Source: a virus (lineage: Duplodnaviria; Caudoviricetes). Taken from it: a DNA stretch of 64,000 bases. The position numbers were made by a program, and so were the translations under genes. The stretch lies in the IMG/VR virus record IMGVR_UViG_2565956520_000001, one strand, 5' to 3'. The notes beneath the pieces were generated by a model. It did not search any database, had not been told where the DNA came from, and saw only the letters and a program-made list of their open reading frames with translations. Below, piece after piece: positions 1 through 64,000 of this stretch (within the stretch, counting starts at the first letter, position 1; every line of letters begins with the position of its first letter).

Positions 1-11
1 AGGTTCAAAGG

Positions 12-353
12 TCATGATATTACTATCCCGTCTAAAGTGATTTCCTTTCCTTCCGGCAAGTACTTACCAACTAAATTGATAATGATTTCCCCGGCTGAAT
101 TTAGGCTTTCAACTATAACGCTGGTGAGCTTGTAACGTGGTTCCCATTTCTTAAGAGCTTCAGCAACGGCAGAATAGTATTCAACCAACAAGTCGGAGCT
201 GTACGGCCTATCAACCAGCTTAAATAAGCGACTGCCATAAGTGCGCCGCATGATTCTTGAACCTATTGGAGTAGTAAGAATGTCAGTAATGGACTGGCGA
301 AGGTGTGTAAGCCCCTCAACATGTTTGCCAGTTACAGCGCATACACCTTTCAT
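12..353 (-). CDS. Baseplate wedge protein, GPW/gp25 family
   Basis: HLRQSITDILTTPIGSRIMRRTYGS and WEPR motifs typical of P2 gpW/T4 gp25. Confidence 0.92.
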   Translation of the reverse strand: MKGVCAVTGKHVEGLTHLRQSITDILTTPIGSRIMRRTYGSRLFKLVDRPYSSDLLVEYYSAVAEALKKWEPRYKLTSVIVESLNSAGEIIINLVGKYLPEGKEITLDGIVIS

Positions 354-1189
354 GATGCACCTCCAGTGGGTTCATCAGTGACGGTGCCGTTTTCACCGTG
401 AACATGATGTTGTAGGGAAACACCCTCGGAAATGGTATCGCCGTCATGCTGAATAAAATCACCTTCGCGGTGGATAATTTCACCGTAAAGTTCTGCCCCG
501 CCACCGTGGGTGCTGTTGCCGTGGGTGATAGGACCATCAAAAACAAGTTGCGGAGCGGAAAGGGTTACACGGGTTGCGCTGTTGATTACAATTTCACCAA
601 CAACATCAAGTATTACCTTACCGCCGACGGCACGGTTAACATCCCCGCCAATATCATCTGAAACATTGCCGCCGATAATATCAGTGCGGTTGCCGCCAAT
701 ATCATTAAAAACATCACGCCCGACCTGCTTAAACTCATCACGATCAATGGTCATGGAAACATCCCTGTGAACCTGAACAGTCATATCCTTATCAATTTCG
801 CGATTCTCAAAACCGGGAATGTAAGCGTGTAAAATATGATTCAAGCGGTCATACTCGATAATCGCGCCATCTTCATAAGTAGTACGATGAATAGTAGGTC
901 GATCCGCCGGGGCCGGATGATTAGTGGAAAAGAGAGAACCCAAAACAGCACCGCCGGAAATCTCACCGGACGGAGCCAAAACAATCACCTGTTCGCCGAC
1001 TTCCGGTGCCCACCAAGTGTGGTCGCCACCAGCGCGAAATGTAACCCACGGAAGCCAATCAGAAACAGCTTCACCAAAGGACACACGAACACGTGCCTTG
1101 CTGTAATCAGCTTCGGCAACGGTTCCTATGCGGATCATGTTTGATAAGCGGCGGTCAATTTCTGACTTATGGAAGTTCGAATTCTGCAA
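350..1189 (-). CDS. Baseplate assembly protein V (central spike)
   Basis: IRIGTV..ARVRV..SDWLPW..WWAPEVGEQV OB-fold and C-terminal HHVH metal site; TTG start at 1189 chosen from upstream GGAGG. Confidence 0.92.
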   Translation of the reverse strand: MQNSNFHKSEIDRRLSNMIRIGTVAEADYSKARVRVSFGEAVSDWLPWVTFRAGGDHTWWAPEVGEQVIVLAPSGEISGGAVLGSLFSTNHPAPADRPTIHRTTYEDGAIIEYDRLNHILHAYIPGFENREIDKDMTVQVHRDVSMTIDRDEFKQVGRDVFNDIGGNRTDIIGGNVSDDIGGDVNRAVGGKVILDVVGEIVINSATRVTLSAPQLVFDGPITHGNSTHGGGAELYGEIIHREGDFIQHDGDTISEGVSLQHHVHGENGTVTDEPTGGAS

Positions 1190-1748
1190 TGACCTGCCCT
1201 CCGCTTTCCTGTGTTGGAATTTCACCATCTGTAACCACTTGATATTCCGGCTCATGGTCCGCGCCAATCAATGGCGAATAGCCAAGAAAAACCGTTTGCG
1301 GTGTATTGCCTTCACCAGTCCAAATAGATTCGCCAAGCAAGCCACTGAACTCAAATTCAACCCGCCACTCTTCATATCCATCCTTTGAAGGCTTGAAGTC
1401 TTCAGGATAACCACCAATAAACTTTGTCGCTGAAACCGGAAGCCCAAAGCGGTTCCCGTCGATAAACTTAGCAAGAGAACAAACTAGGGCGGCAACTTCA
1501 CGGGCCGCATCCTTCACTTTGAAATGGATAAGCGGATAGACAACCCAACGCATGTTTATTTCAAGCTGGCCTGTACCGGGATCTTTTTCGCCCGGCTCAA
1601 CATGGGCAAGCTCAAGAGCAAGGGCCGGAGCAACCACCGTTCCGCTTTCACGGCGATAGTCACCCACGGAACAAGCGGGAAAAGCTTCTTTAAGCTTTTG
1701 AACAATCGCTTCATGCGCTTCGGATATGTCTATTTGCTCGATTCCCAT
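1167..1748 (-). CDS. Putative tail completion/terminator protein
   Basis: Position between Z-like and gpV genes; WRVEFE motif; family not firmly recognised. Confidence 0.6.
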   Translation of the reverse strand: MGIEQIDISEAHEAIVQKLKEAFPACSVGDYRRESGTVVAPALALELAHVEPGEKDPGTGQLEINMRWVVYPLIHFKVKDAAREVAALVCSLAKFIDGNRFGLPVSATKFIGGYPEDFKPSKDGYEEWRVEFEFSGLLGESIWTGEGNTPQTVFLGYSPLIGADHEPEYQVVTDGEIPTQESGGQVIAEFELP

Positions 1749-2260
1749 TTCATTTCCCTTTCAAAAAATATGTAAAATTTGCGTTCAAAAGCTTTGAGGA
1801 TATCGGCCTCAATTACATGTTTAATGGCCTGATCAATTTTCGCTGTTTGTATGGCGATGGGTAGCCGGTTATCTGTTCCCTTCTCTAATGTAACTCGCCT
1901 ATAAACCTCAGTTTTACCGCCACGCTGTTGAATGAAACCGTGTTTACGTTCAATCTTTCCAGCCTGAACACCTGTCCGATTCTGGTTAGGGTTCATTTCC
2001 CGCAAAGGAACTCCATACAATCCAAACCAAAGCCGAGAGGTATTGCGACCACCACCAAAAGATACAAATAAACGCTTTTTAAGAACGGCCTGCTTAATTC
2101 CAGTTACCTTGCTGGTTTCACGCAGAGCTACAGTTTTTAAATGCCGGGCAAGCTTTGAAATGGCTCTTTTGCAAGCAACATCAATTTGCTTTTCAGTTGC
2201 GGCAAAATCAGCGGCGATCAGCTCAAGTTTATCGCCATCTATCTTCAGAGCTGTAGCCAT
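1730..2260 (-). CDS. Lambda gpZ-like minor tail/neck protein
   Basis: Basic protein, RAISKLAR..LKKRL pattern; position in neck module. Confidence 0.65.
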   Translation of the reverse strand: MATALKIDGDKLELIAADFAATEKQIDVACKRAISKLARHLKTVALRETSKVTGIKQAVLKKRLFVSFGGGRNTSRLWFGLYGVPLREMNPNQNRTGVQAGKIERKHGFIQQRGGKTEVYRRVTLEKGTDNRLPIAIQTAKIDQAIKHVIEADILKAFERKFYIFFEREMKWESSK

Positions 2261-2571
2261 TACTGAGCCAAAGTAAGTTCAATTTTTCCAAGTCCGGAGC
2301 CATCAGGGCGAAAAGCATACACATCGTAAGTTTTGCTTTCCAAAACCACCTGGGAACCTTGTTCAAGACCAGACGCGTCAATTTCCTTACATGTCAAAAC
2401 AGGGCTGTCAGGATTAAAAACCATTGCCCTGCCTAGCATTGCTTCATCCATGTCAGCATCTTTGTAGGCTTTAAATGTTCGATTCTCGGCAATGACAAGA
2501 ATTTCATGTGCATCCAGCCCATCAAAGAATATATCTAGGTCGTCTTCCATATCAGCTAGAAAATCGTTCAT
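2260..2571 (-). CDS. Head-tail joining protein (FII-like)
   Basis: Small acidic protein ending PDGSGLGKIEL; head/neck position. Confidence 0.65.
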   Translation of the reverse strand: MNDFLADMEDDLDIFFDGLDAHEILVIAENRTFKAYKDADMDEAMLGRAMVFNPDSPVLTCKEIDASGLEQGSQVVLESKTYDVYAFRPDGSGLGKIELTLAQ

Positions 2572-2846
2572 TGTTCCGCCTGCGTCTCGTAACATCTGAT
2601 GGTTGCATTTTGATCTTTGATCAACTTGTCCTGATTGATGACATTGTCGGTCAGAATCTTAACATTATAGGGTGAACCGAGGTGTTGTTCGGAATCCAGA
2701 CGACTGAATTCATAGACTCCTGGGCCGGGGCATTTCTCAAGCTTTGCTACAACCTCGATAACTTCAACCTGAGGTTCAGGAATCTCGAGCTTACTGCTGC
2801 AGGAACACAGAATTAAGCAGGCCAACAGCAGAGTTGCTTGTCGCAT
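2568..2846 (-). CDS. o-spanin (Rz1-like lipoprotein)
   Basis: Signal peptide with lipobox-like LILCSC, Pro-rich segment, overlaps end of i-spanin. Confidence 0.75.
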   Translation of the reverse strand: MRQATLLLACLILCSCSSKLEIPEPQVEVIEVVAKLEKCPGPGVYEFSRLDSEQHLGSPYNVKILTDNVINQDKLIKDQNATIRCYETQAEQ

Positions 2847-3234
2847 CGTCGATTACTCCGGTTGTTTGTTCAGGCTTAACCGCCACGGCCTTCCGGCTGA
2901 TCTCCTGACTAGTGGCCAAGCGAACAACATACTCACGATTATTCGTCCGCTCATCTTCCAACAAATTATTAAGTCCGGCGTTTACCCTATGCAGTCGATT
3001 CTCATCCGCTTCAGCAAGATTAGCCCTTGTCTCAGCGTTTGCACGTAGCCCCTGCTCCGTTACAATCGTAGCGTTCAGAGCTACCTTTTCGCCTTTCAGA
3101 GTGGTGATGTCGGCTTTCAAAAACGCAATTCTCACGAGCATGCCGACCAGAAGTAATGCCACCACGACTACGCCGCCAATGCAGGCAATAAGTTTTCCTT
3201 TGCCACCAAAAAGACCGAGAAGGATGGAGATCAT
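2791..3234 (-). CDS. i-spanin (Rz-like)
   Basis: N-terminal TM plus coiled coil; ATG overlaps endolysin TGA (ATGA). Confidence 0.78.
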   Translation of the reverse strand: MISILLGLFGGKGKLIACIGGVVVVALLLVGMLVRIAFLKADITTLKGEKVALNATIVTEQGLRANAETRANLAEADENRLHRVNAGLNNLLEDERTNNREYVVRLATSQEISRKAVAVKPEQTTGVIDDATSNSAVGLLNSVFLQQ

Positions 3235-3671
3235 GACATCAAGTTCCAAAGTCGATCTCTGATTTCAGCCACTTCCTGATTCGGACAGGTCTTGTGATCA
3301 TCTAGTTCGTTGTGACCGTAAACAGCGTCCGCATCGAGTCCGTAGTGCTGGAGTATTTCAAGCAGAACTTGCGTCAAAGTTTCCATCTGATTTTCGGTAA
3401 AAGTCTCTTTACCAATCAGGCAAACACCAATGGACCTACTGTTAAATCCTTTGCAGTGCGCACCCTTGACTTCAATATCGCGCCCAAGTTCAACAATACC
3501 ATCAAGCGAAGGATCATACTCTCCGCGGCTTGTGGGGTGGCCGTTCAGAATTACCATGTGGTATCCGATCCCGCTCCACCCCCTTTCCAGATGCCACTCG
3601 TTGATTACTGCCGCGTTGCCCCAAGCCGAGTCCGAGCAATGAACCACCACCATATCTACCTGACGTCCCAT
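3231..3671 (-). CDS. Endolysin, N-acetylmuramoyl-L-alanine amidase (T7 lysozyme-like)
   Basis: VVHCSDS, GIGYH, GAHCKGFNSRSIGVC, GHNELD..KTCP zinc-amidase motifs; AGGAG RBS before ATG 3671. Confidence 0.93.
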   Translation of the reverse strand: MGRQVDMVVVHCSDSAWGNAAVINEWHLERGWSGIGYHMVILNGHPTSRGEYDPSLDGIVELGRDIEVKGAHCKGFNSRSIGVCLIGKETFTENQMETLTQVLLEILQHYGLDADAVYGHNELDDHKTCPNQEVAEIRDRLWNLMS

Positions 3672-4113
3672 AACGACTCCTGTCTTGAATCGGATCAAAT
3701 TCATCCCTGAAGGACTTAATCCTGTCTGTAAGTTTACGCGGAATCACATGCACATCCATTTCAGCTAGATGCACAGCCACGCTTAAAAATTCATTAGAAG
3801 CCAAATACATAACCAAGAATTCGCGAACATATGCACAAACCGAGGGCAGAGATTCATCAAGTGTGACATCAAGCATATTTGCCATGATGATTGCCACGGC
3901 ATAGACCACAAATTTGCTTACGCCATGCCTGAATTTCGCACTGCTATATGAACCGTTCTTCAATGCTCTTCCGAGTCCAAGAGCGAAATCAGACAGATAG
4001 AGAACAATCAAAGCAAGCAAGGCTTTATCGAATCCACCTAAAAGCCATGAGGCCGCAGAACATCCGACTGCAAGGCAAGCTTTGATTGTAATATTGTCGA
4101 AAAGTTGGTTCAT
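3514..4113 (-). CDS. Holin (phage holin 4-1/TcdE-like) with C-terminal extension into the endolysin gene
   Basis: Three hydrophobic segments, SDFALG..SSAKFRHG..K..NEFLSV motif. Confidence 0.8.
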   Translation of the reverse strand: MNQLFDNITIKACLAVGCSAASWLLGGFDKALLALIVLYLSDFALGLGRALKNGSYSSAKFRHGVSKFVVYAVAIIMANMLDVTLDESLPSVCAYVREFLVMYLASNEFLSVAVHLAEMDVHVIPRKLTDRIKSFRDEFDPIQDRSRYGTSGRYGGGSLLGLGLGQRGSNQRVASGKGVERDRIPHGNSERPPHKPRRV

Positions 4114-4175
4114 ATCTGTCTCTAATATTTCTTTCAGGTTCGGCCCCGATAAGACGGAACCGAACCTAAATAGTA

Positions 4176-4502
4176 TTAAGCGTTAAGCTTCACCCGAACA
4201 GTTTCATCAGCATCAGCCGCAGAAGCGAAAGCGATTCCCGCTCTTACGTTATCAGGAGCCAAAACAGTGATAGCTCCATCCCCATCAAGGTAAACAACGG
4301 TCCCTTGCAAGATTTCCCCGGCGATCTTTGGAAACTCCCAAACCTCTTCCGTTGCAAGTTCACCAATTGCGCCATCTGGAATATCTACAAGAGCGACACC
4401 CACCAAAACCCCGACAGGAACCGGAGAACCAGACAGAACATCCGCTCCGGTGCTGTTTGTCCATGTCATGGTTTTGCCAATCTGAACGTGATTACCAGCC
4501 AT
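4176..4502 (-). CDS. DUF2190-type capsid cement/decoration protein
   Basis: N.VQ.G.T, GVALVDIPDG..G...EVWE.PK, V.VKLN pattern; follows capsid gene. Confidence 0.85.
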   Translation of the reverse strand: MAGNHVQIGKTMTWTNSTGADVLSGSPVPVGVLVGVALVDIPDGAIGELATEEVWEFPKIAGEILQGTVVYLDGDGAITVLAPDNVRAGIAFASAADADETVRVKLNA

Positions 4503-4513
4503 GTTAATTCTCC

Positions 4514-6601
4514 TTATTTACCGGGGTTCTTCTGGAATCCGCGATGATCCATAAGCCCTGCACCAGCTTCGAGACGAACCTTTATTTTAAGGCCGTCTGA
4601 ATCAAAATCAGGCTCTTCATCAACAAATGGGGATTCAATACCGTCAAGGAATGCCACTTCAATAGTATCCACCTGTGCAGGATCACCGATCAGATAATGT
4701 GCATCGACATCAAAATCATCAAGACGAGGTTCGGAAATAGGTTGGAGCTTTCCGGCCCAAGGATTGTGAACACCGGAAGACATATTTGCATCTGGCAGAG
4801 CCGCAGAACGGATAAGAACTTCTGCTTCGGTTTCCTGTGCGACTGGAGTCAGTAGAAAGCGTGGACGCAAATCAAGACGCGCCCCATTCGGACCTTTCTG
4901 CATACGCATAGACTTACGACCAGCATTCAAAGTGGCAGCAGAAACACGCCCCTTAACAGTGGCTTCAAGGTTGTTATGCTTTGCATGGAATAGGTTGTAA
5001 TTGTCGCTCATTTTAGGATTGGAAAGCAGCAAACCATAAACAATATCCGCAACTTTGCGGGCCGAAGCATTACCGAACAGTTGCGGAATACGGGTGAAGA
5101 CTCGTAGATCATCATTAACCAGCATTTCACGGGTAAGGCGCACGTTTTTGCCATAACGGGCAATGCGGTAGCTTTCCATGGAATCCTTGAATGATCCTGT
5201 CTTGTATTCACCGTGTTCGTTGATAAGTTCCAGATCAGGAGCTTCGGACAGACTCACACCGTGGATTTCTTTAAAATCATTGGCGGGGATGATGTTCACC
5301 CAAGGCCGCCAAGTTGCCGGAGCTTCTGCATAAGCTTTAAGCAACACTTTGTTAGTTATTGCCGCAAAGATTGACGGAAAATCACTTGTGGATGCTCCGA
5401 ATTGCTGAGGCCTAAGAACCTGCGATGCAAGTTTTGACTGGGACATTCCACGGGTTGAAACACCGCTTCTTTCCAGAATATCCCTTGCAAGATCGGTAAG
5501 ACGCATCACTCTGAAATCTTCATAGCCCGGTGCGGGTTTTTCTTCGGTTATTCCAGCGCGGAAAAGCATTCCAGATACAGCGGCATCATGAAGCTTTTCA
5601 CCCTCAGTACGTCCGGCAAAAATATGACCGGAAGGTGCAAGTGGCTGGTGCTGGGAACTTAGTTCCGACAGGATCAGCTTATTCAAATCACTTGCCCCTT
5701 TTCCGCCATCAACCAGCTTTTTGCGGAAATCAGCAGATAGCCCGAACATGGTAACCTGATCATCAATAAAATTAATGCGCTGGCGTTCAGCTAGGGCAAC
5801 TTCCTGTTCGTTAACTAACGGTGGTTGAGGCGTAGCACTTTGATTCGCAGGTGCTTGCGGGGTTTGAGCTTGTGCGGGATCTACTTTCGGAGCACCATCC
5901 GCGCTCAACCATGCAGGTGCATCTTCAAGGTTATTCAGGGCTTCGTAATCTAGTCCCATTTCTTTTAATAAGGTGCGGGCAGAGTCCTCAGTGACATTTT
6001 CAAGGCCATTAGCCCGCAGGAAAAGTTTCAACCATTTCTTCATGACCGATTCCTCCGGTTTAGGTTTTGGCCGTTCATTCATCGCCACGGCCTCGGTATC
6101 TCCATCCGCGCCAAGAACGCAGAAGGATGTTTCACGCACAAACGACTTGCGCCACACATATAAAGGTCCAACAAGCTCTTCACCGTTAACGGTAACGGTT
6201 GCACCTACTTTTACTTCTTCAACAGCTTCAGGCCACACCCCTATGGATGCTTGCCACGGAAATTTCTGGTCAGAGAGTTTAATGACTTCCTTCGCATCGT
6301 CCGTATCCAGAAAGAACCCTTCCAGCACCAAGCCGGATTCTTCCAGCTTGATAGAATCAGCAATGCCGATCTTCTTTTTAGGGTCATGTTCCTCAAGAAT
6401 AGGAATGCGCTTTTCTGTACGGATGCCGGAAAGCTCAATGACAAAACGCATGAAACAACGCTGAACAATTGATCCGGTGTAACCGACAATATGAAAGCGG
6501 CGCGGCTTGCCTTCTTCCTGTTCTGATAGATTCAGCCCCGCAGTTAGTTGCAGTGGTGCATTCTCACTTTCTGCAAGGTTCAATGGGAAAATTTTATTCA
6601 C
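4514..6601 (-). CDS. Prohead protease-scaffold-major capsid fusion (Mu gpT-like capsid domain)
   Basis: N-terminal protease (PILEEHD, FPWQASIG), Q/P linker, capsid motifs STSDFP, TREMLVNDDL, DTIEVAFLDG. Confidence 0.88.
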   Translation of the reverse strand: MNKIFPLNLAESENAPLQLTAGLNLSEQEEGKPRRFHIVGYTGSIVQRCFMRFVIELSGIRTEKRIPILEEHDPKKKIGIADSIKLEESGLVLEGFFLDTDDAKEVIKLSDQKFPWQASIGVWPEAVEEVKVGATVTVNGEELVGPLYVWRKSFVRETSFCVLGADGDTEAVAMNERPKPKPEESVMKKWLKLFLRANGLENVTEDSARTLLKEMGLDYEALNNLEDAPAWLSADGAPKVDPAQAQTPQAPANQSATPQPPLVNEQEVALAERQRINFIDDQVTMFGLSADFRKKLVDGGKGASDLNKLILSELSSQHQPLAPSGHIFAGRTEGEKLHDAAVSGMLFRAGITEEKPAPGYEDFRVMRLTDLARDILERSGVSTRGMSQSKLASQVLRPQQFGASTSDFPSIFAAITNKVLLKAYAEAPATWRPWVNIIPANDFKEIHGVSLSEAPDLELINEHGEYKTGSFKDSMESYRIARYGKNVRLTREMLVNDDLRVFTRIPQLFGNASARKVADIVYGLLLSNPKMSDNYNLFHAKHNNLEATVKGRVSAATLNAGRKSMRMQKGPNGARLDLRPRFLLTPVAQETEAEVLIRSAALPDANMSSGVHNPWAGKLQPISEPRLDDFDVDAHYLIGDPAQVDTIEVAFLDGIESPFVDEEPDFDSDGLKIKVRLEAGAGLMDHRGFQKNPGK

Positions 6602-8057
6602 TTTTATTCTCCGTCATTTGCCATTTCTTGATGTCTTCATTTTCGCGCGCCAACTCTTCAACAACTTCATCGTAATCTTCGCCCCGCTCCGCGCATATTT
6701 TGCGACGGGTAGTACAGCCCATGCGGAGCATGAGGTCTGCGGACTTGGCATCTTTCATAGGATCAACCCAAGGCCAGCCGGGGAACTGACAACTTGCCGG
6801 AACAACCGGACCAGTCATCAAAGGTTCAAGCCCGCCCAGCCAGAGCATCCGGCAGAACATTTTCCAAGTAGGCATAACGCCCTTACGACCTAGAAGATTT
6901 TGTTGAACGCGATAGCCGCGCCGTTCTTCCAGAGTGGCGGAACGAGCGGACGCAAAGGAGGCATCTGAATAATCGTTTGAAAAAGCTTCGTAAGACATTC
7001 CGAAACCAGTAGAACTACCGCGCAAGCTTGTTTTCACATACGGCTCATAAGTCGGGCCGGGGTGCGTAAACTGGGCTTCATGAACCTTGGTTCCTTGCGG
7101 CAAGGTCACAATCTGCCCCGGTTCAACATAGTCGGGAATGTACCCTTCCACGCCTTCGGCCTGATCACCCATTTCGCCGCCAAGCGGATTAACCATTTCT
7201 GCATAAGGTGTTTCAACGAAGAAACCGAAAGCCGCCATCAGCCGTGCAACAATACGGTGCGAGTCCTGAAATTCGCTGAAATCGCGCATTTCCATAACAA
7301 CCGGAGCCATCCACGAAATGCCACGGTTCTGGCTGGAGCGAATAGGCCGAAAAATATGACGCACCCACTGAGCCGAAACTCGAACAGATTCGCGGCTCAT
7401 CAAGCGGCGCATATCGCCGGGGTGTTCGCTGAATAAATGATAAGCGACAGGATGCCCTTTACGGTTGAACTCAACGCCTCGCATGGCATAACCGCCACCC
7501 TCTAAAGGACCATCAACCGAGCTGTCCAAGTGATCGCATTCCAGAAGTTCAACGCCCAAAGGTGCAATACCAAGATCAAGTAAATCAGGATCAGGATAGA
7601 AACGGAGAAGGCATTCTCCGTCCTGCCAAAGGTGGTTCATAATCAAACGCTGAATATCTTCAAAACCAACTTCGTCCGATTCCGCCCAGTCTTTCCAGTG
7701 CTGTTCGATTTTACGGTTAAAGGTGTGGTCAAGATCACCATCAGCATTGAGCTGTGCGGCCTGCGGTTTGATTCCAGTATAGATAACGTTGTTTGCTATG
7801 CGTTCCAGCGCACCGGAAACATGGGTAGAATTGCGAACCAGATCACGCGCACGGGCCACAATCAAAGCATGTTCGTGTCTAGAAAGGTTATCGGCACTGC
7901 GGTTGGTTGGTCGCCAATTAGAATTGGGACCACGACGGGAAGCCGCAGAGTAAGCAGAAAGATTCGCACGGCTACGACACCAGCTTGCAGCAGCATCCGG
8001 CGAGACTGCACCGACACACTGAGCAACAAAGGAAGTCCAGCCATTATAGACGTTCAT
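6594..8057 (-). CDS. Portal protein, lambda family
   Basis: ARARDLVRN, DGECL, RGISWMAP, FASARSA, WVDPMKD motifs. Confidence 0.93.
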   Translation of the reverse strand: MNVYNGWTSFVAQCVGAVSPDAAASWCRSRANLSAYSAASRRGPNSNWRPTNRSADNLSRHEHALIVARARDLVRNSTHVSGALERIANNVIYTGIKPQAAQLNADGDLDHTFNRKIEQHWKDWAESDEVGFEDIQRLIMNHLWQDGECLLRFYPDPDLLDLGIAPLGVELLECDHLDSSVDGPLEGGGYAMRGVEFNRKGHPVAYHLFSEHPGDMRRLMSRESVRVSAQWVRHIFRPIRSSQNRGISWMAPVVMEMRDFSEFQDSHRIVARLMAAFGFFVETPYAEMVNPLGGEMGDQAEGVEGYIPDYVEPGQIVTLPQGTKVHEAQFTHPGPTYEPYVKTSLRGSSTGFGMSYEAFSNDYSDASFASARSATLEERRGYRVQQNLLGRKGVMPTWKMFCRMLWLGGLEPLMTGPVVPASCQFPGWPWVDPMKDAKSADLMLRMGCTTRRKICAERGEDYDEVVEELARENEDIKKWQMTENKSE

Positions 8058-8296
8058 TTACGCCCCCGAAACGAAGCACGGGCAATGAACCCCTTGCCGC
8101 CGTTACCAGCAAAGGCAAGGCGCATTTCCACTTTGTCACGCTCAGAATAAAGCGACTGCAAAGAACCACGGGTGAGAGTCCGACCATTCAAGGTATAGGA
8201 CTGTGCGCCGCTTTCGATTGCTTCGATTGCCTTATTTAGAGAGTCCAGCCGTTTCTGGAGCATTAAAAAACCTCGATTATTATGGTTGTCCTTCAA
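8054..8296 (-). CDS. gpW-like head completion protein
   Basis: AQSYTLNGRTLTRG.L..L pattern directly upstream of portal; start may be 8263. Confidence 0.78.
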   Translation of the reverse strand: MKDNHNNRGFLMLQKRLDSLNKAIEAIESGAQSYTLNGRTLTRGSLQSLYSERDKVEMRLAFAGNGGKGFIARASFRGRK

Positions 8297-8361
8297 GTTG
8301 GGACAATCATAACAATCGAGGTGGTTATTTTGGAATAGGGTTGTTTACTGGGGAGTAAAAT

Positions 8362-9189
8362 TTACTGAGAAGAATTTGTAAAAACAACTGAAGTTTTATT
8401 ACTAATTGAGTAAGTTTTTAACTTCAACTCATTATGATAAAAAGCAGAAAACCACCATTTAATATCATTAAAATAACCAGTAAATGGTCTGTAATTTGTT
8501 TTTTGAACAATAGATGAAATATCTGAATAAAAAATGAACTCAAGTTTTGAAATATTATTATCATACACAATAACACCTTTCTCAAGAAACCTAATAACAT
8601 AACGCTTTACAACTTTTTCATTCTTAAATTGTATCTCTATCTGCGATCCTAAATATTTCTTAACTTGATCAGCCTCAGTTACACCTGTAAAATACGACAG
8701 AGAAATTAATAAGAGTGAGAACTGAAGCATTATTATATATTTTTTTTTATTACCTATATTCCTTGGTCCAAACATGACAGCAAATGGCACAATTGCTAAT
8801 GCAAATGTAAAAAACATTATCATATTAAATCTTCCACCAAACAAAACATAAAACATTACAGAGATAAGAAAAATTAAAATCATAAATTTAACAATGAACA
8901 TTCCAGCCTTACTCTTATAGACCGAACCAGAATCGCCTTTTTTTTCAATTATTTTTGAAAAACATAACTCGGTAAACAAATATGTGAGGAAAGTCGCACC
9001 GAGGACAGCAATAATACTTAATGAACTCATTATAATATCAGACACATTCACAGGCCATAACGTAATAGACGTTCCCAACTCATTGTAGAAAGCAACTTCA
9101 TGAACTAAAGCAAAAATAAAATATATAGTTAAAGAACTAAAAAGAGCTACAACAAACGTTTTCAAAATAGTGTCAGATTCATTTTCCAT
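8362..9189 (-). CDS. AT-rich multi-pass membrane protein (moron)
   Basis: About five hydrophobic segments plus soluble C-terminus; composition differs from flanks. Confidence 0.7.
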   Translation of the reverse strand: MENESDTILKTFVVALFSSLTIYFIFALVHEVAFYNELGTSITLWPVNVSDIIMSSLSIIAVLGATFLTYLFTELCFSKIIEKKGDSGSVYKSKAGMFIVKFMILIFLISVMFYVLFGGRFNMIMFFTFALAIVPFAVMFGPRNIGNKKKYIIMLQFSLLLISLSYFTGVTEADQVKKYLGSQIEIQFKNEKVVKRYVIRFLEKGVIVYDNNISKLEFIFYSDISSIVQKTNYRPFTGYFNDIKWWFSAFYHNELKLKTYSISNKTSVVFTNSSQ

Positions 9190-9261
9190 ATTACGACTCC
9201 ATAAAAATTGAATAAGATTAGTGCAATTAGCTCACACCCACACGCGGGTTTTCCATTTTAC

Positions 9262-9501
9262 TCACTTCCGCACCAACTCCAAAACCCCAGCAGGCTTACC
9301 CTTCCCCGCCTTCTTCCTCTGCTCCTGCGTCTCATACATACTAAAAGCCTCGGCCCCTTCTGAAATTGTCTTTTTAATCAAACCCAGCATAAAAGCTTCG
9401 CCATAACGGTGATCATCTTCTAGCTTTTCTTGCAAGTACTCAAGCGTACAGGCCGCAGACATCATATCCGAAACATGGTGACATAAATCATCTTTAAGCA
9501 T
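9262..9501 (-). CDS. Small hypothetical protein coupled to Rha gene
   Basis: Start overlaps Rha stop; GGAGG RBS. Confidence 0.55.
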   Translation of the reverse strand: MLKDDLCHHVSDMMSAACTLEYLQEKLEDDHRYGEAFMLGLIKKTISEGAEAFSMYETQEQRKKAGKGKPAGVLELVRK

Positions 9502-10369
9502 GACGCACCTCCCCGCAAAGTCCCTGTTCCGCTTCTATCAGGGCATCATAAGCTAGGAGCATGGCTTGTCTTTCCGGCCTTGGGAGGCTGGACAGGTTTT
9601 TAAGCAGGAGTTCTTTTGCGGTGGCAATGCAGGATTCTGGAGAATTCAGGCTGTAATCAGGATTTGCGGATGCAGGAAGCTCTAACGGTTCCGATCCTGC
9701 CGGAAGCGGATTGTATGGAGCAATGCCTAAGAGCATACGAGGCCGTTCTCCGTTCACCCGTGGGCGGGTTTCTTTAACGCTTCTAATCATGGCGTAAAGG
9801 TCACTAAAAAATCTTGCGCGGTGCACAGAACGGCATTGTGTGCGCTTGCAATAAATCTGGTAGCTTTCGTAAAGCTCAGTTTTTGAAACCCTGCCCCATG
9901 AGGCTACTTCGCAAGCTTCTTCAATAAAGGCATGCACTGAGTTGTCACGGATCAGGCAATCCGAGATTGCTTTTATAGTTTTATTTTCTAGCGGCCTGTT
10001 CCGCACACGTAGAAGTTCCTGCTCCATTGCATTGAAAGCTTCGATATAGCGAATCTTCCATTGCATGGCTTTCTTTCCGGTGAAGCCCATTACTAGCAGG
10101 GTGAAGCCATCGCGAGTTATATTGTAAGCGGGAAGTTTGCGGCCTGTTCTGTCTACATATTCACTAACCTCAAAATTGAGGGCAGTGAAATCTTGAGGAA
10201 CTTCTAGATTTTCAATAGTTCGTAAAACATTATCGTGCCGCTTACCAAAATGCTCGGCAATTGTAAGAGACGAAACAACGGGCTTGCCATCAGAGATAAC
10301 AAGCGTAGGGGAACCGACAACTGAACTGTTGTCAGAAGTGTTTGAATTGGCTAAGTTCTTTCCAGCCAT
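9494..10369 (-). CDS. rha: Rha family regulator fused to a primase C-terminal winged-helix-like domain
   Basis: SSLTIAEHFGKRHDNVLRTI..ITRDGFTLLVMGFTGKKA..YIEAFNAME Rha motif; C-terminus resembles end of 16849-19218 primase. Confidence 0.88.
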   Translation of the reverse strand: MAGKNLANSNTSDNSSVVGSPTLVISDGKPVVSSLTIAEHFGKRHDNVLRTIENLEVPQDFTALNFEVSEYVDRTGRKLPAYNITRDGFTLLVMGFTGKKAMQWKIRYIEAFNAMEQELLRVRNRPLENKTIKAISDCLIRDNSVHAFIEEACEVASWGRVSKTELYESYQIYCKRTQCRSVHRARFFSDLYAMIRSVKETRPRVNGERPRMLLGIAPYNPLPAGSEPLELPASANPDYSLNSPESCIATAKELLLKNLSSLPRPERQAMLLAYDALIEAEQGLCGEVRHA

Positions 10370-10450
10370 AACGCACCTCCTTTGAAGGTCGTTTGTGGTT
10401 AGGCTCGGTTCTGGTGTTGGTAGCACCTTTCCGGGCCGTTTTTATTTAGG

Positions 10451-10612
10451 CTACTTTTCTTTCTTTTGCTTTTCTGCTTCGGCTATTCTTCTTTCCATTT
10501 CCTCTATGAATATCTCTTTAAAAGTTATTTCATGCTCCACGGCGTATAGTTTGTAACGCTTGTGGTCTGCCTTATCTAATCGAATAGAGACGGCTACTTT
10601 TTCTTTGATCAT
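10451..10612 (-). CDS. 53-aa ribbon-helix-helix (CopG/Arc-like) protein, below the ORF-track cutoff
   Basis: Manual translation MIKEKVAVSIRLDKADHKRYKLYAVEHEITFKEIFIEEMERRIAEAEKQKKEK; beta strand followed by two helices. Confidence 0.6.
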   Translation of the reverse strand: MIKEKVAVSIRLDKADHKRYKLYAVEHEITFKEIFIEEMERRIAEAEKQKKEK

Positions 10613-10776
10613 GTGAAGTTTGTACGTACGAGCGTTTAGAATGTCAAGTGGGGATTATATTTTGGAGGTGTAAAAATATAGCTACAGTTCAACCAATAAT
10701 GTTTTTAGTTGTAAAATCATCTACGCTAAATTATAGACTAAAGAATTACGAATAAGGATTTAACTGGAGAAATTCA

Positions 10777-13185
10777 ATGAATATGCAGCTTGATACAACC
10801 GCGACACTACTTGATATATGCGATTCATTCTGGGACCAAGACTTTGAAGAAAAAGCTACGTTTCTTGATGTAGTTGATACGGCTACTTTTACCACTTTTG
10901 AAAAAAACTTAGCGACGTTAGTCAAGGCTCGCATTATAAGCAAAAGTAAAGGATACGATGTTGGTTTAGAATTTGTAGCAAAAATATCATCTCTTGACTC
11001 CACTTTTGCGTTCAATGATTTTTGGTGTAATGCACTCTTTGCACTATCAAGATACGAAGAGATGCTTCCATATATAGAAAAATGTAAGACTCTTGCAAAA
11101 AGCGATAAACAGAAAAGTTATCATTCTGTGAACAAAGGTTTCTACTATCAATATGTTGAAAAAGAAATCTATATGGCACTTGAATGCTATATTGAAGCAG
11201 CTAGGCTTTATCCAAACTATTGGGCACACAGTAATGCATACACGATACTACTAGAAAAATATAATTATGATGAAGCGGAAAAGTTCCTAAATAAATGTAA
11301 AGAACTAGCATCGAGTGATTTAGAGAGAAGCAACTACGCTCTCAATAAAGGTCTTTATTGCGACCACGCAAATGATAACAGTGAAAAGGCATTGAAACAC
11401 TATATACAGGCTGCAGAAAAACATCCTAACTTTTGGGCAAACAACAATGCTTTCTTAAAACTAAGAGATAAAGGTGATTATAATAAAGCTGAAAAATACT
11501 TAAATAAATGTAAAAAATTATTTTCTAATGATAGAGAAAAAGGTGAATTCCAATACAACAGTGGTTCTTATTGCGAAAATAAAAATAAAGACACCGAAGC
11601 ATTAAATTATTATATACAGTCCGCTAAAAAACATTCTAACTTTTGGGCTTCAAGCAAATTATTTAATATATATTTAGATAAAGGGGAATACACAGAAGCA
11701 TTACTACATCTAAAAAAATCGAGTAAAATAGCTACAACGCGTAAAGAAAAAGAACATTTCCTCACCAATAAGGAGCATTGCATTTGGGAAATGCCACATG
11801 AAGAGTGGTTTTCCGCTAACTACTGTAGAGAATTTTCATCAAAAATGAACTTTTCATCAGAGATAGATGCTTTCACTCTTTTTCACCTACTTTACAGCAA
11901 CAATTCCACATATCTTTTAAGTTATAGACTTATACGTGAGCACCCAGAACTTTTAGCACATAGAGAATGGATTGAATTTAAAAAACGTCTTCTAAAAGGC
12001 CGTGGACAGCAACTAATCAAGCTACACGAAATTATTAGATCTAATAAAAAACATTCTATTATTGATATAGCAACCCTTGGAATACTTAACTACTATGGCG
12101 GAGACCACTTCGTTGCAGAGAAATACTTTTCTTCGATCACCCCAAATAGTGGATTCTTAAATTTATCAACCTATTACATCATAAAATGTAGACAAGGTCA
12201 GAACAAAAAATATGATGATATCATTAGTAGATACTTAAAAAGAGACAATGCAAAATTATTTAGCAGCGATAGTGAAAATTACTACCGAGGAATGATTTTA
12301 ATTTTAAACAATGATTTGAATAAAGCCCGCAAAACAGTTCCTATAAATATAAGACATATCCCATCTTTACTTCTTTTGGCATACATATATGATCAGCTAA
12401 AAATGAATAATCAAAAAAACAAGTGTATAAATTTAATCCTTAGCCACGAAGTTATCAAACTACCTAAAAGTAGAATCGTAGGAAAAAGTTTATCCCAATT
12501 CCATAAACTTCCACATAAAACAAGCTTCAAAACATTTGAACATTTACTATATTATATCAAACCATATGAATTGCATGAGCCGCTTAAAATGATTTATATA
12601 ACCTCTAAAACGATTACAAGAAAAGAAAGCTGGTTTAGATTCAAGCATATATTTCAAAACTACACTTTCTATGAAGAATACCCACTTAACTTTAACTGTG
12701 GATTAGATTCTAAATTCGATCAATTGTGGGAAAAAATTGGAAACGAAAAAACAAATATTGCTCAAAATATTTCAAAACTCACTGCATTAAACTGGCCTAT
12801 TTACAGTTTATCCAAGATGTCTTCAGATGATTTAGAACAAAGAATAGGCCTTTATATACAACATAATAAATACCCCTATGACGAGATAGAACTTGCGATC
12901 TCATCATTTTATATGATGAAGACACTATCATTTGAAGCAACATTACGATTATATAGTTACCTTAAACTTAAAACAAACAGATTTATACTTACACCTCAAC
13001 AAATAACGACTCTTTTAGCTGGATATTTAACACTAATGTATGGTGATACTTTTACACGCCCAATACAGGCCTTTTTAACAGTATCTCCTCTTATTGCTGA
13101 CTATATAACATCTAAAAAAAATAACGAAATGACTTATGAAGAGTACCATAACTTAATATGTTCTAATAGCTCAATTTACAACTAA
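10777..13185 (+). CDS. TPR-repeat protein, 802 aa (AT-rich moron)
   Basis: Three tandem ~70-aa units (NKG.Y..AL..YI.AA...PN.WA..Y..A.K.L.KC); opposite strand to late genes. Confidence 0.8.
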   Translation: MNMQLDTTATLLDICDSFWDQDFEEKATFLDVVDTATFTTFEKNLATLVKARIISKSKGYDVGLEFVAKISSLDSTFAFNDFWCNALFALSRYEEMLPYIEKCKTLAKSDKQKSYHSVNKGFYYQYVEKEIYMALECYIEAARLYPNYWAHSNAYTILLEKYNYDEAEKFLNKCKELASSDLERSNYALNKGLYCDHANDNSEKALKHYIQAAEKHPNFWANNNAFLKLRDKGDYNKAEKYLNKCKKLFSNDREKGEFQYNSGSYCENKNKDTEALNYYIQSAKKHSNFWASSKLFNIYLDKGEYTEALLHLKKSSKIATTRKEKEHFLTNKEHCIWEMPHEEWFSANYCREFSSKMNFSSEIDAFTLFHLLYSNNSTYLLSYRLIREHPELLAHREWIEFKKRLLKGRGQQLIKLHEIIRSNKKHSIIDIATLGILNYYGGDHFVAEKYFSSITPNSGFLNLSTYYIIKCRQGQNKKYDDIISRYLKRDNAKLFSSDSENYYRGMILILNNDLNKARKTVPINIRHIPSLLLLAYIYDQLKMNNQKNKCINLILSHEVIKLPKSRIVGKSLSQFHKLPHKTSFKTFEHLLYYIKPYELHEPLKMIYITSKTITRKESWFRFKHIFQNYTFYEEYPLNFNCGLDSKFDQLWEKIGNEKTNIAQNISKLTALNWPIYSLSKMSSDDLEQRIGLYIQHNKYPYDEIELAISSFYMMKTLSFEATLRLYSYLKLKTNRFILTPQQITTLLAGYLTLMYGDTFTRPIQAFLTVSPLIADYITSKKNNEMTYEEYHNLICSNSSIYN

Positions 13186-13207
13186 CCCTGCTCCGGCGGG
13201 GTTTTCT
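13184..13207 (+). terminator. Intrinsic terminator after TPR gene
   Basis: AACCCTGC-TCCG-GCGGGGTT hairpin followed by TTCT. Confidence 0.6.
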
Positions 13208-13442
13208 ATTCCCCCTGAATACTCTTAACCCCCTGCCCCATCTGAGCCAGCAAACAACCATGCTCCTTACACTTATGATACCGAATCTTAATCCCAGCAT
13301 CCCACTTAGGCGATGAAGTAACCGGAATCCGCACAGCCCCGCACCACGGACACACCGCGCCATCCTTCGGGCTGAATATCACGCCCTCTTTCGCTTTAGC
13401 CATTGCCGCCGCAATTAACTTGGCTGACATACTATCTACCAC
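13206..13442 (-). CDS. Ogr/Delta-like zinc-finger late activator
   Basis: CPWCG....RYHKC...GC spacing. Confidence 0.65.
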   Translation of the reverse strand: MVDSMSAKLIAAAMAKAKEGVIFSPKDGAVCPWCGAVRIPVTSSPKWDAGIKIRYHKCKEHGCLLAQMGQGVKSIQGE

Positions 13443-15393
13443 CGTTAGTGTAAGGGTTTACTTTCTTTTTCGGAGCTTGCTTCCTAGGCTTCATGCCCGC
13501 TTGCTTGTAGGATTTAACGCCCAGCAGGTCCGCAGCAGCAAGGTTGTATCCGGCAATATCCCATGCATGGTTGGGCCTTCCTTTCGGACATTCCCAATAC
13601 CCTTTTTCATTCACGTATTCAGCGGTCATTTCCCGCGCCCACGCATCCGAAACTTCACTGTGCAGGTGATACGCTCCCGGATCAGCGGGATTAATGGCAA
13701 GGCGGTTGGATAAAGCGTTCTTGTAATGCGTCACATTCACCCGCAAAAGCTTAAGGCCGCCGGGTATAGGCTTGTTTGAACCGGGGAAAATATCAATCTG
13801 GCTGTATGAAAACGGGCGCGCCATTGTCTGCTCACCTTTTAGCGGCAGAATGCGGCCCCGATTAAGTCGGCAAAAATCGTAAACTTCATCTGTCCGATGC
13901 CCCATTGCATCTATTAGAGCCAGCCGCACAAGATATGAATTGCCTTCTGCGTCCTTGTATTCCCGATCCCATAGAACTTCCGCCAAAGCTTCAAAGCTAT
14001 CCACTTCACCATCAGCAACCAGCCATGATTCATGCGTCATGCCGTAACCCCACGCGCGGATTTCATAGGGGAAATAACCGCCCCTGCCGGACTGCGTATC
14101 AATAGCGGCAGTGAGACAGGCCACCACGTCACCACCGGGAACAAGCAACCGCGGACGATCATCTTTAAGCGCAAGAATCTTATCTTCACTACGCTCCTGC
14201 TGATAATTAACCCACGGTTCCGCCTTGTGAGAGTTCATGAAGTCTTTCAACTTTTCGCGCCATTCAGGGTTAAGGCCGGACTTCTGACCCCGCAAAAATG
14301 CGGCGGCAACTTCAGACAACGAAACGAATCTTGATAGCCAGCTAGGAATATGGAAGCCGATCTTCTTAGGCCGTTTAGATTTAAGGTAAGCTTCAAGTGG
14401 AGTGCCGGACACACGATCAAACCATGCGCCATAACTCACGGCCTTATCCCGTGTTCCATCATCCCACTTGCAACCCATGTTCGGGCATTCGTACCACGCC
14501 AGCTTTTCAGCCTCGACCCGTTCGGCATGCTGGGAAGGATCAGCCGTTTCTCTTTCAGGCCATTTAATCTGGTCAAAATCCATTTCATGCACATAGCCGC
14601 AAATCGGACAACGCACCTTAAAACCGAATACGGCTTGCGCTTCGATATTCAGAGCCGTCCAGATAGGGCCGCTTTCATTTGTCGGTGTGGAAATTTTCAA
14701 AAATTTGCGATTGCGATAAGTACGCCCGCGCTTTTCCGCCAGACTGAGCGGATCAGCTTCTTTCTTGTTTGCGGTGGTGGGATATTTATCAATCTCATCA
14801 AAGAAAACATACCGGATAGGCTTCGATGCCAGACGGGATGCAGAATGCGCCCAGCCCATATAGATCGGCATATGCCGTAAGTTTATGCGGAGCGATGCTT
14901 CATCATCCGTTGAGCCAGTCAAATACTTAGAAAGTTTCGGTGAAGTTTTGAGCATTGGCAGAACTCTATCCCTGCTCGAATCCTTCGCCGCTGTCATATC
15001 GGGATAGATGATCATTGCCGGACTCGGTTCACGATCCACGGCATAGCCCAGCGCATTAAGCAGCACTTCGGTTTTACCAACCTGCGGAGCGGCACAAACA
15101 ACAACGGTCTGAACTCCGCTATGGAAAAGACTATCCATTATGTCGGTAAGGTACGGCGTTACATCATTACGCCACATGCCCGGCAAGGAACTGGATTCAG
15201 GAACCAGAATTCGCGACTGCTCCGCCCACTTGCTGACCTTGATCTTTTTACGCTTCCGCAAAATCTGCTTTTCACCCCTGCTAAATGAAAAGGTGAACCG
15301 CTTCCCTATCATTTCTGGAGGTAATGAAAAGCGACCTACCGGAACGGGTATGAGCTTTCCGACCATTTTTTTAACTATCGAACTGGCTTCCAC
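13432..15393 (-). CDS. Terminase large subunit, lambda GpA family
   Basis: AAPQVGKTE Walker A, FFDEIDKY Walker B, ISTPT, CPICG, IDAMGH nuclease motif. Confidence 0.95.
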   Translation of the reverse strand: MEASSIVKKMVGKLIPVPVGRFSLPPEMIGKRFTFSFSRGEKQILRKRKKIKVSKWAEQSRILVPESSSLPGMWRNDVTPYLTDIMDSLFHSGVQTVVVCAAPQVGKTEVLLNALGYAVDREPSPAMIIYPDMTAAKDSSRDRVLPMLKTSPKLSKYLTGSTDDEASLRINLRHMPIYMGWAHSASRLASKPIRYVFFDEIDKYPTTANKKEADPLSLAEKRGRTYRNRKFLKISTPTNESGPIWTALNIEAQAVFGFKVRCPICGYVHEMDFDQIKWPERETADPSQHAERVEAEKLAWYECPNMGCKWDDGTRDKAVSYGAWFDRVSGTPLEAYLKSKRPKKIGFHIPSWLSRFVSLSEVAAAFLRGQKSGLNPEWREKLKDFMNSHKAEPWVNYQQERSEDKILALKDDRPRLLVPGGDVVACLTAAIDTQSGRGGYFPYEIRAWGYGMTHESWLVADGEVDSFEALAEVLWDREYKDAEGNSYLVRLALIDAMGHRTDEVYDFCRLNRGRILPLKGEQTMARPFSYSQIDIFPGSNKPIPGGLKLLRVNVTHYKNALSNRLAINPADPGAYHLHSEVSDAWAREMTAEYVNEKGYWECPKGRPNHAWDIAGYNLAAADLLGVKSYKQAGMKPRKQAPKKKVNPYTNGGR

Positions 15394-15940
15394 TTACAAA
15401 CTCCATTGTGATTTGATCAGTACGCGCAAACTCGCTCAGTAATTCGTCCAGCTCGTCATTCATAAGCTGGATGAATGTTTCCTCATGTTCCGGTTTACCT
15501 TCAACAGCATGGATAAATTCACGCCCTTTCATCAAAAACAATTGGCGAAGGCCCGTATCCAGCACCGAAGTCTTACCAGCCATGAGCATTTCCACGCTTT
15601 CACGGTCAATGAGCTTGCCTTGTGTCTGTTCAAGTTTCAGCCTTCTAAGCTCCGCTTCGTATTCCTTGTCCTTGGCTTTTGCTTCCTGAAAACGCTTTGC
15701 TGAATCTCCGGTTAAGCCTTCCTCGTCCGGCTGTTCGGCTTCAACCTTTTTACCGATGGGAACCCAGCCGATTTGCTGGGCAAGTTCTGAAATATCATCT
15801 TCGTAATATTTGCCGCCGATGGGCTTCACCTGTTTATTCTTACCGACGTAATTGAAGAAGGTTCGCCGCGAAATTTGCCAGTTCTCTTGCCCGAACTGAA
15901 CCCACGCCTGATTTATCGAATTGTAAAATTTTTCAGCCAT
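15371..15940 (-). CDS. Terminase small subunit
   Basis: Upstream of TerL; coiled coil EAELRRLKLEQTQGKLID typical of Nu1-like proteins. Confidence 0.75.
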   Translation of the reverse strand: MAEKFYNSINQAWVQFGQENWQISRRTFFNYVGKNKQVKPIGGKYYEDDISELAQQIGWVPIGKKVEAEQPDEEGLTGDSAKRFQEAKAKDKEYEAELRRLKLEQTQGKLIDRESVEMLMAGKTSVLDTGLRQLFLMKGREFIHAVEGKPEHEETFIQLMNDELDELLSEFARTDQITMEFVSGSQFDS

Positions 15941-16040
15941 TTAAGTAGCACCTGAATTGTGAAAGTGACACGTTTGATACAGTTTGTGCAGTGTGCATAT
16001 TTTTTAAAACATTCCGTGTGCAAAAGACCCGAGGTCGATA

Positions 16041-16475
16041 CTACCCGTGTTTCGGGAACCGCCGGGGAGGACCCAAATTTAACATGGTGCTTGTAATTCT
16101 CTTCGGTGGTTCATCACCATGAAAAGGTAAGCGATTTAGGTAGCATAAACAGATCAACGGCGCGGCTTGTTCGAACAGCTCCCACATTTGCCACACGGTT
16201 TCACCATTAGCTCTGCCCCACGCTTCATCAATCACCACAACCAACTCATCCGCCTTGTTCCGTTTAACCATGAACATCTGCCGATGCTCCCGAATCATTG
16301 CGCCTAGCTTCTTCATTGCCTTGTGTCCGTCTTCGAATGTTTTCCAATGCTTCTCGAATTCTTCTTTCTGCATGGGAATAAGATCATCCTGCCGACACAT
16401 ACGGCTATACCTGCTGAAAAGGGATTCAGGTTCCAGCTCTTTGTATTTGCTTTGAAGCTTTGTCAGTGCATTCAT
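16041..16475 (-). CDS. Hypothetical phage protein
   Basis: Protein-like 144-aa ORF between origin region and terminase. Confidence 0.55.
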   Translation of the reverse strand: MNALTKLQSKYKELEPESLFSRYSRMCRQDDLIPMQKEEFEKHWKTFEDGHKAMKKLGAMIREHRQMFMVKRNKADELVVVIDEAWGRANGETVWQMWELFEQAAPLICLCYLNRLPFHGDEPPKRITSTMLNLGPPRRFPKHG

Positions 16476-16482
16476 TTCGGTA

Positions 16483-16750
16483 CCATGTCCCAGTCTTGGT
16501 CCAACTCAATTAAAACCAAAAGTACCTGATAACTCTTACTTTTTTTAACTTCAGTCCAAGTGGTCCATGTACCAGACCAGAAAACCAAATGCTCAGAATC
16601 TCGCGTGTACGGGTACATATACGCACACACGCATGTAAGGAGATTTACCGAATGGACGTGGACCGCTGGTACCACGTGGACAGAGCCAGTATTCATGCGG
16701 GTTAACAAAATTACATGCGGGACCAAATGGACCAGACACATGGACCGTCT
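16483..16750. repeat. Cluster of TGGAC/GTCCA/GGTACC motifs downstream of primase; putative replication origin
   Basis: Repeated TGGAC(C), GTCCA and GGTACCA in both orientations, giving spurious TWT-rich ORFs on both strands. Confidence 0.5.
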
Positions 16751-16848
16751 CACCAAGGGAGCGGATATTTGCATACATGAATCAAAATGTCGGGCAGTCG
16801 AGGCGCGGGCACGCCGCCGTGTTGAAAGGGGTACGGGGAAAACAGACA

Positions 16849-19218
16849 TCATGAAGCCGTTAGTTCAAACTTAGTTTTAATACCCGTAATCATCCGACAC
16901 CGCCGACCATCTACCCGTGGGCGCGTCTCTCTAAGAGTCTTCACCGCTGAATAGAGTTCCCTGAAAAAGTTCTCCTTATGCATGGGCTGATAGCCATTCT
17001 TTGCGCTGTATTCGCGATAGGCTTTATAGAGCGAGTCTTTCGACTCCTTAACGCCGTCTGACAGTTCGCAAGTATCCTCAACAAACGCCTGAACAGGGTT
17101 ATTAAGCCGCCTGTAATCCATCAGTAGATCAATTGTTTCATCTGATGCCGTGAACCGCCCCTGCTCATAGAGCCGATGCAGACCAACCAACGCCCAATGA
17201 AATATTTCCGATAGCTCGTTCTCTTTCAATTCTTTGAATAGATTTGGATTGCGATCAGGATCATCTTCTAGATATTGCCGTTTAAATTTGATCGGCAACA
17301 TGCGCCTGAAAAAGCCATCCGTATTATCAAGCACACGTGGCAGTTTATTAGCCGCAAATGCCAGCTTACAGAACGGCGGGAACTCAAATGAATCTTTATG
17401 CTTGAATGCGCCCTGAATCGTGTCACCGGATACAACAGCCTTAAAGGTCGGTGTTTCCATAGCGGCAGAGCCTATTTCAGTCGAAATATTGAGAAGCTTA
17501 TTATAGAGGCTAGCGCGTCGGAACTGGTCTTCCAAATCCTGAAAAGCAACTGCCGAACAGTTAGCAGGTGCAACCAACTCCCGCGCAATTTTCAAATATG
17601 TTGATTTACCGTCCGATCCGTCACCAAGAAGCAGCAAACACTTTTCATAATGCACGTCGCGAGTCAGACAATAGCCCATGAACTCTTGGAGCTGGGCAAT
17701 AGGTCCGGGAGTCTGAACCGTTTCATCCAGATACTTTAACCAGCGATTACATTTAGCTTTTGAATCCGGATTAAACGAAACACCGAGGCAAATTGTAGAA
17801 TAGTAATCCGTATCGTGCGGTTTGAGCTCGAGCGTTTTTAAATTGAGCATGCCATTTTGTAGACACACCCATTCACCCTGATCATTTACTTCGCGACCAT
17901 GCGGAAGATTCGCAAGATTAATCGCAAGTGACGTTGCATCGTTCACCCTGCTTGTTGTGGCCTCGATGCCGAGATAATTGGTAGCCGACTGTTGCAGATT
18001 GCCCCTTGAAATTTGTTCCCAGTATTTTCCGTTCCAGCGATAGAGCAAACCTGTAAGATCATCATAAAGCAAAGGCTGATCCTGAAGCAGTTGATCCGCC
18101 AGTAGTCGAGGTTTGAAGGTACGTTCCCTAAAAAACGCCCATTCGCTACCGCTTTCACCAACTTTAGGAATCTCAACCTTGCGGGCCGAAGCAAACAGAG
18201 CTTGCAAAGCTTTTGCATTCTGTTTGAACTTCACAAAGTAATCAGTCAGATCAAGGCCATCTTTCGCGGGCAATGAACCATCTTTATTACGCCCCATAAA
18301 ATCAGGCCATTCAATAACCCGAACAGAGCGCGCAACCTGTACCAGAGAACGAGCCGCATTATCTGCATGCTCTTGTCCCGGCTGATCCGCATCATAAGCA
18401 ATAATTACATCGCGCCCATTAAACGGTTCTAAATGCTCATTTGACCATCTAACGGTCTTTGATGTTTGGGTTATGGCATTAAAACCATTCGACAGAGCGC
18501 AAATAGTATCCGGTTCCCCTTCGCAAAGCAGAACAGGGCCGGACTTACCAAGTAGAGCTGGAGCAGGAAACAAACGAGCATTCCCATATCCCCTACCCCA
18601 TGACATAATCTTCTTTTGCAGATTAGTGCCGGGCTTGCGATACAAGCGGATATTATGAAGCCTGCCGTCATTGCCGCGAATAGGGATAGCAATACGCATA
18701 GATTGCCCGTTAATTGGGCGAACCATGTTTTCCTTATCCCTGAATACCATCTGCATACGCAGATCAAGCCGCTTGATAATTTCAGGATTCCAGCCGCGCT
18801 CTTTCTGCAACAGTTGAAACCAATCATCCGGCAACAGGTGCATATGACCCCAAATATCTTCAGGGATAACCGCACCGCCGCCACGTTTCGATTCCTTGCG
18901 CTTTTTCTGCACAGTGGGCTTAACCTTCGGCGCGTCGTTAACACCATGCCCGTACTTATCTTTGAATTCCTTAAAGGCTACTTCATTGGGCAAGCCAGTA
19001 ACCAAACTATAAAGCTTAATCAGGTCGCCACAATCAGTGCATCCGGCAAGGCATTTGAAATAGTCATCTTCAAAATTATATCCAAAGGACGGATTATCAT
19101 CATTATGAAGCGGACATTTGCCGTTCAGCCATTTACCTTCTTCCTTGGCAACTTCAAACAATGAACGCGCTATAGTATTGCGTTCACTTTCGGAAAGATT
19201 TGTTCCGGCCCAGCCCAT
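16849..19218 (-). CDS. P4/D5-type primase-helicase (Zn finger, TOPRIM, D5-N, SF3 helicase, C-terminal winged helix)
   Basis: CPLH..D..S..FKCLAGC, LCEGEPD, AYDADQPG, LGDGSDGKST, NKLP..D...GFFRR. Confidence 0.93.
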   Translation of the reverse strand: MGWAGTNLSESERNTIARSLFEVAKEEGKWLNGKCPLHNDDNPSFGYNFEDDYFKCLAGCTDCGDLIKLYSLVTGLPNEVAFKEFKDKYGHGVNDAPKVKPTVQKKRKESKRGGGAVIPEDIWGHMHLLPDDWFQLLQKERGWNPEIIKRLDLRMQMVFRDKENMVRPINGQSMRIAIPIRGNDGRLHNIRLYRKPGTNLQKKIMSWGRGYGNARLFPAPALLGKSGPVLLCEGEPDTICALSNGFNAITQTSKTVRWSNEHLEPFNGRDVIIAYDADQPGQEHADNAARSLVQVARSVRVIEWPDFMGRNKDGSLPAKDGLDLTDYFVKFKQNAKALQALFASARKVEIPKVGESGSEWAFFRERTFKPRLLADQLLQDQPLLYDDLTGLLYRWNGKYWEQISRGNLQQSATNYLGIEATTSRVNDATSLAINLANLPHGREVNDQGEWVCLQNGMLNLKTLELKPHDTDYYSTICLGVSFNPDSKAKCNRWLKYLDETVQTPGPIAQLQEFMGYCLTRDVHYEKCLLLLGDGSDGKSTYLKIARELVAPANCSAVAFQDLEDQFRRASLYNKLLNISTEIGSAAMETPTFKAVVSGDTIQGAFKHKDSFEFPPFCKLAFAANKLPRVLDNTDGFFRRMLPIKFKRQYLEDDPDRNPNLFKELKENELSEIFHWALVGLHRLYEQGRFTASDETIDLLMDYRRLNNPVQAFVEDTCELSDGVKESKDSLYKAYREYSAKNGYQPMHKENFFRELYSAVKTLRETRPRVDGRRCRMITGIKTKFELTAS

Positions 19219-19221
19219 AGG

Positions 19222-19689
19222 TTACCCCTTCACCATAGCTTTGATTCCATCCCGCCAGTACAAAGCAGTTGAAACGAGTTCCATGATTTCCTTGTCGAAT
19301 TCAGCAAATTCTTCGGGCTTGATTTCGCCGTCTTCCATAATGGCGGAAAACTTGACCACGGCATCACCGAATTCCTTAGTGGTTCGGTTCATGTCGTTTT
19401 CTAAGTGGCCTGTACAAACTCTCGCTTCCGGCAACGGGATAACCACCATATTCATCTGATGGGCAATTGCTTCAAGAGGTGCAGGTGATCCGCATGTTTT
19501 CATGAGCGGCACAAGGTCCAGAACGCCCATCTTCGCTGTAGAATCTTCGGGGTTCAGTTCCTTGTATAATGTCCAATGGCTTTTGGCAGAGCCGAAAGTT
19601 AATTCGCTTATTTGCTCTACTGATAAAGCCCGATGCCGTAGCACCATGTTTTGAATTTCTACTGCTACGCTTTTGCGTGATTTATTCAT
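19222..19689 (-). CDS. Phage regulatory CII family protein
   Basis: LYKELNP.D..AKMG..DL..LM and KEFGDAV...I...E pattern. Confidence 0.75.
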   Translation of the reverse strand: MNKSRKSVAVEIQNMVLRHRALSVEQISELTFGSAKSHWTLYKELNPEDSTAKMGVLDLVPLMKTCGSPAPLEAIAHQMNMVVIPLPEARVCTGHLENDMNRTTKEFGDAVVKFSAIMEDGEIKPEEFAEFDKEIMELVSTALYWRDGIKAMVKG

Positions 19690-19864
19690 GGATATATTCC
19701 TCTTCCAAAGATAGCCGCTATCTGTAGTAGATAGAACTTCACTCCGGTGCTATTTTGTCTTTGCTATAGTTAATCCGATCTTTGACATTGCCCTTCAGAG
19801 TCTCCTTCTGATAATGAATCAAACAACAAATAAATTTATAATTTAATCAGAAGGAGAACCCAAG

Positions 19865-20065
19865 ATGTTCACTATTAAAACCTGTCCAATTACAGAAAAA
19901 CAAATCAATGTAATTGGGGCCAGATTTATAAGCAGCTGCAACGAAACCAACTGTAAGTTCCACCATGAAGGAGTATGCGTTCTGGTCCACAGTTTCATCG
20001 TTGAAAGAAATAATGAACAGCGACTTGATGAAATCGAAAGAAAACTCGGAAGAATCAGCCGCTAA
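19865..20065 (+). CDS. Small Cys/His-containing hypothetical protein
   Basis: AAGGAG RBS; CPIT..C...C.FH...C. Confidence 0.5.
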   Translation: MFTIKTCPITEKQINVIGARFISSCNETNCKFHHEGVCVLVHSFIVERNNEQRLDEIERKLGRISR

Positions 20066-20261
20066 CGGTTTTGTCGGAGTCGGGATTAAACTTAGTTGAA
20101 CGGTACAACCCGACTCTTTCCCCTTCAAATGCACTTCTGACATATTCAATTGCAGCATCAAGTTCTGCGAAACTTAGTCCACTTGCCGAACCAATCATTT
20201 TTGCAGCAACTTCTTTGGCACGGACTTCCTCTTCATCACTCAAATGGATAAGCGGTAGCAT
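20055..20261 (-). CDS. Small hypothetical protein
   Basis: AAGGAGG RBS before ATG 20261. Confidence 0.5.
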   Translation of the reverse strand: MLPLIHLSDEEEVRAKEVAAKMIGSASGLSFAELDAAIEYVRSAFEGERVGLYRSTKFNPDSDKTVSG

Positions 20262-20435
20262 CTTTCCTCCTTCACTTTTAACAGGACGTACGAGCCCCGT
20301 TATCATCATATTTTTTAGGCTCCCTCTCCCGACATTCACACTCACCGCACGACAAAGGTGGGTCATGAGTGTGTTTAATATGGTATAGAGGGCAGTCTTC
20401 GTTGCAGATTTGGAATTGATGGGATGGAGGGAACA

Positions 20436-20666
20436 CTAGTGCGCCTCCATTAATGAAGCCTCAGAAGGCAAAGGAAATTTTTCGGGATAAGCGATATGTT
20501 GCGCTAATCGAACAACTGTAGAATCTGCTCGATTTGTGGATTTGATACGACGAAAGGATGCAGGATGGATTGATAGCGCATTGGCTACATTATCCCTGCC
20601 TAACTTTCTCTCTAACTGGGAGATCAATTCTAGTGTAAATGGTTCGCTTCGTTTCATAGAGTTCAA
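20436..20666 (-). CDS. Cro-like HTH protein
   Basis: GRDNVANALSIHPASFRRI HTH; divergent from repressor; first gene of replication operon. Confidence 0.65.
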   Translation of the reverse strand: MNSMKRSEPFTLELISQLERKLGRDNVANALSIHPASFRRIKSTNRADSTVVRLAQHIAYPEKFPLPSEASLMEAH

Positions 20667-20688
20667 AATAGAACCATTGGCTCCATTT
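20666..20688. promoter_or_regulatory. Operator copy 1 at the cro start
   Basis: AAATAGAACCATTGGCTCCATTT, two mismatches to the 22532-22554 copy. Confidence 0.75.
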
Positions 20689-20743
20689 TGTAAAGAGAAA
20701 TTTGAACAATGACACTTACACCTTTATATGATGATTAATAATA

Positions 20744-21052
20744 ATGAATAGTGAACTACTTGAAAGAATTATTGTGGATGAATTTGCCCAAATAGCTAAA
20801 GATCAAGGTATTCATAAAACCAAGGTCGGACGGAAAGCATTTGGCGACAGCGAATCTGGCAGTAAAAAATGGATATATATCCTTGAAGGTAGAAAGGACC
20901 GACGCCCACAATCTCTTACAATTGCTGACATGTCAGATCTTTGTAATGCGTTAGGTGTTCCTATTGAATCAATTATGTTTAATGCTATTCAACGCTGTAA
21001 AAATGAAGTGCAAGAGTTGGCTAATACCCAGCAAACGAAGAAATCAGCTTAA
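20744..21052 (+). CDS. Putative immunity repressor (XRE HTH, no S24 peptidase domain)
   Basis: Divergent from cro-like gene; PQSLTIADMSDLCNALGVPIE; lies between operator sets. Confidence 0.65.
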   Translation: MNSELLERIIVDEFAQIAKDQGIHKTKVGRKAFGDSESGSKKWIYILEGRKDRRPQSLTIADMSDLCNALGVPIESIMFNAIQRCKNEVQELANTQQTKKSA

Positions 21053-21174
21053 AGCTTATATATTCGTCTGGCACGGCTATTCGACTAAAAAACAAGAATC
21101 ATTATAATGGCCCAGCTACAAACCAGACTAGAAAACTATTAAATTTCTATATTGACTCGACTAAAGGCGGTGTA

Positions 21175-21188
21175 TAGTGGTATCACTA
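21175..21188 (+). promoter_or_regulatory. Putative HicB operator over the hicA promoter
   Basis: TAGTG-N4-CACTA inverted repeat overlapping TATAGT; TTGACT at 21152 (spacer only 15 bp). Confidence 0.45.
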
Positions 21189-21203
21189 AGTGATGGCATT
21201 GAG

Positions 21204-21467
21204 TTGAACACGAAAAATAGAAAGCTACTTGCTAAACTTTTTCGACAACCAAAACCTAAAGATATTAAGTACCAAGAGGTTGAAAGACTACTACTCGGCC
21301 TTGGAGCAATAAAAAGTGAGAAAGCCGGAAGCAATGTTGCTTTTTTCTATAACGGACATATCACACAGCTCCACATTCCGCACCCGGACCCAACATTTTG
21401 CGGGGGGCGGATAAAAGCCATAAAAGAGTACTTAATTACAGCGGGAGTCGTAAATGAAAACATTTGA
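21204..21467 (+). CDS. hicA: HicA family toxin
   Basis: KDIKYQEVERLLLGLG..GS.V.F...HIPHP; TTG start inferred from family length. Confidence 0.88.
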   Translation: MNTKNRKLLAKLFRQPKPKDIKYQEVERLLLGLGAIKSEKAGSNVAFFYNGHITQLHIPHPDPTFCGGRIKAIKEYLITAGVVNENI

Positions 21468-21954
21468 ATACAAGACCTACACAGGCCAAATTGAGCCAGA
21501 CACAGAACAAGACATTCTGTATGGTAGAATACTCAATATTAATGATGTTGTTGATTTCCAAGGCACAACCATTTCAGAAGCAAGAAAAGCATTTGAGGAA
21601 TCAGTAGATTCCTATCTTGAGGTATGCAAAGAATTTGGCAAAGAACCAGATAAGCCTTTTTCTGGAAAAACAACATTAAGAATGGGGACTGATCTTCATA
21701 AAAAACTAAATAAGGCTTTCATAACAGGTGGATATAAAAGCTTAAACAGCTATATAGTTACAGCCCTTGAAAAAAATCTTGAGGAAGAACAGCGAGGAAA
21801 TCTCGAATGTTCCAAGTGTAAACACAGTGCCGCAATAAACGAAATGCAAAGTCAAATTTTCAAGTTCAAAACGGCATTTACAAGCATACCTTCAAGCTCA
21901 GCCCCAAACCTCCTCGTTACAGACGACAAAGGTTGGAGCAACTCGATACAATAA
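21454..21954 (+). CDS. hicB: HicB family antitoxin with ~50-aa C-terminal extension
   Basis: YKTYTG..D....YGRI..I.D...FQG.T..E...FEESVD.YL..C...GKEPDKPFSGK..LR..LH..SLNSYI. Confidence 0.92.
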   Translation: MKTFEYKTYTGQIEPDTEQDILYGRILNINDVVDFQGTTISEARKAFEESVDSYLEVCKEFGKEPDKPFSGKTTLRMGTDLHKKLNKAFITGGYKSLNSYIVTALEKNLEEEQRGNLECSKCKHSAAINEMQSQIFKFKTAFTSIPSSSAPNLLVTDDKGWSNSIQ

Positions 21955-22398
21955 ATGAGGCATAAGATGAACCCCATAAGCACCATATTCACCATTATAG
22001 ACTTGAATTACAAAACATATGAACTCAAATCGGCAACTTACACTGGCCAAAATGATATAAGTACTAAATTTAGAATAAATAAGACCAGCAACCTAATATC
22101 CGTGAGACTCACCTACACAACGGCTGAAAATGCATTCCCCTTTTTCTTGAATACAACAGGAGAACTTACAAGTCAGTATAAAAAATTAGGCAATGCAAAC
22201 CAAATAGTAGAAAGCTTAATAACAGTACTGATACCCATTTTGTATGACAACATAAGAGCTACAATTGGATCATTGACACTCATTGGAGGTCATCAAGCTT
22301 TTTTAGGTGCATCACGCTCTGAGATCATTGCAAACCACTCAACACCTGACCACAAAAAACTCCTAAAGCAACAAGCAACCCAAATGCTCAAGTCATAA
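21955..22398 (+). CDS. SecB-like chaperone (candidate third gene of a TAC module)
   Basis: 147 aa, beta-rich N-terminus, LIPILYDNIRATIGSLTLIGG resembles the SecB helix motif; abuts hicB stop. Confidence 0.65.
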   Translation: MRHKMNPISTIFTIIDLNYKTYELKSATYTGQNDISTKFRINKTSNLISVRLTYTTAENAFPFFLNTTGELTSQYKKLGNANQIVESLITVLIPILYDNIRATIGSLTLIGGHQAFLGASRSEIIANHSTPDHKKLLKQQATQMLKS

Positions 22399-22420
22399 CT
22401 ACCCCTCACGAATTCAACTT

Positions 22421-22451
22421 AGAAACCCCCGCCCCCGCGGGGTTTTCTTTT
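22421..22451 (+). terminator. Intrinsic terminator closing the hicAB-secB-like operon
   Basis: AGAAACCCCCGC..GCGGGGTTTTCTTTT hairpin plus U tract. Confidence 0.7.
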
Positions 22452-22498
22452 GCCCAATTACCAGTGTAATCCCCACAGATAGCAAAACTGCCCCATGT

Positions 22499-22555
22499 AT
22501 TTTGAGCCAATGGATCTATTTTTATGTTGACAAATAGATCCATTGGCTCTATTTT
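22499..22555 (+). promoter_or_regulatory. Early promoter (TTGACA-17-TATTTT) flanked by operator copies 2 and 3
   Basis: Perfect 18-bp inverted repeat 22504-22521/22532-22549 around TTGACA at 22527; each half belongs to a 23-bp palindrome. Confidence 0.8.
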
Positions 22556-22762
22556 TAATTCTACACAACGACCACAAGACCAAACGCACCGCGCGAAACA
22601 TCCGGAACAAGTACGCCTTGAATCAACGTGTGAATTGATTTTCAAATTATTCGAAGTCTGTGAAGGACTGCATAGATACAGATACCTCCTCACAACTTGG
22701 GTGTGCCGGAAACTCCCCTTTCCGGCCTCCTCACAGGCTTCGAACAAGAAAACGGAGATAAG

Positions 22763-23002
22763 ATGTGCCTACATGTAATCTTTCACCGCACAGTCACCTT
22801 TGAAGCGACATGCACTTATTGCGGCGCACATGAATGGCTGACCACTGAAAAGGCAGTGACGAAGTTCACCAAAGACCACGCAGACTGCAACAAGCTTTAC
22901 GAGGCCGAGTATGAGCAATCCTTATGTGAATTACGAATTGGCGAAAATACAGAAGCAACTTCAAGAATTGCGCCCACACATGACGAACAAAGGCATGTGT
23001 AA
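22763..23002 (+). CDS. Small early protein with CxxC
   Basis: GGAG RBS; CTYCG..H..C. Confidence 0.5.
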   Translation: MCLHVIFHRTVTFEATCTYCGAHEWLTTEKAVTKFTKDHADCNKLYEAEYEQSLCELRIGENTEATSRIAPTHDEQRHV

Positions 23003-23114
23003 AATTGGCGGATTAATAGTGGAACTTACGGACTTGCAGAACTTTGCGGCTCCGCAGGATCAATACCCGACAGACGAAAACAACTGTCATCGCGGGTTTC
23101 ATCACAACAGGTAG
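22911..23114 (+). CDS. Small early hypothetical protein
   Basis: ORF in co-oriented early operon. Confidence 0.4.
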   Translation: MSNPYVNYELAKIQKQLQELRPHMTNKGMCKIGGLIVELTDLQNFAAPQDQYPTDENNCHRGFHHNR

Positions 23115-23122
23115 GAGTAACT

Positions 23123-23437
23123 ATGTCAGAATTAAAAATCATAGATTTGTTCATCATCTGTCACGAATGCCGCAAGGTTTTCACTGGCAAAAATATAACC
23201 CTCAACACCCCTTGCCCTGATTGCGGAACAACCGACTTCGCATACATCAAAGCTGAAGGCATTGTGGATGCCGTTGAAAACGAAATGGCCCTTGAAGCTA
23301 TCCTTGCTCACTCAAACTGTGCCGTAGTTCACGAAGTTGCAAATGTAATGGGCTACTCGGAATCCGGCGGCAGAGATTCGCGTAATAACGACAGCCATTT
23401 GAAAAACCTGAAAGAATGGCTTGAAGATCAGGAGTAA
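23123..23437 (+). CDS. Zinc-ribbon early protein
   Basis: AGGAG RBS; CHEC..CPDCG. Confidence 0.6.
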   Translation: MSELKIIDLFIICHECRKVFTGKNITLNTPCPDCGTTDFAYIKAEGIVDAVENEMALEAILAHSNCAVVHEVANVMGYSESGGRDSRNNDSHLKNLKEWLEDQE

Positions 23438-23439
23438 CC

Positions 23440-23724
23440 ATGTATCGCGCAGAAGATTTTATCAGAAACTGCCCACTGCTGAAAGAAGGTGGCGTTGTGA
23501 ACAGACTAAATAAAGCTAAAGCCCTTAATCCTTTTAATGCCAAAAAGGTTGCAAACCTTGGGTGTAGTTCCAGCGAAAAGGCTTGTCTGAATTTCGCTCT
23601 CACCCTCTATAATCCCGGCAACTATCCTTTTGAAATAGGAAAACTTCTTATCAACGTTTCCGACCAACCGACACTTGATCATGTTGCAGAATGGATTCGT
23701 AAGGGCAGTCTAGGGCTGGACTAG
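23440..23724 (+). CDS. Early hypothetical protein
   Basis: AGGAG RBS; tight packing. Confidence 0.55.
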   Translation: MYRAEDFIRNCPLLKEGGVVNRLNKAKALNPFNAKKVANLGCSSSEKACLNFALTLYNPGNYPFEIGKLLINVSDQPTLDHVAEWIRKGSLGLD

Positions 23725-23731
23725 ATAGGCC

Positions 23732-23950
23732 ATGTTGAAAGCAGGACTGCGAGTGCAGGTTAAAACAAGCATCCGGAGACGGTCATACCTAGCATATGTT
23801 GATAGGCTCGACCCTCGCGGCTTTTGGGTAGGATTCAAAATTGTAAATGGACGCATGAATAAAACAAGGCTCTGCATATTCAGACCTAAACATGTAACCG
23901 CTATAGAAACCGAAGCTGGTTTGCGGTGCGTTTTACAGGAAACTTTATGA
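23732..23950 (+). CDS. Early hypothetical protein
   Basis: Stop overlaps next ATG. Confidence 0.45.
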   Translation: MLKAGLRVQVKTSIRRRSYLAYVDRLDPRGFWVGFKIVNGRMNKTRLCIFRPKHVTAIETEAGLRCVLQETL

Positions 23951-24465
23951 AAAAAGAAATCAAAGAAAGATACAAGATTAAAGGCTTTGATTATGAGGTC
24001 GATGAAAAAGGCCGCGTGTTCAGCACTAAGCACCATCCCGGTTACGGCATAGGCTGGCAGATGATGCCCACTAAGCCGGGCTTAACTCGTATTCCGCAGT
24101 ATACCCTGCGCCGAGACGGTGAAAGTTTCGTTTTCCGTATTGATTTACTGGTAGATAAATATTTTGATTCAACCGAAGTTTTTGACGGCAATTGGTTCCG
24201 CAAAATGCGCTCAGAATCTAAAAAGCATAAAGCCCTAATGCGCGCGACATTCCTTGAAGAGAAAAGACAGACGAAGGAAGCAGGAAAGGCACTAGTAAGA
24301 CCTACGCCTGAAACGGATATTATCATTGAACAAAAGTCAGCTCCAAACACTTACATACCTTGGTCGAACACAGAACAGCTTATAGAAAATTGCCGTTTTG
24401 ATGAAAGCTACTCTGCCGCAATTGGTGGAGATTCAAGAGACGCTCAAATGTGCCCACTTAGATAA
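23947..24465 (+). CDS. Early hypothetical protein (NUMOD4-like N-terminus possible)
   Basis: IKGFDYEVDEKGRVFS resembles NUMOD4; no HNH motif seen. Confidence 0.45.
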   Translation: MKKEIKERYKIKGFDYEVDEKGRVFSTKHHPGYGIGWQMMPTKPGLTRIPQYTLRRDGESFVFRIDLLVDKYFDSTEVFDGNWFRKMRSESKKHKALMRATFLEEKRQTKEAGKALVRPTPETDIIIEQKSAPNTYIPWSNTEQLIENCRFDESYSAAIGGDSRDAQMCPLR

Positions 24466-24477
24466 GGACAATTCACC

Positions 24478-24876
24478 ATGAATCTTACAAGCACCCTGCA
24501 ATCCCACTTAGGCCGCCGCTATTCTGCCGAAGACGTCGCAACAGCATTTGCGAAATCTAAAAACTGGGTCTATAGAAATGCAACCGCTATCGGCGGTGTT
24601 CGCATGGGAAAAGAATGGGTGTTCTTTGAAATAAACATGGTCAATTGCCTCACCAGAGGAACAGACGATGCCAATACAGCGAAAAAACAAGACCACGCAG
24701 AAGAAGGAATGGTTCGGAAGGATAACCTTGCCGAATGGAAAGCAGAAAGAAAAGAAAGCTTCGACCAAAAAGGAAGCGTTGGATTGGGAATGTATGATGA
24801 GGCAGAGGTTGAGCGAATTATCAGCGACCCCGACCCTTTCAATCTCATTACACAGTCTCACCACCAGACACCTTGA
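24478..24876 (+). CDS. Excisionase-like HTH protein overlapping integrase start
   Basis: YSAEDVATAFAKSKNWVYRNA..GGVRMGKEWVF winged-HTH pattern. Confidence 0.65.
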   Translation: MNLTSTLQSHLGRRYSAEDVATAFAKSKNWVYRNATAIGGVRMGKEWVFFEINMVNCLTRGTDDANTAKKQDHAEEGMVRKDNLAEWKAERKESFDQKGSVGLGMYDEAEVERIISDPDPFNLITQSHHQTP

Positions 24877-25804
24877 AGCACAAGTAGCCAAAGGAATCAG
24901 CGAAAGTTGGTTTCAGGATAAAAAGCTTGTGCTTAAGGAACTTCTAAACGCTTCTGGTGTAAAGCCCTTTCAACCTGCGGTTAATCTTGAACACGAAACC
25001 GTCCGCAAATTCCTTGATAAAATTGCCACGCTAAAAACGGGGCATAGGGCCAACAGATACCGCCGCCATATTCTTAGAATGTGGTCATGGGGCAAGACGG
25101 CCCGACTTATATCCGGCGAGTGCCCTTGGGATGTTGAGAAATACAAAGAAGTGCGGAACCCTCGTTATATCCCTTCTGAAGACGACTTCTGGAAGGTGTA
25201 CGAAATAGCTGATCAGGTTCCGGACGGTTCAAGCCACAGAACAGGTGTTTACAATTCTGAGCCGCACCGTAAAACGATCCTGCTTACATTCCTTCATACA
25301 GCCGCCAGAAAATCAGAGATATTTGATCTCAAAAAAGAAGACCTCGACTTATCAGCCCGTAAAATACGTTTATGGACTGCCAAGCGTGACGGCGGCGTGG
25401 AATATGATTGGGTTCCAATGACTGGAATTCTGCACGATGAGCTTGAAAAGCACCTTGCCCGGCAAAAGCTTGAATTCCCATTCACGGATTACGTGTTCGT
25501 GAACCCTGCAACCGGACTCAATTATTCCAGCGTAAGCAAAATGATGGAAAGATTGTGTAAACGGGCTGGAGTAAAGCATTTTGGCTTCCACGCTATCCGA
25601 CACCTCACCGCGTCGATTCTAGATAGCAAGATGGTGCCTATGGCTGATATTCAGGCCATACTACGGCACAAGTCTATGGAAGTGACCGCAAAGTACGTTC
25701 ATTCCATAAGAGGCGCGCGCGTTGAGCTGGATAAGGTGTTTGGAACAGGCAAAGTGATTCAGTTTGAGGACATAAAAAAAGCCCCCGCAAAAGCGGAGGC
25801 TTGA
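24668..25804 (+). CDS. int: Tyrosine integrase of left prophage
   Basis: HTAARKSE, HAIRH, LRHKS..VTAKY catalytic motifs; adjacent to att. Confidence 0.95.
   Translation: MPIQRKNKTTQKKEWFGRITLPNGKQKEKKASTKKEALDWECMMRQRLSELSATPTLSISLHSLTTRHLEAQVAKGISESWFQDKKLVLKELLNASGVKPFQPAVNLEHETVRKFLDKIATLKTGHRANRYRRHILRMWSWGKTARLISGECPWDVEKYKEVRNPRYIPSEDDFWKVYEIADQVPDGSSHRTGVYNSEPHRKTILLTFLHTAARKSEIFDLKKEDLDLSARKIRLWTAKRDGGVEYDWVPMTGILHDELEKHLARQKLEFPFTDYVFVNPATGLNYSSVSKMMERLCKRAGVKHFGFHAIRHLTASILDSKMVPMADIQAILRHKSMEVTAKYVHSIRGARVELDKVFGTGKVIQFEDIKKAPAKAEA
25774..25802 (-). terminator. Hairpin terminator at integrase 3' end, U tract on minus strand
   Basis: A7-GCCCCCGC-AAAA-GCGGAGGCTT. Confidence 0.55.
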
Positions 25805-25811
25805 AATAAAG

Positions 25812-25834
25812 GTGAGTAAAGCAGTGAGTAAAGC
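25812..25834 (+). repeat. Direct repeat GTGAGTAAAGC x2, putative arm-type sites of left integrase
   Basis: Exact 11-bp copies at 25812 and 25824; inverted ACTCAC core at 25844. Confidence 0.65.
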
Positions 25835-25876
25835 TTACAACCGACTCACTATTTAGCTCTAAACCCTTGAAATAAT

Positions 25877-25925
25877 TGGTGGGCAATACAAGATTCGAAC
25901 TTGTGGCTTCCAGCTCCGGAGGCTG
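25877..25925 (-). tRNA. 3' fragment of tRNA-Arg(CCG), att core; not an intact tRNA
   Basis: Minus strand reads CAGC-CTCCGGA-GCTGG..ACAAGTTCGAATCTTGT-ATTGCCC-ACCA (anticodon arm, T arm, acceptor 3' strand, CCA); no D arm or 5' strand upstream. Confidence 0.88.
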
Positions 25926-26028
25926 TTTTCGCAGTTGTTTCACACATAGCACTCAAGTCAATATCCACTCTATTCATTAATATTATTGATTTTATTTCAA
26001 AGACATTGTTTACTGAATCTACGAGCAA

Positions 26029-26077
26029 GGGTAGCATTTGGGTAGCAATTCCGCATTTGGGTAGCATTTGGGTAGCA
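26029..26077 (+). repeat. GGGTAGCA x4, as two copies of GGGTAGCATTTGGGTAGCA; putative arm-type sites of right integrase
   Basis: Copies at 26029, 26040, 26059, 26070, directly before the integrase ATG. Confidence 0.75.
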
Positions 26078-26082
26078 AAAAA

Positions 26083-27189
26083 ATGATCCGTATTAAGACA
26101 AGATATATTGGCGTTTATCATAGAGAATCTGACACTCGTAGGTTCAGAGGAAAGCCTGACATTTGCTATGAGATAACCTACAAGCTTAAGAACCGCAAAA
26201 AGATATGGGAAAAGATCGGCTGGAAAAGTGAAGGCTTTTCCGCTGTCATGGCCAACAACCTGCGCAGTGAGCGTTTGGTGAAAATTAAGACCGGAACTGT
26301 CTCGGTTATCATCAACATTACATATGCAAAAGCATGGCAAAATTATTGCGATAGACATTTGACCGAAGGAAAATCTAAGGCCACCGACATATACCGTCAT
26401 AACAAGCATATTGAAAACACTCTCGGACACTTCAGGCTGGATCAAATAACACCGGACATTCTCCAAACCTTCATGAATCGTTTGTCGGACACACTCAGTC
26501 CGCAGAGTGTTAAACATGTCCTTGCCCAGGTCAGAAGAGTCATCAACAAGGCCATTAAGTGGGGCCACTGGGACGGAGTAAACCCTGTCACTAGAATCAC
26601 AATGCCCACTATCAATAATAGTAGAACACGATACTTCACACCTAATGAAGCAGCTCAAGTGCTTGAAGAGCTCCAATACCGCAGCCCTCAAACACATTCC
26701 ATGGCCACCGTCAGCCTCCACACCGGGATGAGATTCGGAGAGATCGCAGCTATTCGCTGGGCAGATGTAAATTTTGATGCCGGAACCATCTCTATTTTTG
26801 ACGCCAAAACAGGTGATAGACACGCCTTGATGACTGACACCGTTAAGAAAATGCTTTCTGATATGCCCAACAAAGTTCCAAGCGATTACCTTTTCTTTTC
26901 TAGAAAAGGCGACAAGATAAAAGCAGCCAGCCCCACCTTTGAGCGAGTTGTAAATGAACTCGGGCTTAATGCCGACATAACTGATCGACGCCAAAAAATT
27001 GTATTTCATTCTCTTAGACACACCTACGCCTCCTGGATGGCAACTAAAGGAATCCCGCTTTATGTTATCGCAGAACTGCTTGGCCACAGTACTTTAGAAA
27101 TGGCCAGCCGCTATGCTCACCTCTGCCCTGACCAAAAACGAGAAGCCTCAAACATGGTGCAGGAAGTTTTCAACTCGGCTGGTCAATAG
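26083..27189 (+). CDS. int: Tyrosine integrase of right prophage
   Basis: HTGMRFGE, HSLRH, LGHS..MASRY catalytic motifs; N-terminal arm-binding domain. Confidence 0.95.
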   Translation: MIRIKTRYIGVYHRESDTRRFRGKPDICYEITYKLKNRKKIWEKIGWKSEGFSAVMANNLRSERLVKIKTGTVSVIINITYAKAWQNYCDRHLTEGKSKATDIYRHNKHIENTLGHFRLDQITPDILQTFMNRLSDTLSPQSVKHVLAQVRRVINKAIKWGHWDGVNPVTRITMPTINNSRTRYFTPNEAAQVLEELQYRSPQTHSMATVSLHTGMRFGEIAAIRWADVNFDAGTISIFDAKTGDRHALMTDTVKKMLSDMPNKVPSDYLFFSRKGDKIKAASPTFERVVNELGLNADITDRRQKIVFHSLRHTYASWMATKGIPLYVIAELLGHSTLEMASRYAHLCPDQKREASNMVQEVFNSAGQ

Positions 27190-27517
27190 TTCTAACCAAA
27201 CCCGAAGTGTAAAATTTCTCCAGATCTGACTTTCTATACAATATTTTACTGCCCCTTCTAGTATACATAGGCCCACGCCCTTCTCCCCTGAGCTTTCGTA
27301 ATGAAGCCGCACTTTCACCATAAAGAAGAGCAACTTCATTAGTATTCAGGTTTTCTTTACGCTTAAGGAATTCCATTTCAAACACCGGCTTCATATTTTC
27401 GCCCACAACTTCGCGCAGCACACTTTGCATTTCCTGCGGGAATCCGGAAGAGACTGGTGCTAAATGTTTTTCACATAGCTTAGACAGCTCTGCTTCAAAT
27501 TCTTCTTTGCCCATCAC
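27170..27517 (-). CDS. Excisionase-like HTH_17 protein
   Basis: LNTNEVALLYG...LRKLRGEGRGP.Y...G.KILYRKSDL. Confidence 0.8.
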   Translation of the reverse strand: MMGKEEFEAELSKLCEKHLAPVSSGFPQEMQSVLREVVGENMKPVFEMEFLKRKENLNTNEVALLYGESAASLRKLRGEGRGPMYTRRGSKILYRKSDLEKFYTSGLVRTIDQPS

Positions 27518-28041
27518 TCACTCCATACGATATTGGTTAAAGCCATTCCAACCTCAGTTCCGAGCAACGGATCAGTGGTTGCCGCATCGCCACACTCATA
27601 CAACTCATGCTCCCTCTCTCCGGCCAGATCCTTAATCAAGGAAAGAACTGACATTTCCAAATACCGCCACGGTTTCTTTCTGCCAGTTTGAAGCTTAACA
27701 ATGAGCGCATCGCAAACCAGCATATGAACCGCCAGCCAGTAGTGCATCCATTCATCGGCCTCAAATTCATTATCTGGAAACATTACTTCCACGATATCTT
27801 TGACCTGAGCGAAAGATTTCTTCACGGCCTTGTCAGCTCTGGTACTGGTTATTGGATCAAGCCGCCCCTTTGCTTCAGAATACCATTTACGGATTTTCTC
27901 TGAAGCAGAACGACCGCGCGCAGATCTACAAACAGACTCGTCCATCAGATCAAGGCCGGTATCAATCATGGACAGCACAACATGAAGCTGCCTGTTTGTT
28001 ATGGCCTGCCGTTTGCGCCGGTTGTTTAAATTATTTGTCAT
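27514..28041 (-). CDS. Hypothetical protein
   Basis: Translationally coupled in the par-xis operon. Confidence 0.55.
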   Translation of the reverse strand: MTNNLNNRRKRQAITNRQLHVVLSMIDTGLDLMDESVCRSARGRSASEKIRKWYSEAKGRLDPITSTRADKAVKKSFAQVKDIVEVMFPDNEFEADEWMHYWLAVHMLVCDALIVKLQTGRKKPWRYLEMSVLSLIKDLAGEREHELYECGDAATTDPLLGTEVGMALTNIVWSE

Positions 28042-28388
28042 GAGATCTCCCTTATAAAATCTTCCAGCCCACTACCTTTCATATCCTTCAGACAAATCCT
28101 TAACGATCCTTCCACCAATTTCGATTTGGTAACTACTCCGAATTTTCGCTTAAGCTTTACCTGCATCAGCTCCAAATCTTCATTTACATCTTCATCTACA
28201 TAGATAGTAAGTTTGTAAGGCTTAGCTTTTGCCGTCTTGACGTCAGGACGTCCAAGCGGTTTAACGTCTGGACGGTTTGCCGTTTGGTCGCTTTGCTGCT
28301 CTGACGGCTTACCGCCACCCTGATCTCCCAACACGCTACCCAAAATATCAGGAGTCTTCTCCCTCTTGCTACCGCCTGGCATATTCAT
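28038..28388 (-). CDS. ParA partner, ribbon-helix-helix centromere-binding protein (type Ib, ParG/omega-like)
   Basis: Flexible N-terminus (KREKTPDILGSVLG), C-terminal YKLTIYVDEDV..SKLVEGSL RHH; overlaps parA stop. Confidence 0.72.
   Translation of the reverse strand: MNMPGGSKREKTPDILGSVLGDQGGGKPSEQQSDQTANRPDVKPLGRPDVKTAKAKPYKLTIYVDEDVNEDLELMQVKLKRKFGVVTKSKLVEGSLRICLKDMKGSGLEDFIREIS
28229..28316 (+). repeat. Octamer array A, 11 in-phase units, inside the RHH gene
   Basis: TTGCCGTC TTGACGTC AGGACGTC CAAGCGGT TTAACGTC TGGACGGT TTGCCGTT TGGTCGCT TTGCTGCT CTGACGGC TTACCGCC. Confidence 0.82.
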
Positions 28389-29118
28389 CCACCGTGCGGA
28401 CCAGCACTTCATACATTTTAGCTCCTGTGCATTCAGGAGAGTATTCAAAAATAGTCTGTCCATGACCAAAGCTTTCAGCCAGTCGCACGTTAACGGGGAT
28501 TGGTTCCCGCACTATTTCACCGAAATGATCCTGCAACTGGATCAAAGTCTCTTCCGACTGTTTCACCCTGCCATCCAAAAAAGTAGGGACAATGTGATCA
28601 ATTATTATATCTTCACGATACTTCTGAACCTTTTTGAAGTTCTTAATGAACTCCGCAACTCCATTCAGAGTCATAGGCATGAGAGAAATGGGACACACCA
28701 ATTCATCTACGTAAAAGAACACGTTAATATTCAGAACATCCCAACCTGGCGATGTATCAAAAATCACGTAATCAAAATTCATGGATTCAAGAGGCTCAAG
28801 CAGCTCTGTAAGAGCCATTTCCCGCTTCATGTCTTTGTTAGATATCCATTCCTTAAGAATGGCCAAATCAGCCCCACCCGCTATAACCTGTAAATTTTCC
28901 CGGGCCTGCACCAAACAATCTTCTAACGCGACACCACGAGTCACATCAGTCAAACAGTATTTGGGCTGCAAACCCAAATACGGACTCACCTGCCCTTGGG
29001 TATCCAGATCAATCAGCACCACAGACTTACCGCGCCGCGCCAGCCCATGAGCCAAGTTAACGGCGGTAGTAGTTTTACCTACCCCGCCCTTTGACAAACA
29101 AACGGCTATTTTCCGCAT
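28369..29118 (-). CDS. parA: ParA/Soj family Walker-type ATPase
   Basis: KGGVGKTTTAVNLA, LIDLDTQG, FDTSPG, E....G..IFEY motifs. Confidence 0.95.
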   Translation of the reverse strand: MRKIAVCLSKGGVGKTTTAVNLAHGLARRGKSVVLIDLDTQGQVSPYLGLQPKYCLTDVTRGVALEDCLVQARENLQVIAGGADLAILKEWISNKDMKREMALTELLEPLESMNFDYVIFDTSPGWDVLNINVFFYVDELVCPISLMPMTLNGVAEFIKNFKKVQKYREDIIIDHIVPTFLDGRVKQSEETLIQLQDHFGEIVREPIPVNVRLAESFGHGQTIFEYSPECTGAKMYEVLVRTVDEYARR

Positions 29119-29522
29119 GACTGTCCACCCTGACCACCGTACTGAATACTAATGAATGCTCCTGGCAATTTTACCAGCAAAGCATCCATCAGTTCCTGTG
29201 AAGACATTTCCCGCTGGTTTTCCTCAGCGATCCTTTTTTTCAGCTCAGTAATGGTCAAAGCTCCCGTGGCTTCATCAGATAGAACTCTGAACTTCGGGCC
29301 TTCACCTGTTCGAATCCAATCTGGATCCACGCCGCCGATCTCAAGAGCTTTAACAAACCACTCTGCCGGAATTGAGTTCCGACGCTTGGCATCAGATATT
29401 GACGATTGGCGAATTCCCAAAGCTTCAGCCAGCTTAACCTGAGTCGGTCTTCCTTCTATAAGAAACGCTTCACCAAGCCTCAGCAGTACCGCTTCAAATT
29501 CGATTGTGCCTCTCATAAGCAT
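29106..29522 (-). CDS. Phage CI-type (186-like) HTH repressor-family protein
   Basis: QVKLAEALGIRQSSISDAKRRNSIP..W..GVDPDWI.TG.G; GGAGG RBS at ATG 29522. Confidence 0.82.
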   Translation of the reverse strand: MLMRGTIEFEAVLLRLGEAFLIEGRPTQVKLAEALGIRQSSISDAKRRNSIPAEWFVKALEIGGVDPDWIRTGEGPKFRVLSDEATGALTITELKKRIAEENQREMSSQELMDALLVKLPGAFISIQYGGQGGQSCGK

Positions 29523-29664
29523 GAAAACCTCCGTTTTGTTTTGCTTTATTCCTCGCCGGAATACAGAATCACTTCCATTTTCCGGCCAGAAATAAAACTT
29601 GCCAAATCTGCAAACATAACCACCTGAAATAATGGCTTTATGATTAGAAAACCCAACATTGCCA

Positions 29665-29988
29665 TTAATCACCGTCCAGAATATCTACTATACTGGGGTT
29701 ATCTTTAAGTGTCGGGAGAGCCAGACGCACAGAAGCGCGAATGTATTTTGATTGCTGTCCACCTGAAATTTTAAGGAGGTCATCCTTCATCTTTGCAGAC
29801 ATGGCTACAGATACATTTTCAGTAAGGGGACTTTTGCGTTTGCGGGAGAAGCTGGTGGCAGTGAGAAGGTCCGTAGCGTGCGCTTCTTTGCGATTCTTAA
29901 AAGACAGAACAATCGCAGCAATAACTACAGCAGCCAGCGTACAACAAATGATGGTTAGGGAAACGTCAATTCCACTACCTTGCATCAT
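29665..29988 (-). CDS. Hypothetical protein, N-terminal TM and possible C-terminal RHH
   Basis: Hydrophobic N-terminus; VSVAMS..MKDDL..SKYIR. Confidence 0.45.
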   Translation of the reverse strand: MMQGSGIDVSLTIICCTLAAVVIAAIVLSFKNRKEAHATDLLTATSFSRKRKSPLTENVSVAMSAKMKDDLLKISGGQQSKYIRASVRLALPTLKDNPSIVDILDGD

Positions 29989-30374
29989 GCTACCCTCGCT
30001 TTTGGGCCGGTCTTTTGAGCTTTTGTAGGTAGAGGAACCAGATGTTTTGGAATTTTAAAACCCTCTTCACCTAACTCTACACTGCAAAGTTTCTCGTAAA
30101 CAGATAGCTTTGTGTACTGGCTATTCAAAAACTGGGACAGCTGCTGAGGAGTAATATCTAGCTCTTTAGCTACATCCTTTTTTTTAATTCCATTGGCCAC
30201 AAACCATGCATCCAAAGCACGCTTTCTGCTTTGACTGAGATTATCGTTTAGTGCTAAAGACAAAAGTGCTCCCAAGTTATCGGTTACAGGGTGTTTGTTC
30301 AAAGGCCACCCCGAGTAACTAAATATTAATTTAACTCTAAAGTTGTGATTATCCAACTTACTACTAAAAATCAA
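29985..30374 (-). CDS. Cro-like XRE HTH protein (true start probably ~30302)
   Basis: GIKKKDVAKELDITPQQLSQFL. Confidence 0.7.
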   Translation of the reverse strand: MIFSSKLDNHNFRVKLIFSYSGWPLNKHPVTDNLGALLSLALNDNLSQSRKRALDAWFVANGIKKKDVAKELDITPQQLSQFLNSQYTKLSVYEKLCSVELGEEGFKIPKHLVPLPTKAQKTGPKARVA

Positions 30375-30390
30375 GAAGAAAAGTAGATTT

Positions 30391-30780
30391 ATGAAAGACT
30401 TTATAGGAGATGGCTTCCCAGAACGCCTTCAACAGATCATAGATTCTAAAGAATGGAACAAGGGTGAATTTGCCAAAGTAGGTGATGTTACAGGAAAAAG
30501 TATGTCCACTTATGTTGGTGGTACTGCTTTGCCTAAAGCGAAGACTTTGGCGAACTGGGGTACTTTTGCAGATATAAGTATTGATTGGCTGCTGCTTGGC
30601 CGTGGTGAAATGTACTATTCTAAAAGAGCTAAAGAAGAATTAGATCCTATAATTCGCAGAATCCACGAAACACGGAAAGTTCTTGAAGAGCTAGGGGCAG
30701 ACCCTGAAACCATCCAACAAGCGATTCTGAACATCACTAAAAGCTCAGGTGATGAGCTTCAAGAAAATTTCGCGAGTTAA
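30391..30780 (+). CDS. XRE-family immunity repressor
   Basis: ERLQQI..KGEFAK..STYVGG..P...ISIDWLLLGRGEM; divergent from cro-like gene. Confidence 0.82.
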   Translation: MKDFIGDGFPERLQQIIDSKEWNKGEFAKVGDVTGKSMSTYVGGTALPKAKTLANWGTFADISIDWLLLGRGEMYYSKRAKEELDPIIRRIHETRKVLEELGADPETIQQAILNITKSSGDELQENFAS

Positions 30781-30793
30781 AGAAAAAAGAATA

Positions 30794-30840
30794 CCCCTTC
30801 TGGTTCAAAGGATTGTTTGGACCGGAGGGGGAAATTTTTT
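30794..30840 (+). terminator. Long hairpin after repressor
   Basis: CCCCTTCTGGTTCAAA / TTTGGACCGGAGGGG followed by T run. Confidence 0.55.
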
Positions 30841-30962
30841 AGGATTTGATATAGGTAGTTGGATTGAAATATGGAATAAGCATTGACAATTATAAGTATA
30901 ATGACTCTAACAAAATTGAAATTGAAAACAATTATTTTTACATTCTAACATACACAAATACT

Positions 30963-32552
30963 ATGAAATCAATACAAGTTGAAAATCTAAAAAGTCTTGT
31001 CAAAACACCTAAAATTGAAATTAAACCTATTACTATTCTTGTTGGCAAAAATAGCAGTGGGAAAAGCACCTTTTTAAGAACCTTCCCACTTTTTAAACAG
31101 AGCGTAGAGGAAAACATAAAAGCTCCAATACTTTTTTGTGGAAACTATGTAGATTTTGGTGAATTTGGTGAAATCAGAAATAAGAGCACTAAAAATGATT
31201 CTATAACATTCACTATTGAATCAGAAATTGATCAAAAATCGCTACTAAATAATGCTTATAGATATAGTTTTAACTTAAGCAAATTTATGGATCAAAATAG
31301 TAATGAAATTCTTCCTATAAAATTCATATCAAAAATAAAAAACAAAGTAAAAAATGTCCGTAATACTTATTTAGAATCTTTTAAAATATCTATAGCAGAC
31401 CAGAATTTAGACTTTAAATTTGACGAAGACTCGAAGTTGATTGATCTCAATATTAATGATGAAAGCTTTAAAGATTTTTTAGCTGACATATATAGTACAA
31501 ATTCTGGATTAGTACCGAATCTCATAACTAAAATATCCTTAGATAAAAATTACATATACAGCCATAGCTGGGTCTTTCCGCAATTCCAGGAACAATCTCG
31601 TTACGAACGCTTGGTGAAAATAATTAAGAAACACGTCTATAATACAACTAGTGATGAAAATATTGCCGACATTGTGCGCTCCATATCAATCGGATCCAAA
31701 TCTTTCACCTTATCAAGCTGTAAAAACGATTTTCTAAAAACTAAAACTTGGATTAAAAAAGCTAAAACGTGGACTACCGATTCCAAAGAATTTCAAAGCG
31801 TTAACAATGCTTTATTGTTTGAAAATTTTATGAGTATGGTAAATTTTATTGGTAACCATTTTAAATTATACTCTCAAAGAATTAACTATATAAGTCCTTT
31901 TAGAGCTTCTCCAGAAAGGTACTATCGCCATCAAGAATTAGCTGTCCATAACATAGATCCGCAAGGTAAAAATACAGCAATATTCCTTGACAATCTAACC
32001 AACAGGCAAAAAAAGAATTTAGAAGAATGGACCGACAACAATTTTGATATAAAACTTAAAACAACATACAAATCAGGTCATCTTTCTATTGAACTTAAAG
32101 AGAATAAATCTGATTTTTACATAAATATTGCTGACATAGGATTTGGTTATTCTCAACTTCTGCCTATTATTATCCAACTTTGGTTCAAAACTACTAAAGA
32201 TCATAAAGACATAATCTTTGAAACTGGATACGAAACATTCGCTATTGAGCAGCCAGAGTTGCACCTACACCCTAAAATGATAGGTCATTTTACGGATTTA
32301 CTAGTAAAACTGATATCTTCAAATCATTTAAAAGAAACAAATATAAAACTAATTATCGAAACTCATAGCAAGTCACTTATTAATAGAATTGGTCAACACA
32401 TAGCTAAAAAAAACATTACTCCTGACTCAGTAAACGTAGTTATATTCGACAATAAAAACGGCTACGAATCAAACATAGACATTGCCAAATTCAATGATAA
32501 AGGAATGTTAAATAACTGGCCTGCTAATTTCTTTCTTCCGGAGCGATTTTAA
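30963..32552 (+). CDS. ABC-type (AAA_15/AAA_21) ATPase with DUF3696-like C-terminus
   Basis: GKNSSGKS Walker A, IGFGYSQLLP signature, IEQPELHLHP Walker B/D-loop, IIETHS H-loop, terminal NWPANFF. Confidence 0.88.
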   Translation: MKSIQVENLKSLVKTPKIEIKPITILVGKNSSGKSTFLRTFPLFKQSVEENIKAPILFCGNYVDFGEFGEIRNKSTKNDSITFTIESEIDQKSLLNNAYRYSFNLSKFMDQNSNEILPIKFISKIKNKVKNVRNTYLESFKISIADQNLDFKFDEDSKLIDLNINDESFKDFLADIYSTNSGLVPNLITKISLDKNYIYSHSWVFPQFQEQSRYERLVKIIKKHVYNTTSDENIADIVRSISIGSKSFTLSSCKNDFLKTKTWIKKAKTWTTDSKEFQSVNNALLFENFMSMVNFIGNHFKLYSQRINYISPFRASPERYYRHQELAVHNIDPQGKNTAIFLDNLTNRQKKNLEEWTDNNFDIKLKTTYKSGHLSIELKENKSDFYINIADIGFGYSQLLPIIIQLWFKTTKDHKDIIFETGYETFAIEQPELHLHPKMIGHFTDLLVKLISSNHLKETNIKLIIETHSKSLINRIGQHIAKKNITPDSVNVVIFDNKNGYESNIDIAKFNDKGMLNNWPANFFLPERF

Positions 32553-32553
32553 A

Positions 32554-33693
32554 ATGATTTTTGAAATTGACTCCAGCATATCTGATTTTCTTAAAAATGA
32601 GACCGGAAATCGTGATTTAACCATGAAATGTTTAAAGAAGGTCGAGGCTCTTCTATTAAATGCTAGCGATGGAAAAAATGTTATCTTTTTTGAAGATATT
32701 GAAATTATAGAATCATTAATTGACTGCGGAAAATTTTCAGAACCGACGGGTTATTTCCTTGAATACCTAAGAGAAAACTTTGCATCTACAGGATCATTTA
32801 TAGAATTAACAAGTAGACACATCAAAATTGTTTTAGAATGTGAACCCGAAATCATTATTAACGACAAAAATCATACTGTAGTAACATTACCTATTTTTAA
32901 ACTCGATCAATCTTTTTTTGGTAAAAGCGTGCTGCTAACAGAAAATCTGGTAGACGGTAAATTTTATAAGAGAATGACACAGTGTTATTGCAAAAATTAC
33001 GGACAAAATATAGATTTTGATTTTGAACTAAAACATGGCGGTGGCAACAGCACAGGGACAGTATTTAAAGAAACTTTTAACAATCAAGATAAAAATTGCT
33101 TATGCATTGTTGATTCTGATAAATCTCACCCCGAATGTAACTTTAAAGAAACGGCTAAATCAGTTTTAGACGAGCATAACAATTCAGATTTAGCTAAATT
33201 TATATCCGACTTCTACATCTTAGAAGTAAAAGAGGCTGAAAATTTGATCCCAACGGAAGTCATCGAAAAAGTAATCGATCCTCAACAAACTGATAATTTT
33301 AATACTTATAAAAGTTTAAGTAACGAGGGCGCACAATTTTTTGACTGCAAAAAAGGAATTAATCGACGGTCTTTTTCAAAAAATAGAGATCAACTTCATC
33401 TCGAGTTTTGGAGAAAAGAGCTTGAAGGAATTGATCCAAATGCAAATGACTTTTTATCCCAAATTGCCAATAAACCTGCGGGTTGCATGACAAACTGTAC
33501 AGGTTGCCTTAATAGAAATTGCAAGCAACCTTACTGCGGAGGAATTGGAAGCAAAATCTTAGATAACTCTATTGATATAATCAATAATGACGAACAATAC
33601 TCATTACGCGAGAATATTCAAAAAGAATGGGAAACCATTGCTAAGAAAATAATTACTTGGTCAATTGTTCAACCAGAATATCGATTTTCATAA
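32554..33693 (+). CDS. OLD-like TOPRIM nuclease candidate
   Basis: LLTENLVD, HGGG, CIVDSDK (DxD), EAENLIP motifs in TOPRIM order; 1 bp after the ATPase stop. Confidence 0.68.
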   Translation: MIFEIDSSISDFLKNETGNRDLTMKCLKKVEALLLNASDGKNVIFFEDIEIIESLIDCGKFSEPTGYFLEYLRENFASTGSFIELTSRHIKIVLECEPEIIINDKNHTVVTLPIFKLDQSFFGKSVLLTENLVDGKFYKRMTQCYCKNYGQNIDFDFELKHGGGNSTGTVFKETFNNQDKNCLCIVDSDKSHPECNFKETAKSVLDEHNNSDLAKFISDFYILEVKEAENLIPTEVIEKVIDPQQTDNFNTYKSLSNEGAQFFDCKKGINRRSFSKNRDQLHLEFWRKELEGIDPNANDFLSQIANKPAGCMTNCTGCLNRNCKQPYCGGIGSKILDNSIDIINNDEQYSLRENIQKEWETIAKKIITWSIVQPEYRFS

Positions 33694-33729
33694 ATTTTTA
33701 AGAAATAATACGAGAAATACTATCCATAT

Positions 33730-34425
33730 CTAGCGATTAAATTCAAACGGATCAGGAACATTCTCATAGAACACCTGTTCCAGCTCATGCAGATCAACTT
33801 TGAAATATTCTCTTTTGCGGTTAATTCTGCAAGCATCTAGTTTGACATGAAGTAACTGTTCGGTCTGGAATGGCTCCATGCACTTAAAATAAAACTCAAC
33901 CTTAAAAGGCATAGGGACTCCTGTCCCACTCCCGTCACGGCCTTTGTACAGATCTTCTGCTCTTCTATGTGGACAATGCTTTGTATATCCAACTTTATAC
34001 AATCCCGGCATTGCGGGATTAGAAAGGCAATACACACAGCCCTCATATTCAATTTCACGCCACGCGCTAGGGGTAAAAACTTGCCGTGCAGTTGGAGTAA
34101 AAACGACATTTTTATTTGTAAGCAGTTTTGGTTTTACAATGTCATCCTCTACAGCCTTTCTCTCCTGAATATTCACATCAGGCATACTTCGGTTGACTGA
34201 AACAGGAAAAAACCTTGATTCAAGATGGTTATAGCTTTTAAAGTATCCCCACAAAACCAAGATAACCCCAACAATTTCGGCAATGGATTCAAACCCCTGA
34301 CCTAGCAATGGAGTAATTATCAAGTCTGATATATTTACCCCGAATATCAAACCACAATATATTGCAAAGACAAAACCACATACTCCAAAAATCCAGTCCC
34401 ATAATAACTTAAAAAAATAGCGCAT
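33730..34425 (-). CDS. Membrane-anchored T5orf172/MUG113 (GIY-YIG superfamily) protein
   Basis: Two N-terminal TMs; GCVYCLSN..PGLYKVGYT..R..L..GVP.PF..EQLLH..L...R....REYF. Confidence 0.82.
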   Translation of the reverse strand: MRYFFKLLWDWIFGVCGFVFAIYCGLIFGVNISDLIITPLLGQGFESIAEIVGVILVLWGYFKSYNHLESRFFPVSVNRSMPDVNIQERKAVEDDIVKPKLLTNKNVVFTPTARQVFTPSAWREIEYEGCVYCLSNPAMPGLYKVGYTKHCPHRRAEDLYKGRDGSGTGVPMPFKVEFYFKCMEPFQTEQLLHVKLDACRINRKREYFKVDLHELEQVFYENVPDPFEFNR

Positions 34426-34517
34426 TATAGCAGTCCTTTACACCGAGAATACTCACAAGATTGTATGCCAACAAGAACCTATTTTTAAACAATATTCACC
34501 ATAATCAGCAAGACAAC

Positions 34518-34552
34518 AAAAAAAGCCGGAACGCACGACGGCAGTTCCGGCT
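34518..34552 (-). terminator. Intrinsic terminator downstream of the Hailong-like operon
   Basis: AGCCGGAAC/GTTCCGGCT 9-bp stem with U tract on minus strand. Confidence 0.6.
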
Positions 34553-34695
34553 ATATCTTTATTAAGATATATTTCAATACCATCAACACATAAAGCGGCA
34601 ATAGTTAAAGACTCTACATCATACACTCAAAAAGACTTTCCGACTCACATGAAACACACTGAATATTCATTTCATAATACTTGAGTGATTTACAA

Positions 34696-34998
34696 TTAAT
34701 TTTCTGAACAAAAGTAGTCTTCTAATCCTTCAATCTGCCTATTCACTGCATTTTCAAGTTCAACATACTCACCAGTTATCTGCTGCTGACTTTGGTTCGC
34801 CAAAAAAAGAAGACTGCTAGATAATCCTTGAATCAACAAGACCAATTTGTCGTTTTGATCCAATTTATTCTTTAGCACCCACCTAGAAATTGAATTCTGC
34901 GACAAACCAAAAAGAGGTTCGCTGCTATCTAAAAAACGATCATTAATGATCGTTAAAACACACCGTTGTTTATTAAGACGACTTTTAAAATCACCCAT
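34696..34998 (-). CDS. 100-aa helical protein, third gene of the Hailong-like operon
   Basis: 8-bp overlap with NTase stop; GGAGG RBS. Confidence 0.7.
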   Translation of the reverse strand: MGDFKSRLNKQRCVLTIINDRFLDSSEPLFGLSQNSISRWVLKNKLDQNDKLVLLIQGLSSSLLFLANQSQQQITGEYVELENAVNRQIEGLEDYFCSEN

Positions 34999-35620
34999 AA
35001 AAACTATCTACCTCCTTTATCAATCTTCTCATCCAATCATCAACGATAGGTAAAGAATCAATCGTTTCACAAATCAATTCTCTAGATGGAACACTTCCTA
35101 CCCCACGAACACTAAGAATCCGTGCAGACTGTAAGCATTCATATGCGTTCTTGGAAATGATCAAACTTTTTTCAGCCAACTCCAAAGCCGAATTTCTCGA
35201 AAAAGTTGGTTTAGTACCTAAGGCCAACGAATAGCAAGTTGCTAGATTCCTTACTGCCAAAAAAAGCGTTGAAAGCTCAAACACCTGACTATTAGTTATT
35301 TTTACAGTAGCCCTAGCAACTTCGAAAATATTGTAGAATTTCCTACAATCACTTATCGAAGAAGTATATTTATTCGGCATGCCCAAAGACTCAATGTAAT
35401 CTATACCATCTTCTGAATACAACAGCCTAGATTCATAATAAAGATGCCATGCAAAAGGATTTCCTTGCTTCCAAAGTAATTTAATTTTTTCCGGTGAATA
35501 GATAGAAAATGTTAGCGGATCAATGCGAGACAAATTAGTGTCTACAATGGCCAACAAATCAATATCAGAACTTAAATCAATTTCACCTCGACAGACTGAC
35601 CCAAAAGCATAAATGTGCAT
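34991..35620 (-). CDS. halB: Nucleotidyltransferase, Hailong HalB-like
   Basis: FGS..RG....SDIDLL Pol-beta motif; helical C-domain; penultimate Tyr (SFYG*); paired with pentapeptide/TM gene. Confidence 0.78.
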   Translation of the reverse strand: MHIYAFGSVCRGEIDLSSDIDLLAIVDTNLSRIDPLTFSIYSPEKIKLLWKQGNPFAWHLYYESRLLYSEDGIDYIESLGMPNKYTSSISDCRKFYNIFEVARATVKITNSQVFELSTLFLAVRNLATCYSLALGTKPTFSRNSALELAEKSLIISKNAYECLQSARILSVRGVGSVPSRELICETIDSLPIVDDWMRRLIKEVDSFYG

Positions 35621-35621
35621 T

Positions 35622-36437
35622 TTATCTTTTATTAAACCTTTTAAGAATTATTGACATAAAAAATCCAAACATAACTAGTCGAACGAATTTTATCACTGTT
35701 AAGGATACAGAACTATAGCTTTTAGGGGAGAATGTGCCTAAAAATATTTGTGGAGCCACCTCCACCGACTCCCATAATTCAGAAACGAGTTTTGATTCGG
35801 TATGATATATAAAATTAAAAAAAGCGATGCTCACGAACACCAGCCCCACAGCTCTACACAATTTATATGTACTTTCACCATTTCCCCAAATAAAATCTAA
35901 GCTAATAAAATTAACATAGCTCATAAAAGATTTTAGACGAGCAAAGCCTTTATATTTTCTCCTATAGTAAGACTCTTTAGAAAGACATGACTTACGTAGA
36001 TGAACCTTAGTAGATTCTAGTTCTATCTTTATTGCCTTATTAACTGACTGGACTTCGCCCAGAGATTGATAATTTTTACGTAAAGTTCGTGCAAATGAAC
36101 TTTTTAAATTATCATATGCAGGACAACATACATCAAGAATTTCACTAGTGATAATTGTTTTATCAAAGTAAGAATAATCAAAAGAGCATCCTTCAAACGT
36201 GCTACCATTAAAATTTGAATTAATAAAACGACATCCAGTAAAATTACATGAATCAAAATTGCAATTTCTTAGATACGAAGAATCAAATATACAGTATTTG
36301 AAATCAACTTCTTTAAAAGTTTTCCCCTTTACAACTAGCCGCAAAAATAATTTATTAGCTAAATCTATATTTGCAAGATCCTCATTTATTTTTTTATCTG
36401 TTTCAATAATCCTATCGCTATCGGTTAGAATATCCAT
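35622..36437 (-). CDS. halA: Pentapeptide-repeat plus 2TM/pore effector, Hailong HalA-like
   Basis: VDFKYCIFDSSYLRNCNFDSCNFTGCRF pentapeptides; WGNGE then TM-pore helix-TM. Confidence 0.78.
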   Translation of the reverse strand: MDILTDSDRIIETDKKINEDLANIDLANKLFLRLVVKGKTFKEVDFKYCIFDSSYLRNCNFDSCNFTGCRFINSNFNGSTFEGCSFDYSYFDKTIITSEILDVCCPAYDNLKSSFARTLRKNYQSLGEVQSVNKAIKIELESTKVHLRKSCLSKESYYRRKYKGFARLKSFMSYVNFISLDFIWGNGESTYKLCRAVGLVFVSIAFFNFIYHTESKLVSELWESVEVAPQIFLGTFSPKSYSSVSLTVIKFVRLVMFGFFMSIILKRFNKR

Positions 36438-36516
36438 AATCTATTTAAGCCTTGATTTAGATGTTAAAATCAACCTTTCTTTTAAGAAGAACTAACCTGT
36501 TATAATAAAATCAACT

Positions 36517-37242
36517 CTATAATTTATCAACATTAAGAATAGAATATAAATCAATTTCTTTTGGATCTAAACCTGCGAGATGCAAAGCAATCTGAGCCTT
36601 AACAACAGCAGAAATATCCTTATTTTCAATACTCTCAACTAAACATTGAGATTTCAACATTTGATTATCAGACCTCAACCTATCGTAAAGAGCAGTTGCT
36701 CTTTCTCTAGTTTGCTCAGACTGTTTAAAGAATAACAGCGCAACACCATCAATTACAACTCCAGGCATAATTTGCATATAGCTACTAAAAACATCTGGTG
36801 AAATTAATGCTGCTTTATAGATTATCAAAACAAAACCAACAGTAGCAGCTACTACACTAAACCAAAATTGAACTTTAGCTTGAGCAAGAGCCTGATGATG
36901 ATAACCTTTAACAAGATCTTGAATAACCCTTCCGTCATAATTGAGCGTTTCATTAACTCCTCGCCCCAACTCGCTGGATCTATTCAAACCAGCCCTTCCC
37001 CCAGCAGCCATACCGCAACCGGCCACTTCCCCACTACTAAAGTCATCAGTTTTTTTTACCTTTAAAACTTGGGATTTTGCCTTCTCAGCAATGCTTTCTA
37101 TCTCGTCTTCTTTCTCTTTTTGTTGCTTTCGATAAAATGAAGAGAGTAGAGAAGTTACTAGTCCTAAGACAGCAGATATCAATCCAGCCATAATTGTTAC
37201 AACAGATTCAGATGCTAGCGAAGCGACTATATCCAAGCTCAT
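36517..37242 (-). CDS. Membrane protein with TRADD-N-associated-like 2TM domain
   Basis: YHHQALAQAKVQFWFSVVAATVGF..VALLFFKQS...RERAT.LYDRL; extra N-terminal TM. Confidence 0.65.
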   Translation of the reverse strand: MSLDIVASLASESVVTIMAGLISAVLGLVTSLLSSFYRKQQKEKEDEIESIAEKAKSQVLKVKKTDDFSSGEVAGCGMAAGGRAGLNRSSELGRGVNETLNYDGRVIQDLVKGYHHQALAQAKVQFWFSVVAATVGFVLIIYKAALISPDVFSSYMQIMPGVVIDGVALLFFKQSEQTRERATALYDRLRSDNQMLKSQCLVESIENKDISAVVKAQIALHLAGLDPKEIDLYSILNVDKL

Positions 37243-37313
37243 AATTTAATATCCTGCTTAACTTTGTTTAACTTTATTATTCATATAAAAATATTACATA
37301 CAAAGTCAAATAA

Positions 37314-37369
37314 TCACTTCCCGATCACCCGTCTCACAACCAAATTCCGCTTCTCCAAAAGCCCATCAA
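37314..37369 (-). pseudogene. Relic copy of the last 17 codons of the giant gene
   Basis: Reads DGLLEKRNLVVRRVIGK*, versus DGLLEKRNLVVRRVMK* at 37908-37960. Confidence 0.85.
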
Positions 37370-37371
37370 GC

Positions 37372-37415
37372 AAAAAAAGGCCGAAACCACCCAAGAAAGG
37401 ATAGTTCCGGCCTTT
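37372..37415 (-). terminator. Intrinsic terminator after the 120-codon membrane ORF
   Basis: AAAGGCCGAAAC/GTTCCGGCCTTT stem with U tract on minus strand. Confidence 0.6.
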
Positions 37416-37496
37416 TAAATTTCTTTTACTAAACTCAATCAAGCACAAAAATGAAGTTCTTCACACGTCCGCAAATATAATTACACTAGGATATTG

Positions 37497-37856
37497 TCAT
37501 ACCTTCACTTGCTTCTTTCTTAACTTCAAAACCCCTGCTCCAAATTCTATTTCTTCATAATCTTTATATAACGCAACAAGAACAGTCACCCCTATAGCTA
37601 CAGCTGGTATTATTGCGGCTATTTCCATGCCAGATAAAGCGGCAACCGAAGTGACCGCTGCAGCTCCAATCGGGCCTGTTAATGCGGCAACACCTCCAAG
37701 ACCCAACATTGCAGCAATGCCTGCGGCACCAACTAATGCAATTTTTTTTGTACTATGAAGCTTGTCAGCGAATTCACCATAAACGATGATTTGATCGGCT
37801 CCACTACTCATAGCTTCTTCAAGTTCTTCTTTCGTATAAACTACAACTTCTTCCAA
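37497..37856 (-). CDS. Small Gly/Ala-rich membrane protein
   Basis: AAGGAG RBS before TTG 37856; glycine-zipper-like hydrophobic core. Confidence 0.65.
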   Translation of the reverse strand: MEEVVVYTKEELEEAMSSGADQIIVYGEFADKLHSTKKIALVGAAGIAAMLGLGGVAALTGPIGAAAVTSVAALSGMEIAAIIPAVAIGVTVLVALYKDYEEIEFGAGVLKLRKKQVKV

Positions 37857-37907
37857 AATAGCACTCCTTATATTCATAAATAAAAACAACTAAGCCTATT
37901 CAAACTA

Positions 37908-40900
37908 TCACTTCATAACCCGCCTCACAACCAGATTCCGCTTCTCCAAAAGACCATCAATCCGCACCCGCTTCTCATCAGGTGTAAGCTTCCTGGAACG
38001 ATGAATCTGTCGCATAGCAGTTTCAATCTGAGCAAGCGCACGGCGTAGCTGATTGTATGGCTGGCGTTTAGCAAGAATCTTTCTGTTATCCGGATCTTTC
38101 ACCAGAGCTTTGGCTTTATCCGCTTCGCCAGTTTTTGCGTAGTTCATTACCGTTGAATAGAGTTCATCGGCTTGCTCAACCATGTCGTACAATTCTGTCA
38201 GATGGCAGCTATGCCTTGAGGGTGTAGATCTAAAGAAACTTTTAATTAGCGGCATGTCGTCTAGACGTCTGGACGGCAATTCCGGTGCATCCACCATTTC
38301 GCGGGTTACAATGTCCGCCATGCTCATCACGTAAACACCCAGCGTTCCGAAATAGCCATTAACAAGATGCTCGATGCGCTTAGGACTAGTTCCTGTCTTC
38401 TCACCAATCAAAGCTGCTGTCTCGCTGGTACGATGATCGCGTTGCGCTCCAGGCTGAAGCCTTTTCAAACGCATAGGAACGATCGCTCTGCCAGTGAAGA
38501 AACTCTTGTCTGCCCACTGCTCAAGAATCGGCGTTACAATCTGCGGAGTGCCTACAGAGAATGTCTGCGTCAGCATAAACTGAAGACGTTCACGAAGCAG
38601 ATCCCCGTCCTTACCATCCAGCGAATACTCGGTTAACCTTTCCGGAAGAGTTCCAAATATGGCTCCAATCTCAAAAGGTTTAGGCATTCTGAAATGTTTT
38701 TCATCCACAAAGAAGTGATAGTAATTGTCCCGATCCCAATGTTCCAGTCCCTTAAATTCTTCCCGATCCCGATTATTCAGATAGAGCAACACAGAAGCCA
38801 GCGCGACCATTGCGCCCTTGGTCATAAATCCGGACGGATTCTCATACGCCCCTCTACCCAATCTATTCAGCCCGACCATTCTTGCACCGAAGAACGGGAC
38901 AGTTTCACAAAGGAACCGTGTGGCCAGCCAGTCACCGCCCATGGAATAATCCATGATGTCCTTGGCTTCATACGCAGCTTCAAGATGACTACCGCCCTTT
39001 TTCTTTACACCTTCATAAAGGCGCGCACGGGTCGCATTCTCAAATGCAGAACCTAAGTCCTGCCATTTCATCCAGCCCAGTTTAGCAAAGTTGGCCAACT
39101 TTTTAGGAGTATCGAGAATTGAGTCACGATCAATTTTATGCTTCTTTACCAGCTTCTCAACCAACAGCTTTGCAGCCGCAGGATCATGCCCAAAAGCATA
39201 ACCACCATGGAAAGCTGCTCCGGCGGCCATCATTTTAATAGTGTCTTCATCCTTACTCAGAGTTTTGATTGCACCCTTGAATGACCCGACCACAGGCAAA
39301 AAAGTTCCAGTCCGATCGACGCCCCAACCGTGGACCGTATCGCGCACAAGGTTGCGAACCATGAAGTCAGGAGTGGAAGTAATTCCAGTTGTAAGCATCC
39401 GCTTAAACAGCCGAGCTGTTTTCATTCCGAAGTTATTCCAGCTCTGCATATTTACCGAAGTCAGCGATCGGAGCAGGAGCGGATCAGCGATGTGGTAATA
39501 GACAGGCTTGCCGTCACGAAGCACAGAAACAACATCCTTTGCATCCGGCTTTACCATCCTAAAAACAGTCTGCAATGAATCACGCTGCGCCTTGGTCATT
39601 TTGGCAACAGCATCTTCATCCCCGAACACTTTAACCAAGGAAGAGCGCAAAGCCTGCCCCTTCAGCTTAAGTGCTTCCCACTTAAATTCTGCATTGGTTG
39701 CAATGCCGATATTCTCAGCATGAACCATGGAAAGTTCCATAGCTCTGTTCTTCACAGAAGTGTCGATCAAATGCGAAAAGTTGCGGATGATATTTTCAAA
39801 CGGATCACCGAGATTCGAAGTTCCACCCCGTAGCCGGCGAATGCCAGAATACTGATTTGCAATTCCCTTGCTACCGTGTGGCGACTTAACACTTGCCTTC
39901 TCTTCACCAGTTTCATTGATACGATAGAAAGGAATATACTCGTCATGTTCCCAAAGAGTGCGACCAGCTGCGTTAATAACTCCGGCATCCTGAGCAAAGT
40001 CCAGAACCTTGGTTTTGAACTCGATATACTTCTTCTGAACCGCTTCATATTGCGCTTCACGGCCAGAATTCAGTTTGCAAAGTTCATCTATTTCCTCTTC
40101 GGTAAACAGATTCTCGCGCCCTTCAGCCATAAGCTTTTTAGCTCGAAGCCCCACAAGCCAGCCAGTGAATCTATCCAACTCATGTGCAACCGGCTCAAAT
40201 ATCGTTGCCAGCCCTTCGCCCTCAACATCCATAGCCCCTTCACGCCAGATAGGTGCGCCGTGCTCGATGACAGCCGCAATCTGATCAGCATGTGAAGTAG
40301 ACATTCTAGCCGCCACATAAGCGGACTCTTCCATATCCGTAACTCCAGCCGCTTTATCAAGATCCTTGAGCGAATCAAAACGATCAAACATGCCCTGGTT
40401 AAACTCAGTGGCCATAAATTCACGAATGCGCCCTATGCGTTCACCAATGGTAGTTTTTTCTTTAACTTGTCCGATCTTGGCCATAGCAGATTCACGAACA
40501 GGATTTGAACGGGAATAAGAAACGGCTTCAGCTCCACCTCTAGGTGAAGGAGAATGTAAACCGTCACCTTGCACTGTCCAGAAAACAGCATCAGCAACTA
40601 TACGGTTAATCTCACGGCGAGTCAGCGAACCGGGCAGACGTATGCGAAGCTTGGCCAGCCATTTCATGACGGCATCAACAACCTTACGCCACACCCCTTT
40701 TTCACGCTGAGTCAGAACCTTATTCTGATCCACCTTTTCAGCAAGCTGAGCCAAATATTCATGACTGGCCATATCTCTGCCGGAATCAGTGGCAAGATCA
40801 AAATCGTAATCCAAAGCTATATCTTTAAATTCTTTACTACGCTTTGCAGATCTCCCAACCTTGCGGAGCATCTGCACATAATCGCTGTCACCAAGAAGCC

Positions 40901-43900
40901 CACGCAATCCGTGATGCGCTCCTTGTTCATGCATCCAGAGTTCCACGGCCCGTTTGCGTGAAGAAATGTTCTCCGCAACCATCCAGACCTTTCCGGTCTT
41001 AGGATCATTGCAGGCTTCACAATAGCCGCCACCCTGCGCATTAAATGCCTTACGGATATGTTCAGGAAGATCTTCGAAAAGACTAACCACTTCCAAAGGC
41101 AGCGCGTTTTCAGCTCGTGCCTGAAGTTCCTGCACAGCTCCGCGCACGGATCTAACAGAAGTAGGATTACGAATAGTGGATGTCTTGGAGAAATGGATTG
41201 GATTATCAGAATCTGAGGATTGACGTTTAGACGCTTTGACGTCTTGACGTCCTGACGTTGTGCCGCTTTGACGGTCGGACGGCTTGCCGCTTTGTTGGCT
41301 TGCATACTCTGCGAGTACGGAAACAAGGGAATCACGGACTTTTTGAATATCTCTAAAATAACGGCTCGACTGATCATGTTTACCAAACACAGCCAGAACC
41401 TTATCAATCATGCGGCGTATTTTACGAGCTACACGGCGAAAAAGAGTAGGGTTTGCAGCTTCCAGTTCATGCCAGAAATCAGGGTCCATGAACTGTTCAC
41501 CGGATAAATTGCCAAGCAGCTCTTCATTAGCTTGCCCTGAAGACAACCCCTTTCCACCCGCTTTTCTAGTCGTGGCGTCAATATCTTTATGAAACCCACG
41601 CCAAGCTTCACCTTTGCGCTGAGACTGAGCAACCATAAGATATTTATTGTAAAGAGCCGGGGCATCACGCTTTAAAAAATGGATTATTTCGTGACCAAGA
41701 AGGAAAAGATGGGGTTCATTGGCATCTGGGCGCATAAAGACAACGCCCTGTTTTAGATCCGCATGAGCATCACCTGGGAGAATAGGTAGATCAGAAGCTA
41801 CATAAGTAATTTCCTTACCGAACAAACCAGCAAGCTTGTCCAACAAAGCAAAATCACCAGTTCTTACTCCTGACTCACTCTTTACTGATGCTGCTGGCAG
41901 GCTTCCTGTTTCAGTCTCTCGCTTTCTTCCGCCCCTAGAATCTGTTCCGGACGGAATTCCTTGCGTTTCTGTGAACTGACTTTCAGCCTCTCGAGTCTGG
42001 CTGCCTCCTGCTCTGCTACTTCCTCTGGATCTGGAAACGGAAACATGCAAGTCAACCGGGTCGACTTCGAAGATGGATCCATCTGCGAATTCGAGTCCGT
42101 ATTCCCTGCGGATTTTTTCCGCGTAAATATCTGTTCGTCTTGTTCTTCGTGGGTTTTCATAACTACTCCGCTTAACGAGATCAATATCACCAAGTGAAGC
42201 CGGAAGTCTATCCAGTTCTTGAGCTATACTTTCAAGCGGATTTTCACCCTGATAGAAAGCCCAGCCCTTTTCGGTTCTGTTCCATTTGGCTCCGGCATCC
42301 TTCAGAACTTTTTTGTTAGCATACGTCTCGCCAGTGACTACCCAGAAACCACCTTTTGAATTCGTAATTCTTTCCAGTTCAAGACCGGCATCATTAAATA
42401 TAGTCTCGCTATCAACTGTCTTAACGAATCTTTCTGGAGCTGTTACGTCCTGAATCCGCTCAAATAGTTCTTCAACTTTGCCAGCGTTAAAATCAATTCT
42501 TGATTTGGTCTGTAAATTCTCAGCACCTTCGCTAACCTTATCAATTATGACGATTCTGGTTTTAACTTTAGTACCGGCACGACCGAAAGTCTCAGGAGGT
42601 AAACCGAATTCGGCAACCTTATGCGCGTGCTCTGCTTCCTCAGATTCATACCACTTATCAAACTTGCGATCTGCCGCCGGACCTTCAGGGAGAATACAAA
42701 CAACTCGGCCACCCTCACGTAAATGAATGAATGCTTTGGCAAGATGATCAACCGCCATTTTGCCACCGCTACCAAACGGCGGATTCATGGCGATCCCGTC
42801 AAACTTATTTACGGCCGCAAGAGTTTCAAACTGATCATTGATTTTGCGCCCGTCACAAATAACAGACATCTTGGAAAACAATTCGTCAGAAGGTTCAACT
42901 ACCGTTATCTCAGCTGATTCAGGAAAGTACCTGGCAATAGCGCCATGTCCGGCTGAAGGCTCCAGAACAGATTGCCCAGGCAACAGATTTAACCATTCAG
43001 CCATCTTAAAACCTAGCGGTTCAGGAGTAGCGAAATAGTCCGCGCCTTCTCTGGCCTTGTTGCGTGAGGTCCGCTTTTGCTGGGAATAGTAATGGGTTTT
43101 AGCCTGATCGAATGGAGAAGACTTGCCGCTAAATGAATCTGACTCTTTGCCTCCCTGCCCTTGTTTCATGCTGGGAGAGCTTGAAGATGAATCAAGATAT
43201 CCTTCACGAAAAGCAGTACGCAGATCACGGGCAAGATCACCCATTGCAAGATTCTCAGCTGCTCCGGCACGTTCAGAAATTTTCTGCCCAAACGCTCTGG
43301 ACTCAAAAGAAAGCCCAGTCTTCAGATACTCAATAACTGCGTCTGACTTTAGGCCGAGGCGATATATCCGTCCTTCAGTTTGAATTGCATCAGTGGGCTT
43401 TGTGGGCAGGTAAAGCGAAACTAGAGCGCGCTGTTTCTCACCAGCTTTATCATGCAGTGAAATTCCTTCCTTCCCTGCATCCTTCTGAACAACAATGACA
43501 TCAACACCGCTCCGATCGTCATTGAAATCATTAACAGCTTTAATTCGATCCCTCTTAGACTCTTTACCGGAAAAGAATGCAGCCTTATCAGTGAAAGCCT
43601 TGTTCATTTCATCGCGCACATTCAAAAGACCACGCAGATCCATCCGTGAATATGCCGGATTGCTTGCAGCCCAAGCATCAAACTGCTTCATAATTTTGGG
43701 ATCACCACTTGCAAACCTTGCAAATCGTGCTCGATTAAATGGATGATCCGGAAGACCTTTATTTCTAGAATGGAAAACAACAACCTTTCGGCCAATATCC
43801 AGATGCTGTTGAACCCTCTCAACCGCATTCTTGGCTTTCAATGCCTCCAGCAAACTCATGGTGTAATGGTAGTCAAAAGCCTTATGTACTATTCCAGATA

Positions 43901-46900
43901 AGGCTGGATATTTTTTATGATCCCACATGGATTCGATCCCGGACTGAATCCTTTGCCCCAGCTCAGCCGGAACATCTACGAACTGCCGTGAATAATCTTT
44001 ATCTAGATTCAAACTCCGACCGGAAAGCGCACCTTTCTTTTTCAACCACTCATTGAACGCCCTTTCCATCAATGCGGAATCAACACCGGCTTCAGGAGTC
44101 GTAAGTTTATTGTAGCGCATTCTGTAGCCGAACTTGCTCATCATAAACTGATCCCAGTTCGATCCACTGTTATATGAACTGTTGGTGTCGCCACCTTTAC
44201 CCATATCGCTATCAAACAAAAAACCGTCCGCATAACGAATCGTTTTATCGTAGGCAAAAGGAGAAGCAGAAAGGAATACAACCTTGGTATTCATGATGCG
44301 GGCTACTTTGTCATCGATGCGCTTCAGCAGTGCTTCAGATAGATATTTGTCGGGGATGTTCCAAGGAGTTTCTTCAAAATTCTCAGTGAGCTTAAAATCC
44401 TTTAGCTTTTTGGCTTCCTTCAGCATGTCACTTTGAAAGACTTTTCTAGCACTGATATCAGGACGATTTGGTCCAGCCAGCCTGTGCATCATATTCAAAG
44501 CATGGGTATCATTACCCTGAGCATTTTCGCAAAGTTTGTGGGATTCATCGAATACGAGAAGATCAAAGTCACGAGCAAACAAGGCTTCGTTCTGCCCAAA
44601 ATTAGCATAGCTTGTGACAATAATGCCTTCACCAGAATCTTTAAGACCTTCAAGCTGGGTAATATCAAGGTGAAGATTTTGACCGTCTTCAATCCAATCC
44701 TGAGCTTTTTTATCGGTCGGAACAACTACGGCTATATTTGTCTTACCCTGCCGGACAAAACGCTTCATAACACCGAGTCCGGTGTACGTTTTTCCCGTAC
44801 CAGTCCCGTTGGTGAAAATGATTCCACGGTTTGTATCATCTTTAGTATTGGAAAAACGTGCTTCAGCTTTGGCAACGTCTTCCTGTTGCTCCGAAAAGAG
44901 AACGGGAAGAGTTTCGCGAATATTGCTTAGATCTTCAGTGCGAACCTGAGTGGAGGAATCCGCTTCTTGTTGAAGACGGACTTTATCGGCTAACGGTAAA
45001 TGTTGATCTGTAGATGTTTTTCGAAGGGCATCGCCCACACTTCCAGAGAGTTCGCTGGATAATCCGGACTTAGATCCCTGAGCTGTTCCTGATGCTCTGG
45101 AGTCAGTCGATTTTCCAGCGTCATCAGTTCTATGGATTCTTCCAGGCTCAACAGTTCCGGAAGCGCGTTCCGCAGTTCCATCCGGCCGCTCTGTTCCAGA
45201 TATGCTGTTATCGCTTCCCGTTCCAGTAGAAGAGGTAGAACCTGAGTGTAGGAGGTTATCGTCTTGCTCAAGTAACCCTGTTTCTCCATATCGTTCTCCA
45301 TTTCCTGAATCACTAGATCCGCCAGTTCCGGACTCGCCGGAAACAGTCCCTTCGCCCAGTTGGTTCTGAGTTTTTGAGTCTGAGCTATCTGATTCCAAAT
45401 GGCTTGAGGTACTTGATACATCTTTAATAATCTCCTTCTTGTCATTTATACTCTCAATAAAAGCCTTGTCAAAACTTTCTTCCGGCTTCGGAATAGACAC
45501 ACCGGGAAGTAGCCCCTGACCGCCATCCGTCATACTTGCAAATTTTGCATATTCTTCACAAAAAAACTGGAACTTCTGTGCTTTTACACCTTCCCATTGT
45601 CTTGCTCCCAACGCATCAGCAAGAACTCTTGTCTTCTTATCATTTAAGCCGGGAACAGTTTCAATAAGTTGTCCCTGATTAAGAAACTGCTTAACCGAAA
45701 TAGATTCACTTCTGGCTTTTCCGGCAATCCTTAAAGCATCTTGAATAGGGGAATTAAGACTCCAACCTTCCCCTCTACTATTTGCCTGAATAAGGGCAGG
45801 TAAAGCTCTATCCAACTTAGCTAAAGCAGATGGAGGAGCCATATCAAGAACATCATAGTTATCAACCACAACACCACGCAAGGTAGACTCAACAAAATCT
45901 TTTCCATCACTGTTTAAAAGTCCGGTTTCTTTGTTGAACAAACGTCCATGCTGTGTATCCTCAATTACACCATCATTTTTTAAACTACTGACAAAATCAG
46001 TTGATCTTGTTGAATCAAGAAACTGACGCAAAGTATCAAAAGAACCGAGTCCACGGCCAAGACTAGCAAGGGAATCTCTGGAGAGCATCCTTCCACGCGA
46101 AACAGCTTCAGCTTTTGGATCCAATCCTTGAGTAAAATCCTGATTGTAGATTCTGGAGGATCTGGAAAGGTCATTTACTTCATCCTGAAGGACTCTAACC
46201 AAAACAGGATTTTTCATTGTTTTGAGCTCTTCAGGCTTAAGGCCAAACTGTTTAGCCTTTCGTCTTAGCGTATTCTTATACTTAGTAGACTGGCCATTAT
46301 CCTGGTCATAAGCGAGAGCCAAAGACATAATACGGGAATTACCGCCAAGCGTAATTCCATCAGAAGTAATAATCGGAGGACCACTTGCAGCTGTAGGATT
46401 ATCATTTATAAAGTGACGAGGCTTAAGCGGTGAAGCATGTTTTTTAACCTTTTGCTGCTCAGCTGCATCAGAGTGATAAGGGCGTTCCTGCGCTTCTTTA
46501 GGATATGAAGGATGTCTGATAAAATTTTTATGAACGTCATGAGAAGGCACGACGTCTTCAAGTTCTCGAACTTCATACCTAATTGCATCTTGCCCGTCTG
46601 TATGTTCCAGCACAGATTCATTACCTTTTAAGCCTGCCGTCTTGACGTCAAGACGTTCTGACGGCAAACCGCCTGTAACTTCGTCTTGCAATTCCTGAAC
46701 AGCAGTATCAAAAACGTCTTCACTTCCCAGCTCCGGCAAAGCATCAAGCTCTGACGTCTGGACGTCTGGACGGTTTAACGGCAAAGCGTCTTGCTGCCCT
46801 GACGCTTCAATAACCTCCGGACTTTCAAGCTGTTCCAGTTCACGCACGGCAATATCCCATACGTCTTCCAGAGATCCGCCCTGATCTCTGTTAGAACTCA

Positions 46901-48410
46901 CTCCTTCATGCTGCTGAAGATCATAATCAGGCTGAGACACAACCTCCGGATCCGCGCCTCTAAATAGATCTTCCCGTTCAAACGGAGTATAAACATCAGG
47001 CTCCTGCGAAGGTGACAGCGAACTTGAATCATCAAAAGACGATGGCCGCCAGCCATCGCGCATTGCCATTTCACGCTCAATGCGGACCTCAAGCTCCGGT
47101 TCAGGCTTGAATCTGTAACGTTCCTGAATGTCACCTTTCAGGCCAGCCATACCTTGCGGAGTCTCGTGCTCAGAATCAATTAAATCTATCGGTCCGGATT
47201 CTTTTAGCGTTTCTTTGCCAAGTATTTTTTCCTGCTTTCCATAGAACTCACTCATTTTTTGAACAGGAGTACGGGTATCGGGCGCAGCGGCTTTTTCAGG
47301 TTGAACAGTTTTATCATCAGCAAGCAGATCAACAGTCATTCCCTGCTTAACCTGTTCGATGTTGGCTATCATCTTATCATCAGAAACCTTGGTTTCCTCA
47401 GACAATCCGGCAGGACCAGACATGACCGAACCGCCTGCGCCTGTCAGTGCAGCCGGACCAATAACGTTCACACCTTCTTTGGCGGCCTGCTTCACGCGCT
47501 CAAAAACACCGGGTTTCATTTCCCCGGTCGTTATATAATGAGCAAGATCCTTTGAAATAGACTCAGTCGGCTCTTCTGCCCATTCGCTAATTCCTTCGAC
47601 AGCCCCAGAACTAACATGCTTGGCTGTTTTAGCTGCAACACCTTGCCCAGCTTTGGAGAACATTTTCCCAAATGAAACTGCATTCAGCCCCGCACTGGCC
47701 AAAGACATCATTTCACCAGCACGAGCTGCTTCCTCTTCACTGCCGCCTTTCTCTAAAACTTCACGGTATGTGCTGGAACCTTCCATAGCACCACCGCCTG
47801 CTCCAGCTCCAACAGCCTGCCCGATCCGCGCAAGCCGCTCGATAAGTTGCGGGGTTAGACTCATAGCCTTACCACCAATATTAATAAGCTTACCCACTGC
47901 CGCACCAGGAATCATGGCCGCGCCAAGTGAAGGCGCAAGATTACCAATCTGAGAAGTCCACCAATCGCCCTTGGCTAAAAGTGATGGATCATCCATCACG
48001 TTACCTTGTAGACGTTTAGGAGCTGCGTAAGATTCACGCACAGGCTTATAATAGTCAGCGATCGACTCACCGGCTTCAGCAACAGAATCACTTCCAATGC
48101 GGTTACCCAGCCATTGCATACCGCCACCGAACGATTCACCAAGTCCGGCTTGGCCAGCAGCAACACCGCGCCCCATTTCAACAACAGGAGCGACAAGTGG
48201 ATCAAACATTCCGAATCCATATCCTGCGTCATCACCAGCTGGGGAATCTTTTGGAATTAGTTCAGGACCATTCTGATTTGTAGTTTCAAAAGAATAAACC
48301 GGACTTCCCTTTTCAGGAGAGTCCGGCATTACATTCTTTCTATTTCCTTCTGCTTGCAGTTCACTGACAGCCTGATCGAAAAGTGTATTCATATCCATAT
48401 TAACCACCAT
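37908..48410 (-). CDS. 3500-aa polyvalent ejection protein: DdrB-like ParB, SF2 (strawberry-notch-like) helicase, N6-adenine MTase, two zincin-like motifs, LPD38-type C-terminus
   Basis: GPPII..DG..LGGNSR; NGTGTGKT/DESH/SASP/QTEGRIYR; LEPSAGHG/NPPFG; GHEIIH; MHEQGAHHG; RMPKPFEIG. Confidence 0.88.
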   Translation of the reverse strand: MVVNMDMNTLFDQAVSELQAEGNRKNVMPDSPEKGSPVYSFETTNQNGPELIPKDSPAGDDAGYGFGMFDPLVAPVVEMGRGVAAGQAGLGESFGGGMQWLGNRIGSDSVAEAGESIADYYKPVRESYAAPKRLQGNVMDDPSLLAKGDWWTSQIGNLAPSLGAAMIPGAAVGKLINIGGKAMSLTPQLIERLARIGQAVGAGAGGGAMEGSSTYREVLEKGGSEEEAARAGEMMSLASAGLNAVSFGKMFSKAGQGVAAKTAKHVSSGAVEGISEWAEEPTESISKDLAHYITTGEMKPGVFERVKQAAKEGVNVIGPAALTGAGGSVMSGPAGLSEETKVSDDKMIANIEQVKQGMTVDLLADDKTVQPEKAAAPDTRTPVQKMSEFYGKQEKILGKETLKESGPIDLIDSEHETPQGMAGLKGDIQERYRFKPEPELEVRIEREMAMRDGWRPSSFDDSSSLSPSQEPDVYTPFEREDLFRGADPEVVSQPDYDLQQHEGVSSNRDQGGSLEDVWDIAVRELEQLESPEVIEASGQQDALPLNRPDVQTSELDALPELGSEDVFDTAVQELQDEVTGGLPSERLDVKTAGLKGNESVLEHTDGQDAIRYEVRELEDVVPSHDVHKNFIRHPSYPKEAQERPYHSDAAEQQKVKKHASPLKPRHFINDNPTAASGPPIITSDGITLGGNSRIMSLALAYDQDNGQSTKYKNTLRRKAKQFGLKPEELKTMKNPVLVRVLQDEVNDLSRSSRIYNQDFTQGLDPKAEAVSRGRMLSRDSLASLGRGLGSFDTLRQFLDSTRSTDFVSSLKNDGVIEDTQHGRLFNKETGLLNSDGKDFVESTLRGVVVDNYDVLDMAPPSALAKLDRALPALIQANSRGEGWSLNSPIQDALRIAGKARSESISVKQFLNQGQLIETVPGLNDKKTRVLADALGARQWEGVKAQKFQFFCEEYAKFASMTDGGQGLLPGVSIPKPEESFDKAFIESINDKKEIIKDVSSTSSHLESDSSDSKTQNQLGEGTVSGESGTGGSSDSGNGERYGETGLLEQDDNLLHSGSTSSTGTGSDNSISGTERPDGTAERASGTVEPGRIHRTDDAGKSTDSRASGTAQGSKSGLSSELSGSVGDALRKTSTDQHLPLADKVRLQQEADSSTQVRTEDLSNIRETLPVLFSEQQEDVAKAEARFSNTKDDTNRGIIFTNGTGTGKTYTGLGVMKRFVRQGKTNIAVVVPTDKKAQDWIEDGQNLHLDITQLEGLKDSGEGIIVTSYANFGQNEALFARDFDLLVFDESHKLCENAQGNDTHALNMMHRLAGPNRPDISARKVFQSDMLKEAKKLKDFKLTENFEETPWNIPDKYLSEALLKRIDDKVARIMNTKVVFLSASPFAYDKTIRYADGFLFDSDMGKGGDTNSSYNSGSNWDQFMMSKFGYRMRYNKLTTPEAGVDSALMERAFNEWLKKKGALSGRSLNLDKDYSRQFVDVPAELGQRIQSGIESMWDHKKYPALSGIVHKAFDYHYTMSLLEALKAKNAVERVQQHLDIGRKVVVFHSRNKGLPDHPFNRARFARFASGDPKIMKQFDAWAASNPAYSRMDLRGLLNVRDEMNKAFTDKAAFFSGKESKRDRIKAVNDFNDDRSGVDVIVVQKDAGKEGISLHDKAGEKQRALVSLYLPTKPTDAIQTEGRIYRLGLKSDAVIEYLKTGLSFESRAFGQKISERAGAAENLAMGDLARDLRTAFREGYLDSSSSSPSMKQGQGGKESDSFSGKSSPFDQAKTHYYSQQKRTSRNKAREGADYFATPEPLGFKMAEWLNLLPGQSVLEPSAGHGAIARYFPESAEITVVEPSDELFSKMSVICDGRKINDQFETLAAVNKFDGIAMNPPFGSGGKMAVDHLAKAFIHLREGGRVVCILPEGPAADRKFDKWYESEEAEHAHKVAEFGLPPETFGRAGTKVKTRIVIIDKVSEGAENLQTKSRIDFNAGKVEELFERIQDVTAPERFVKTVDSETIFNDAGLELERITNSKGGFWVVTGETYANKKVLKDAGAKWNRTEKGWAFYQGENPLESIAQELDRLPASLGDIDLVKRSSYENPRRTRRTDIYAEKIRREYGLEFADGSIFEVDPVDLHVSVSRSRGSSRAGGSQTREAESQFTETQGIPSGTDSRGGRKRETETGSLPAASVKSESGVRTGDFALLDKLAGLFGKEITYVASDLPILPGDAHADLKQGVVFMRPDANEPHLFLLGHEIIHFLKRDAPALYNKYLMVAQSQRKGEAWRGFHKDIDATTRKAGGKGLSSGQANEELLGNLSGEQFMDPDFWHELEAANPTLFRRVARKIRRMIDKVLAVFGKHDQSSRYFRDIQKVRDSLVSVLAEYASQQSGKPSDRQSGTTSGRQDVKASKRQSSDSDNPIHFSKTSTIRNPTSVRSVRGAVQELQARAENALPLEVVSLFEDLPEHIRKAFNAQGGGYCEACNDPKTGKVWMVAENISSRKRAVELWMHEQGAHHGLRGLLGDSDYVQMLRKVGRSAKRSKEFKDIALDYDFDLATDSGRDMASHEYLAQLAEKVDQNKVLTQREKGVWRKVVDAVMKWLAKLRIRLPGSLTRREINRIVADAVFWTVQGDGLHSPSPRGGAEAVSYSRSNPVRESAMAKIGQVKEKTTIGERIGRIREFMATEFNQGMFDRFDSLKDLDKAAGVTDMEESAYVAARMSTSHADQIAAVIEHGAPIWREGAMDVEGEGLATIFEPVAHELDRFTGWLVGLRAKKLMAEGRENLFTEEEIDELCKLNSGREAQYEAVQKKYIEFKTKVLDFAQDAGVINAAGRTLWEHDEYIPFYRINETGEEKASVKSPHGSKGIANQYSGIRRLRGGTSNLGDPFENIIRNFSHLIDTSVKNRAMELSMVHAENIGIATNAEFKWEALKLKGQALRSSLVKVFGDEDAVAKMTKAQRDSLQTVFRMVKPDAKDVVSVLRDGKPVYYHIADPLLLRSLTSVNMQSWNNFGMKTARLFKRMLTTGITSTPDFMVRNLVRDTVHGWGVDRTGTFLPVVGSFKGAIKTLSKDEDTIKMMAAGAAFHGGYAFGHDPAAAKLLVEKLVKKHKIDRDSILDTPKKLANFAKLGWMKWQDLGSAFENATRARLYEGVKKKGGSHLEAAYEAKDIMDYSMGGDWLATRFLCETVPFFGARMVGLNRLGRGAYENPSGFMTKGAMVALASVLLYLNNRDREEFKGLEHWDRDNYYHFFVDEKHFRMPKPFEIGAIFGTLPERLTEYSLDGKDGDLLRERLQFMLTQTFSVGTPQIVTPILEQWADKSFFTGRAIVPMRLKRLQPGAQRDHRTSETAALIGEKTGTSPKRIEHLVNGYFGTLGVYVMSMADIVTREMVDAPELPSRRLDDMPLIKSFFRSTPSRHSCHLTELYDMVEQADELYSTVMNYAKTGEADKAKALVKDPDNRKILAKRQPYNQLRRALAQIETAMRQIHRSRKLTPDEKRVRIDGLLEKRNLVVRRVMK
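38254..38277 (+). repeat. Octamer array E, 3 units, inside giant gene
   Basis: ATGTCGTC TAGACGTC TGGACGGC. Confidence 0.5.
41220..41291 (+). repeat. Octamer array B, 9 units, inside giant gene
   Basis: TTGACGTT TAGACGCT TTGACGTC TTGACGTC CTGACGTT GTGCCGCT TTGACGGT CGGACGGC TTGCCGCT. Confidence 0.85.
44990..45421 (-). CDS. Candidate overprinted gene (143 aa) in the +1 frame of the giant gene
   Basis: AAGGAG-N10-ATG; MYQVPQAIWNQIAQTQKLRTNWAKGLF..., amphipathic L/E-rich sequence. Confidence 0.6.
   Translation of the reverse strand: MYQVPQAIWNQIAQTQKLRTNWAKGLFPASPELADLVIQEMENDMEKQGYLSKTITSYTQVLPLLLEREAITAYLEQSGRMELRNALPELLSLEESIELMTLENRLTPEHQEQLRDLSPDYPANSLEVWAMPFEKHLQINIYR
46634..46673 (+). 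repeat. Octamer array C, 5 units, inside giant gene
   Basis: CTGCCGTC TTGACGTC AAGACGTT CTGACGGC AAACCGCC. Confidence 0.7.
46751..46806 (+). repeat. Octamer array D, 7 units, inside giant gene
   Basis: CTGACGTC TGGACGTC TGGACGGT TTAACGGC AAAGCGTC TTGCTGCC CTGACGCT. Confidence 0.78.
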
Positions 48411-49950
48411 AACCCTGTTGGCTTACTCCAGCGGGAATCTGTTTAGATCTGATCTCAGACTTACTTTCAAGAATCCTACGAGCACCTTGAATTCCGTGCT
48501 GTTTAATAAGCAACTTAACTTCATCAACCTGCTTGCGCTGTTCTGGATCTTCAGCCGGAACAAAATCAGAACCAGCTTTCAAAACCTGCTCATATATTTC
48601 AATTGCCTGCCATGCGGATTTCAGTCTGGCCTTGTCAGTTTGGGATTTAGGAACCCACTGTCCACCTTTGTAGTCATCGACTAACTTTGATGCATCGTTA
48701 AAAGCGTTATTACCCTCACTGGTAAATTCACCTGTATCTAAATCTAGAAGAGTAGTTCCTTTCAAATGGAACGGCTTAAGCGCATCACCTAGAGCTTTTC
48801 GCATATCACCAACTTTCTCACGCGCTTGCTTATCTGGAAGCCCTTGAGTTTCCGCTAAAGTCTTCTGAGTATCAGCATCAGTTTTTCGAGTATCAGCACG
48901 ACTTTTACCTGTATCAGCATAAACTTTACCAGTTTGAGCTTCGGTATGAGCAATATCCGCCCCGGTCTTGGCAAGTCCTGCACGTTTTTCGCGCAGATCA
49001 ACTGAAGTGCGAACATAGCCGGGTAGCTTATCTAATGAATCAACAATTGAAGTACTGCCGTTATCTTCATCAAGCACTACGTATTGAACGCCCTGCGAAT
49101 AATCGGGACTGTTCTGCGGCACTGCGTGAACGAGATGCCCTTGCTTATTAACCAGCGGGATCCACTTTGAAGGATCTTTCATCACTTCAGCATTTCCCTG
49201 GCGAGTAGCTTCCATGTAACGGTCAGCTGCTCCAGCAAAAACAGGGTTATAAGCTTTACCGTCAAGAGCTACCTTTTCGCCGGATAAAAACTCTCTGATT
49301 GCATCCCCGGTTTGCCCTACGGTCAGCCGCCTGCCTGTGCCAGTCCAGCCGCCCTCTTTATCAGAACGAAATTCAATGCCGTATGTTTTAGAACGCTGAT
49401 CAAAATCTGTAAGGCGATAGGGCATGGGAGCCATTTCAGAAGCTCTTTTCATATCGATAACTGCCCCGTCAAAGTTGCCTTCGTCTAAAGACTTAAGTGC
49501 ATCCCCGCCTACCTTTCGAAAATCCTGATACTCTTTATCGATTCTACCCATACGCTTTTTACGCAGAGCTTCTTTGCCGTCTTGAAATTTAGTGGCCACA
49601 TCTGCGGCATGACCAAACGCAGAAATTCCGGCCAAGGTTGTAGGAGCTTTAACGGCATCAAAGTCCCAATTATTAGTTTGCAATTCGCCAACAAGCCGCT
49701 CTGTTTCCAGCCGAACAGACTTATTGAATTGCGACTGTTCTGCCGCCTCACGTTCACGATGCATTGCATAGGCTTTACTCTGACTTCTTTGACTTACGTT
49801 CTTCGGCATTCCATTACCCGAAGCCAAAGAATTAAATGCCCGATCCGTTTGCTGGCCATCAGTATAATCATTCATCATACCAGTTAATGAACCCATTGCC
49901 CCGACAAGCTGACCTGCGTATTCGTCTCCCGCCATTCCAAATCCACTCAT
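48400..49950 (-). CDS. Putative internal virion/ejection protein
   Basis: Helical, Gly-rich N-terminus; directly upstream of giant gene. Confidence 0.62.
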   Translation of the reverse strand: MSGFGMAGDEYAGQLVGAMGSLTGMMNDYTDGQQTDRAFNSLASGNGMPKNVSQRSQSKAYAMHREREAAEQSQFNKSVRLETERLVGELQTNNWDFDAVKAPTTLAGISAFGHAADVATKFQDGKEALRKKRMGRIDKEYQDFRKVGGDALKSLDEGNFDGAVIDMKRASEMAPMPYRLTDFDQRSKTYGIEFRSDKEGGWTGTGRRLTVGQTGDAIREFLSGEKVALDGKAYNPVFAGAADRYMEATRQGNAEVMKDPSKWIPLVNKQGHLVHAVPQNSPDYSQGVQYVVLDEDNGSTSIVDSLDKLPGYVRTSVDLREKRAGLAKTGADIAHTEAQTGKVYADTGKSRADTRKTDADTQKTLAETQGLPDKQAREKVGDMRKALGDALKPFHLKGTTLLDLDTGEFTSEGNNAFNDASKLVDDYKGGQWVPKSQTDKARLKSAWQAIEIYEQVLKAGSDFVPAEDPEQRKQVDEVKLLIKQHGIQGARRILESKSEIRSKQIPAGVSQQGYGG

Positions 49951-49959
49951 GACAATCTC

Positions 49960-50430
49960 CTATCCGAATAAATACATACCAAGGCCAACAGCAGCCCCTA
50001 CACCAAGCCCAATCGGACCAGCCATTGAACCTGCGGCGGCGGCTCCGCCTATCGTTCCTGCGGCTGTAGCACCAGCAGCGGCAGTTGCTCCGGCGGCGGT
50101 TGCACCAGCGGCAGCTGTTCCGGCCGCAGCAGCAGTCCCGGCAGCAGCAGCGGTTCCACCTGCTACGGCGGCCCCTGTTCCTGCGGCGGCAGCTGTAGTT
50201 GCTCCAGCAGTCGATGCACCAATAATTCCGGCCTCAGTCATGCCTTGCACGGCTGATATTCCCATCATTCCACCGGAAAAAGTGGACATAGCCGCACCTC
50301 CGCCGGTCTTTTCAGGCTTGCCTGGAGTCGGAGTTTTTCTGCTCATCATGGCAGCAGTATTTGATGCACCCTGCATTCCTGCCATGGCGCGATCACCTGG
50401 ATTATCGACATTAAACATTCCCATACCCAT
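49960..50430 (-). CDS. Ala/Gly/Thr-rich putative ejection protein
   Basis: GATAAAG repeats and C-terminal glycine zipper; GGAG RBS. Confidence 0.6.
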   Translation of the reverse strand: MGMGMFNVDNPGDRAMAGMQGASNTAAMMSRKTPTPGKPEKTGGGAAMSTFSGGMMGISAVQGMTEAGIIGASTAGATTAAAAGTGAAVAGGTAAAAGTAAAAGTAAAGATAAGATAAAGATAAGTIGGAAAAGSMAGPIGLGVGAAVGLGMYLFG

Positions 50431-50439
50431 AATGACCTC

Positions 50440-51081
50440 CTATGCCATTCCGAATGAAGCGGCAGACTTCAAACGATTAAAATTTTCATCTTTTGCTGTT
50501 CTACGTGCTTTGGTCCTGGCTCCGGCAACAGACTTAGCTTGCGAAAGAGCAAGATCCTTCTGCATTCCTGCAAAATGACCAGAGTTCACATTTTGACCAG
50601 TCCGCGAGTAATTGCGCTGAGCCTGCATTCCTGCAAGGCCGTATCCCTGTTTAACGTCAGCTTCTGCCTGTGAAACACGGCTATTAACATCAACGCCCTT
50701 CTGAGCTTCATCCATAAAATCTTGACGCACATTCAGTTGTTTTTTGCTGGCTTCAGTCTGGAGTGGTAGAAGCTCTCTGCTTGAAGTGATTTGCTCTTCC
50801 GCAAGTGCAGTCTGGTGTGGAATCAATTTGCGGTTAGCGGCAATCTGCTCTTTTTCCATGGGCTGATAATCAGACTTCCAGAAATCAAAATAGTCTTCGG
50901 CCATACCCTGTTGCGCTTCGTAAATAGTAGCCATGCGATCATTGTACTTTTCATCAATTGAATCACTGCCGCCTCCGCCACTTCCACCGCAAAGGGCAAC
51001 AGGTCCGTTATATTCAAAGGACTCTTCGTGTTCGACTTCACCAGTCGCCATATCAATCACAACTTTTGTATAAATCTTCAT
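50440..51081 (-). CDS. Putative ejection (pilot-like) protein
   Basis: MKIYTKVVIDM..EESFEY.GPVALCGGSGGGG N-terminus seen in podovirus ejection proteins. Confidence 0.65.
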   Translation of the reverse strand: MKIYTKVVIDMATGEVEHEESFEYNGPVALCGGSGGGGSDSIDEKYNDRMATIYEAQQGMAEDYFDFWKSDYQPMEKEQIAANRKLIPHQTALAEEQITSSRELLPLQTEASKKQLNVRQDFMDEAQKGVDVNSRVSQAEADVKQGYGLAGMQAQRNYSRTGQNVNSGHFAGMQKDLALSQAKSVAGARTKARRTAKDENFNRLKSAASFGMA

Positions 51082-51611
51082 GACATCATCTCTCTTGTTA
51101 TCGATAGAACTGCCACAGGCTCGCTTCTGCCTTCCTTCGCTATCCAAGCACCATTTGGAATTTAGCCACAGAGTTGCCCTCCGCAACGCATTACAAACTT
51201 GACTGCTGACTTGTTTCTGATCGGGGTGTAACCCAGCAACATGTCATAAATATACTCACCGGCATTGTTCTTCATGTTCAAAATTTCATTGTATGTGAAT
51301 CGCCCCAATTCAATAAGATCACGACGGGGACAGGCTTCAAAAACAACCCAGTGCATGCGGGCAAAACGCCCTTCATGACGGTCCAGCCAAACCAAACCAA
51401 CTGCTATTTCGTCCTGCACAACAATCCACGCAACTGCATCCTTTAAGACCTTCACAAACCCATCCGCGCTATGAATTTTTTCTTCATAAAAAACGGTATC
51501 AGCGTGGCCTTCTACTTCGATCCGTTCAAAAAGATCTTTGATGTAACTATCCGGGAATGAACGGATGCCATCCCACTCTAAATATGGAATAAGTCTAAAC
51601 TTTGGATTCAT
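51078..51611 (-). pseudogene. GNAT-like gene interrupted by in-frame TAA at 51162-51164
   Basis: Frame continues 27 codons (IPNGAWIAKEGRSEPVAVLSITREMMS) to a TGA overlapping the next ATG. Confidence 0.68.
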
Positions 51612-51799
51612 CTTTTCACCGCCTGCTTACGGGCCTCATCCTCGGAGACAAGTCCCAGTTCAACCAGATCATTAAAGGTCACCACACGGTGCATAGGGTT
51701 TGGAATTCCGTATAAACGGAGCTTCAACACAGTCCGGAGCTGATTCAGAAAATGCATAATATTGCCTGCATGAACAGCAGGAAGCATTGGCAGCTTCAT
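51608..51799 (-). CDS. Small hypothetical protein
   Basis: ATGA-type overlaps with both neighbours. Confidence 0.55.
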   Translation of the reverse strand: MKLPMLPAVHAGNIMHFLNQLRTVLKLRLYGIPNPMHRVVTFNDLVELGLVSEDEARKQAVKR

Positions 51800-53502
51800 A
51801 AAAGATCCCCCATTGCAGGGTCTATATCCACCTTGGAAATCGGAATATCACTGACTATTCCCATCTGAAAACGGGTTGCCACATATCCAGCTGGAAGGAT
51901 GAATGGACGGTCTGTTTTAATCCGACCTTCAAACACTTGCTTACCGTCAGCAATCAGAATGAAATATACTTCACCTTTACGCTGAACCCTGTAGAAACTG
52001 TTTGAATCACCGCCCAAACAAACAGCTCCGGCCATGTCAGACCCTACGCAAGAAAGTTCAAGTGGTTGTTTAAGAAAGCTATCATCCGGCGCATTGGCGT
52101 AGTCAGCCAAAACAATCCCGGCCTCCATGTTTACTGGCTCCTTAGTCCGCATTTCACCGGACACCCATTCACTTCTCAAAGAAAAATCAGAACCATCCCA
52201 TTGGCTGATTATGGTCTGTGTTCCTGCCGGATATGCAACGTGAAGAAGCCTTCCTTCCGGCTCAACTGTCAGAGCGGTGCAATGGAATCCGAGCTTGGTT
52301 AGGAGCTTTGATATAGGATCGAAAACAAACCCCGCGCCCGGTTCATGGAAACAGATATACTGCCCGGCATGCCAGACTCCGTTAAAGGAATCCGGCTTTA
52401 ACGCTCTCCAGTCTTTTTCCGTGAAAATTCCAGCGGTGATGTTTTGAGGAACACTGCCCGGTTGAACCAGATACAGCCCGTTGAGACTTGGAAAAATTAC
52501 ACCGAAAGGAGACGCCACAACTCCAGCTGCGGAAGTGCAGGGAAGATAGCCGTCCAAACAGTTCGGAACCGACAGAGAAGGATCATCAACTGTGATGGTA
52601 TGGACATTTGCACGAGTGAGAATCACCAGCGTGTTTCCAGTTGATTCCATGGCCACAATCTCATGAGGAACAGACATGCCATATGCATCAGGCCAAGCGT
52701 GAGGATAGCCCGGCTCTGACAAGAAAATTTCGTTCCCTTTGAATCCTGCAAACATGTTGCCCGGCAGAGAAGTCAGCCCCTGAAGCTTTTGCGGAGCCGG
52801 TTCCCAGTACCGTGAAACCATAACTTCGGCAGTATCCGAATCAGGTACGGAATCCGCAAAGCTTACGGTTCCCGCTTCAAGCTCTTTTACAAAATGGAAT
52901 TCAGATGTTTCAGTCCCTGCAACAGTCCGATAAATCCGTATCAGCGATATAGGCCGAAAACCTTCTGCGACGTTGTTCAACCCCGAAACATTGACTGTCT
53001 GCCCTTCCTGAACGTCCACAACAGCAGATGGAGCGGACGGTGGCCCCTCTTCTCCCAGATCGGAAACGAGCGTGTACACATAAACACGGGAAACGATATC
53101 CGACTCTTCAACGCCAGTACCGGAAACGGTTACTAAGGGAACAGAATCCGGAGATGGAACACCCAGAGAATAGCGATTTTTGAGGGTATTGTTTTCAAGT
53201 TCATCACTGTTGCAAAACAGAAACGCGCCCTCATCATCAGTGCCGTAAACCCGTTCTTTCTGATCACCAGCAATGGGACCGTCACGCAGGATCACACGGC
53301 CAACCCATGACAGCCACTTGTCCTGATAACGGTAAATAGTACCTGCCGCGCCCTGTATGCTGTCCACTTTCAGCAAGCCGCCAAGAGGACGAATCTCGCC
53401 GGATTCAAGCAGACAGTTTACAGCAGTTTCAGCCTGCCCAGGCTCCAGGAGGTGAGAAGCAAGGGCAGGCTTCATGCCGGAAAAGACAGTAACTTCAAAC
53501 AT
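51796..53502 (-). CDS. Tail nozzle/stabilisation protein (tail tubular B-like)
   Basis: FSGMKP, YVYTLV..GEEGPPS, IYRT, FLSEP..PHAWP..Y motifs. Confidence 0.75.
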   Translation of the reverse strand: MFEVTVFSGMKPALASHLLEPGQAETAVNCLLESGEIRPLGGLLKVDSIQGAAGTIYRYQDKWLSWVGRVILRDGPIAGDQKERVYGTDDEGAFLFCNSDELENNTLKNRYSLGVPSPDSVPLVTVSGTGVEESDIVSRVYVYTLVSDLGEEGPPSAPSAVVDVQEGQTVNVSGLNNVAEGFRPISLIRIYRTVAGTETSEFHFVKELEAGTVSFADSVPDSDTAEVMVSRYWEPAPQKLQGLTSLPGNMFAGFKGNEIFLSEPGYPHAWPDAYGMSVPHEIVAMESTGNTLVILTRANVHTITVDDPSLSVPNCLDGYLPCTSAAGVVASPFGVIFPSLNGLYLVQPGSVPQNITAGIFTEKDWRALKPDSFNGVWHAGQYICFHEPGAGFVFDPISKLLTKLGFHCTALTVEPEGRLLHVAYPAGTQTIISQWDGSDFSLRSEWVSGEMRTKEPVNMEAGIVLADYANAPDDSFLKQPLELSCVGSDMAGAVCLGGDSNSFYRVQRKGEVYFILIADGKQVFEGRIKTDRPFILPAGYVATRFQMGIVSDIPISKVDIDPAMGDLL

Positions 53503-53504
53503 GT

Positions 53505-53720
53505 TTACTCTGTCAGCCCGAGAAGAGTTAAGGCTGCTTCGCGCCCATACTGAATTGTCAGGGATGCTATTTTAAATTCTTCAAGAGTAGTAGCGTTACG
53601 AAGAGCTTCCCTTGAATCTTCACTGACTAGACTGAGATCAAATTCGGAAGCAGGACGTGCAGCAACTTCTTCCCAGAGCGCAGCTCCGCCCGGCTGATCG
53701 TCAACTTTAACAACTGGCAT
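53505..53720 (-). CDS. Small protein downstream of tail fibre (possible chaperone)
   Basis: Position; GGAG RBS. Confidence 0.45.
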   Translation of the reverse strand: MPVVKVDDQPGGAALWEEVAARPASEFDLSLVSEDSREALRNATTLEEFKIASLTIQYGREAALTLLGLTE

Positions 53721-56114
53721 TTAAACACCCTCCTCGGCATAAATCTTGGTAGCTTTTACACGCAGAGAATCAGCCCCTACTACTTTCAAGGCCAGACGCT
53801 TTGCAGCAGGATCAGATATATCAACCTTGGTTCCTGTGAACTTTAAGGCTGAACCGTTTATGGCGTAGGATTCAATTGCGGAAGGAATGGAGAAGCAATC
53901 TGAAAGAGCGACTTCTGTCGGAATTTGAGCGAGTGGTGTAGTAAGGGTTACGGTAGTTATGAATTTCGACTCAACTACCGCTTCGATGACACTTGCAACG
54001 GCAACGACCTGCCCGTCACACTTAATGTTTTTATGTATGGAACCGTCAGTGTAGATCTTGTCTTTGATCGAAGTGTCGGAAGTCAGAACGATGGACGAGG
54101 TTGTAGATCCCACACCCAAAGTTAGAGGGGTTTCTTTGCTGAGAATTTCATCTGTTGCACCGATCGCAATAGTTGCGCCTACGACTGACTTTTTGAACGC
54201 CTTTACTGGAGCTAGGGGCAAACTGATAGGTGCGGAAAATGTAGGATTCGTCCATGACATAACATCAAGCACTTCCTCTGCGGTCAGTGCCCTGTCAAAT
54301 AAGATTGGCTCAAACATCTTTCCATTGAAGGGATAGTTGGCAAGATTGTCTCCACCAAGGTGAAAGTTCTGGAGTGTATAGTCCGACAATGTTGCAGCAT
54401 CTACCTTTGTTGAGTTCAACACACCACCCAGATAGATTTTGATATCAGTGCCATCTATAACAACTGCGACATGCCTTGGTGTATCAAAAGTATTAAGCGG
54501 TAGATCCGGTCCCTGAGAGTTATTAGAGAGTGTGTTTGTCCATATACCAAAGTTATAATGATCAACGGCTTTAGCTATTCCCATTCTTGCAATGTATCCA
54601 CCAGCCCCCTCAAACCCAGCAAAGAAGTTGTATGTGTTTCCCACATCAACAGCATAGATATCTTTTAAGTAACAACAAAAGCTTATTGGCCGCCCTGTAC
54701 CAAATGGAATAGAAGCATAACTGCCGTCCTGATATCCAACCATACAGTTGTTCCACAGTATTCCATTCATTCCATCTTCGACTATGTAAACTGACGGAGT
54801 GTGCCCGGAAGTACCTGTGACTGTTAAGTCCCTACCGTTACTAGACGAATCCGTGATAGTTGCTCCAAGCTCACCAGTATCTTCTAATTTAAATGAAGCC
54901 CAAGGATTAAAAACCACACCTTCTTCAGTTGTCACTGCCCCGATTACACTTTCACCCTGGTCGGTAACGATCTCATCATTTTGAAATATCTCCTTAGAAG
55001 TCTTCAAAACATCCTTCGTTGTCCCTTCAAGAACCGTTAATTCTGCACCCGTAATCTCAAACTCCGGCCTACCACTTAAAATAGATTTACCGCTGGGATT
55101 ATTCAGTCCAACAGTGCAAGCCGGAAGCTTCGCACCATCAGCATTTACATCCGCACCTGGGTAACCTTCCTGAGTATCGGCATAAGCCAAAGTAACGCCT
55201 GCGCTGATCCCCACGTAACGGGCTGATAAAGTAATCAAATCAGAATGATCCGACAGAATCAGGGACATTTGAGCAGCGCGGCAGGAAATAGGCCCGATCG
55301 CTTGCGGGGAATTTTCCTCCATAACAATAGGCACACGTAATTGAAAACTAAGACCAGTAAGCGCAAAGTCAGTGACATTATCCGGCAGAGAAAATTGAAA
55401 TTCAGTTAAATCCGGATATGCATTACCGGCAACAGGATGGCTGATTGTTCCATGTACCAATGTTCCGCCATCCACTTCTAAAGCTTCCATTGTAATTACG
55501 GGAACCGGAGTCATGTACCCGAGCAGTTCTTCATTTGAGAGAGTACGTTTGGCCAGTGCGTCCGGATCAAGACCTGCTTCAATGTGACTGAGCGGATCCG
55601 GCACAACCATTTCAATTACTTTTACAGTGGTCTTATCATCCGCGAAAATGGCAGATTCTACAAAACCGACTGACAAGTTCGGGTAAGATTTGATTGCTCT
55701 GTTTGTTTTGAAAAAGTCCGTGTAATCACCGGCTACTGAAAAATGAGTCGAATCAATAAACTGCGGAATCACGGCTTCTCCGCTCTGATCCTTGGGACGC
55801 ATCCAGCATTCACTGGCCATCTCTTCCCAAGTCGCAGCGGTCATCCTTAAATGGATACGGCTTTCTACAGGGAACGGCATAGCAGTAACGGACTCTTCGC
55901 CACGGGAGACAGTCAGCACGTTCCCGTTACGAGCCGTCACGTTAATCCATTCAACCGCACTCGTTGCAGGATTCACCAGCGCACATCTAAAATGATCGCC
56001 AGCAAGCAAGCTTGGAAACAGATCAGCATGATCGGCGGGAATCGTGATTTCCGTTGCTGTATCCGAGATAGCGGAAGTGATGAAACTCTCCGCCAGATTT
56101 TTAAGACTTATCAT
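53721..56114 (-). CDS. Tail fibre/receptor-binding protein with LamG (ConA-like) domain
   Basis: Conserved anchor (NVLTVSRG.E), D.S.NGR...T, RHVAVV.DG..KIYLGG, LFDRALTAEEV. Confidence 0.78.
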   Translation of the reverse strand: MISLKNLAESFITSAISDTATEITIPADHADLFPSLLAGDHFRCALVNPATSAVEWINVTARNGNVLTVSRGEESVTAMPFPVESRIHLRMTAATWEEMASECWMRPKDQSGEAVIPQFIDSTHFSVAGDYTDFFKTNRAIKSYPNLSVGFVESAIFADDKTTVKVIEMVVPDPLSHIEAGLDPDALAKRTLSNEELLGYMTPVPVITMEALEVDGGTLVHGTISHPVAGNAYPDLTEFQFSLPDNVTDFALTGLSFQLRVPIVMEENSPQAIGPISCRAAQMSLILSDHSDLITLSARYVGISAGVTLAYADTQEGYPGADVNADGAKLPACTVGLNNPSGKSILSGRPEFEITGAELTVLEGTTKDVLKTSKEIFQNDEIVTDQGESVIGAVTTEEGVVFNPWASFKLEDTGELGATITDSSSNGRDLTVTGTSGHTPSVYIVEDGMNGILWNNCMVGYQDGSYASIPFGTGRPISFCCYLKDIYAVDVGNTYNFFAGFEGAGGYIARMGIAKAVDHYNFGIWTNTLSNNSQGPDLPLNTFDTPRHVAVVIDGTDIKIYLGGVLNSTKVDAATLSDYTLQNFHLGGDNLANYPFNGKMFEPILFDRALTAEEVLDVMSWTNPTFSAPISLPLAPVKAFKKSVVGATIAIGATDEILSKETPLTLGVGSTTSSIVLTSDTSIKDKIYTDGSIHKNIKCDGQVVAVASVIEAVVESKFITTVTLTTPLAQIPTEVALSDCFSIPSAIESYAINGSALKFTGTKVDISDPAAKRLALKVVGADSLRVKATKIYAEEGV

Positions 56115-56413
56115 AAACTCTTCCCCTCAAAAGTAATTGCCGGCCCGATCCCCTGCCGCTTAACCAGCGAATCTGAGAAAGCAGAACTGACAGAATAAAT
56201 ATCTCCGATCTTCATCAGAGTATGGACGGACTGCGTTGAAATGGATGATTCACTTTCACAATGACCAGTATCAAAAAGTTCAAGTGATCCTGTAAGTTCT
56301 GTAGTTGAACGACTCATAGCCTTGCCCGAACCTTCAGCTTCAAAATGGCAGAAACCACCCCCGAAACTGAACTCAGCAACACCATGGCCGCCTATGCATC
56401 CAGACAGAATCAA
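56111..56413 (-). CDS. Hypothetical tail-module protein
   Basis: Coupled to flanking genes. Confidence 0.5.
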   Translation of the reverse strand: MILSGCIGGHGVAEFSFGGGFCHFEAEGSGKAMSRSTTELTGSLELFDTGHCESESSISTQSVHTLMKIGDIYSVSSAFSDSLVKRQGIGPAITFEGKSL

Positions 56414-56415
56414 AA

Positions 56416-56877
56416 CTAACCGTCCTCAATAGAAAGGGTTTCAAGACGCACATGGAAGGTGTCACCCATGTAAACAAGGCGGCCCAGCTCCAACTGCCCA
56501 AAATACAAAACATTGCCATCAGAGAACGAATCCATGACAGCGAAATGCGAGACAAAACCGGCATCATCAGTGAATTGAGGGAAGCGGATTTCATCACTGT
56601 TTAGAAGCTTGCCGTTAACTGGTTCAGTTCCGAAAATGATCTGCTGCCGTTCGTAGTTTGAATCAAACGAAAGTTCCTTAGCTCCGACCAGATCGCCCAT
56701 ACGCAGAGCGGCCAGAATAGCCCCGTTCTTTTGAAGTTTCACAGCTTCGGAATCTGTCTCGATAATTCCAGAACAAAAAAGAGCCAGATAGACCTTTTCA
56801 GGAGGCTGATAAACAACCCCTTTGAGAACATGACCAGCCAGTTTGTCTTTCAGATAAGTTGACTTACAGGTATCCAT
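56416..56877 (-). CDS. Tail/virion structural protein
   Basis: YLKDKL..HVL..Y..P..VYLALF..Y.RQ..N..EI.FP..SHFAV.D...GN.LY.G.L pattern. Confidence 0.62.
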   Translation of the reverse strand: MDTCKSTYLKDKLAGHVLKGVVYQPPEKVYLALFCSGIIETDSEAVKLQKNGAILAALRMGDLVGAKELSFDSNYERQQIIFGTEPVNGKLLNSDEIRFPQFTDDAGFVSHFAVMDSFSDGNVLYFGQLELGRLVYMGDTFHVRLETLSIEDG

Positions 56878-56888
56878 TAAACCTCTCC

Positions 56889-57527
56889 TTAAAAGTAATT
56901 TCCACTGCGCATCTCAAGCTTTTTATTGGTTCCGCCACGCATTTCTTTGACTCTAATCTCAGCCATAGCTCCATCGAACTTGCGCTGTTCAACCTGCGAT
57001 CTGGCCGGATCTGACCACCCTTTATCGGGAACAAGCATGAGTTCGGCTTTGGCTCCCGCAGCAATGGCCAGTCCGTGAGTCTCTAAAAGAAACTTCGGAC
57101 AGGTTGCGGCCGTAACAGACGGAGCAAGAGCATTCACAGTTTGGAGCATGGCGGTTGCATCTTCACGCGGACATGGAATCAGACGGACAAAACCCGGTTC
57201 TTCAATTTGATAGTAGCCGGGTACACCGGGTTCATCGCGTACAATTCTGTCATCCATTTCAAGCAGTGAATAATCGTTGAAACGGACTTCTAAAGTATCA
57301 GCTACAGTTGCATCAGGAGGAGTCACAAACACATAGCGGCACTCACCGTTGTAGACATCCATCAGGTCTGAAACATGTCTCCAGACTCGCGTTTGCTTGC
57401 AGTATTTGATTGCTGAATTCCTGAGCTCTGAAATGATTTGAGGAACTGGACAGCGAGACAGGGCAGGTTGAGCCAGTGGCAAAAATTCACGCCAGCCGAC
57501 AGTAAGCAATTTAACCATTGCCGCCAC
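56889..57527 (-). CDS. Head-tail adaptor-like protein
   Basis: CP...I..ELR..AI..C..T.VW..IAAGAK..LM..P.K.WS.P pattern. Confidence 0.6.
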   Translation of the reverse strand: MAAMVKLLTVGWREFLPLAQPALSRCPVPQIISELRNSAIKYCKQTRVWRHVSDLMDVYNGECRYVFVTPPDATVADTLEVRFNDYSLLEMDDRIVRDEPGVPGYYQIEEPGFVRLIPCPREDATAMLQTVNALAPSVTAATCPKFLLETHGLAIAAGAKAELMLVPDKGWSDPARSQVEQRKFDGAMAEIRVKEMRGGTNKKLEMRSGNYF

Positions 57528-58167
57528 CCTGCTTGCTTGCGTTTGGACTCATGAGTAGACGCGCCTTGGCTTCTTCACCAAGAGAAACGTACATCTGACG
57601 TAGATTATCCATGCCCTTCTGCCAGTTAGTTGGTGAAGTGCTGTTAACAGCCAAACACAGATAGAGAACGTAATTTACGATGGGCCCAAGGAAGATATCC
57701 GACAACTCCATGTCCTGTTCACCGTGAGTAAGCGGACCGGGCCTGCGTGAATATTCGAGTTCAACCCGAACATTCTCAGCAGGTGGCGGCGTTACCCAGT
57801 AGACAGTCGGCACTTTCTCTTCAAAAGCGTAGTTGTCGATAATTTCGGAAGGTGGATCCATGTGCCAGAGCAGATTTGAATCATCCAGCGAAGAACGATC
57901 AACGGACGTAATTGCAGTTCCAGGAGAGCCATCCGCTTTTACGTTCCTGACCAGACCGATAAACCGGCCCTGGTCAGGAACTTCCTGTTTAGTTGAATTC
58001 GCTTCCAACTTCACACGCTCTACGCAAGAGTTTGAATCAGGCCGAATCATAACGACCTGACGCTGTGCGCGAGTGAGATGCAGTAGCAACACATCATCAC
58101 TAAAGCGCACACAGTCAGGGTCGTGCAGAGCTATGCGAATATCTCTAACAGCTTCGCCGGCAATCAT
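57511..58167 (-). CDS. DUF6682-type adaptor protein
   Basis: L.DP..VR.S...LL..L..AQR..V..RPD; follows capsid module. Confidence 0.65.
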   Translation of the reverse strand: MIAGEAVRDIRIALHDPDCVRFSDDVLLLHLTRAQRQVVMIRPDSNSCVERVKLEANSTKQEVPDQGRFIGLVRNVKADGSPGTAITSVDRSSLDDSNLLWHMDPPSEIIDNYAFEEKVPTVYWVTPPPAENVRVELEYSRRPGPLTHGEQDMELSDIFLGPIVNYVLYLCLAVNSTSPTNWQKGMDNLRQMYVSLGEEAKARLLMSPNASKQGGGNG

Positions 58168-58688
58168 TATTCCACAACCTTTATATTGAAACGGGGAACT
58201 GGACGGGCAGTATATTCGATATCTTCTCCGTCACCGCTTTCTTCATAAACAGTTGAGGCAGAATCAGTCAGAACCTTGTAAACGGATTTGGGTACTTTCA
58301 CCTCAACGCCACGCTTAATTTGATATGAAATACCCTGCACACCGACAAAGACATCATCCCGTCCTTCTGAGCCTTCACCTTCCGCAATGACGATCTTCAC
58401 TTTTTCTTCCGCTTTCTGGCGTTCCATTTCGGAGCCTTCGAGCTTGGCAACGTGGTCATCAAGTTTGCGGTTTTCAGCTTCTGCGTCTTCACGCGCTTTC
58501 TTTTCCAGATCAAGATCGCCTTCGAGTTTTACCTTTTCTTCATCAGCAGTTTTCAATGCGGCTTTTGCTTCAGCAAGTTGCTTTTTCAGATCATCGGCTT
58601 CAGAATTAACGGGAGTCTCTTGCGCCTTCGCACTAGTAGCCTCTTTTGCCAAATTTTCACTTTCATTTTTACCAGCCATGATATTCAT
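58167..58688 (-). CDS. Capsid-associated hypothetical protein
   Basis: Coiled coil then DVFVGVQG..YQIKRG.EV.VP. Confidence 0.6.
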   Translation of the reverse strand: MNIMAGKNESENLAKEATSAKAQETPVNSEADDLKKQLAEAKAALKTADEEKVKLEGDLDLEKKAREDAEAENRKLDDHVAKLEGSEMERQKAEEKVKIVIAEGEGSEGRDDVFVGVQGISYQIKRGVEVKVPKSVYKVLTDSASTVYEESGDGEDIEYTARPVPRFNIKVVE

Positions 58689-58693
58689 TCCTC

Positions 58694-59707
58694 TTAACTG
58701 TCAGACGGTGTTTCTGTTACTGCCACTTCAAGGCGAATCATCCAGGCGTCATTCAAAATTGCGCCGGTGTAATAGGTAATCCAACCTACGTGACCGCGCT
58801 GGCCCAGCTTATCGCTTTTACTTGGAGTCTTTGGATTAACGACTTTCGGAACAATGGAATCTTTGCCCTTTAGAGCAACATCACCGTAGGCATTGGTTCC
58901 AATGATATAGATGGGATATACGTCAGCGTTTGTACCGGATTCAGAAAGCATGTCACTGCCTGAAGCTCCTTTTAAGCCCCCGGCATCGACAATAGGTTCA
59001 ATGGAAGTGGAAACCACATAGCGGGTATCTTCCACCTTGCCGATTTCGTTTTCATAAGGAGTGAGCTGGCCGTATTCTTCAACAGGAACAAATCCTGGCA
59101 AATCCCGAATGTCAGATTCACAATCAGAATGAGTGATCCCAATATATGAAGCGGCAACGGGTTTTGTTCCGTAATGGACGGTGGAACTAAGAACCTTGGT
59201 GATCTTTCCGGCTCTCTGCTTTTTAAGTGCGCGAGTAGCCAGACGCTGCATCCCTTTAGTAATTGGCTTGACGACAGCGTTTCGAGCAGTTCCACCGGAA
59301 TAAATTACATTTGTTCCGCCTCTGAGGATTCCTTCCAAAACCATATCAAGAGTAACTCCAGCCTGTTCACCGAGAATATCCATGGACTCACTAAGGACTG
59401 GATCCTCGTGAGTATCTTCGATTACATCAGTGAGTTCGATATAATCACCGTACTGTTTCAAAACAGCGGTAACGTCTGTCTTGCTCAGCTTTTTACCGGC
59501 AGGGGTAACACCTTCAACAATCGGAGTAAGAGCTGGAGCAAGCGCATTATATTTACGCCATTTAATGGTCTGCCCTTTGTTCTGAGGCATTTTAAGAGAC
59601 TGCCCGAACATACCGAAAATATTAAAATGTGAAGCCCTTTCCAAAAATCCAGGTACTGCAAAACCAGCAGTTCTGGGGCTGATATCTCCATATTCAGTTA
59701 AAGCCAT
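58694..59707 (-). CDS. Major capsid protein, N4-gp56 family
   Basis: YGDISPRT, L.EGVTP, QYGDY..TD, DKLGQRG.VGW, W..RLEVA. Confidence 0.9.
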   Translation of the reverse strand: MALTEYGDISPRTAGFAVPGFLERASHFNIFGMFGQSLKMPQNKGQTIKWRKYNALAPALTPIVEGVTPAGKKLSKTDVTAVLKQYGDYIELTDVIEDTHEDPVLSESMDILGEQAGVTLDMVLEGILRGGTNVIYSGGTARNAVVKPITKGMQRLATRALKKQRAGKITKVLSSTVHYGTKPVAASYIGITHSDCESDIRDLPGFVPVEEYGQLTPYENEIGKVEDTRYVVSTSIEPIVDAGGLKGASGSDMLSESGTNADVYPIYIIGTNAYGDVALKGKDSIVPKVVNPKTPSKSDKLGQRGHVGWITYYTGAILNDAWMIRLEVAVTETPSDS

Positions 59708-59716
59708 TTTGATCTC

Positions 59717-60673
59717 CTACTTATCAGCTGCATCATCAAAACCAGCACCGAAATCATTAGAATCCGGCTTTGATGGCGGCGAGCCTTTACGTTTACCGGG
59801 AACGGCAATAACGGCTGCGGCTTTATTCCGATCAACCTTATCCACCTTTCCGGAAGTTGCTTTTTTATACTTGGTCAACAGTTCGGACACTTCTGAAGCA
59901 CTGCCGGATTTTGTTACTTTAAAAGCCAGTTGTGCTTCTTTGTAAGGAAGAGTTTCAATCCAACTGGTAACGTTACTAGTGAACTTCCCGAGTTCCTCTT
60001 TCTTTGCAGGATCAGCGACAAGTTCCATATAATCAGGATGAGCCTTGCCTACTTTCGCAAAGTGATTCTTGCGTTCATCCTGCTCATGGCTGCGAGTAAC
60101 GGCATCAATCCTTGCTGAAACTTCCTGCGACTGCCAAATAGACTCCAGCATAGGAACAGCTGCTTCAGCTCCGAATTCATGCAGGTTCGCTCTAATTCGT
60201 TTTCCCTGATCGGAATCCTCCAAAAGGATCTTTTCATAATCAGGATTAACCCGCAGGATATCCTTCACATCATCAGCTATATCTTCATCAGGATCGACCA
60301 GAGCTAGTGTTTGCGGATCTTCGCCACCAGCAGTTCCCGTTTGATCATTGAAGTAGCGGTCAAGAACATCGCGCCCTTCAGCCAGAGAATCACCTTCGGA
60401 AGTTTCATCGCCTGTGTCCGCAGAATCCTGCACACTGCCGGATTCATCCTCTTCGGATAAGCTCTGGTCTGAAGCGGACGTATCATCGTCGTCCATTTCT
60501 TCTGACTGGGCATCACCGTCATGCCCATCATCAAGGTCGTTTTCAGAATCATCATTCAAAGATTCAGAAGCAGATTCAGCTTCCGTGAAACCTTGCTCAA
60601 ATTCTTCCGACTCTGTTGTTTCGTCCTGTTCAACTACTTCATCCTTTGCGTGTAGATCTTCGCTTCCCATCAC
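59717..60673 (-). CDS. Scaffolding protein
   Basis: Highly acidic N-terminus, HPD motif, DFGAGFD end; directly upstream of capsid gene. Confidence 0.72.
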   Translation of the reverse strand: MMGSEDLHAKDEVVEQDETTESEEFEQGFTEAESASESLNDDSENDLDDGHDGDAQSEEMDDDDTSASDQSLSEEDESGSVQDSADTGDETSEGDSLAEGRDVLDRYFNDQTGTAGGEDPQTLALVDPDEDIADDVKDILRVNPDYEKILLEDSDQGKRIRANLHEFGAEAAVPMLESIWQSQEVSARIDAVTRSHEQDERKNHFAKVGKAHPDYMELVADPAKKEELGKFTSNVTSWIETLPYKEAQLAFKVTKSGSASEVSELLTKYKKATSGKVDKVDRNKAAAVIAVPGKRKGSPPSKPDSNDFGAGFDDAADK

Positions 60674-60679
60674 TTCCTC

Positions 60680-60955
60680 CTACGAATATGCGTCTTGACT
60701 CTTTCCAGTTTCCGGAACCGGAGTCAGATCATCTAAAATTTCCTGCAACCCTTGAATTTTGCCCTGAGTCTGCGGAACCTTGTCCACAGCAGCCGTTACA
60801 AGGGAGTCCTTTTCCTCTAAAATTTTCAGCTCTAAAAATTGTTTAATCAGCCGGATAGATTTACCGGTCCCAAGCTCATTCAGCTCAGCAAGAACTTCAC
60901 GGCTATCCATCTTCACTCTCCGATCCCTCTTTAAAGCCATCTTCAAAACTTCCAT
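60680..60955 (-). CDS. Small helical head-module protein
   Basis: QGKIQGLQEILDDL pattern between portal and scaffold. Confidence 0.55.
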   Translation of the reverse strand: MEVLKMALKRDRRVKMDSREVLAELNELGTGKSIRLIKQFLELKILEEKDSLVTAAVDKVPQTQGKIQGLQEILDDLTPVPETGKSQDAYS

Positions 60956-61223
60956 CCGAACCGATACCCATCTTCACGAGCTGCAATTCAATCCTTTTTC
61001 CTTTGCCATCCGGTTGAGCACTTATCCCGCACACATAAGCTTCGGCTTGAAGCTTGATAGTTGAGCCGACCTTGATGTCCTTGACCTTCAGCCCAAGCTT
61101 GGTGACAGATTCGTCTTCAAGATGAATCCTCAGCCCATATGGAAAATCGTCTTCGGAAACAGCAACCGGTTTCGAATCCGGTTTTTCTTTGGTCGGCTTA
61201 CGCCGCAAATCCACTAGCTTCAT
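60903..61223 (-). CDS. Capsid staple-like protein
   Basis: FPYGLRIHLE....KLG..VG..IELQ pattern. Confidence 0.62.
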   Translation of the reverse strand: MKLVDLRRKPTKEKPDSKPVAVSEDDFPYGLRIHLEDESVTKLGLKVKDIKVGSTIKLQAEAYVCGISAQPDGKGKRIELQLVKMGIGSDGSFEDGFKEGSESEDG

Positions 61224-63114
61224 TCTGCCCTCCCTGTTCGGGCATCACCTGCCCAACTTGTTGCTGAAGCGTTTGAAGCAATCCCTGCGGAACATCCATG
61301 CCTTGCTTCTGCATCTCTTCAACAAGCGCACCTATGTTTGCTCTGGCTGATTGCATGGCATTTTCCTTTTCCCAGCTTTCTCGTTCCTTAGTGTTTCTGA
61401 GAATGCCTTCGGGCAATTCAAGATTGCTGAAAATTTCTTTGATAAGACGCTCATCATCCACCCAGCCCTCGAATCTGGGATTGTCGGTGATGGCTAGAAT
61501 GGACTGCATCCTTTCAAGCTGAACCTCTTTGGCCATGAGCACCGAGGAGCCTGTAGCAATGATTTCAAAGTCGCCCTTGATATCCCTGCGTTCATTGAAC
61601 TGCATGTTCCAGAAATACATTTTGCGGAAAAACGGACGGGTGATGTTTTCATCAAATGATTTGACCAGATCCTTTAAAATCTGGTGCGCTGCTCCGATAA
61701 GCATGGAAAGGCCACGCGCAGTTTTGCCGGCTCCGCTCATCTGGGAACCGTCACCGGACATAAAACGGGGAACAGACATATCATCAACCATGTCGTTGAA
61801 AACACGCACAAGACCAAGCAGCTCATTCGTATAAGAAGGCATTGACCAGAAATGGACCGCGTTACGGGCATCTTCGATGGATTTGAAAGGCCAGACTTTG
61901 AAAGCATGAATGTCGCGGAAGTCTTCGCCCTGCATGAAGGCAGAAGCATTAACCGCAGCTTGAGGACCGCAGGAAACAGCAGCATTATCAATCAACATCC
62001 GCATGGATGAATTGAGAGCTTTCTGAGGGTGGCGTAGCAAAGTAGGCAATCCGTCACCCCATATAGAATCTTCGTCTTCTACAAAGTAATCGAACTGGTA
62101 AGGAATAGTTGCGCCTTCAAGCGGATTAATGACCGCTTTGATAACTTTGTCGCCAATCATCCAGATATTGGCTGGGAAAATTTCTGCAAGATCCTCTTCG
62201 GGAATTTCGACTCCCGCACTCTGCAACTGTTCACCGCTGAGAGTTCCCCAGAATTCATACACACGGTAACGGTTCTCGATCTTGCGGCCGGATCCAGTTT
62301 TATCGTTTCTGATACGGTATGAAGATTTTGCATCCAGATCGCCATCGGGATTATCGCGAAGATACTGGCTTATGACCTTAGCTTTAAAGCCTGGGTAATC
62401 ATTTAAATCGCGCACTTCCTGACGATTATAGACGTGATCCTGAATCACATATTCACAGCTCAGAGCATCCGTAGCATTTGGATCAGGGTAGATATTCCAG
62501 ACTGAAACAGCTTCATAAAACGGGCGCAGCTCTTTTACCTGCGACTTCTCAAGCGTCCACGTCCCATCCTCATCGATAATGTACCCATCTCTGAATTCTT
62601 CACGGACAAGCGGCCCTTTTAGGATTCCGGTTCCATATTTAAGCTTCTGATTGATTACGCTCTTACAAACCGAAAGGTATGACTGACGATCGCCACTACC
62701 AACCAGCTGGTCAGCAATCTCATTACTCATTGCATCGGAGGATGCTTTTGCCTGCTTCTCAACAAAGGATTCAATGTCATCATCTGAAAGTTCCTGACCA
62801 TTCTGCAAAGCCTGATTACGATAGTTCTCAATAACCGTTGGATGAAGTTCCGGATTTGGTGAAGGCTTAAGTCCCCAGTTGCGTTCACCGGAAGAAGGAA
62901 AAAGCAAATCCATAAGCTGCGAACGAACCGTTGTCATTTTGACTCTGGTAGCCGGAACAAACATTTTGCTACGCTTGATTTTCTCCATCTCTTTCGGACT
63001 GTACTCGCCCTTTTCCTGCAAGTAATCCAAGGCCCAAACCGCTTCTTTATCCTTTCTAGCGGCTTCGGCCTTGGTAAACAGACCTTTAAGGAACGTTCCT
63101 AAACTCTGGCTCAT
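61198..63114 (-). CDS. Portal protein (podovirus head-to-tail connector type)
   Basis: GTGILKGP, VSVWNIYPDP.A, VYEFWG, G.G.TA.GLSML, DFEI.A.G. Confidence 0.88.
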   Translation of the reverse strand: MSQSLGTFLKGLFTKAEAARKDKEAVWALDYLQEKGEYSPKEMEKIKRSKMFVPATRVKMTTVRSQLMDLLFPSSGERNWGLKPSPNPELHPTVIENYRNQALQNGQELSDDDIESFVEKQAKASSDAMSNEIADQLVGSGDRQSYLSVCKSVINQKLKYGTGILKGPLVREEFRDGYIIDEDGTWTLEKSQVKELRPFYEAVSVWNIYPDPNATDALSCEYVIQDHVYNRQEVRDLNDYPGFKAKVISQYLRDNPDGDLDAKSSYRIRNDKTGSGRKIENRYRVYEFWGTLSGEQLQSAGVEIPEEDLAEIFPANIWMIGDKVIKAVINPLEGATIPYQFDYFVEDEDSIWGDGLPTLLRHPQKALNSSMRMLIDNAAVSCGPQAAVNASAFMQGEDFRDIHAFKVWPFKSIEDARNAVHFWSMPSYTNELLGLVRVFNDMVDDMSVPRFMSGDGSQMSGAGKTARGLSMLIGAAHQILKDLVKSFDENITRPFFRKMYFWNMQFNERRDIKGDFEIIATGSSVLMAKEVQLERMQSILAITDNPRFEGWVDDERLIKEIFSNLELPEGILRNTKERESWEKENAMQSARANIGALVEEMQKQGMDVPQGLLQTLQQQVGQVMPEQGGQNEASGFAA

Positions 63115-63698
63115 GCCGCAGCCTTAGCCTTGTTCGAAGGTCTGGAAGAGAACCACCAACCCACAGCAGAACTGGACATGAAAACGGTATTCATGACGAT
63201 GTAACGAACCATCTCATTTGCTGTATCGCTGCTAACCAGCACATTGGATTCGGCCAAGTAGCCTGTGAAATGTTGATATGTAGACCATGTTATCCAGCAT
63301 AGAAATACGGTCATAGTTGGGCGCGTGATGCCCCGCACAAAGTCCGCAACAACCAGCAGAAAATCTGCCCAAGTCTTCTCTTTGCCCCGAGAATAGGTTG
63401 CGCTGTCATGCAGCAAGGATTGCTGGTAATTCTGGCCGTCGATTATGGTTTCAGTCATGGCCCGTTCTTCACGCGCTTGCTGAACAGCGACTTCGCCTTC
63501 AACACGCATGACTTCAATCTGCTTATCCGCCATCACCATTTCTTGCTTGTGCTGAAGCTCAATTGTTTTGCGCTTCTGCCATTCAGTGATCCAACCGGAA
63601 ATACCGCCAAAAATGTTTTGAGCGATGGTCGCTATGCCGCCGGTTCCGATACCCAGCAAGGATGAACCGATAATATCAAACAGTCCTGCATCAGCCAT
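63111..63698 (-). CDS. Membrane protein, possible holin
   Basis: N-terminal hydrophobic segment, coiled coil, VRGITRP..T, WWFSSR; follows endolysin. Confidence 0.55.
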   Translation of the reverse strand: MADAGLFDIIGSSLLGIGTGGIATIAQNIFGGISGWITEWQKRKTIELQHKQEMVMADKQIEVMRVEGEVAVQQAREERAMTETIIDGQNYQQSLLHDSATYSRGKEKTWADFLLVVADFVRGITRPTMTVFLCWITWSTYQHFTGYLAESNVLVSSDTANEMVRYIVMNTVFMSSSAVGWWFSSRPSNKAKAAA

Positions 63699-63700
63699 GA

Positions 63701-64000
63701 CTAAGCCTCCCGAATTTCGAGCAACAGATCCCGGCCATAGGTAGCGGCCAGAAATTTGCGAAAAGTGTTTTTGGAATTACCGACAGCGAGCTGGCCCCAG
63801 ATCTGACAAACCACTGAGCCTAAAAGCACACAACCCTTAGAATGAGATTTGAAGCCCTTAGATTTTTCACCTGCAACATTGCCCCAGTGAACCTGCACCG
63901 CTGAGCGATCAGGCACACGGACAAACTGGTAAACATAGCTTTTCCAGTGATCTGACCAACGAAGGATGAGTTTATAAATACCGATTGGAATGCAGGAAAT
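63701..64000 (-). CDS. DUF5675-family putative endolysin, 5'-truncated by the window edge
   Basis: Frame open to the edge: ISCIPIGIY..VPDRS.V.VHWGN..SKGCVLLG. Confidence 0.75.
   Translation of the reverse strand: MSCIPIGIYKLILRWSDHWKSYVYQFVRVPDRSAVQVHWGNVAGEKSKGFKSHSKGCVLLGSVVCQIWGQLAVGNSKNTFRKFLAATYGRDLLLEIREA

Follow-up and report, generated by a model that had tools for sequence, protein, structure and literature searches.

Partition systems with HTH-type ParB proteins have scattered centromeres, some of them intragenic and even located in the gene of the binder itself (N15 sopC-like sites; chromosomal parS, for example inside B. subtilis spo0J). Among RHH proteins, the omega repressor of pSM19035 binds cooperatively to contiguous heptads at several loci, regulating genes globally and also serving a ParA as its centromere-binding partner (PDB 2bnw title). 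ParG binds with one dimer per 4-bp box, the boxes being separated by 4-bp spacers in arrays of 8 and 12, and the parH/OF arrays of TP228 are degenerate, mix direct and inverted boxes, and combine operator and centromere in one (PMC3130281). [quoted passage not shown] In the mycobacteriophage RedRock, parS consists of 8 direct copies of an 8-bp motif, found at two separate loci (PMC7157519).

The DNA analysed here (the window, a stretch of 64,000 nt) comes from a prophage of Maridesulfovibrio (genome of 4.19 Mb), and its coding DNA carries five loci of contiguous octamers. The locus resembles the TP228 ParG system in that a small Walker-type ParA is followed by a small predicted RHH protein whose N-terminus is flexible, and in the 8-bp period of the boxes. 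It differs from it in that the boxes are GACG instead of ACTC, the spacers are T/C-rich and not clearly AT-rich, the arrays are located inside coding sequence (the RHH gene and a distant giant gene) instead of ahead of the operon, the element integrates as a prophage, and the RHH protein has no detectable sequence similarity to ParG. With RedRock it shares the condition of a temperate phage with par genes and 8-bp repeat arrays at more than one locus, whereas RedRock is integrase-less and extrachromosomal; the prophage has int and xis, and its arrays form in-frame segments of genes along 18 kb. To our knowledge, the RedRock parS loci have not been described as intragenic. Unlike the omega sites, with a 7-bp period and in promoter regions, the period here is 8 and the sites are inside ORFs, and unlike the HTH-ParB sites, which are single 16-bp palindromes with a spreading ParB, these are arrays of several 8-bp units, which give the encoded protein a periodicity of 8 residues. 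The giant gene, for its part, in which linkers join LPD38, ddrB-ParB and helicase modules, is similar to those for the LPD-containing polyvalent giants of phages and conjugative elements, and we know of no report of DNA-level repeat arrays in the linkers of such proteins.

Genes Hosting the Arrays and Their Neighbourhood

The parA gene (28369..29118, minus strand) encodes a 249-aa Walker-type ATPase (AAA_31 1.5e-34, CbiA 3.5e-18, ParA 2.2e-14) with an N-terminal deviant Walker A motif, KGGVGKT; it is a small ParA without an N-terminal DNA-binding domain. Directly downstream, with its start overlapping the end of parA by 20 nt, there is a gene for a protein of 116 aa (28041..28388, minus strand), the candidate array binder, in which a disordered tail of around 55 aa precedes a predicted strand-helix-helix core, with invariant K-x-T-x-Y residues in the strand. 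In the AF2 monomer residues 1-60 are disordered and followed by two helices, the core having a pLDDT of about 72 (medium confidence), and a structural search with this model (VIA) returned almost exclusively RHH proteins (TraM, NikR, PutA, Arc, omega, ParG 1p94), with Z values of only 4-5.9. The assignment to the RHH fold depends on this medium-confidence model and these Z values; the protein had no match in Pfam or PHROGs, a PDB profile search gave only chance matches, and no relatives of it were found in viral contigs. A BLAST search of the par region against phage and plasmid collections was also negative.

A CI-like HTH repressor gene (29106..29672, minus strand) lies upstream of parA, and the RHH gene is always followed by that of a conserved helical protein, p175 (27517..28041, minus strand), for which searches of Pfam, of PHROGs and of solved folds were all negative. 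A 107-aa protein also lacked matches in Pfam and PHROGs. Near the par genes are a xis-like HTH_17 gene (27170-27517, minus strand) and, beside it, a tyrosine integrase gene (26083..27189, plus strand; Phage_integrase 9.4e-31). An ORF of 412 aa was discarded as a gene, being the antisense shadow of an integrase with no match in the protein atlas.

The second host of arrays is the gene of the ejection protein (37908..48410, minus strand), a giant of 3500 aa whose LPD38 (3.9e-39), ddrB-ParB (1.3e-19) and ResIII/helicase (4.5e-11) modules place it among the polyvalent, LPD-containing phage proteins. Searches with its C-terminus in metagenome and viral collections returned only one already known locus and one match of 29% identity.

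Five Arrays of Octamers at a Period of 8 bp

The octamers, with CG in phase, follow the consensus YTTGACGK on the plus strand (MCGTCAAR on the coding strand). Array 1 (28228..28315; 10-11 contiguous octamers, PWM score of 51.9 bits) lies within the par operon, in the part of the RHH gene that codes for the disordered N-terminus, about aa 26-54. The other four are in the giant gene. Array 2 (38253..38276; 3 octamers, 24 bits) is in the LPD38 domain, where it encodes the peptide PSRRLDD; it is the weakest of the five sites, although its score is still higher than that of any match outside the prophage in the genome. The strongest is array 3 (41219..41295; 9-10 octamers, 75.5 bits), in an inter-domain linker, where TRF found a period of 8 with 6.8 copies and a 24-nt higher-order repeat. 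Array 4 (46633..46672; 4-5 octamers, 35.5 bits on the plus strand and 28.1 on the minus strand), before the ddrB-ParB domain, is partly palindromic, with direct and inverted boxes, and array 5 (46750..46805; 7 octamers, 38.2 bits, also called by TRF) lies like it in the N-terminal linker region. The independent TRF calls, at 41220-41273 and 46753-46772, have period 8, and the units are degenerate (73% matches). A sequence-only reading of this DNA had described five arrays of 11, 3, 9, 5 and 7 units, and inspection of the sequence confirmed these counts and coordinates, together with the peptide echoes RPDVK, RQDVK and RLDVK and the placement of a single array in the RHH gene, with the remaining four in that of the 3500-aa protein.

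The arrays are specific to the element and to a period of 8; isolated octamers appear at background density (0.28 vs 0.26 per kb). In the 4.19-Mb genome, the 8 array matches of at least 20 bits all fell at the five loci, with a top score elsewhere of 17.1 bits, and scans with periods of 6, 7, 9, 10 and 12 produced 0-1 matches. The octamers used to train the PWM all have the GACG core, but this set was itself chosen for GACG. The pattern GACG-N4-GACG-N4-GACG has six matches in the genome, all of them at these loci, against none for the reversed-pattern control. All seven GACG chains at period 8 are in the window, where every chain with this spacing falls inside the five arrays, whereas the other periods from 5 to 12 gave 0-4 chains each, none in the window. 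A motif-free scan of lag-8 self-identity recovered the strongest array only, being too insensitive for discovery. No intergenic array was detected in the PWM scan of the genome or in the comparison of arrays among relatives.

This architecture is like that of ParG/parH, with a 4-bp box, a period of exactly 8 and arrays of 3-11 units; the spacer positions (K, Y, T/A, T) are T/C-rich and not AT-rich throughout. Read through the three frames, the octamer encodes a stop-free, hydrophilic unit of 8 residues, about DVKTSRRQ. The uniform orientation of the arrays is not independent evidence, since the consensus, when read from the opposite strand, has a TGA stop in one of three frames and coding forces the orientation.

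Arrays in Related Prophages and Their Decay in a par-Deleted Relative

About ten related Maridesulfovibrio prophages (around 70% nucleotide identity) have arrays at matching places, namely where the RHH gene that follows parA encodes its disordered tail, and in the linkers of the polyvalent gene of around 3500 aa; arrays at orthologous sites were found in G001, G002, G005, G007, G009, L083, L085 and L087. Counterparts of array 1, inside the RHH gene, and of array 3 are present in every par+ relative, and array 2, located in a conserved domain without length variation among relatives, is kept in six of them and absent from the par+ G002 and the par- G003. Differences in linker length correspond to whole codons and keep the frame, as in G009, where the linker exceeds that of G002 by 8 aa (24 nt). 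These relatives are integrated, in Mb-sized chromosomal contigs beside host genes. Four GACG boxes at 8-bp spacing in other genera (G073, G083, G088, G111, G157 and G186) were rejected as counterparts, being unrelated GC-rich simple repeats in non-comparable genes. Distant homologous giants (G435, G424, G360, G263, G079 and a second locus in G001) had no cognate par module within the 28-40 kb examined and lacked tetramer arrays of period 8 altogether, but their distance is too great for this to test the link with par.

G003 lacks the C-terminus of CI, parA, the RHH gene and p175, and has an intact giant ORF of 3509 aa. The four sites orthologous to the arrays have scores of 0, 7.3, 16.5 and 0 there, versus 19-75 at the same sites in par+ genomes, and this decay, which is partly due to synonymous changes, is seen in G003 only, at a divergence where the par+ genomes retain their arrays. 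The presence of the arrays thus co-varies with that of the par module, the par-less side being a single genome (n = 1), and the link between arrays and par genes in the sequence-only reading holds to that extent.

The partner of the arrays might be other than the RHH protein, as the deletion in G003 hit four genes, of which the RHH gene is just one, and took away p175 and part of the CI-like repressor, so that one of these two could be the binder instead; moreover, the constraint on the DNA described below is established independently of which protein binds. HTH repressors, however, usually act on longer palindromic operators and not on contiguous 8-bp direct repeats, and p175 matches no solved fold, DNA-binding or other. 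The arrays could also be micro-homology linkers for module exchange, given that the giant genes are mosaic and a homology breakpoint in G009 (46679) abuts array 4, but most breakpoints (41714-41840, in three genomes) are 400-550 nt away from array 3. Finally, they could be an mRNA element based on the GACGUC palindrome: two arrays fold better than their shuffles (z about -3.4), but the values are inconsistent from array to array (z of -0.9 and -1.7 in the other two), and the palindromic core explains these values trivially. All these options leave unexplained the array inside the RHH gene of every relative, and we consider that a DNA or RNA element with another partner or role is rather unlikely.

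Constraint on the DNA Rather Than on the Peptide

The octamer consensus (CCGTCAAA, ACGTCAAG, CCGTCAAG) recurs in all three codon phases, and when all the array octamers are considered the core C and G are conserved at 88-100% in every phase and at 98-100% at third codon positions. Resampling of codons with the peptide fixed produced scores of 3-13 bits, compared to 19-75 for the real arrays (p<0.001 with few exceptions), which are thus far above the level set by peptide and codon usage, and a count of in-phase CG that is defined by the flanks and free of the PWM gave p<=0.02 in the mid-linkers of 8 out of 8 par+ genomes. In array 1 this count was 10, where the peptide predicts 3.5 (p<0.0002). 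Between clades, identical residues share their codon in only 45-50% of cases, and synonymous sites are near saturation. In the mid-linker, three genomes share 11 of 13 codons, compared with a fraction of 0.41 along the gene (P=0.0016). Even amino-acid replacements preserve the core, as in the change from P to A (CCG to GCG) or the alternation of P and T (CCG/ACG). It is at the level of DNA, and not of protein, that the arrays are conserved.

These data bear on the possibility that the conserved object is a peptide motif (about P-S-x-R-x-D-V-K-T) of the RHH tail and the giant linkers, for example an arginine motif that stimulates ParA or a site for processing, with the 8-bp period as a by-product of the codons. 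Residues R39 and D41 are invariant in the alignment of RHH tails, RxDV-type peptides occur in 12 out of 12 family members and in linkers, KASSRHDV is found in both the RHH and the giant protein of G005, and the flexible tail of ParG is functionally important (PMC3130281). However, one such motif yields just 2-3 octamers, and the arrays run to 9-11; the peptide sets 3-6 of the 8 bases per octamer, and the free bases still match the consensus in all three frames; the residue after R is nearly always one whose codon starts with C (Q, H, L, P), with the exception of one F in G005; and synonymous sites are conserved. In G003, in addition, part of the peptide (QHDV...RRQ) is retained although synonymous changes (GAC to GAT and CGT to AGG) break the in-phase CG. 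A peptide-level origin of the pattern is thus improbable in our opinion.

Functionless, neutral relics left in disordered linkers by replication slippage of an 8-nt unit, of which only multiples of 24 nt survive, would fit the three-octamer step between the G009 and G002 linkers and the 24-nt repeat in array 3, but are very improbable, as the same octamer is found at five separate loci in two genes, orthologous sites keep it despite near-saturated synonymous sites, units with 73% matches imply rare slippage, the 3-unit site is in a domain of constant length, and decay is confined to the par-deleted genome. A phase-variable simple-sequence contingency locus was discarded, since the units are degenerate, the frame is kept in all relatives and the length changes by whole codons.

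Discussion

On balance, we lean towards the arrays being binding sites of the ParG-like RHH protein within coding DNA, with a role as operator, as centromere-like site or as both. We infer that the RHH protein binds them, that it does so cooperatively, and that this binding has a biological role. Each GACG box would be read by one RHH dimer, and adjacent dimers, 8 bp apart, would bind cooperatively, coating arrays of 3-11 boxes. Array 1, in the RHH gene, would act as a par-linked operator or centromere-like site, and the arrays in the giant gene could be extra loading sites, for the ParA-dependent positioning of the genome after excision or injection and/or to dampen transcription of the giant gene. 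We propose that such arrays are tolerated within genes because their three-frame read-out is stop-free and hydrophilic, and suits disordered tails and linkers.

Several observations count against the arrays being RHH sites, besides the qualified fold assignment and the single par-less genome: there is no intergenic array, whereas type Ib centromeres are normally upstream of the operon (PMC5016525); the invariant R39 and D41 are also explicable by a function at the peptide level; and the 3-unit LPD38 site is missing in the par+ G002. Regarding the partition sites proposed in the sequence-only reading, the arrays are real, element-specific, constrained as DNA and linked to par, with a layout like that of ParG and RedRock. 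The plain label of centromere, on the contrary, is doubtful for an integrating prophage, because int and xis are present and the relatives are chromosomally integrated, and in an integrative element a partition role is not obviously needed.

A more ambitious version, which we put forward tentatively and regard as possible but not likely, is that the RHH-ParA pair uses these dispersed, fully intragenic arrays both as a centromere and as a platform for silencing. The RHH protein would coat the arrays in its own gene and in the giant one, ParA would position the excised or injected genome, transcription of the giant gene would be blocked in lysogens, and selection on the DNA sites would dictate the sequence of tails and linkers, with their 8-residue DVKTSRRQ-like units.

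We know of no earlier description of RHH-type repeat docking arrays inside genes. If the RHH protein binds them, these would be the first case known to us of a repeat centromere or operator of type Ib style contained wholly within ORFs, including that of the binder itself. Repeat-type binding arrays would then overlay coding DNA by means of disordered segments, in such a way that protein sequence would be shaped by a DNA-binding code and the sequence of the linkers may be a read-out of it. The family, with about 12 members and one natural deletion, is a small and tractable system to test such dual coding, and raises the question of the role of a ParA/RHH pair in an integrating prophage. If true, the finding would also advise caution against seeking centromeres and operators solely in the intergenic DNA of compact phage genomes.

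Octamer arrays in the prophage

Direct reading located five arrays of contiguous octamers with CG in phase. One is in the gene of a candidate ribbon-helix-helix protein (RHH) downstream of parA (array 1, 28228-28315, 10-11 units) and four are in the giant gene of a polyvalent protein (array 2, 38253-38276, 3 units; array 3, 41219-41295, 9-10 units; array 4, 46633-46672, 4-5 units; array 5, 46750-46805, 7 units), in such a way that counts like the 11, 3, 9, 5 and 7 of the sequence-only reading were reproduced. Every gene concerned is on the minus strand, and the consensus is YTTGACGK on the plus strand, or MCGTCAAR on the coding one. Chains of GACG at a spacing of 8 were confined to these loci in the whole window. 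The window corresponds to C12:14158-78157 in a genome of 4.19 Mb, and throughout this genome the matches to three GACG boxes with 8-bp spacing (6/6) were inside the arrays, with 0 matches for the reversed pattern used as a control. The proposed periodicity check and PWM scan gave concordant results: among periods 5-12, GACG chains clustered at period 8 alone, a period also called independently by TRF, and 8/8 matches of at least 20 bits were at the five loci, the top score elsewhere being 17.1. As the PWM was derived from the arrays themselves, some circularity attaches to its score, though not to the exclusivity of the loci. With respect to background frequency, the arrays are exclusive, but single octamers outside them appear at background density, so only the arrays are special. 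Array 4 is near-palindromic (19/20 bases around CTTGACGTCAAG), mixes direct and inverted boxes, and its RNA shows a strong hairpin fold (z -3.35).

Genes carrying the arrays and their context

parA (28369-29118, minus strand) encodes a 249-aa Walker ATPase, and its end is overlapped by the RHH gene (28041-28388, minus strand), whose 116-aa product has a disordered tail of around 55 residues, encoded by codons that contain array 1, followed by a strand-helix-helix core. A structure search with the RHH model matched almost only RHH proteins, omega and ParG among them, with modest Z values of 4-5.9, and sequence searches found no named family. Among 5.8 billion proteins searched, the RHH family has 12 members, every named one from the host genus, Maridesulfovibrio, with 1-3 RxDV-type units in each tail. 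The gene p175 (27517-28041), always directly after RHH and with a stop/start overlap with it, encodes a protein that is helical throughout (pLDDT 80), matches no fold and no family, and is a possible third member of the par module.

The array-bearing genes neighbour podovirus-like structural genes, and the prophage carries an excisionase-like gene and a tyrosine integrase (26083-27189, plus strand; Phage_integrase 9.4e-31); a 412-aa ORF (25849-27087, minus strand) was rejected as a gene, being an antisense shadow of this integrase. Just to its left is another integrase (24668-25804), which suggests a tandem of two integrative elements. Immediately 5' of the first integrase start, 4.7 copies of the 11-bp unit GGGTAGCATTT (26029-26077) are possible arm-type sites. 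On visual inspection, 25870-25920 looks like the 3' part of a minus-strand tRNA gene, and CTTGAAATAA is present at both 25800 and 25867; ARAGORN detected no complete tRNA in the window. A cargo island of low GC (0.33-0.36) at 30800-37900, flanked by the par/immunity region and the giant gene, encodes an AAA_15/AAA_21 ATPase, a T5orf172 protein, a pentapeptide-repeat protein and a nucleotidyltransferase, and its content differs among relatives.

The giant gene (37908-48410, minus strand; 3500 aa) contains LPD38, ddrB-ParB and helicase modules. Array 2 is near the end of LPD38, array 3 is at a domain boundary, because distant homologues align only from just past it, and arrays 4 and 5 are in a poorly conserved region preceding the ddrB-ParB domain. 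Two same-genus genomes, G001 with 3854 aa and G009 with 3915 aa, have non-homologous sequence in place of the middle third of the gene (window 41700-47400; L031-L033, L078-L079), and in G002 the frame has only 1667 aa, so modules of the polyvalent protein seem to be exchanged. Other tandem repeats, in structural genes (48868-48933 and 50060-50151), have period 21 (3.1 copies) or period 15/18 and are GC-rich in the latter case (GCGGCAGTTGC...); these are codon-period repeats, unrelated to the octamer.

Syntenic prophages with around 70% nucleotide identity were found in five genomes of the same genus (G001, G002, G005, G007, G009) and in L083, L085 and L087, those of G001, G002, G005, G007 and L085 being in Mb-sized contigs or beside host genes. 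All eight carry parA-RHH and, in the RHH tail, arrays of the same octamer (3-10 units); mid-linker arrays (4-9 units) are present in every relative whose giant gene was recovered over that stretch, and N-terminal-linker arrays in most. That the arrays serve some other DNA or RNA role, or another partner, seems unlikely, as mosaic breakpoints mostly miss them and the folding of array RNA is inconsistent.

Conservation at the DNA level

On the coding strand a perfect array encodes (DVKTSRRQ)n, which accounts for the 8-residue periodicity and for the odd peptide echoes noticed earlier. A shared peptide motif could thus underlie the arrays, and the invariant R and D of the tail fit it; codon-level evidence contradicts this explanation and makes it quite improbable. 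One consensus holds for octamers starting at codon positions 1, 2 or 3, with 98-100% conservation of the C and G of the core even at third codon positions. Resampling of synonymous codons with the peptides fixed gave 3-13 bits vs 19-75 observed. A PWM-free in-phase CG test, with regions set by conserved flanks alone, was significant in 8/8 mid-linkers and 6/8 RHH tails of par+ (parA-RHH-carrying) prophages. Between clades, identical residues share a codon in only 45-50% of cases; in the mid-linker, 11/13 codons are identical across three genomes vs 0.41 gene-wide (P=0.0016; top 2.6% of sliding windows). The core survives amino-acid changes (CCG to GCG, CCG vs ACG), and the variable residue following Arg almost always has a C-starting codon. 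These data show that the DNA itself is conserved, beyond the peptide. The single orientation claimed earlier is present, but it is uninformative as evidence, because the reverse one puts TGA in one frame.

Link between the arrays and the par module

The G003 prophage is a close relative (nearest to G007, codon identity 0.64) with a deletion spanning the C-terminus of the CI-like gene, parA, RHH and p175, and with an intact giant ORF of 3509 aa. Its four orthologous sites score 0, 7.3, 16.5 and 0, vs 19-75 at shared sites in par+ genomes, and the in-phase CG test gives a non-significant p=0.18. The loss is partly synonymous (GAC to GAT, CGT to AGG), and part of the peptide persists. The expectation that relatives without par genes would be without equal arrays was thus borne out in one par-less genome, with four genes deleted. 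Array 2 is absent from the par+ G002, which makes it the least secure. Neutral slippage relics, with which the existing length steps of three octamers would agree, are a highly improbable origin, given that the arrays are kept across saturated synonymous divergence and that their decay is linked to par. A 107-aa protein (29665-29988) with a C-terminal strand-helix-helix-like pattern may be a second RHH. Its conservation extends to every relative, with 55% identity in the par-deleted G003, so this is not the protein whose absence accompanies the decay of the arrays.

Candidate role of the arrays

RHH proteins that bind arrays of 7-8-bp repeats, phages with more than one par site in the genome, and parS sites of HTH ParB proteins within genes are already known. 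To our knowledge, multi-unit arrays that pass in frame through both the gene of their putative binder and a remote giant gene, and give disordered segments an 8-residue periodicity, have not been described, and a full-text literature search found no example of centromere repeats in coding DNA. ParG of TP228 recognizes 4-bp boxes with 4-bp spacers, one dimer per box, and by cooperative binding covers arrays with 8 and with 12 degenerate boxes, which form operator and centromere (PMC3130281), and the RedRock parS loci have eight copies each of an 8-bp repeat (PMC7157519); the geometry of the present arrays is alike. Type Ib centromeres are normally upstream of the operon (PMC5016525), whereas here the array is inside coding DNA. 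As a sequence phenomenon the arrays are well supported; their function is putative. With modest confidence, we favour that they are candidate RHH-binding sites embedded in coding DNA, because their geometry matches, they are in the operon of the putative binder and they are lost with it. The integrative lifestyle counts against a simple role in plasmid partition, and the arrays may act as centromere, as operator or roadblock, or as both.

Follow-up and report, generated by a model that had tools for sequence, protein, structure and literature searches.

A three-gene, prophage-borne relative of the Hailong guard system that lacks a conserved terminal tyrosine

Introduction

Within the window, the 64,000-nucleotide stretch of viral DNA that was analysed here, a gene for a predicted membrane protein is followed almost at once by a gene for a minimal nucleotidyltransferase (NTase). 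The pair raises the question of whether a prophage carries an ordinary Hailong system or a relative that departs from it. A first-pass annotation had read the locus as a Hailong-like, prophage-borne system with the priming tyrosine in place. The Hailong paper is reported to place that tyrosine at the C-terminus of the nucleotidyltransferase HalB. As summarised in PMC13434031, Hailong (Tan et al., Nature 2025) is a two-gene guard system of 2025, known from about 70 genera, that pairs the ion-channel effector HalA with HalB; synthesis is described there as "primed by a tyrosine hydroxyl of HalB". The system is not mentioned in Rousset 2022. The structures PDB 9nyi, 9dbh, 9dbi and 9dbj and the NCBIfam models NF051894 (HalA) and NF051895 (HalB) represent Hailong.

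Results

Examination of the locus revealed three genes in the order effector, NTase and small third gene, all on the same strand (Table 1), with a single base (35621) separating the first two. The ORF list, Pfam and the AF2 models bore out the earlier description of a pentapeptide and TM-pore-TM gene followed after 1 bp by a minimal NTase ending in SFYG. The open reading frame of gene 3, which belongs to the same unit as the NTase gene, had been left out of that description.

Table 1. Features of the three-gene operon and of the island that contains it
Feature	Coordinates	Strand	Basis or remark
Gene 1, HalA-like effector, 271 aa	35622..36437	minus	ORF list, Pfam, AF2 model
Gene 2, HalB-like minimal nucleotidyltransferase (NTase), 209 aa, C-terminus ...DSFYG	34991..35620	minus	
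Gene 3, 100 aa, always 3' of the NTase gene	34696..34998	minus	no known family matched
Overlap of gene 2 and gene 3, 8 nt	34991..34998	minus	read from sequence
Putative sigma-70-like promoter, best match 5' of the channel gene (TTGATA-17-TATTAT, 10/12)	36502..36530	minus	consensus match only
Prophage cargo island, GC 30-40%	30391..37889	.	operon inside

The gene 1 protein has pentapeptide repeats at residues 25-97 (Pfam PF00805, E 1.3e-12), and a basic helical region lies between the resulting beta-helix and a C-terminal module of TM, short helix and TM in which the motif SPQIFLG is conserved. The AF2 model (pLDDT 86.6) showed a beta-helix at residues 10-92, a helical region and, after it, three helices (190-212, 218-233 and 243-268) that fit a layout of TM, short pore-like helix and TM. 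When the model was searched with Foldseek, the top match was HalA (9nyi_A, E 1.7e-8, 309 columns), and the runner-up was more than 3000-fold worse. Alignment by VIA-align paired residues 7-270 of the model with 56-356 of the 9nyi chain (Z 14.4, 254 residues), with an rmsd of 6.8 Å for a model that is a monomer. Among the solved structures matched, HalA alone spanned the full length of gene 1, beta-helix and TM part included. The predicted structure thus has the HalA architecture, a cytoplasmic pentapeptide "crown" with a transmembrane channel domain, but the first ~55 residues of the HalA chain have no equivalent in it, and it is ~70-100 residues shorter overall (the NCBIfam model has 338 positions and the PDB chain 371 residues). 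Similarity to HalA in sequence is limited to the pentapeptide repeats. The NCBIfam HalA model was the top match in that collection, yet it scored 25.5 bits against a cut-off of 250, below the equivalog level, and matched only the pentapeptide stretch 40-98; a profile search of the PDB found 9nyi (E 9.6e-5) over the same stretch only. Gene 1 had no match in PADLOC.

The gene 2 protein combines an active site of the form GS...D19xD21 with the motif GNPFAWHL, and its helical domain is HEPN-like. Pfam gave weak matches to Pol-beta nucleotidyltransferases (PF18765, PF01909), and PADLOC gave weak, partial matches only (PDC-S09, PDC-M05A). HalB was the best sequence match in the PDB, at E 2.4e-5 with the single sequence and 3.4e-7 with a profile, as well as the top match in NCBIfam (E 7.3e-13). 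The NCBIfam score, which recurred in the genome-wide search, was 48.6 bits against a cut-off of 190, with residues 6-147 on profile positions 5-147 of 211, and the equivalog level was missed here also. HalB (9dbj) was again the top Foldseek match of the AF2 model (pLDDT 92; E 2.8e-6), and VIA aligned 175 residues (model 1-199 with chain 3-186) at Z 15.2 and an rmsd of 2.9 Å. The best full-length fold match outside HalB was an ANT at Z 8.9, and HEPN-domain chains reached 12.0 over the C-terminal half. The fold of HalB, a Pol-beta core with GS...DxD and a helical second domain, is present in the predicted structure of gene 2; G7-S8 and D19/D21 align with the G, S and D21/D23 of HalB, and R142 is kept opposite HalB R164 in the sequence alignment (MAFFT only). 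Y85 is invariant both in the gene 2 family and in canonical HalB. Sequence similarity to HalB is limited to the first ~70 residues, or to ~147 with the NCBIfam model, and hhalign against canonical HalB returned a probability of 98% over 69 N-terminal columns only.

The helical domain has AMPylated HEPN-MNT structures among its fold neighbours. With the MNT-HEPN enzymes (MntA-HepT, type VII) and the kanamycin/ANT nucleotidyltransferases, gene 2 shares a minimal Pol-beta NTase domain and a HEPN-like four-helix domain, joined or paired (Z 8.9-12). It differs from MNT-HEPN in having both domains in one chain, and the toxin partner is a predicted membrane channel rather than an RNase. We rejected an active HEPN RNase as a reading of this domain, since no Rx4-6H motif was found among the conserved residues.

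Genes 1 and 2 are distant relatives of Hailong and not canonical Hailong. The part of the first-pass reading that called the pair Hailong-like, subject to an HMM and structure match, stood insofar as the best fold matches were HalA and HalB; the NCBIfam scores, far under the cut-offs for both proteins, and the third gene that is always attached speak against a closer assignment. In common with Hailong are an effector gene followed by a tightly coupled NTase gene, the two-domain NTase fold with its GS/DxD site and G(D/N)xFAxHL motif, the predicted effector structure of pentapeptide beta-helix and C-terminal channel layout, and carriage as cargo of mobile elements or defence islands.

A second Hailong-like pair was found in the same genome, on contig 13 (locus L001, with relatives including L003). 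At L001 a pentapeptide and TM protein is likewise followed by an overlapping HalB-like NTase, and the top NCBIfam matches are HalA and HalB (48 and 77 bits). The L001 effector, however, retains the potassium-channel filter TTLGYG and can be aligned with gene 1 only over the repeats. Its NTase is 307 aa long with a long C-terminal extension, and in place of gene 3 comes the gene for an XRE-type HTH protein of 236 aa.

The 3' end of the NTase gene reads TAT(Y208)-GGG-TGA, so that Y208 is the penultimate residue, and the ATG of gene 3 is formed by the A and T of the Y208 codon plus the next G. Only 19/80 family members from genomes, and 44/120 clusters at the protein level, have a C-terminal Tyr, and it is missing from the proteins closest to the query NTase. 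In 50 overlapping loci the residue at this position was Tyr in 20, His in 16, Asn in 11 and Asp in 3; where the Tyr is present, its codon is the NAT codon (Y/H/N/D) that lends "AT" to the start of gene 3. It was never seen in loci with a 4-nt overlap or without overlap. Canonical HalB and eight relatives all carry a Tyr at most 6 residues from the C-terminus, with endings of ...PY or Y plus 1-5 residues, on a tail past residue 186. Gene 2 differs in having no counterpart of this ~40-residue tail; the last helix of its AF2 model ends with Y208. A C-terminal priming tyrosine is therefore not conserved as a family feature, although the query itself carries Y208. The claim that the priming tyrosine is in place had to be given up on these grounds, and to judge from the reading frames the residue appears to be a by-product of the overlapping gene 3 start codon. 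As the NTase lacks the primer-bearing tail of HalB, its product and priming chemistry may differ from those of HalB.

Conserved features of gene 3 are an N-terminal xEFxxR...QR...VN, an HTH-like LSxxAIxRW and an acidic motif, SQEQ..x[ED]Y, whose tyrosine (Y78) is conserved at 96%. Gene 3 found no match in Pfam, PHROGs, NCBIfam, PADLOC or, by profile, the PDB, and nothing significant in the ESM Atlas. Comparison with the HalB tail, and with the long NTase and the XRE protein encoded at L001, likewise gave nothing significant, and its descent as a split-off HalB tail was rejected at the sequence level. The family comprises 349 clusters at 50% identity, nearly all of stand-alone proteins of ~100 aa; a natural fusion of the NTase with gene 3 is rare (P0332), and the few fusions may be sequencing frameshifts. 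The overlap of the gene 3 start codon with gene 2 implies coupled synthesis of the two proteins. No mention of a "HalC" was found in the literature.

The effector gene lies directly 5' of the NTase gene in 78/80 related loci from many phyla, with a gap of -4 to +7 nt in 73/76 measured loci, and the pairing is thus not due to chance. The third gene follows the NTase gene in 80/80, so that the branch keeps the order and coupling of a halA-halB operon without being a two-gene operon. By comparison, gene 3 is absent from both canonical-like loci examined (L112 and L113, two loci only), and these keep the HalB tail. The 80 loci were distributed among Acidobacteriota, Cyanobacteria, Verrucomicrobiota, Planctomycetota, Pseudomonadota and others. 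At least 150 species genomes match two exact peptide patterns of the three-gene branch, its NTase forms more than 1200 clusters at 90% identity, and the three genes occur together on seven further prophage-type viral contigs. With the HalB model at E <= 1e-10, matches were obtained in 0/24 other same-genus genomes sampled and in 3/331 of the family, one of the three (L004) belonging to the three-gene family; this sparse spread fits mobile cargo. Canonical HalB, scored as NF051895 above its cut-off, did not turn up in some 800 genomes searched from the class and phylum; canonical sequences were taken instead via a 73-residue stretch of the PDB alignment and one metagenome scan. The NTase had no carrier among the cultured phage records in INPHARED, DNA resembling this prophage was not found in the phage collection, and Pfam, NCBIfam, PADLOC 2.0 of 2023 and PHROGs contain no model of the three-gene branch.

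The cargo island that contains the operon is bounded by a gene for an RstR-like repressor and the 3' end of a gene for a 3500-aa virion protein. Four related prophages carry differing cargo in the same slot, and the cargo of three of them gave defence-like matches (to PifA/QatA-like, PDC-S20 and TIR-NLR-like genes); the operon itself adjoins defence-like ABC-ATPase/TOPRIM and T5orf172 genes. The description of the system as prophage-borne was thus correct, the operon being cargo in a low-GC slot that other genes fill in relatives. YqaJ, 5'-3' exonuclease and PDDEXK_1 had no match on the contig of the window, on which the prophage is cut because the window ends at the contig end, and RNase_T had none genome-wide, a result implausible for a bacterium; these exonuclease negatives are accordingly weak, also as a basis for the self-avoidance that the first-pass annotation suggested.

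Discussion

The above considerations make it reasonably probable that the three genes form an anti-phage module which the prophage carries as cargo, a ligand-gated guard from a widespread branch of the Hailong superfamily that has not been described before. In the mechanism that we infer, gene 1 would be a HalA-like membrane channel effector, and gene 2, most likely and by analogy with Hailong, would constitutively produce a ligand, either a nucleic acid or a nucleotide, that holds the channel closed. Upon infection the ligand would be lost or destroyed, the channel would open, and the cell would be depolarised, stopping phage growth. Gene 3 would encode a small, obligatory partner whose synthesis is tied to that of the NTase by the overlapping start codon. 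The leading ideas for its role are that it may replace the missing HalB tail in trans, as a tyrosine acceptor or carrier, or that it may regulate the operon through its HTH-like motif.

The alternative closest to the first-pass reading, an ordinary two-gene Hailong in which Y208 self-primes oligo-dA synthesis, we regard as quite unlikely. Y208 does stand where the canonical HalB relatives have their tyrosine, next to the end, and Tyr outnumbers each of the other three residues that occur there (20/50 overlapping loci), but most loci and the nearest relatives do without it, its codon is always the one that forms the gene 3 ATG and encodes His, Asn or Asp in other loci, and it is never seen where the overlap is 4 nt or absent. 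The residue also closes a helix instead of riding on a tail, gene 3 is obligatory, and the equivalog cut-offs are widely missed. A possible, if doubtful, reading is that the NTase puts nucleotides or oligo-dA on Tyr78 of gene 3 and that the adduct would hold the channel shut. The parallel is MntA-HepT, in which the MNT enzyme MntA AMPylates a tyrosine on the partner protein by AMP transfer, and AMPylated HEPN-MNT structures lie near the helical domain in fold. Consistent with such priming in trans, the tail is missing exactly in the gene 3 clade and kept in the two canonical-like two-gene loci, Tyr78 is strongly conserved in its acidic setting, the overlapping start implies coupled synthesis, and a rare fusion with the NTase occurs. 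The proposal is nevertheless purely inferential: gene 3 is unlike the HalB tail or any known protein, one conserved Tyr is nothing out of the ordinary for a protein of 100 aa, and both the fusions, if they are not frameshifts, and the canonical-like loci compared are few.

Gene 3 could instead be a small HTH-type regulator or adaptor, either an operon autorepressor or a sensor of a phage protein, and the NTase might then prime in some other way, on another residue (the invariant Y85 being one candidate) or on a free nucleotide, or might need no priming; we judge this unlikely. The motif E-x-L-x-G-L-S-x-x-A-I-x-R-W looks like an XRE-type HTH in its turn and recognition helix, hhalign aligned it with the HTH of the L001 XRE protein at a probability of 1%, which is not significant, and single members match HTH families weakly, but no HTH family reached significance. 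The last position in an operon, with an overlapped start, would be unusual for a regulator, and the 80/80 linkage together with the conserved extreme N-terminus speaks for a structural partner and against an exchangeable regulator. It is very unlikely that the cassette has no part in phage defence and acts as a toxin-antitoxin-like addiction module or as a regulated ion channel in prophage or host physiology. The logic of Hailong, in which an enzyme protects against a toxic channel, is in formal terms that of a toxin-antitoxin pair (PMC12657230). However, the slot otherwise holds defence-type genes and the neighbours are defence-like, the distribution across phyla is sporadic and mobile, and the homology is to a validated defence system.

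The guard module that we favour also carries a warning for annotation, in that a terminal residue may look functional while being merely the footprint of an overlapping start codon. The three-gene branch is at least as widespread as Hailong, and it departs from Hailong at the point where the Hailong mechanism begins, the priming of inhibitory DNA synthesis. If gene 3 has taken over priming, or detects phage by some other route, the branch would show how a guard system comes to be divided and rewired. Should Tyr78 be the primer in trans, the cassette would be a split, trans-primed Hailong in which a protein-DNA conjugate, and not free or enzyme-bound oligo-dA, locks the channel, and the NTase and gene 3 would form a new kind of protein-primed, template-free polymerase pair. 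The three-gene cassette offers a simple test bed for these ideas, with toxicity as the read-out.

The operon and its third gene

The three genes of the operon lie head to tail, with a single base separating genes 1 and 2 and an overlap of 8 nt between genes 2 and 3. At the latter junction (...GAT AGT TTT TAT GGG TGA), gene 3 takes its ATG from the final two bases of the TAT codon for Tyr208 and the first G of the codon that follows. The first-pass annotation had described genes 1 and 2 as a pair; the pair was correct as read from the open reading frames, but the description ended one gene early, leaving out gene 3. Directly upstream of the operon is a gene for a 241-aa membrane protein.

Features of the operon and of the surrounding prophage
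Feature	Position	Strand	Description
Gene 1	35622-36437	minus	271 aa; pentapeptide repeats at residues 25-97 (Pfam)
Gene 2 (NTase)	34991-35620	minus	209 aa; C-terminal end DSFYG; weak Pol-beta nucleotidyltransferase matches (Pfam)
Gene 3	34696-34998	minus	100-aa ORF
Promoter-like site	36530-36502		putative; best sequence match of the region, just upstream of gene 1
2-TM protein gene	36517-37242	minus	241 aa; "cyanobacterial TRADD-N associated 2-TM" domain (PF20712, E 2.1e-14)
T5orf172 protein gene	33730-34425		231 aa; N-terminal membrane segment and T5orf172/GIY-YIG-like domain
ATPase gene and the gene after it	30864-33693		562 aa, ABC/AAA type; then 379 aa
Low-GC island	30391-37889		7.5 kb
3500-aa protein gene	ends at 37908		polyvalent protein
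Diverged copy	37314-37369		88% over 53 nt to last bases of 3500-aa gene (37908-37960)
Left prophage	1-25804		its integrase at 24668-25804
Integrase	25849-27087		of the island-carrying prophage

Scanning the genome collection with the NTase family gave 80 loci, spread over Acidobacteriota, Cyanobacteria, Verrucomicrobiota, Planctomycetota, Chloroflexota, Saccharimonadales, and many Pseudomonadota. A HalA-like gene was directly upstream of the NTase in 78 of them; of the other two, one lay at a contig end and one, a Vibrio locus, had none. A gene 3 homologue was found directly downstream of the NTase in 75 loci by tblastn and in the remaining five by direct reading of the open reading frames. 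The gene 3 proteins are 95-111 aa long, with F4, R7, Q11, R12, N19, L29, R39, W40, N44, S70, and Q71 invariant and a tyrosine, Y78, conserved in 96%. They gave no significant match in Pfam, PHROGs, NCBIfam, PADLOC, PDB, or the ESM Atlas. Searched with a profile, 1.84 billion representative proteins yielded 349 clusters, nearly all of stand-alone proteins of about 100 aa, together with two messy chimeras and one clean NTase-gene 3 fusion. The latter, P0332, is a 325-aa metagenome representative with a HalB-like NTase at residues 1-208 and a gene 3 protein at residues 211-305, and may be genuine or result from a frameshift across the overlap.

The gene 3 HMM also matched beside more divergent NTase variants (31-33% identity; L109-L111), as well as in two other loci, L004 and L006. 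It had no match in the two canonical-like Hailong loci, or at a second Hailong-like type with a long NTase and an XRE protein. As gene 3 is present in 80/80 loci and absent from the canonical-like loci, the unit is a strict three-gene system, distinct from Hailong as published, which has two genes, whereas here the third is obligatory. None of the papers searched describes the three-gene system; according to a 2026 paper (PMC13586616), DefenseFinder and PADLOC do not yet recognise Hailong itself.

Relationship to HalA and HalB

NCBIfam includes curated models of both Hailong proteins, with cut-offs of 190 bits for HalB and 250 bits for HalA. The top NCBIfam match of the NTase was HalB (E 7.3e-13, residues 6-147; 48.6 bits) and that of the gene 1 product was HalA (25.5 bits), both far below the cut-offs. 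HalB (9dbj) was also the best match of the NTase among all PDB sequences (E 2.4e-5, or 3.4e-7 with the family profile), in an alignment covering residues 4-73 only. The AF2 model of the NTase was confident (pLDDT 92), and its best fold match was again HalB (Foldseek E 2.8e-6; VIA-align Z 15.2, rmsd 2.9 A, 175 residues). The best full-length matches other than HalB were aminoglycoside nucleotidyltransferases, at Z 8.9, and HEPN-domain chains reached Z 12.0 at most, over the C-terminal half only.

In sequence, the gene 1 product resembles HalA in the pentapeptide repeats only. Its AF2 model (pLDDT 86.6) had HalA (9nyi) as the top Foldseek match (E 1.7e-8, 309 columns), three orders of magnitude ahead of the second match in E value. 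Only HalA aligned across the beta-helix as well as the membrane part (Z 14.4, 254 residues, model 7-270 against chain 56-356, rmsd 6.8 A). On these sequence and fold matches, the two proteins are truly related to the Hailong pair, though distantly, and the Hailong-likeness first noted from the sequence was borne out.

The second Hailong-like type is found in the same genome, on contig 13 (L001:335-2939, minus strand). This different pair consists of a pentapeptide protein of 304 aa carrying a TTLGYG potassium-channel filter and an overlapping 307-aa NTase scoring 77 bits against NCBIfam HalB, below the cut-off; the next gene after the NTase encodes a 236-aa XRE-type HTH protein. A locus resembling this pair occurs in genome G102.

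The terminal tyrosine of the NTase

In Hailong, one of HalB's own tyrosines primes the oligo-dA that the enzyme makes, this DNA sits between HalA subunits so that the channel stays closed, and a phage 5'-3' exonuclease strips the DNA, resulting in depolarisation (PMC13434031). A search with a 73-residue stretch of the HalB alignment recovered canonical HalB (from Rhodobacteraceae bacterium QY30) along with eight relatives, and in 9/9 of these proteins a tyrosine ends the chain or lies no more than six residues from the C-terminus. HalB has about 227 residues and its structural alignment with the NTase stops at residue 186, which places this tyrosine on a tail some 40 residues long. The tail is missing from the window NTase, which aligned up to its residue 199 of 209. 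Two more distant Hailong-like two-gene metagenome loci keep a PY motif in the tail.

The NTase family of the query (>1200 clusters, about 50% identity to it) has a variable C-terminus, with tyrosine among the last five residues in 44 of 120 clusters and among the last six in 19 of 80 genomic loci. None of the closest relatives has a terminal tyrosine. This variability arises because the start of gene 3 overlaps the end of the NTase gene. In 50 loci with an ATG start and an overlap of 8 to 62 nt (8-26 nt in all but one), the NTase codon giving the "AT" of the gene 3 ATG was TAT (Tyr) in 20, CAT (His) in 16, AAT (Asn) in 11, and GAT (Asp) in 3, and loci with a 4-nt overlap or none had no terminal tyrosine on the NTase. 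Y208 of the query is exactly such a NAT-type codon. Therefore, Y208 is a trace left by the overlapping start codon of gene 3 and not a conserved catalytic feature, and the claim that the priming tyrosine is in place is not upheld.

Prophage context

A prophage occupies the right half of the window and encodes a portal, a major head protein, a tail fibre, and an internal virion protein. The operon lies in an island of 30-40% GC, versus 45-50% in the flanks, bounded on one side by an RstR-like repressor gene and on the other by the end of the 3500-aa giant gene. This context confirms that the operon is prophage-borne.

Besides the TRADD-N-associated 2-TM protein, the island encodes an ATPase whose N-terminus resembles the retron Eco8 effector and MADS3 ATPases. 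The next gene encodes a 379-aa protein with a match to PADLOC candidate PDC-M55B, and the two probably form a separate two-gene defence module. The membrane-anchored T5orf172 protein (PF10544, E 2.3e-15; PADLOC PDC-S57, E 4.5e-22) recurs with 46% identity in the cargo slot of the related prophage L098. The diverged copy of the giant gene's last bases, within the island, fits cargo exchange via recombination at the gene end. The left prophage encodes large and small terminase, primase, a CII-like activator, and a HicB-like antitoxin, and its integrase adjoins that of the island-carrying prophage back to back.

Related prophages were present in 6 of 14 same-genus genomes sampled, and an int-par-repressor frame is conserved in four of these prophages (L097-L100). 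Their slot before the giant gene holds differing low-GC cargo, namely a 1366-aa PifA/QatA-like NTPase, a PDC-S20 protein, and a TIR-NLR-like protein; Hailong-like genes were in none of the four. Judged from this differing, defence-like gene content, the slot behaves as a defence hotspot. The same three genes occur on seven further IMG/VR prophage-type contigs and in no cultured-phage record searched.

The absence of a visible exonuclease gene had been read as fitting self-avoidance. The bacterial genome was searched for four exonuclease families of Pfam. YqaJ, 5'-3' exonuclease, and PDDEXK_1 had no match on the window's contig, and RNase_T (PF00929) had no candidate anywhere in this 99.99%-complete genome. 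DnaQ-type exonucleases are expected in a bacterial genome, and the RNase_T result is probably a filter miss; as it shows the filter to be lossy, the family-search negatives carry little weight. Recombination genes were likewise absent among the ORFs scanned with PHROGs. All of these negatives are further weakened because the window ends at the contig end and the prophage is thus incomplete.

Possible mechanism

Homology and architecture point, with some confidence, to a Hailong-type guard as the most likely mechanism of the operon. A ligand would be made constitutively and would hold a toxic channel closed, and infection would lead to its removal. A canonical Hailong with Y208 as primer, the reading of the first-pass annotation, is improbable. 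With the HalB tail absent, two ideas on gene 3 lead, each of low probability: its protein may supply an acceptor tyrosine in trans or, slightly less likely, act as an HTH-like regulator or adaptor. No similarity was found between gene 3 and the HalB tail. The codon overlap accounts for the terminal residue of the NTase, and the prophage hotspot places the three-gene operon among variable cargo.

Follow-up and report, generated by a model that had tools for sequence, protein, structure and literature searches.

Among the closest described parallels to the locus analysed here is the embedded class of Rz1-in-Rz phage spanin genes, described for JC1 (PMC9144972), and classical viral overprinting, in which the embedded new frame is usually the disordered one, has been reviewed (PMC8227390, PMC6195259). 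The window that we analysed is a 64,000-nucleotide stretch of tailed-virus DNA (Caudoviricetes; IMG/VR record IMGVR_UViG_2565956520_000001) with a candidate small gene nested in a giant one. Like Rz1 within Rz, this is a complete same-strand gene in the +1 frame with its own start signals, in a tailed phage, conserved and also occurring in separated forms. In the spanin case both frames encode functional sequence, Rz and Rz1 being the two subunits of a single lysis complex, whereas the host frame here encodes only a disordered linker within a protein of 3,500 aa; moreover, the nested product, unlike Rz1, is predicted to be a globular helical domain of 125 residues, and it belongs to an unrelated, uncharacterised family. 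As in classical overprinting, one stretch of DNA carries two frames under asymmetric selection, with one product biased in composition and disordered. Unlike the usual case, the embedded frame is the one predicted to fold and has stand-alone relatives, and the long host frame is disordered and fast-evolving; the linker may therefore be the younger of the two readings.

The host gene itself recalls the Dar antirestriction system of phage P1 (DarB, DdrB, Ulx and DdrA) with its polyvalent proteins (PMC5512222), in that it combines, among virion genes, a DdrB-like ParB domain with a helicase and methylase like those of DarB; in P1 too, small accessory genes adjoin darB and ddrB. However, P1 ulx lies downstream of darB without overlap and P1 iddB is an antisense ORF, and we rejected Ulx, DdrA and IddB as relatives, none having detectable similarity to the nested protein (BLASTP E of at least 0.72; hhalign of a 112-sequence profile, probability 0.1%). 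Neither PMC5512222 nor PMC9144972 mentions such an embedded gene, and no earlier report of it was found in the accessible literature that was searched.

The nested reading frame and its host gene

The features of the locus, all on the minus strand, are as follows.

37908 to 48410, minus strand: host gene for a DarB-like polyvalent virion protein of 3,500 aa, with DdrB-ParB, SF2 helicase, N6-methylase-like and LPD38 modules
46188 to 46583, minus strand: DdrB-like ParB domain, residues 610-741 (Pfam)
45443 to 45445, minus strand: in-frame ATG further upstream, from which the product would be 151 aa; without Shine-Dalgarno sequence and not conserved
45432 to 45437, minus strand: Shine-Dalgarno sequence AAGGAG, separated from the nested ATG by the 10-nt spacer ATTATTAAAG
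45421 to 45419, minus strand: nested ATG start, with the nested stop TAG at 44992 to 44990
44990 to 45421, minus strand: nested gene in the giant gene's +1 frame, comprising 143 codons and the stop TAG
44988 to 45422, minus strand: main-frame linker, residues 997-1141, of disordered composition and without stops
44787 to 44807, minus strand: helicase Walker A motif GTGTGKT, residues 1202-1208, 61 codons past the nested stop

The giant gene is part of the structural module of a podovirus-like prophage, downstream of genes for the portal, major head, tail fibre and internal virion proteins, and has the hallmarks of a phage-type polyvalent protein, namely several effector domains encoded among virion genes. 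Pfam matches comprise ddrB-ParB (1.3e-19), ResIII (4.5e-11, residues 1171-1296) and LPD38 (3.9e-39). The main frame had originally been read as a featureless S/G/T/D linker between ParB-like and helicase modules, and both its composition (73% G/S/T/D/N/P/Q/E, 12% hydrophobic) and its position between the DdrB-ParB and ResIII domains bear this out.

The original prediction also placed an AAGGAG and an ATG at the head of a 143-codon +1 ORF, and this was confirmed, the ORF running from 45421 to 44990. The open +1 stretch extends a further 8 codons upstream of this start, up to the ATG at 45445, which is probably not the nested start because it lacks a Shine-Dalgarno sequence and is not conserved. 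Family alignment places the start at 45421, where methionine is conserved in 90% of 112 sequences; residues 1-120 form the conserved core, and the final ~23 residues are not conserved. When the codon-usage score of the +1 frame was scanned along the whole 10.5-kb gene, its maximum fell exactly at the nested ORF. A search of the minus strand ahead of the nested ATG yielded no sigma-70-like promoter.

Does the ORF exceed what chance would leave open in such a linker? On one alternative the ORF would be accidental and AAGGAG merely codons for K-E-I, the +1 frame rarely meeting a stop because the linker is poor in Leu, Val, Ile and Met codons. We permuted synonymous codons while keeping the main-frame protein constant. 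The +1 frame was open at the nested site in 12% of these shuffles and a +1 ORF of at least 151 codons appeared somewhere in the giant gene in 65% of them, so the length of the nested ORF by itself is within chance (P about 0.12). Indeed, the same giant gene holds a longer +1 ORF, of 196 codons at 40817-41407, for which tblastn found no homologue. What goes beyond chance for the nested ORF is the comparative evidence.

Conservation and selection in the two frames

tblastn with the nested protein matched six phages and one plasmid (E from 9e-15 to 4e-6), every match falling in the +1 frame of an annotated giant CDS, whereas the main-frame translation of the same bases found nothing at E<=10. The same arrangement was present in six IMG/VR loci, in loci L019, L034 and L038, and in six genome contigs (Roseateles, Rhodocyclaceae, Verrucomicrobiae, Pyrinomonadaceae, Microbulbifer and Luteolibacter). 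Across phages, plasmid and prophages from several phyla, all 24 related loci examined have this ORF in the +1 frame of a giant ORF, which bears out the suggestion that other polyvalent proteins hide the same gene. That annotation would miss it proved equally correct: all seven GenBank, RefSeq and PLSDB records show the giant CDS alone there.

The position of the nested gene is strict downstream and loose upstream. Its stop lies 34-65 codons from the Walker A motif (21 loci), and the main frame upstream of it varies from 15 to >2,400 codons. The phages matching this helicase subtype (n=6) are the same six that carry the nested gene, and it is absent from phages that match the ParB part only.

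The starts of the nested copies bear on a second alternative, that programmed +1 frameshifting of ribosomes on the giant ORF yields a truncated product, the N-terminal module joined to the small domain. The invariable +1 relation, the presence of both ORFs on one mRNA and the lack of a separate minus-strand promoter upstream would all suit such an event. However, in L012-L017 a stop codon immediately precedes the nested ATG, and in L003, L004 and L006 an in-frame stop lies 2-4 codons before it, so a frameshift would have to fall inside the conserved domain. The nested copies share the N-terminus M-x-Q-[VAI]-P..WN.IA, and purine-rich Shine-Dalgarno-like runs lie 7-14 nt upstream of the start in most proteobacterial homologues (two Verrucomicrobia copies have no obvious one). 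Such runs, the methionine conserved in 90% of sequences and the identical start position of the stand-alone genes described below argue against frameshifting, which we consider very improbable. Internal initiation at the nested gene's own Shine-Dalgarno sequence and ATG, on the late mRNA of the giant gene, would be the most likely route of expression.

Substitution patterns distinguish the two frames directly. Inside the nested ORF, pairwise differences at main-frame codon positions 1/2/3 number 276/168/116, against 111/58/389 immediately past it; codon-position variability thus flips to the nested frame inside the nested ORF only. The flip is repeated in a Vibrio phage pair and in the Skulduggery/Parlo/ZX1 trio, giving three independent lineages in all, with chi-square p-values (1e-59, 1e-5 and 1e-14) that overstate significance because pairwise counts are interdependent in any group larger than two sequences. 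Over the same bases dN/dS is 0.23-0.39 in the nested frame versus 1.1-2.4 in the main frame, and that of the main frame in the flanks is 0.03-0.31. These data support purifying selection on the nested frame; the main-frame linker evolves like its off-frame shadow.

Such a shadow is also what one would see if the giant ORF were really three separate genes (upstream module, small gene and helicase) and its open main frame an untranslated coincidence. The main-frame dN/dS above one is consistent with this arrangement, as is L034, where a gene caller places the start of the giant gene 45 nt past the small one and where an open main frame is statistically unremarkable. However, no main-frame stop occurs over the nested gene in any nested locus examined for it. 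The informative test of this openness is resampling with gene-wide codon usage: given the nested protein and the codon usage of the gene (genome 44-47% GC), ~11 main-frame stops are expected here and none is observed, and the frame was stop-free in 0 of 5,000 resamplings (P<2e-4). When the synonymous codons were instead permuted within each gene, P ranged from 0.02 to 0.43 between loci; this is a weak test of openness, since the codon usage of the gene itself already reflects the constraint. The corresponding frame of stand-alone copies has 1-4 stops in six of seven cases. Taken with these counts, three separate genes appear very improbable.

Stand-alone relatives and predicted fold

Homologues of the nested gene also stand alone on integrative elements, where they begin at the same position as the nested copies. 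Between one of them, P0003 (128 aa), and a nested copy, homology is limited to the small gene itself. Carriers include small integrative or satellite-like elements that encode an integrase, AlpA and a primase; we looked upstream of the stand-alone genes for a conserved partner ORF and did not find one. Type I R-M operons occur near the copy in three of about eight contexts, either directly downstream or about 4 kb away, and other stand-alone copies have no R-M neighbour. The three contexts are defence- or island-rich DNA, in which type I systems are common. A profile search returned 528 protein clusters at E<=1e-3, of which 398 reached E<=1e-10; most are of 120-130 aa and align from residue 1, and the family is mostly acidic (median pI 5.05, net charge -5).

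AlphaFold2, run on the 112-sequence alignment, predicted a confident all-helical domain (pLDDT 89, pTM 0.81; residues 1-120 above 90) with low confidence in the final ~23 residues. Searches with this model against the PDB gave a best E-value of 2.7 with Foldseek, and the best hit of a wide VIA-align search had a Z of 4.4 and an rmsd of 5.1 over 91 residues, neither of them rising above noise. A first, weaker model gave nothing above noise in Foldseek searches of the PDB and BFVD, and an ESM Atlas search reached a best score of 0.89, below the useful range. By sequence, a profile search of the PDB yielded no usable hit (best E-value 0.046); PHROGs, NCBIfam and PADLOC gave no significant match to the window's protein, and four stand-alone relatives matched nothing in NCBIfam or PADLOC. 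The Pfam family DUF3501 was rejected for the nested protein because its hit, with an E-value of 0.013, scored 16 bits and so fell below the cut-off of 25.

The prediction that selection acts on the nested frame is borne out by the codon-position flip, the dN/dS values, the tblastn matches confined to that frame, the stand-alone homologues and the confident fold. An accidental ORF is scarcely credible: it is refuted by the comparative data, namely conservation of the nested but not the main frame across phyla, the two selection measures, and the stand-alone homologues, profile clusters and predicted fold. We conclude that the giant gene's linker very probably contains a genuine same-strand overlapping gene. 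Its product would be a small, all-helical, mildly acidic protein of ~125 residues (143 aa here), made from the +1 frame of the inter-module linker. Over ~430 bases, selection would act on the amino acids of the nested frame and the main frame would be constrained only to remain open and hydrophilic; the linker would therefore amount to the small gene's shadow. With the long host frame in the passive role, the locus would be an unusually clear example of dual coding among tailed phages.

Candidate function and possible origin of the overlap

In the giant genes examined the small gene always lies immediately ahead of the SF2 helicase/N6-methylase module, whatever precedes it, and it also stands alone on integrative elements. 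This constant position suggests a link between the small protein and that module, and the original suggestion that the small protein may chaperone or inhibit the neighbouring helicase-methylase would fit it. We tentatively propose, with somewhat less than even confidence, that helicase-methylase machines of the DarB or type I restriction type have in the small protein an accessory factor, be it a partner, a chaperone or a regulator; produced alongside the giant protein, it would aid the element's escape from restriction on entry.

Alternatively, the protein may be a self-standing anti-defence effector, for example an inhibitor of host type I restriction, that acts independently of the giant protein and is carried by diverse mobile elements for entry into new hosts. 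The stand-alone copies on small integrative or satellite-like elements, the three that adjoin type I R-M operons and the mostly acidic members are consistent with this, as are the records that annotate the host gene as DarB-like antirestriction. However, expression in phages would be late, from structural-gene mRNA, unless the protein is packaged; the nested protein has no similarity to ArdA, KlcA/ArdB, Ocr or any other Pfam or PADLOC family; and the strict pre-helicase position suggests a tie to the helicase module. An independent effector of this type is possible but rather unlikely.

A further reading concerns how the overlap arose. In this rather unlikely scenario, the small protein would represent an undescribed family with a new helical fold, a mobile-element factor working with or against helicase-methylase (type I-like) restriction, and the linker (~145 residues) of the giant, injected proteins would have originated when an already existing gene was read through in another frame, two module genes having fused across a gene that still functioned. 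The finding bears on the modular assembly of polyvalent proteins and on the habit of treating inter-domain linkers as mere spacers, and the linkers of giant phage and plasmid proteins are worth screening for alternative-frame genes. The position before the helicase-methylase module, together with the copies beside type I R-M operons, makes the small protein a concrete candidate player in restriction and anti-restriction.

The nested gene adds a very probably real gene to phages, prophages and a plasmid publicly annotated with the giant CDS alone. Its family comprises hundreds of clusters and has a confidently predicted fold; it is unnamed, and searches of family and structure libraries returned no match. 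One further carrier was present in a sample of 400 same-phylum genomes.

The nested frame in its giant host gene

The nested ORF lies within a gene of 3,500 codons. Besides ParB and helicase modules, Pfam detects LPD38 at the C-terminus of the gene's product and, weakly, a methyltransferase. Genes for portal or adaptor, major head, tail-fibre and internal-virion proteins lie upstream, and the window is itself part of a 4.18-Mb bacterial genome; on these grounds we take the giant gene, within a podovirus-like prophage, to encode a DarB-like polyvalent virion protein of the phage type. Its start overlaps the 3' end of a 516-aa gene (48400-49950) by 11 nt (48400-48410), which suggests translational coupling in a virion-protein operon.

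Features of the giant gene and its +1 frame
48410 to 37908, minus strand: giant ORF, 3,500 codons
giant protein residues 610-741: DdrB-like ParB domain (Pfam)
giant protein residues 1171-1296: ResIII/SF2 helicase (Pfam), with a weak Helicase_C match
45437-45432, minus strand: AAGGAG (SD), followed by a 10-nt spacer
45421 (ATG) to 44990 (TAG), minus strand: nested ORF, 143 codons, frame +1, overlapping main-frame residues 997-1141
40817-41407, minus strand: longest +1-frame ORF of the giant gene, 196 codons, used as negative control

The AAGGAG, the ATG and the 143-codon +1-frame ORF are as originally described, on the minus strand, and the main frame over the same bases is indeed the featureless linker it had been taken for, with 73% G/S/T/D/N/P/Q/E and 12% hydrophobic residues. 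Read in the nested frame, these bases give 36% hydrophobic residues and a pI of 4.7. The nested ORF is by itself not beyond chance: when synonymous codons were shuffled with the giant protein kept fixed, the +1 frame stayed open over the nested stretch in 12% of trials, and 65% produced, at some place in the gene, a +1 ORF of 151 codons or more. A search of phage records with the 196-codon control yielded no homologue (best E = 9), so it looks like a chance ORF. The reverse test, conditioned on the nested protein and on codon usage in the gene, predicted ∼11 main-frame stops, and none of 5,000 resamplings was free of them. Nowhere in the whole 10.5-kb gene is the +1 frame's codon-usage score higher than at the nested ORF, where the main-frame score dips.

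Homologues and frame-specific selection

A tblastn search of 50,697 phage records and 72,556 plasmids with the nested protein returned seven distinct matches (E 9e-15 to 4e-6, identity 33-43%), in Pseudomonas phage Skulduggery, Serratia phage Parlo, Klebsiella phage ZX1, Ruegeria phage 45A6, Vibrio phages D274 and 1.232.O, and one Comamonas plasmid. By record coordinates, all seven lie in the +1 frame of an annotated giant CDS, named as a DarB-like antirestriction, PLxRFG or LPD38 protein, and the nested gene is annotated in none of them, as the original prediction had anticipated. The main-frame translation of the nested-ORF bases found no match at E<=10, and a 721-residue main-frame query matched the phages only from the first residue past the nested gene onward. 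The same layout recurs in six IMG/VR contigs of ∼61 kb, six bacterial genome contigs (Beta-/Gammaproteobacteria, Verrucomicrobia, Acidobacteria), a short metagenome contig, locus L034 and another genome of the window's phylum. Other polyvalent proteins thus do hide the same gene: in each of the 24 giant-gene loci examined, a +1-frame ORF opens with M-x-Q-[VAI]-P..WN.IA, and an SD-like purine run stands 7-14 nt 5' of the ATG in most of the proteobacterial copies. A TAA directly precedes the ATG in L012-L017. That the nested frame is reached as a programmed frameshift product is unlikely, given the stops just 5' of the ATG and stand-alone genes, outside any giant ORF, that start at the same Met.

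In five IMG/VR relatives with a gap-free alignment, we also sorted the variable columns according to main-frame codon position.

Variable columns at main-frame positions 1/2/3
Upstream of the nested ORF: 38/18/85
In the nested ORF: 52/30/21
Downstream of the nested ORF: 39/34/106

These counts show that the wobble position switches to the nested frame exactly within the nested ORF; for the IMG/VR set, pairwise comparison gives a chi-square p of 1e-59. The flip recurs in the Vibrio phage pair (p 1e-5) and in the Skulduggery/Parlo/ZX1 trio (p 1e-14), although all these p-values are generous, since pairwise counts within groups are not independent. Pairwise dN/dS over the nested ORF is 0.23-0.39 in the nested frame versus 1.1-2.4 in the main frame; in the flanks, the main frame gives 0.03-0.31 and the +1 frame ∼1-3. 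The proposal that selection acts on the nested frame is therefore borne out in three lineages. Between D274 and 1.232.O (L003 and L006), the nested stretch is 95% identical in DNA, against 69% for the 300 nt upstream and 80% for the 300 nt downstream, a local conservation island as expected from the double constraint of dual coding.

In some loci the region is disrupted. Partial matches with a frame change occur in genome bins of a Verrucomicrobiaceae (L030:1701-2134) and an alphaproteobacterium (L031:7950-8366), and are probably decayed or misassembled. The giant-gene region of L033 (8001-13000) consists of many short called genes, beginning with 552 aa with the family domain C-terminal, then ResIII (139 aa) and Helicase_C (501 aa), and looks like a frameshifted assembly or broken gene.

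An uncharacterised protein family and its genomic company

The nested ORF is a genuine overlapping gene that is widespread and lacks annotation; its product belongs to an uncharacterised family. Genes embedded in another on the same strand have precedents in phages, such as Rz1 in Rz (PMC9144972), but a gene in the linker of these giant proteins is reported neither in the polyvalent-protein survey (PMC5512222), nor in the JC1/Bcep22 paper (PMC9144972), nor in the literature found by full-text searches.

A word-based search found two called family proteins of 126-128 aa. The gene for the 128-aa P0003 stands alone, on an island that also carries integrase, AlpA, primase, VapE and small terminase genes, and is followed by an Mrr-like nuclease, hsdM, hsdS and hsdR; P0003 is 63% identical to nested copy L025 in the nested frame, with homology limited to the small gene. 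A profile search of 1.84 billion representatives gave 528 clusters at E<=1e-3 (398 at E<=1e-10), mostly of 120-130 aa and matching from residue 1. Many come from short metagenome contigs, L019 (311-685) among them, where gene callers chose the nested over the giant frame and let the helicase part begin at a codon inside it, so that the family already sits in protein collections as hundreds of anonymous ∼125-aa proteins. Most of its members are acidic (median pI 5.05). Searches of Pfam, PHROGs, NCBIfam, PADLOC, PDB sequences and the ESM Atlas gave no match. Fold prediction gave a confident all-helical domain with 112 sequences (AlphaFold2, mean pLDDT 89, pTM 0.81, residues 1-120 above 90) and a pLDDT of 67 with nine; searches with the model reached at best a Foldseek E of 2.7 and a VIA Z of 4.4.

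Longer stand-alone proteins of 201-362 aa (L023:7001-8089, L035:5515-6276, L020:7001-7606, L040:8001-8627, L041:8001-8867) carry the family domain N-terminally and have C-terminal extensions lacking a Pfam match; immediately after the L023 gene come hsdM, hsdS, DarT, Macro and hsdR genes. Among the phage P1 accessory proteins of the Dar antirestriction system, Ulx, DdrA and IddB show no detectable sequence similarity to the family. P1 does annotate iddB inside ddrB (L011:26577-26975), but on the opposite strand.

The distance from the nested stop to the helicase Walker A is 34-65 codons, mostly 49-51 (21 loci), and the main frame upstream of the nested gene spans 15 to more than 2,400 codons. 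The nested gene is carried by exactly those six phages that match this helicase subtype, and it is absent from phages matching the ParB part only. Stand-alone or N-terminally fused forms occur on small integrative or satellite-like elements or in defence-type neighbourhoods, and in three contexts they lie directly upstream of type I R-M operons or ∼4 kb away; DarT and a Macro-domain gene are present in one of the three. An SF2 helicase joined to an N6-adenine methylase is common to DarB-like modules and type I enzymes, and we therefore tentatively favour the nested protein as an accessory factor of such helicase-methylase machines. A self-standing anti-restriction effector is somewhat less likely, and the remaining probability falls to a packaging or assembly chaperone, or another role.

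Constraint and origin of the two frames

The main frame is stop-free over the nested gene in every nested locus examined for it, whereas six of seven stand-alone copies have 1-4 stops in the equivalent frame, which indicates that continuity of the giant ORF is kept by selection and speaks against splitting this ORF into three genes. In L034, the gene caller places the giant-gene start 45 nt past the small gene. There the small gene (4317-4727) stands at the extreme 5' end of a giant protein (4772 onward) with helicase, RadC and LPD38; a ParB module is missing upstream, just 15 codons of open main frame precede the nested ATG, and the locus may be an unfused or minimally overlapping form. Within the continuous giant ORF, the main-frame sequence drifts as a shadow of the nested gene, its ..GRERGD.., for example, mirroring the conserved PLLxENEAI.

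In a maximum-likelihood tree of 22 nested and seven stand-alone copies the two states are intermixed, and at least two state changes are required by well-supported branches; nested L025 groups with four stand-alone genes in a clade with 100/99 support. A folded small protein set against a disordered, shadow-like linker suggests that, of the two readings, the linker's may be the younger. A recent escape from a giant gene would also be compatible with the near-open shadow frame of P0003, which has one stop.
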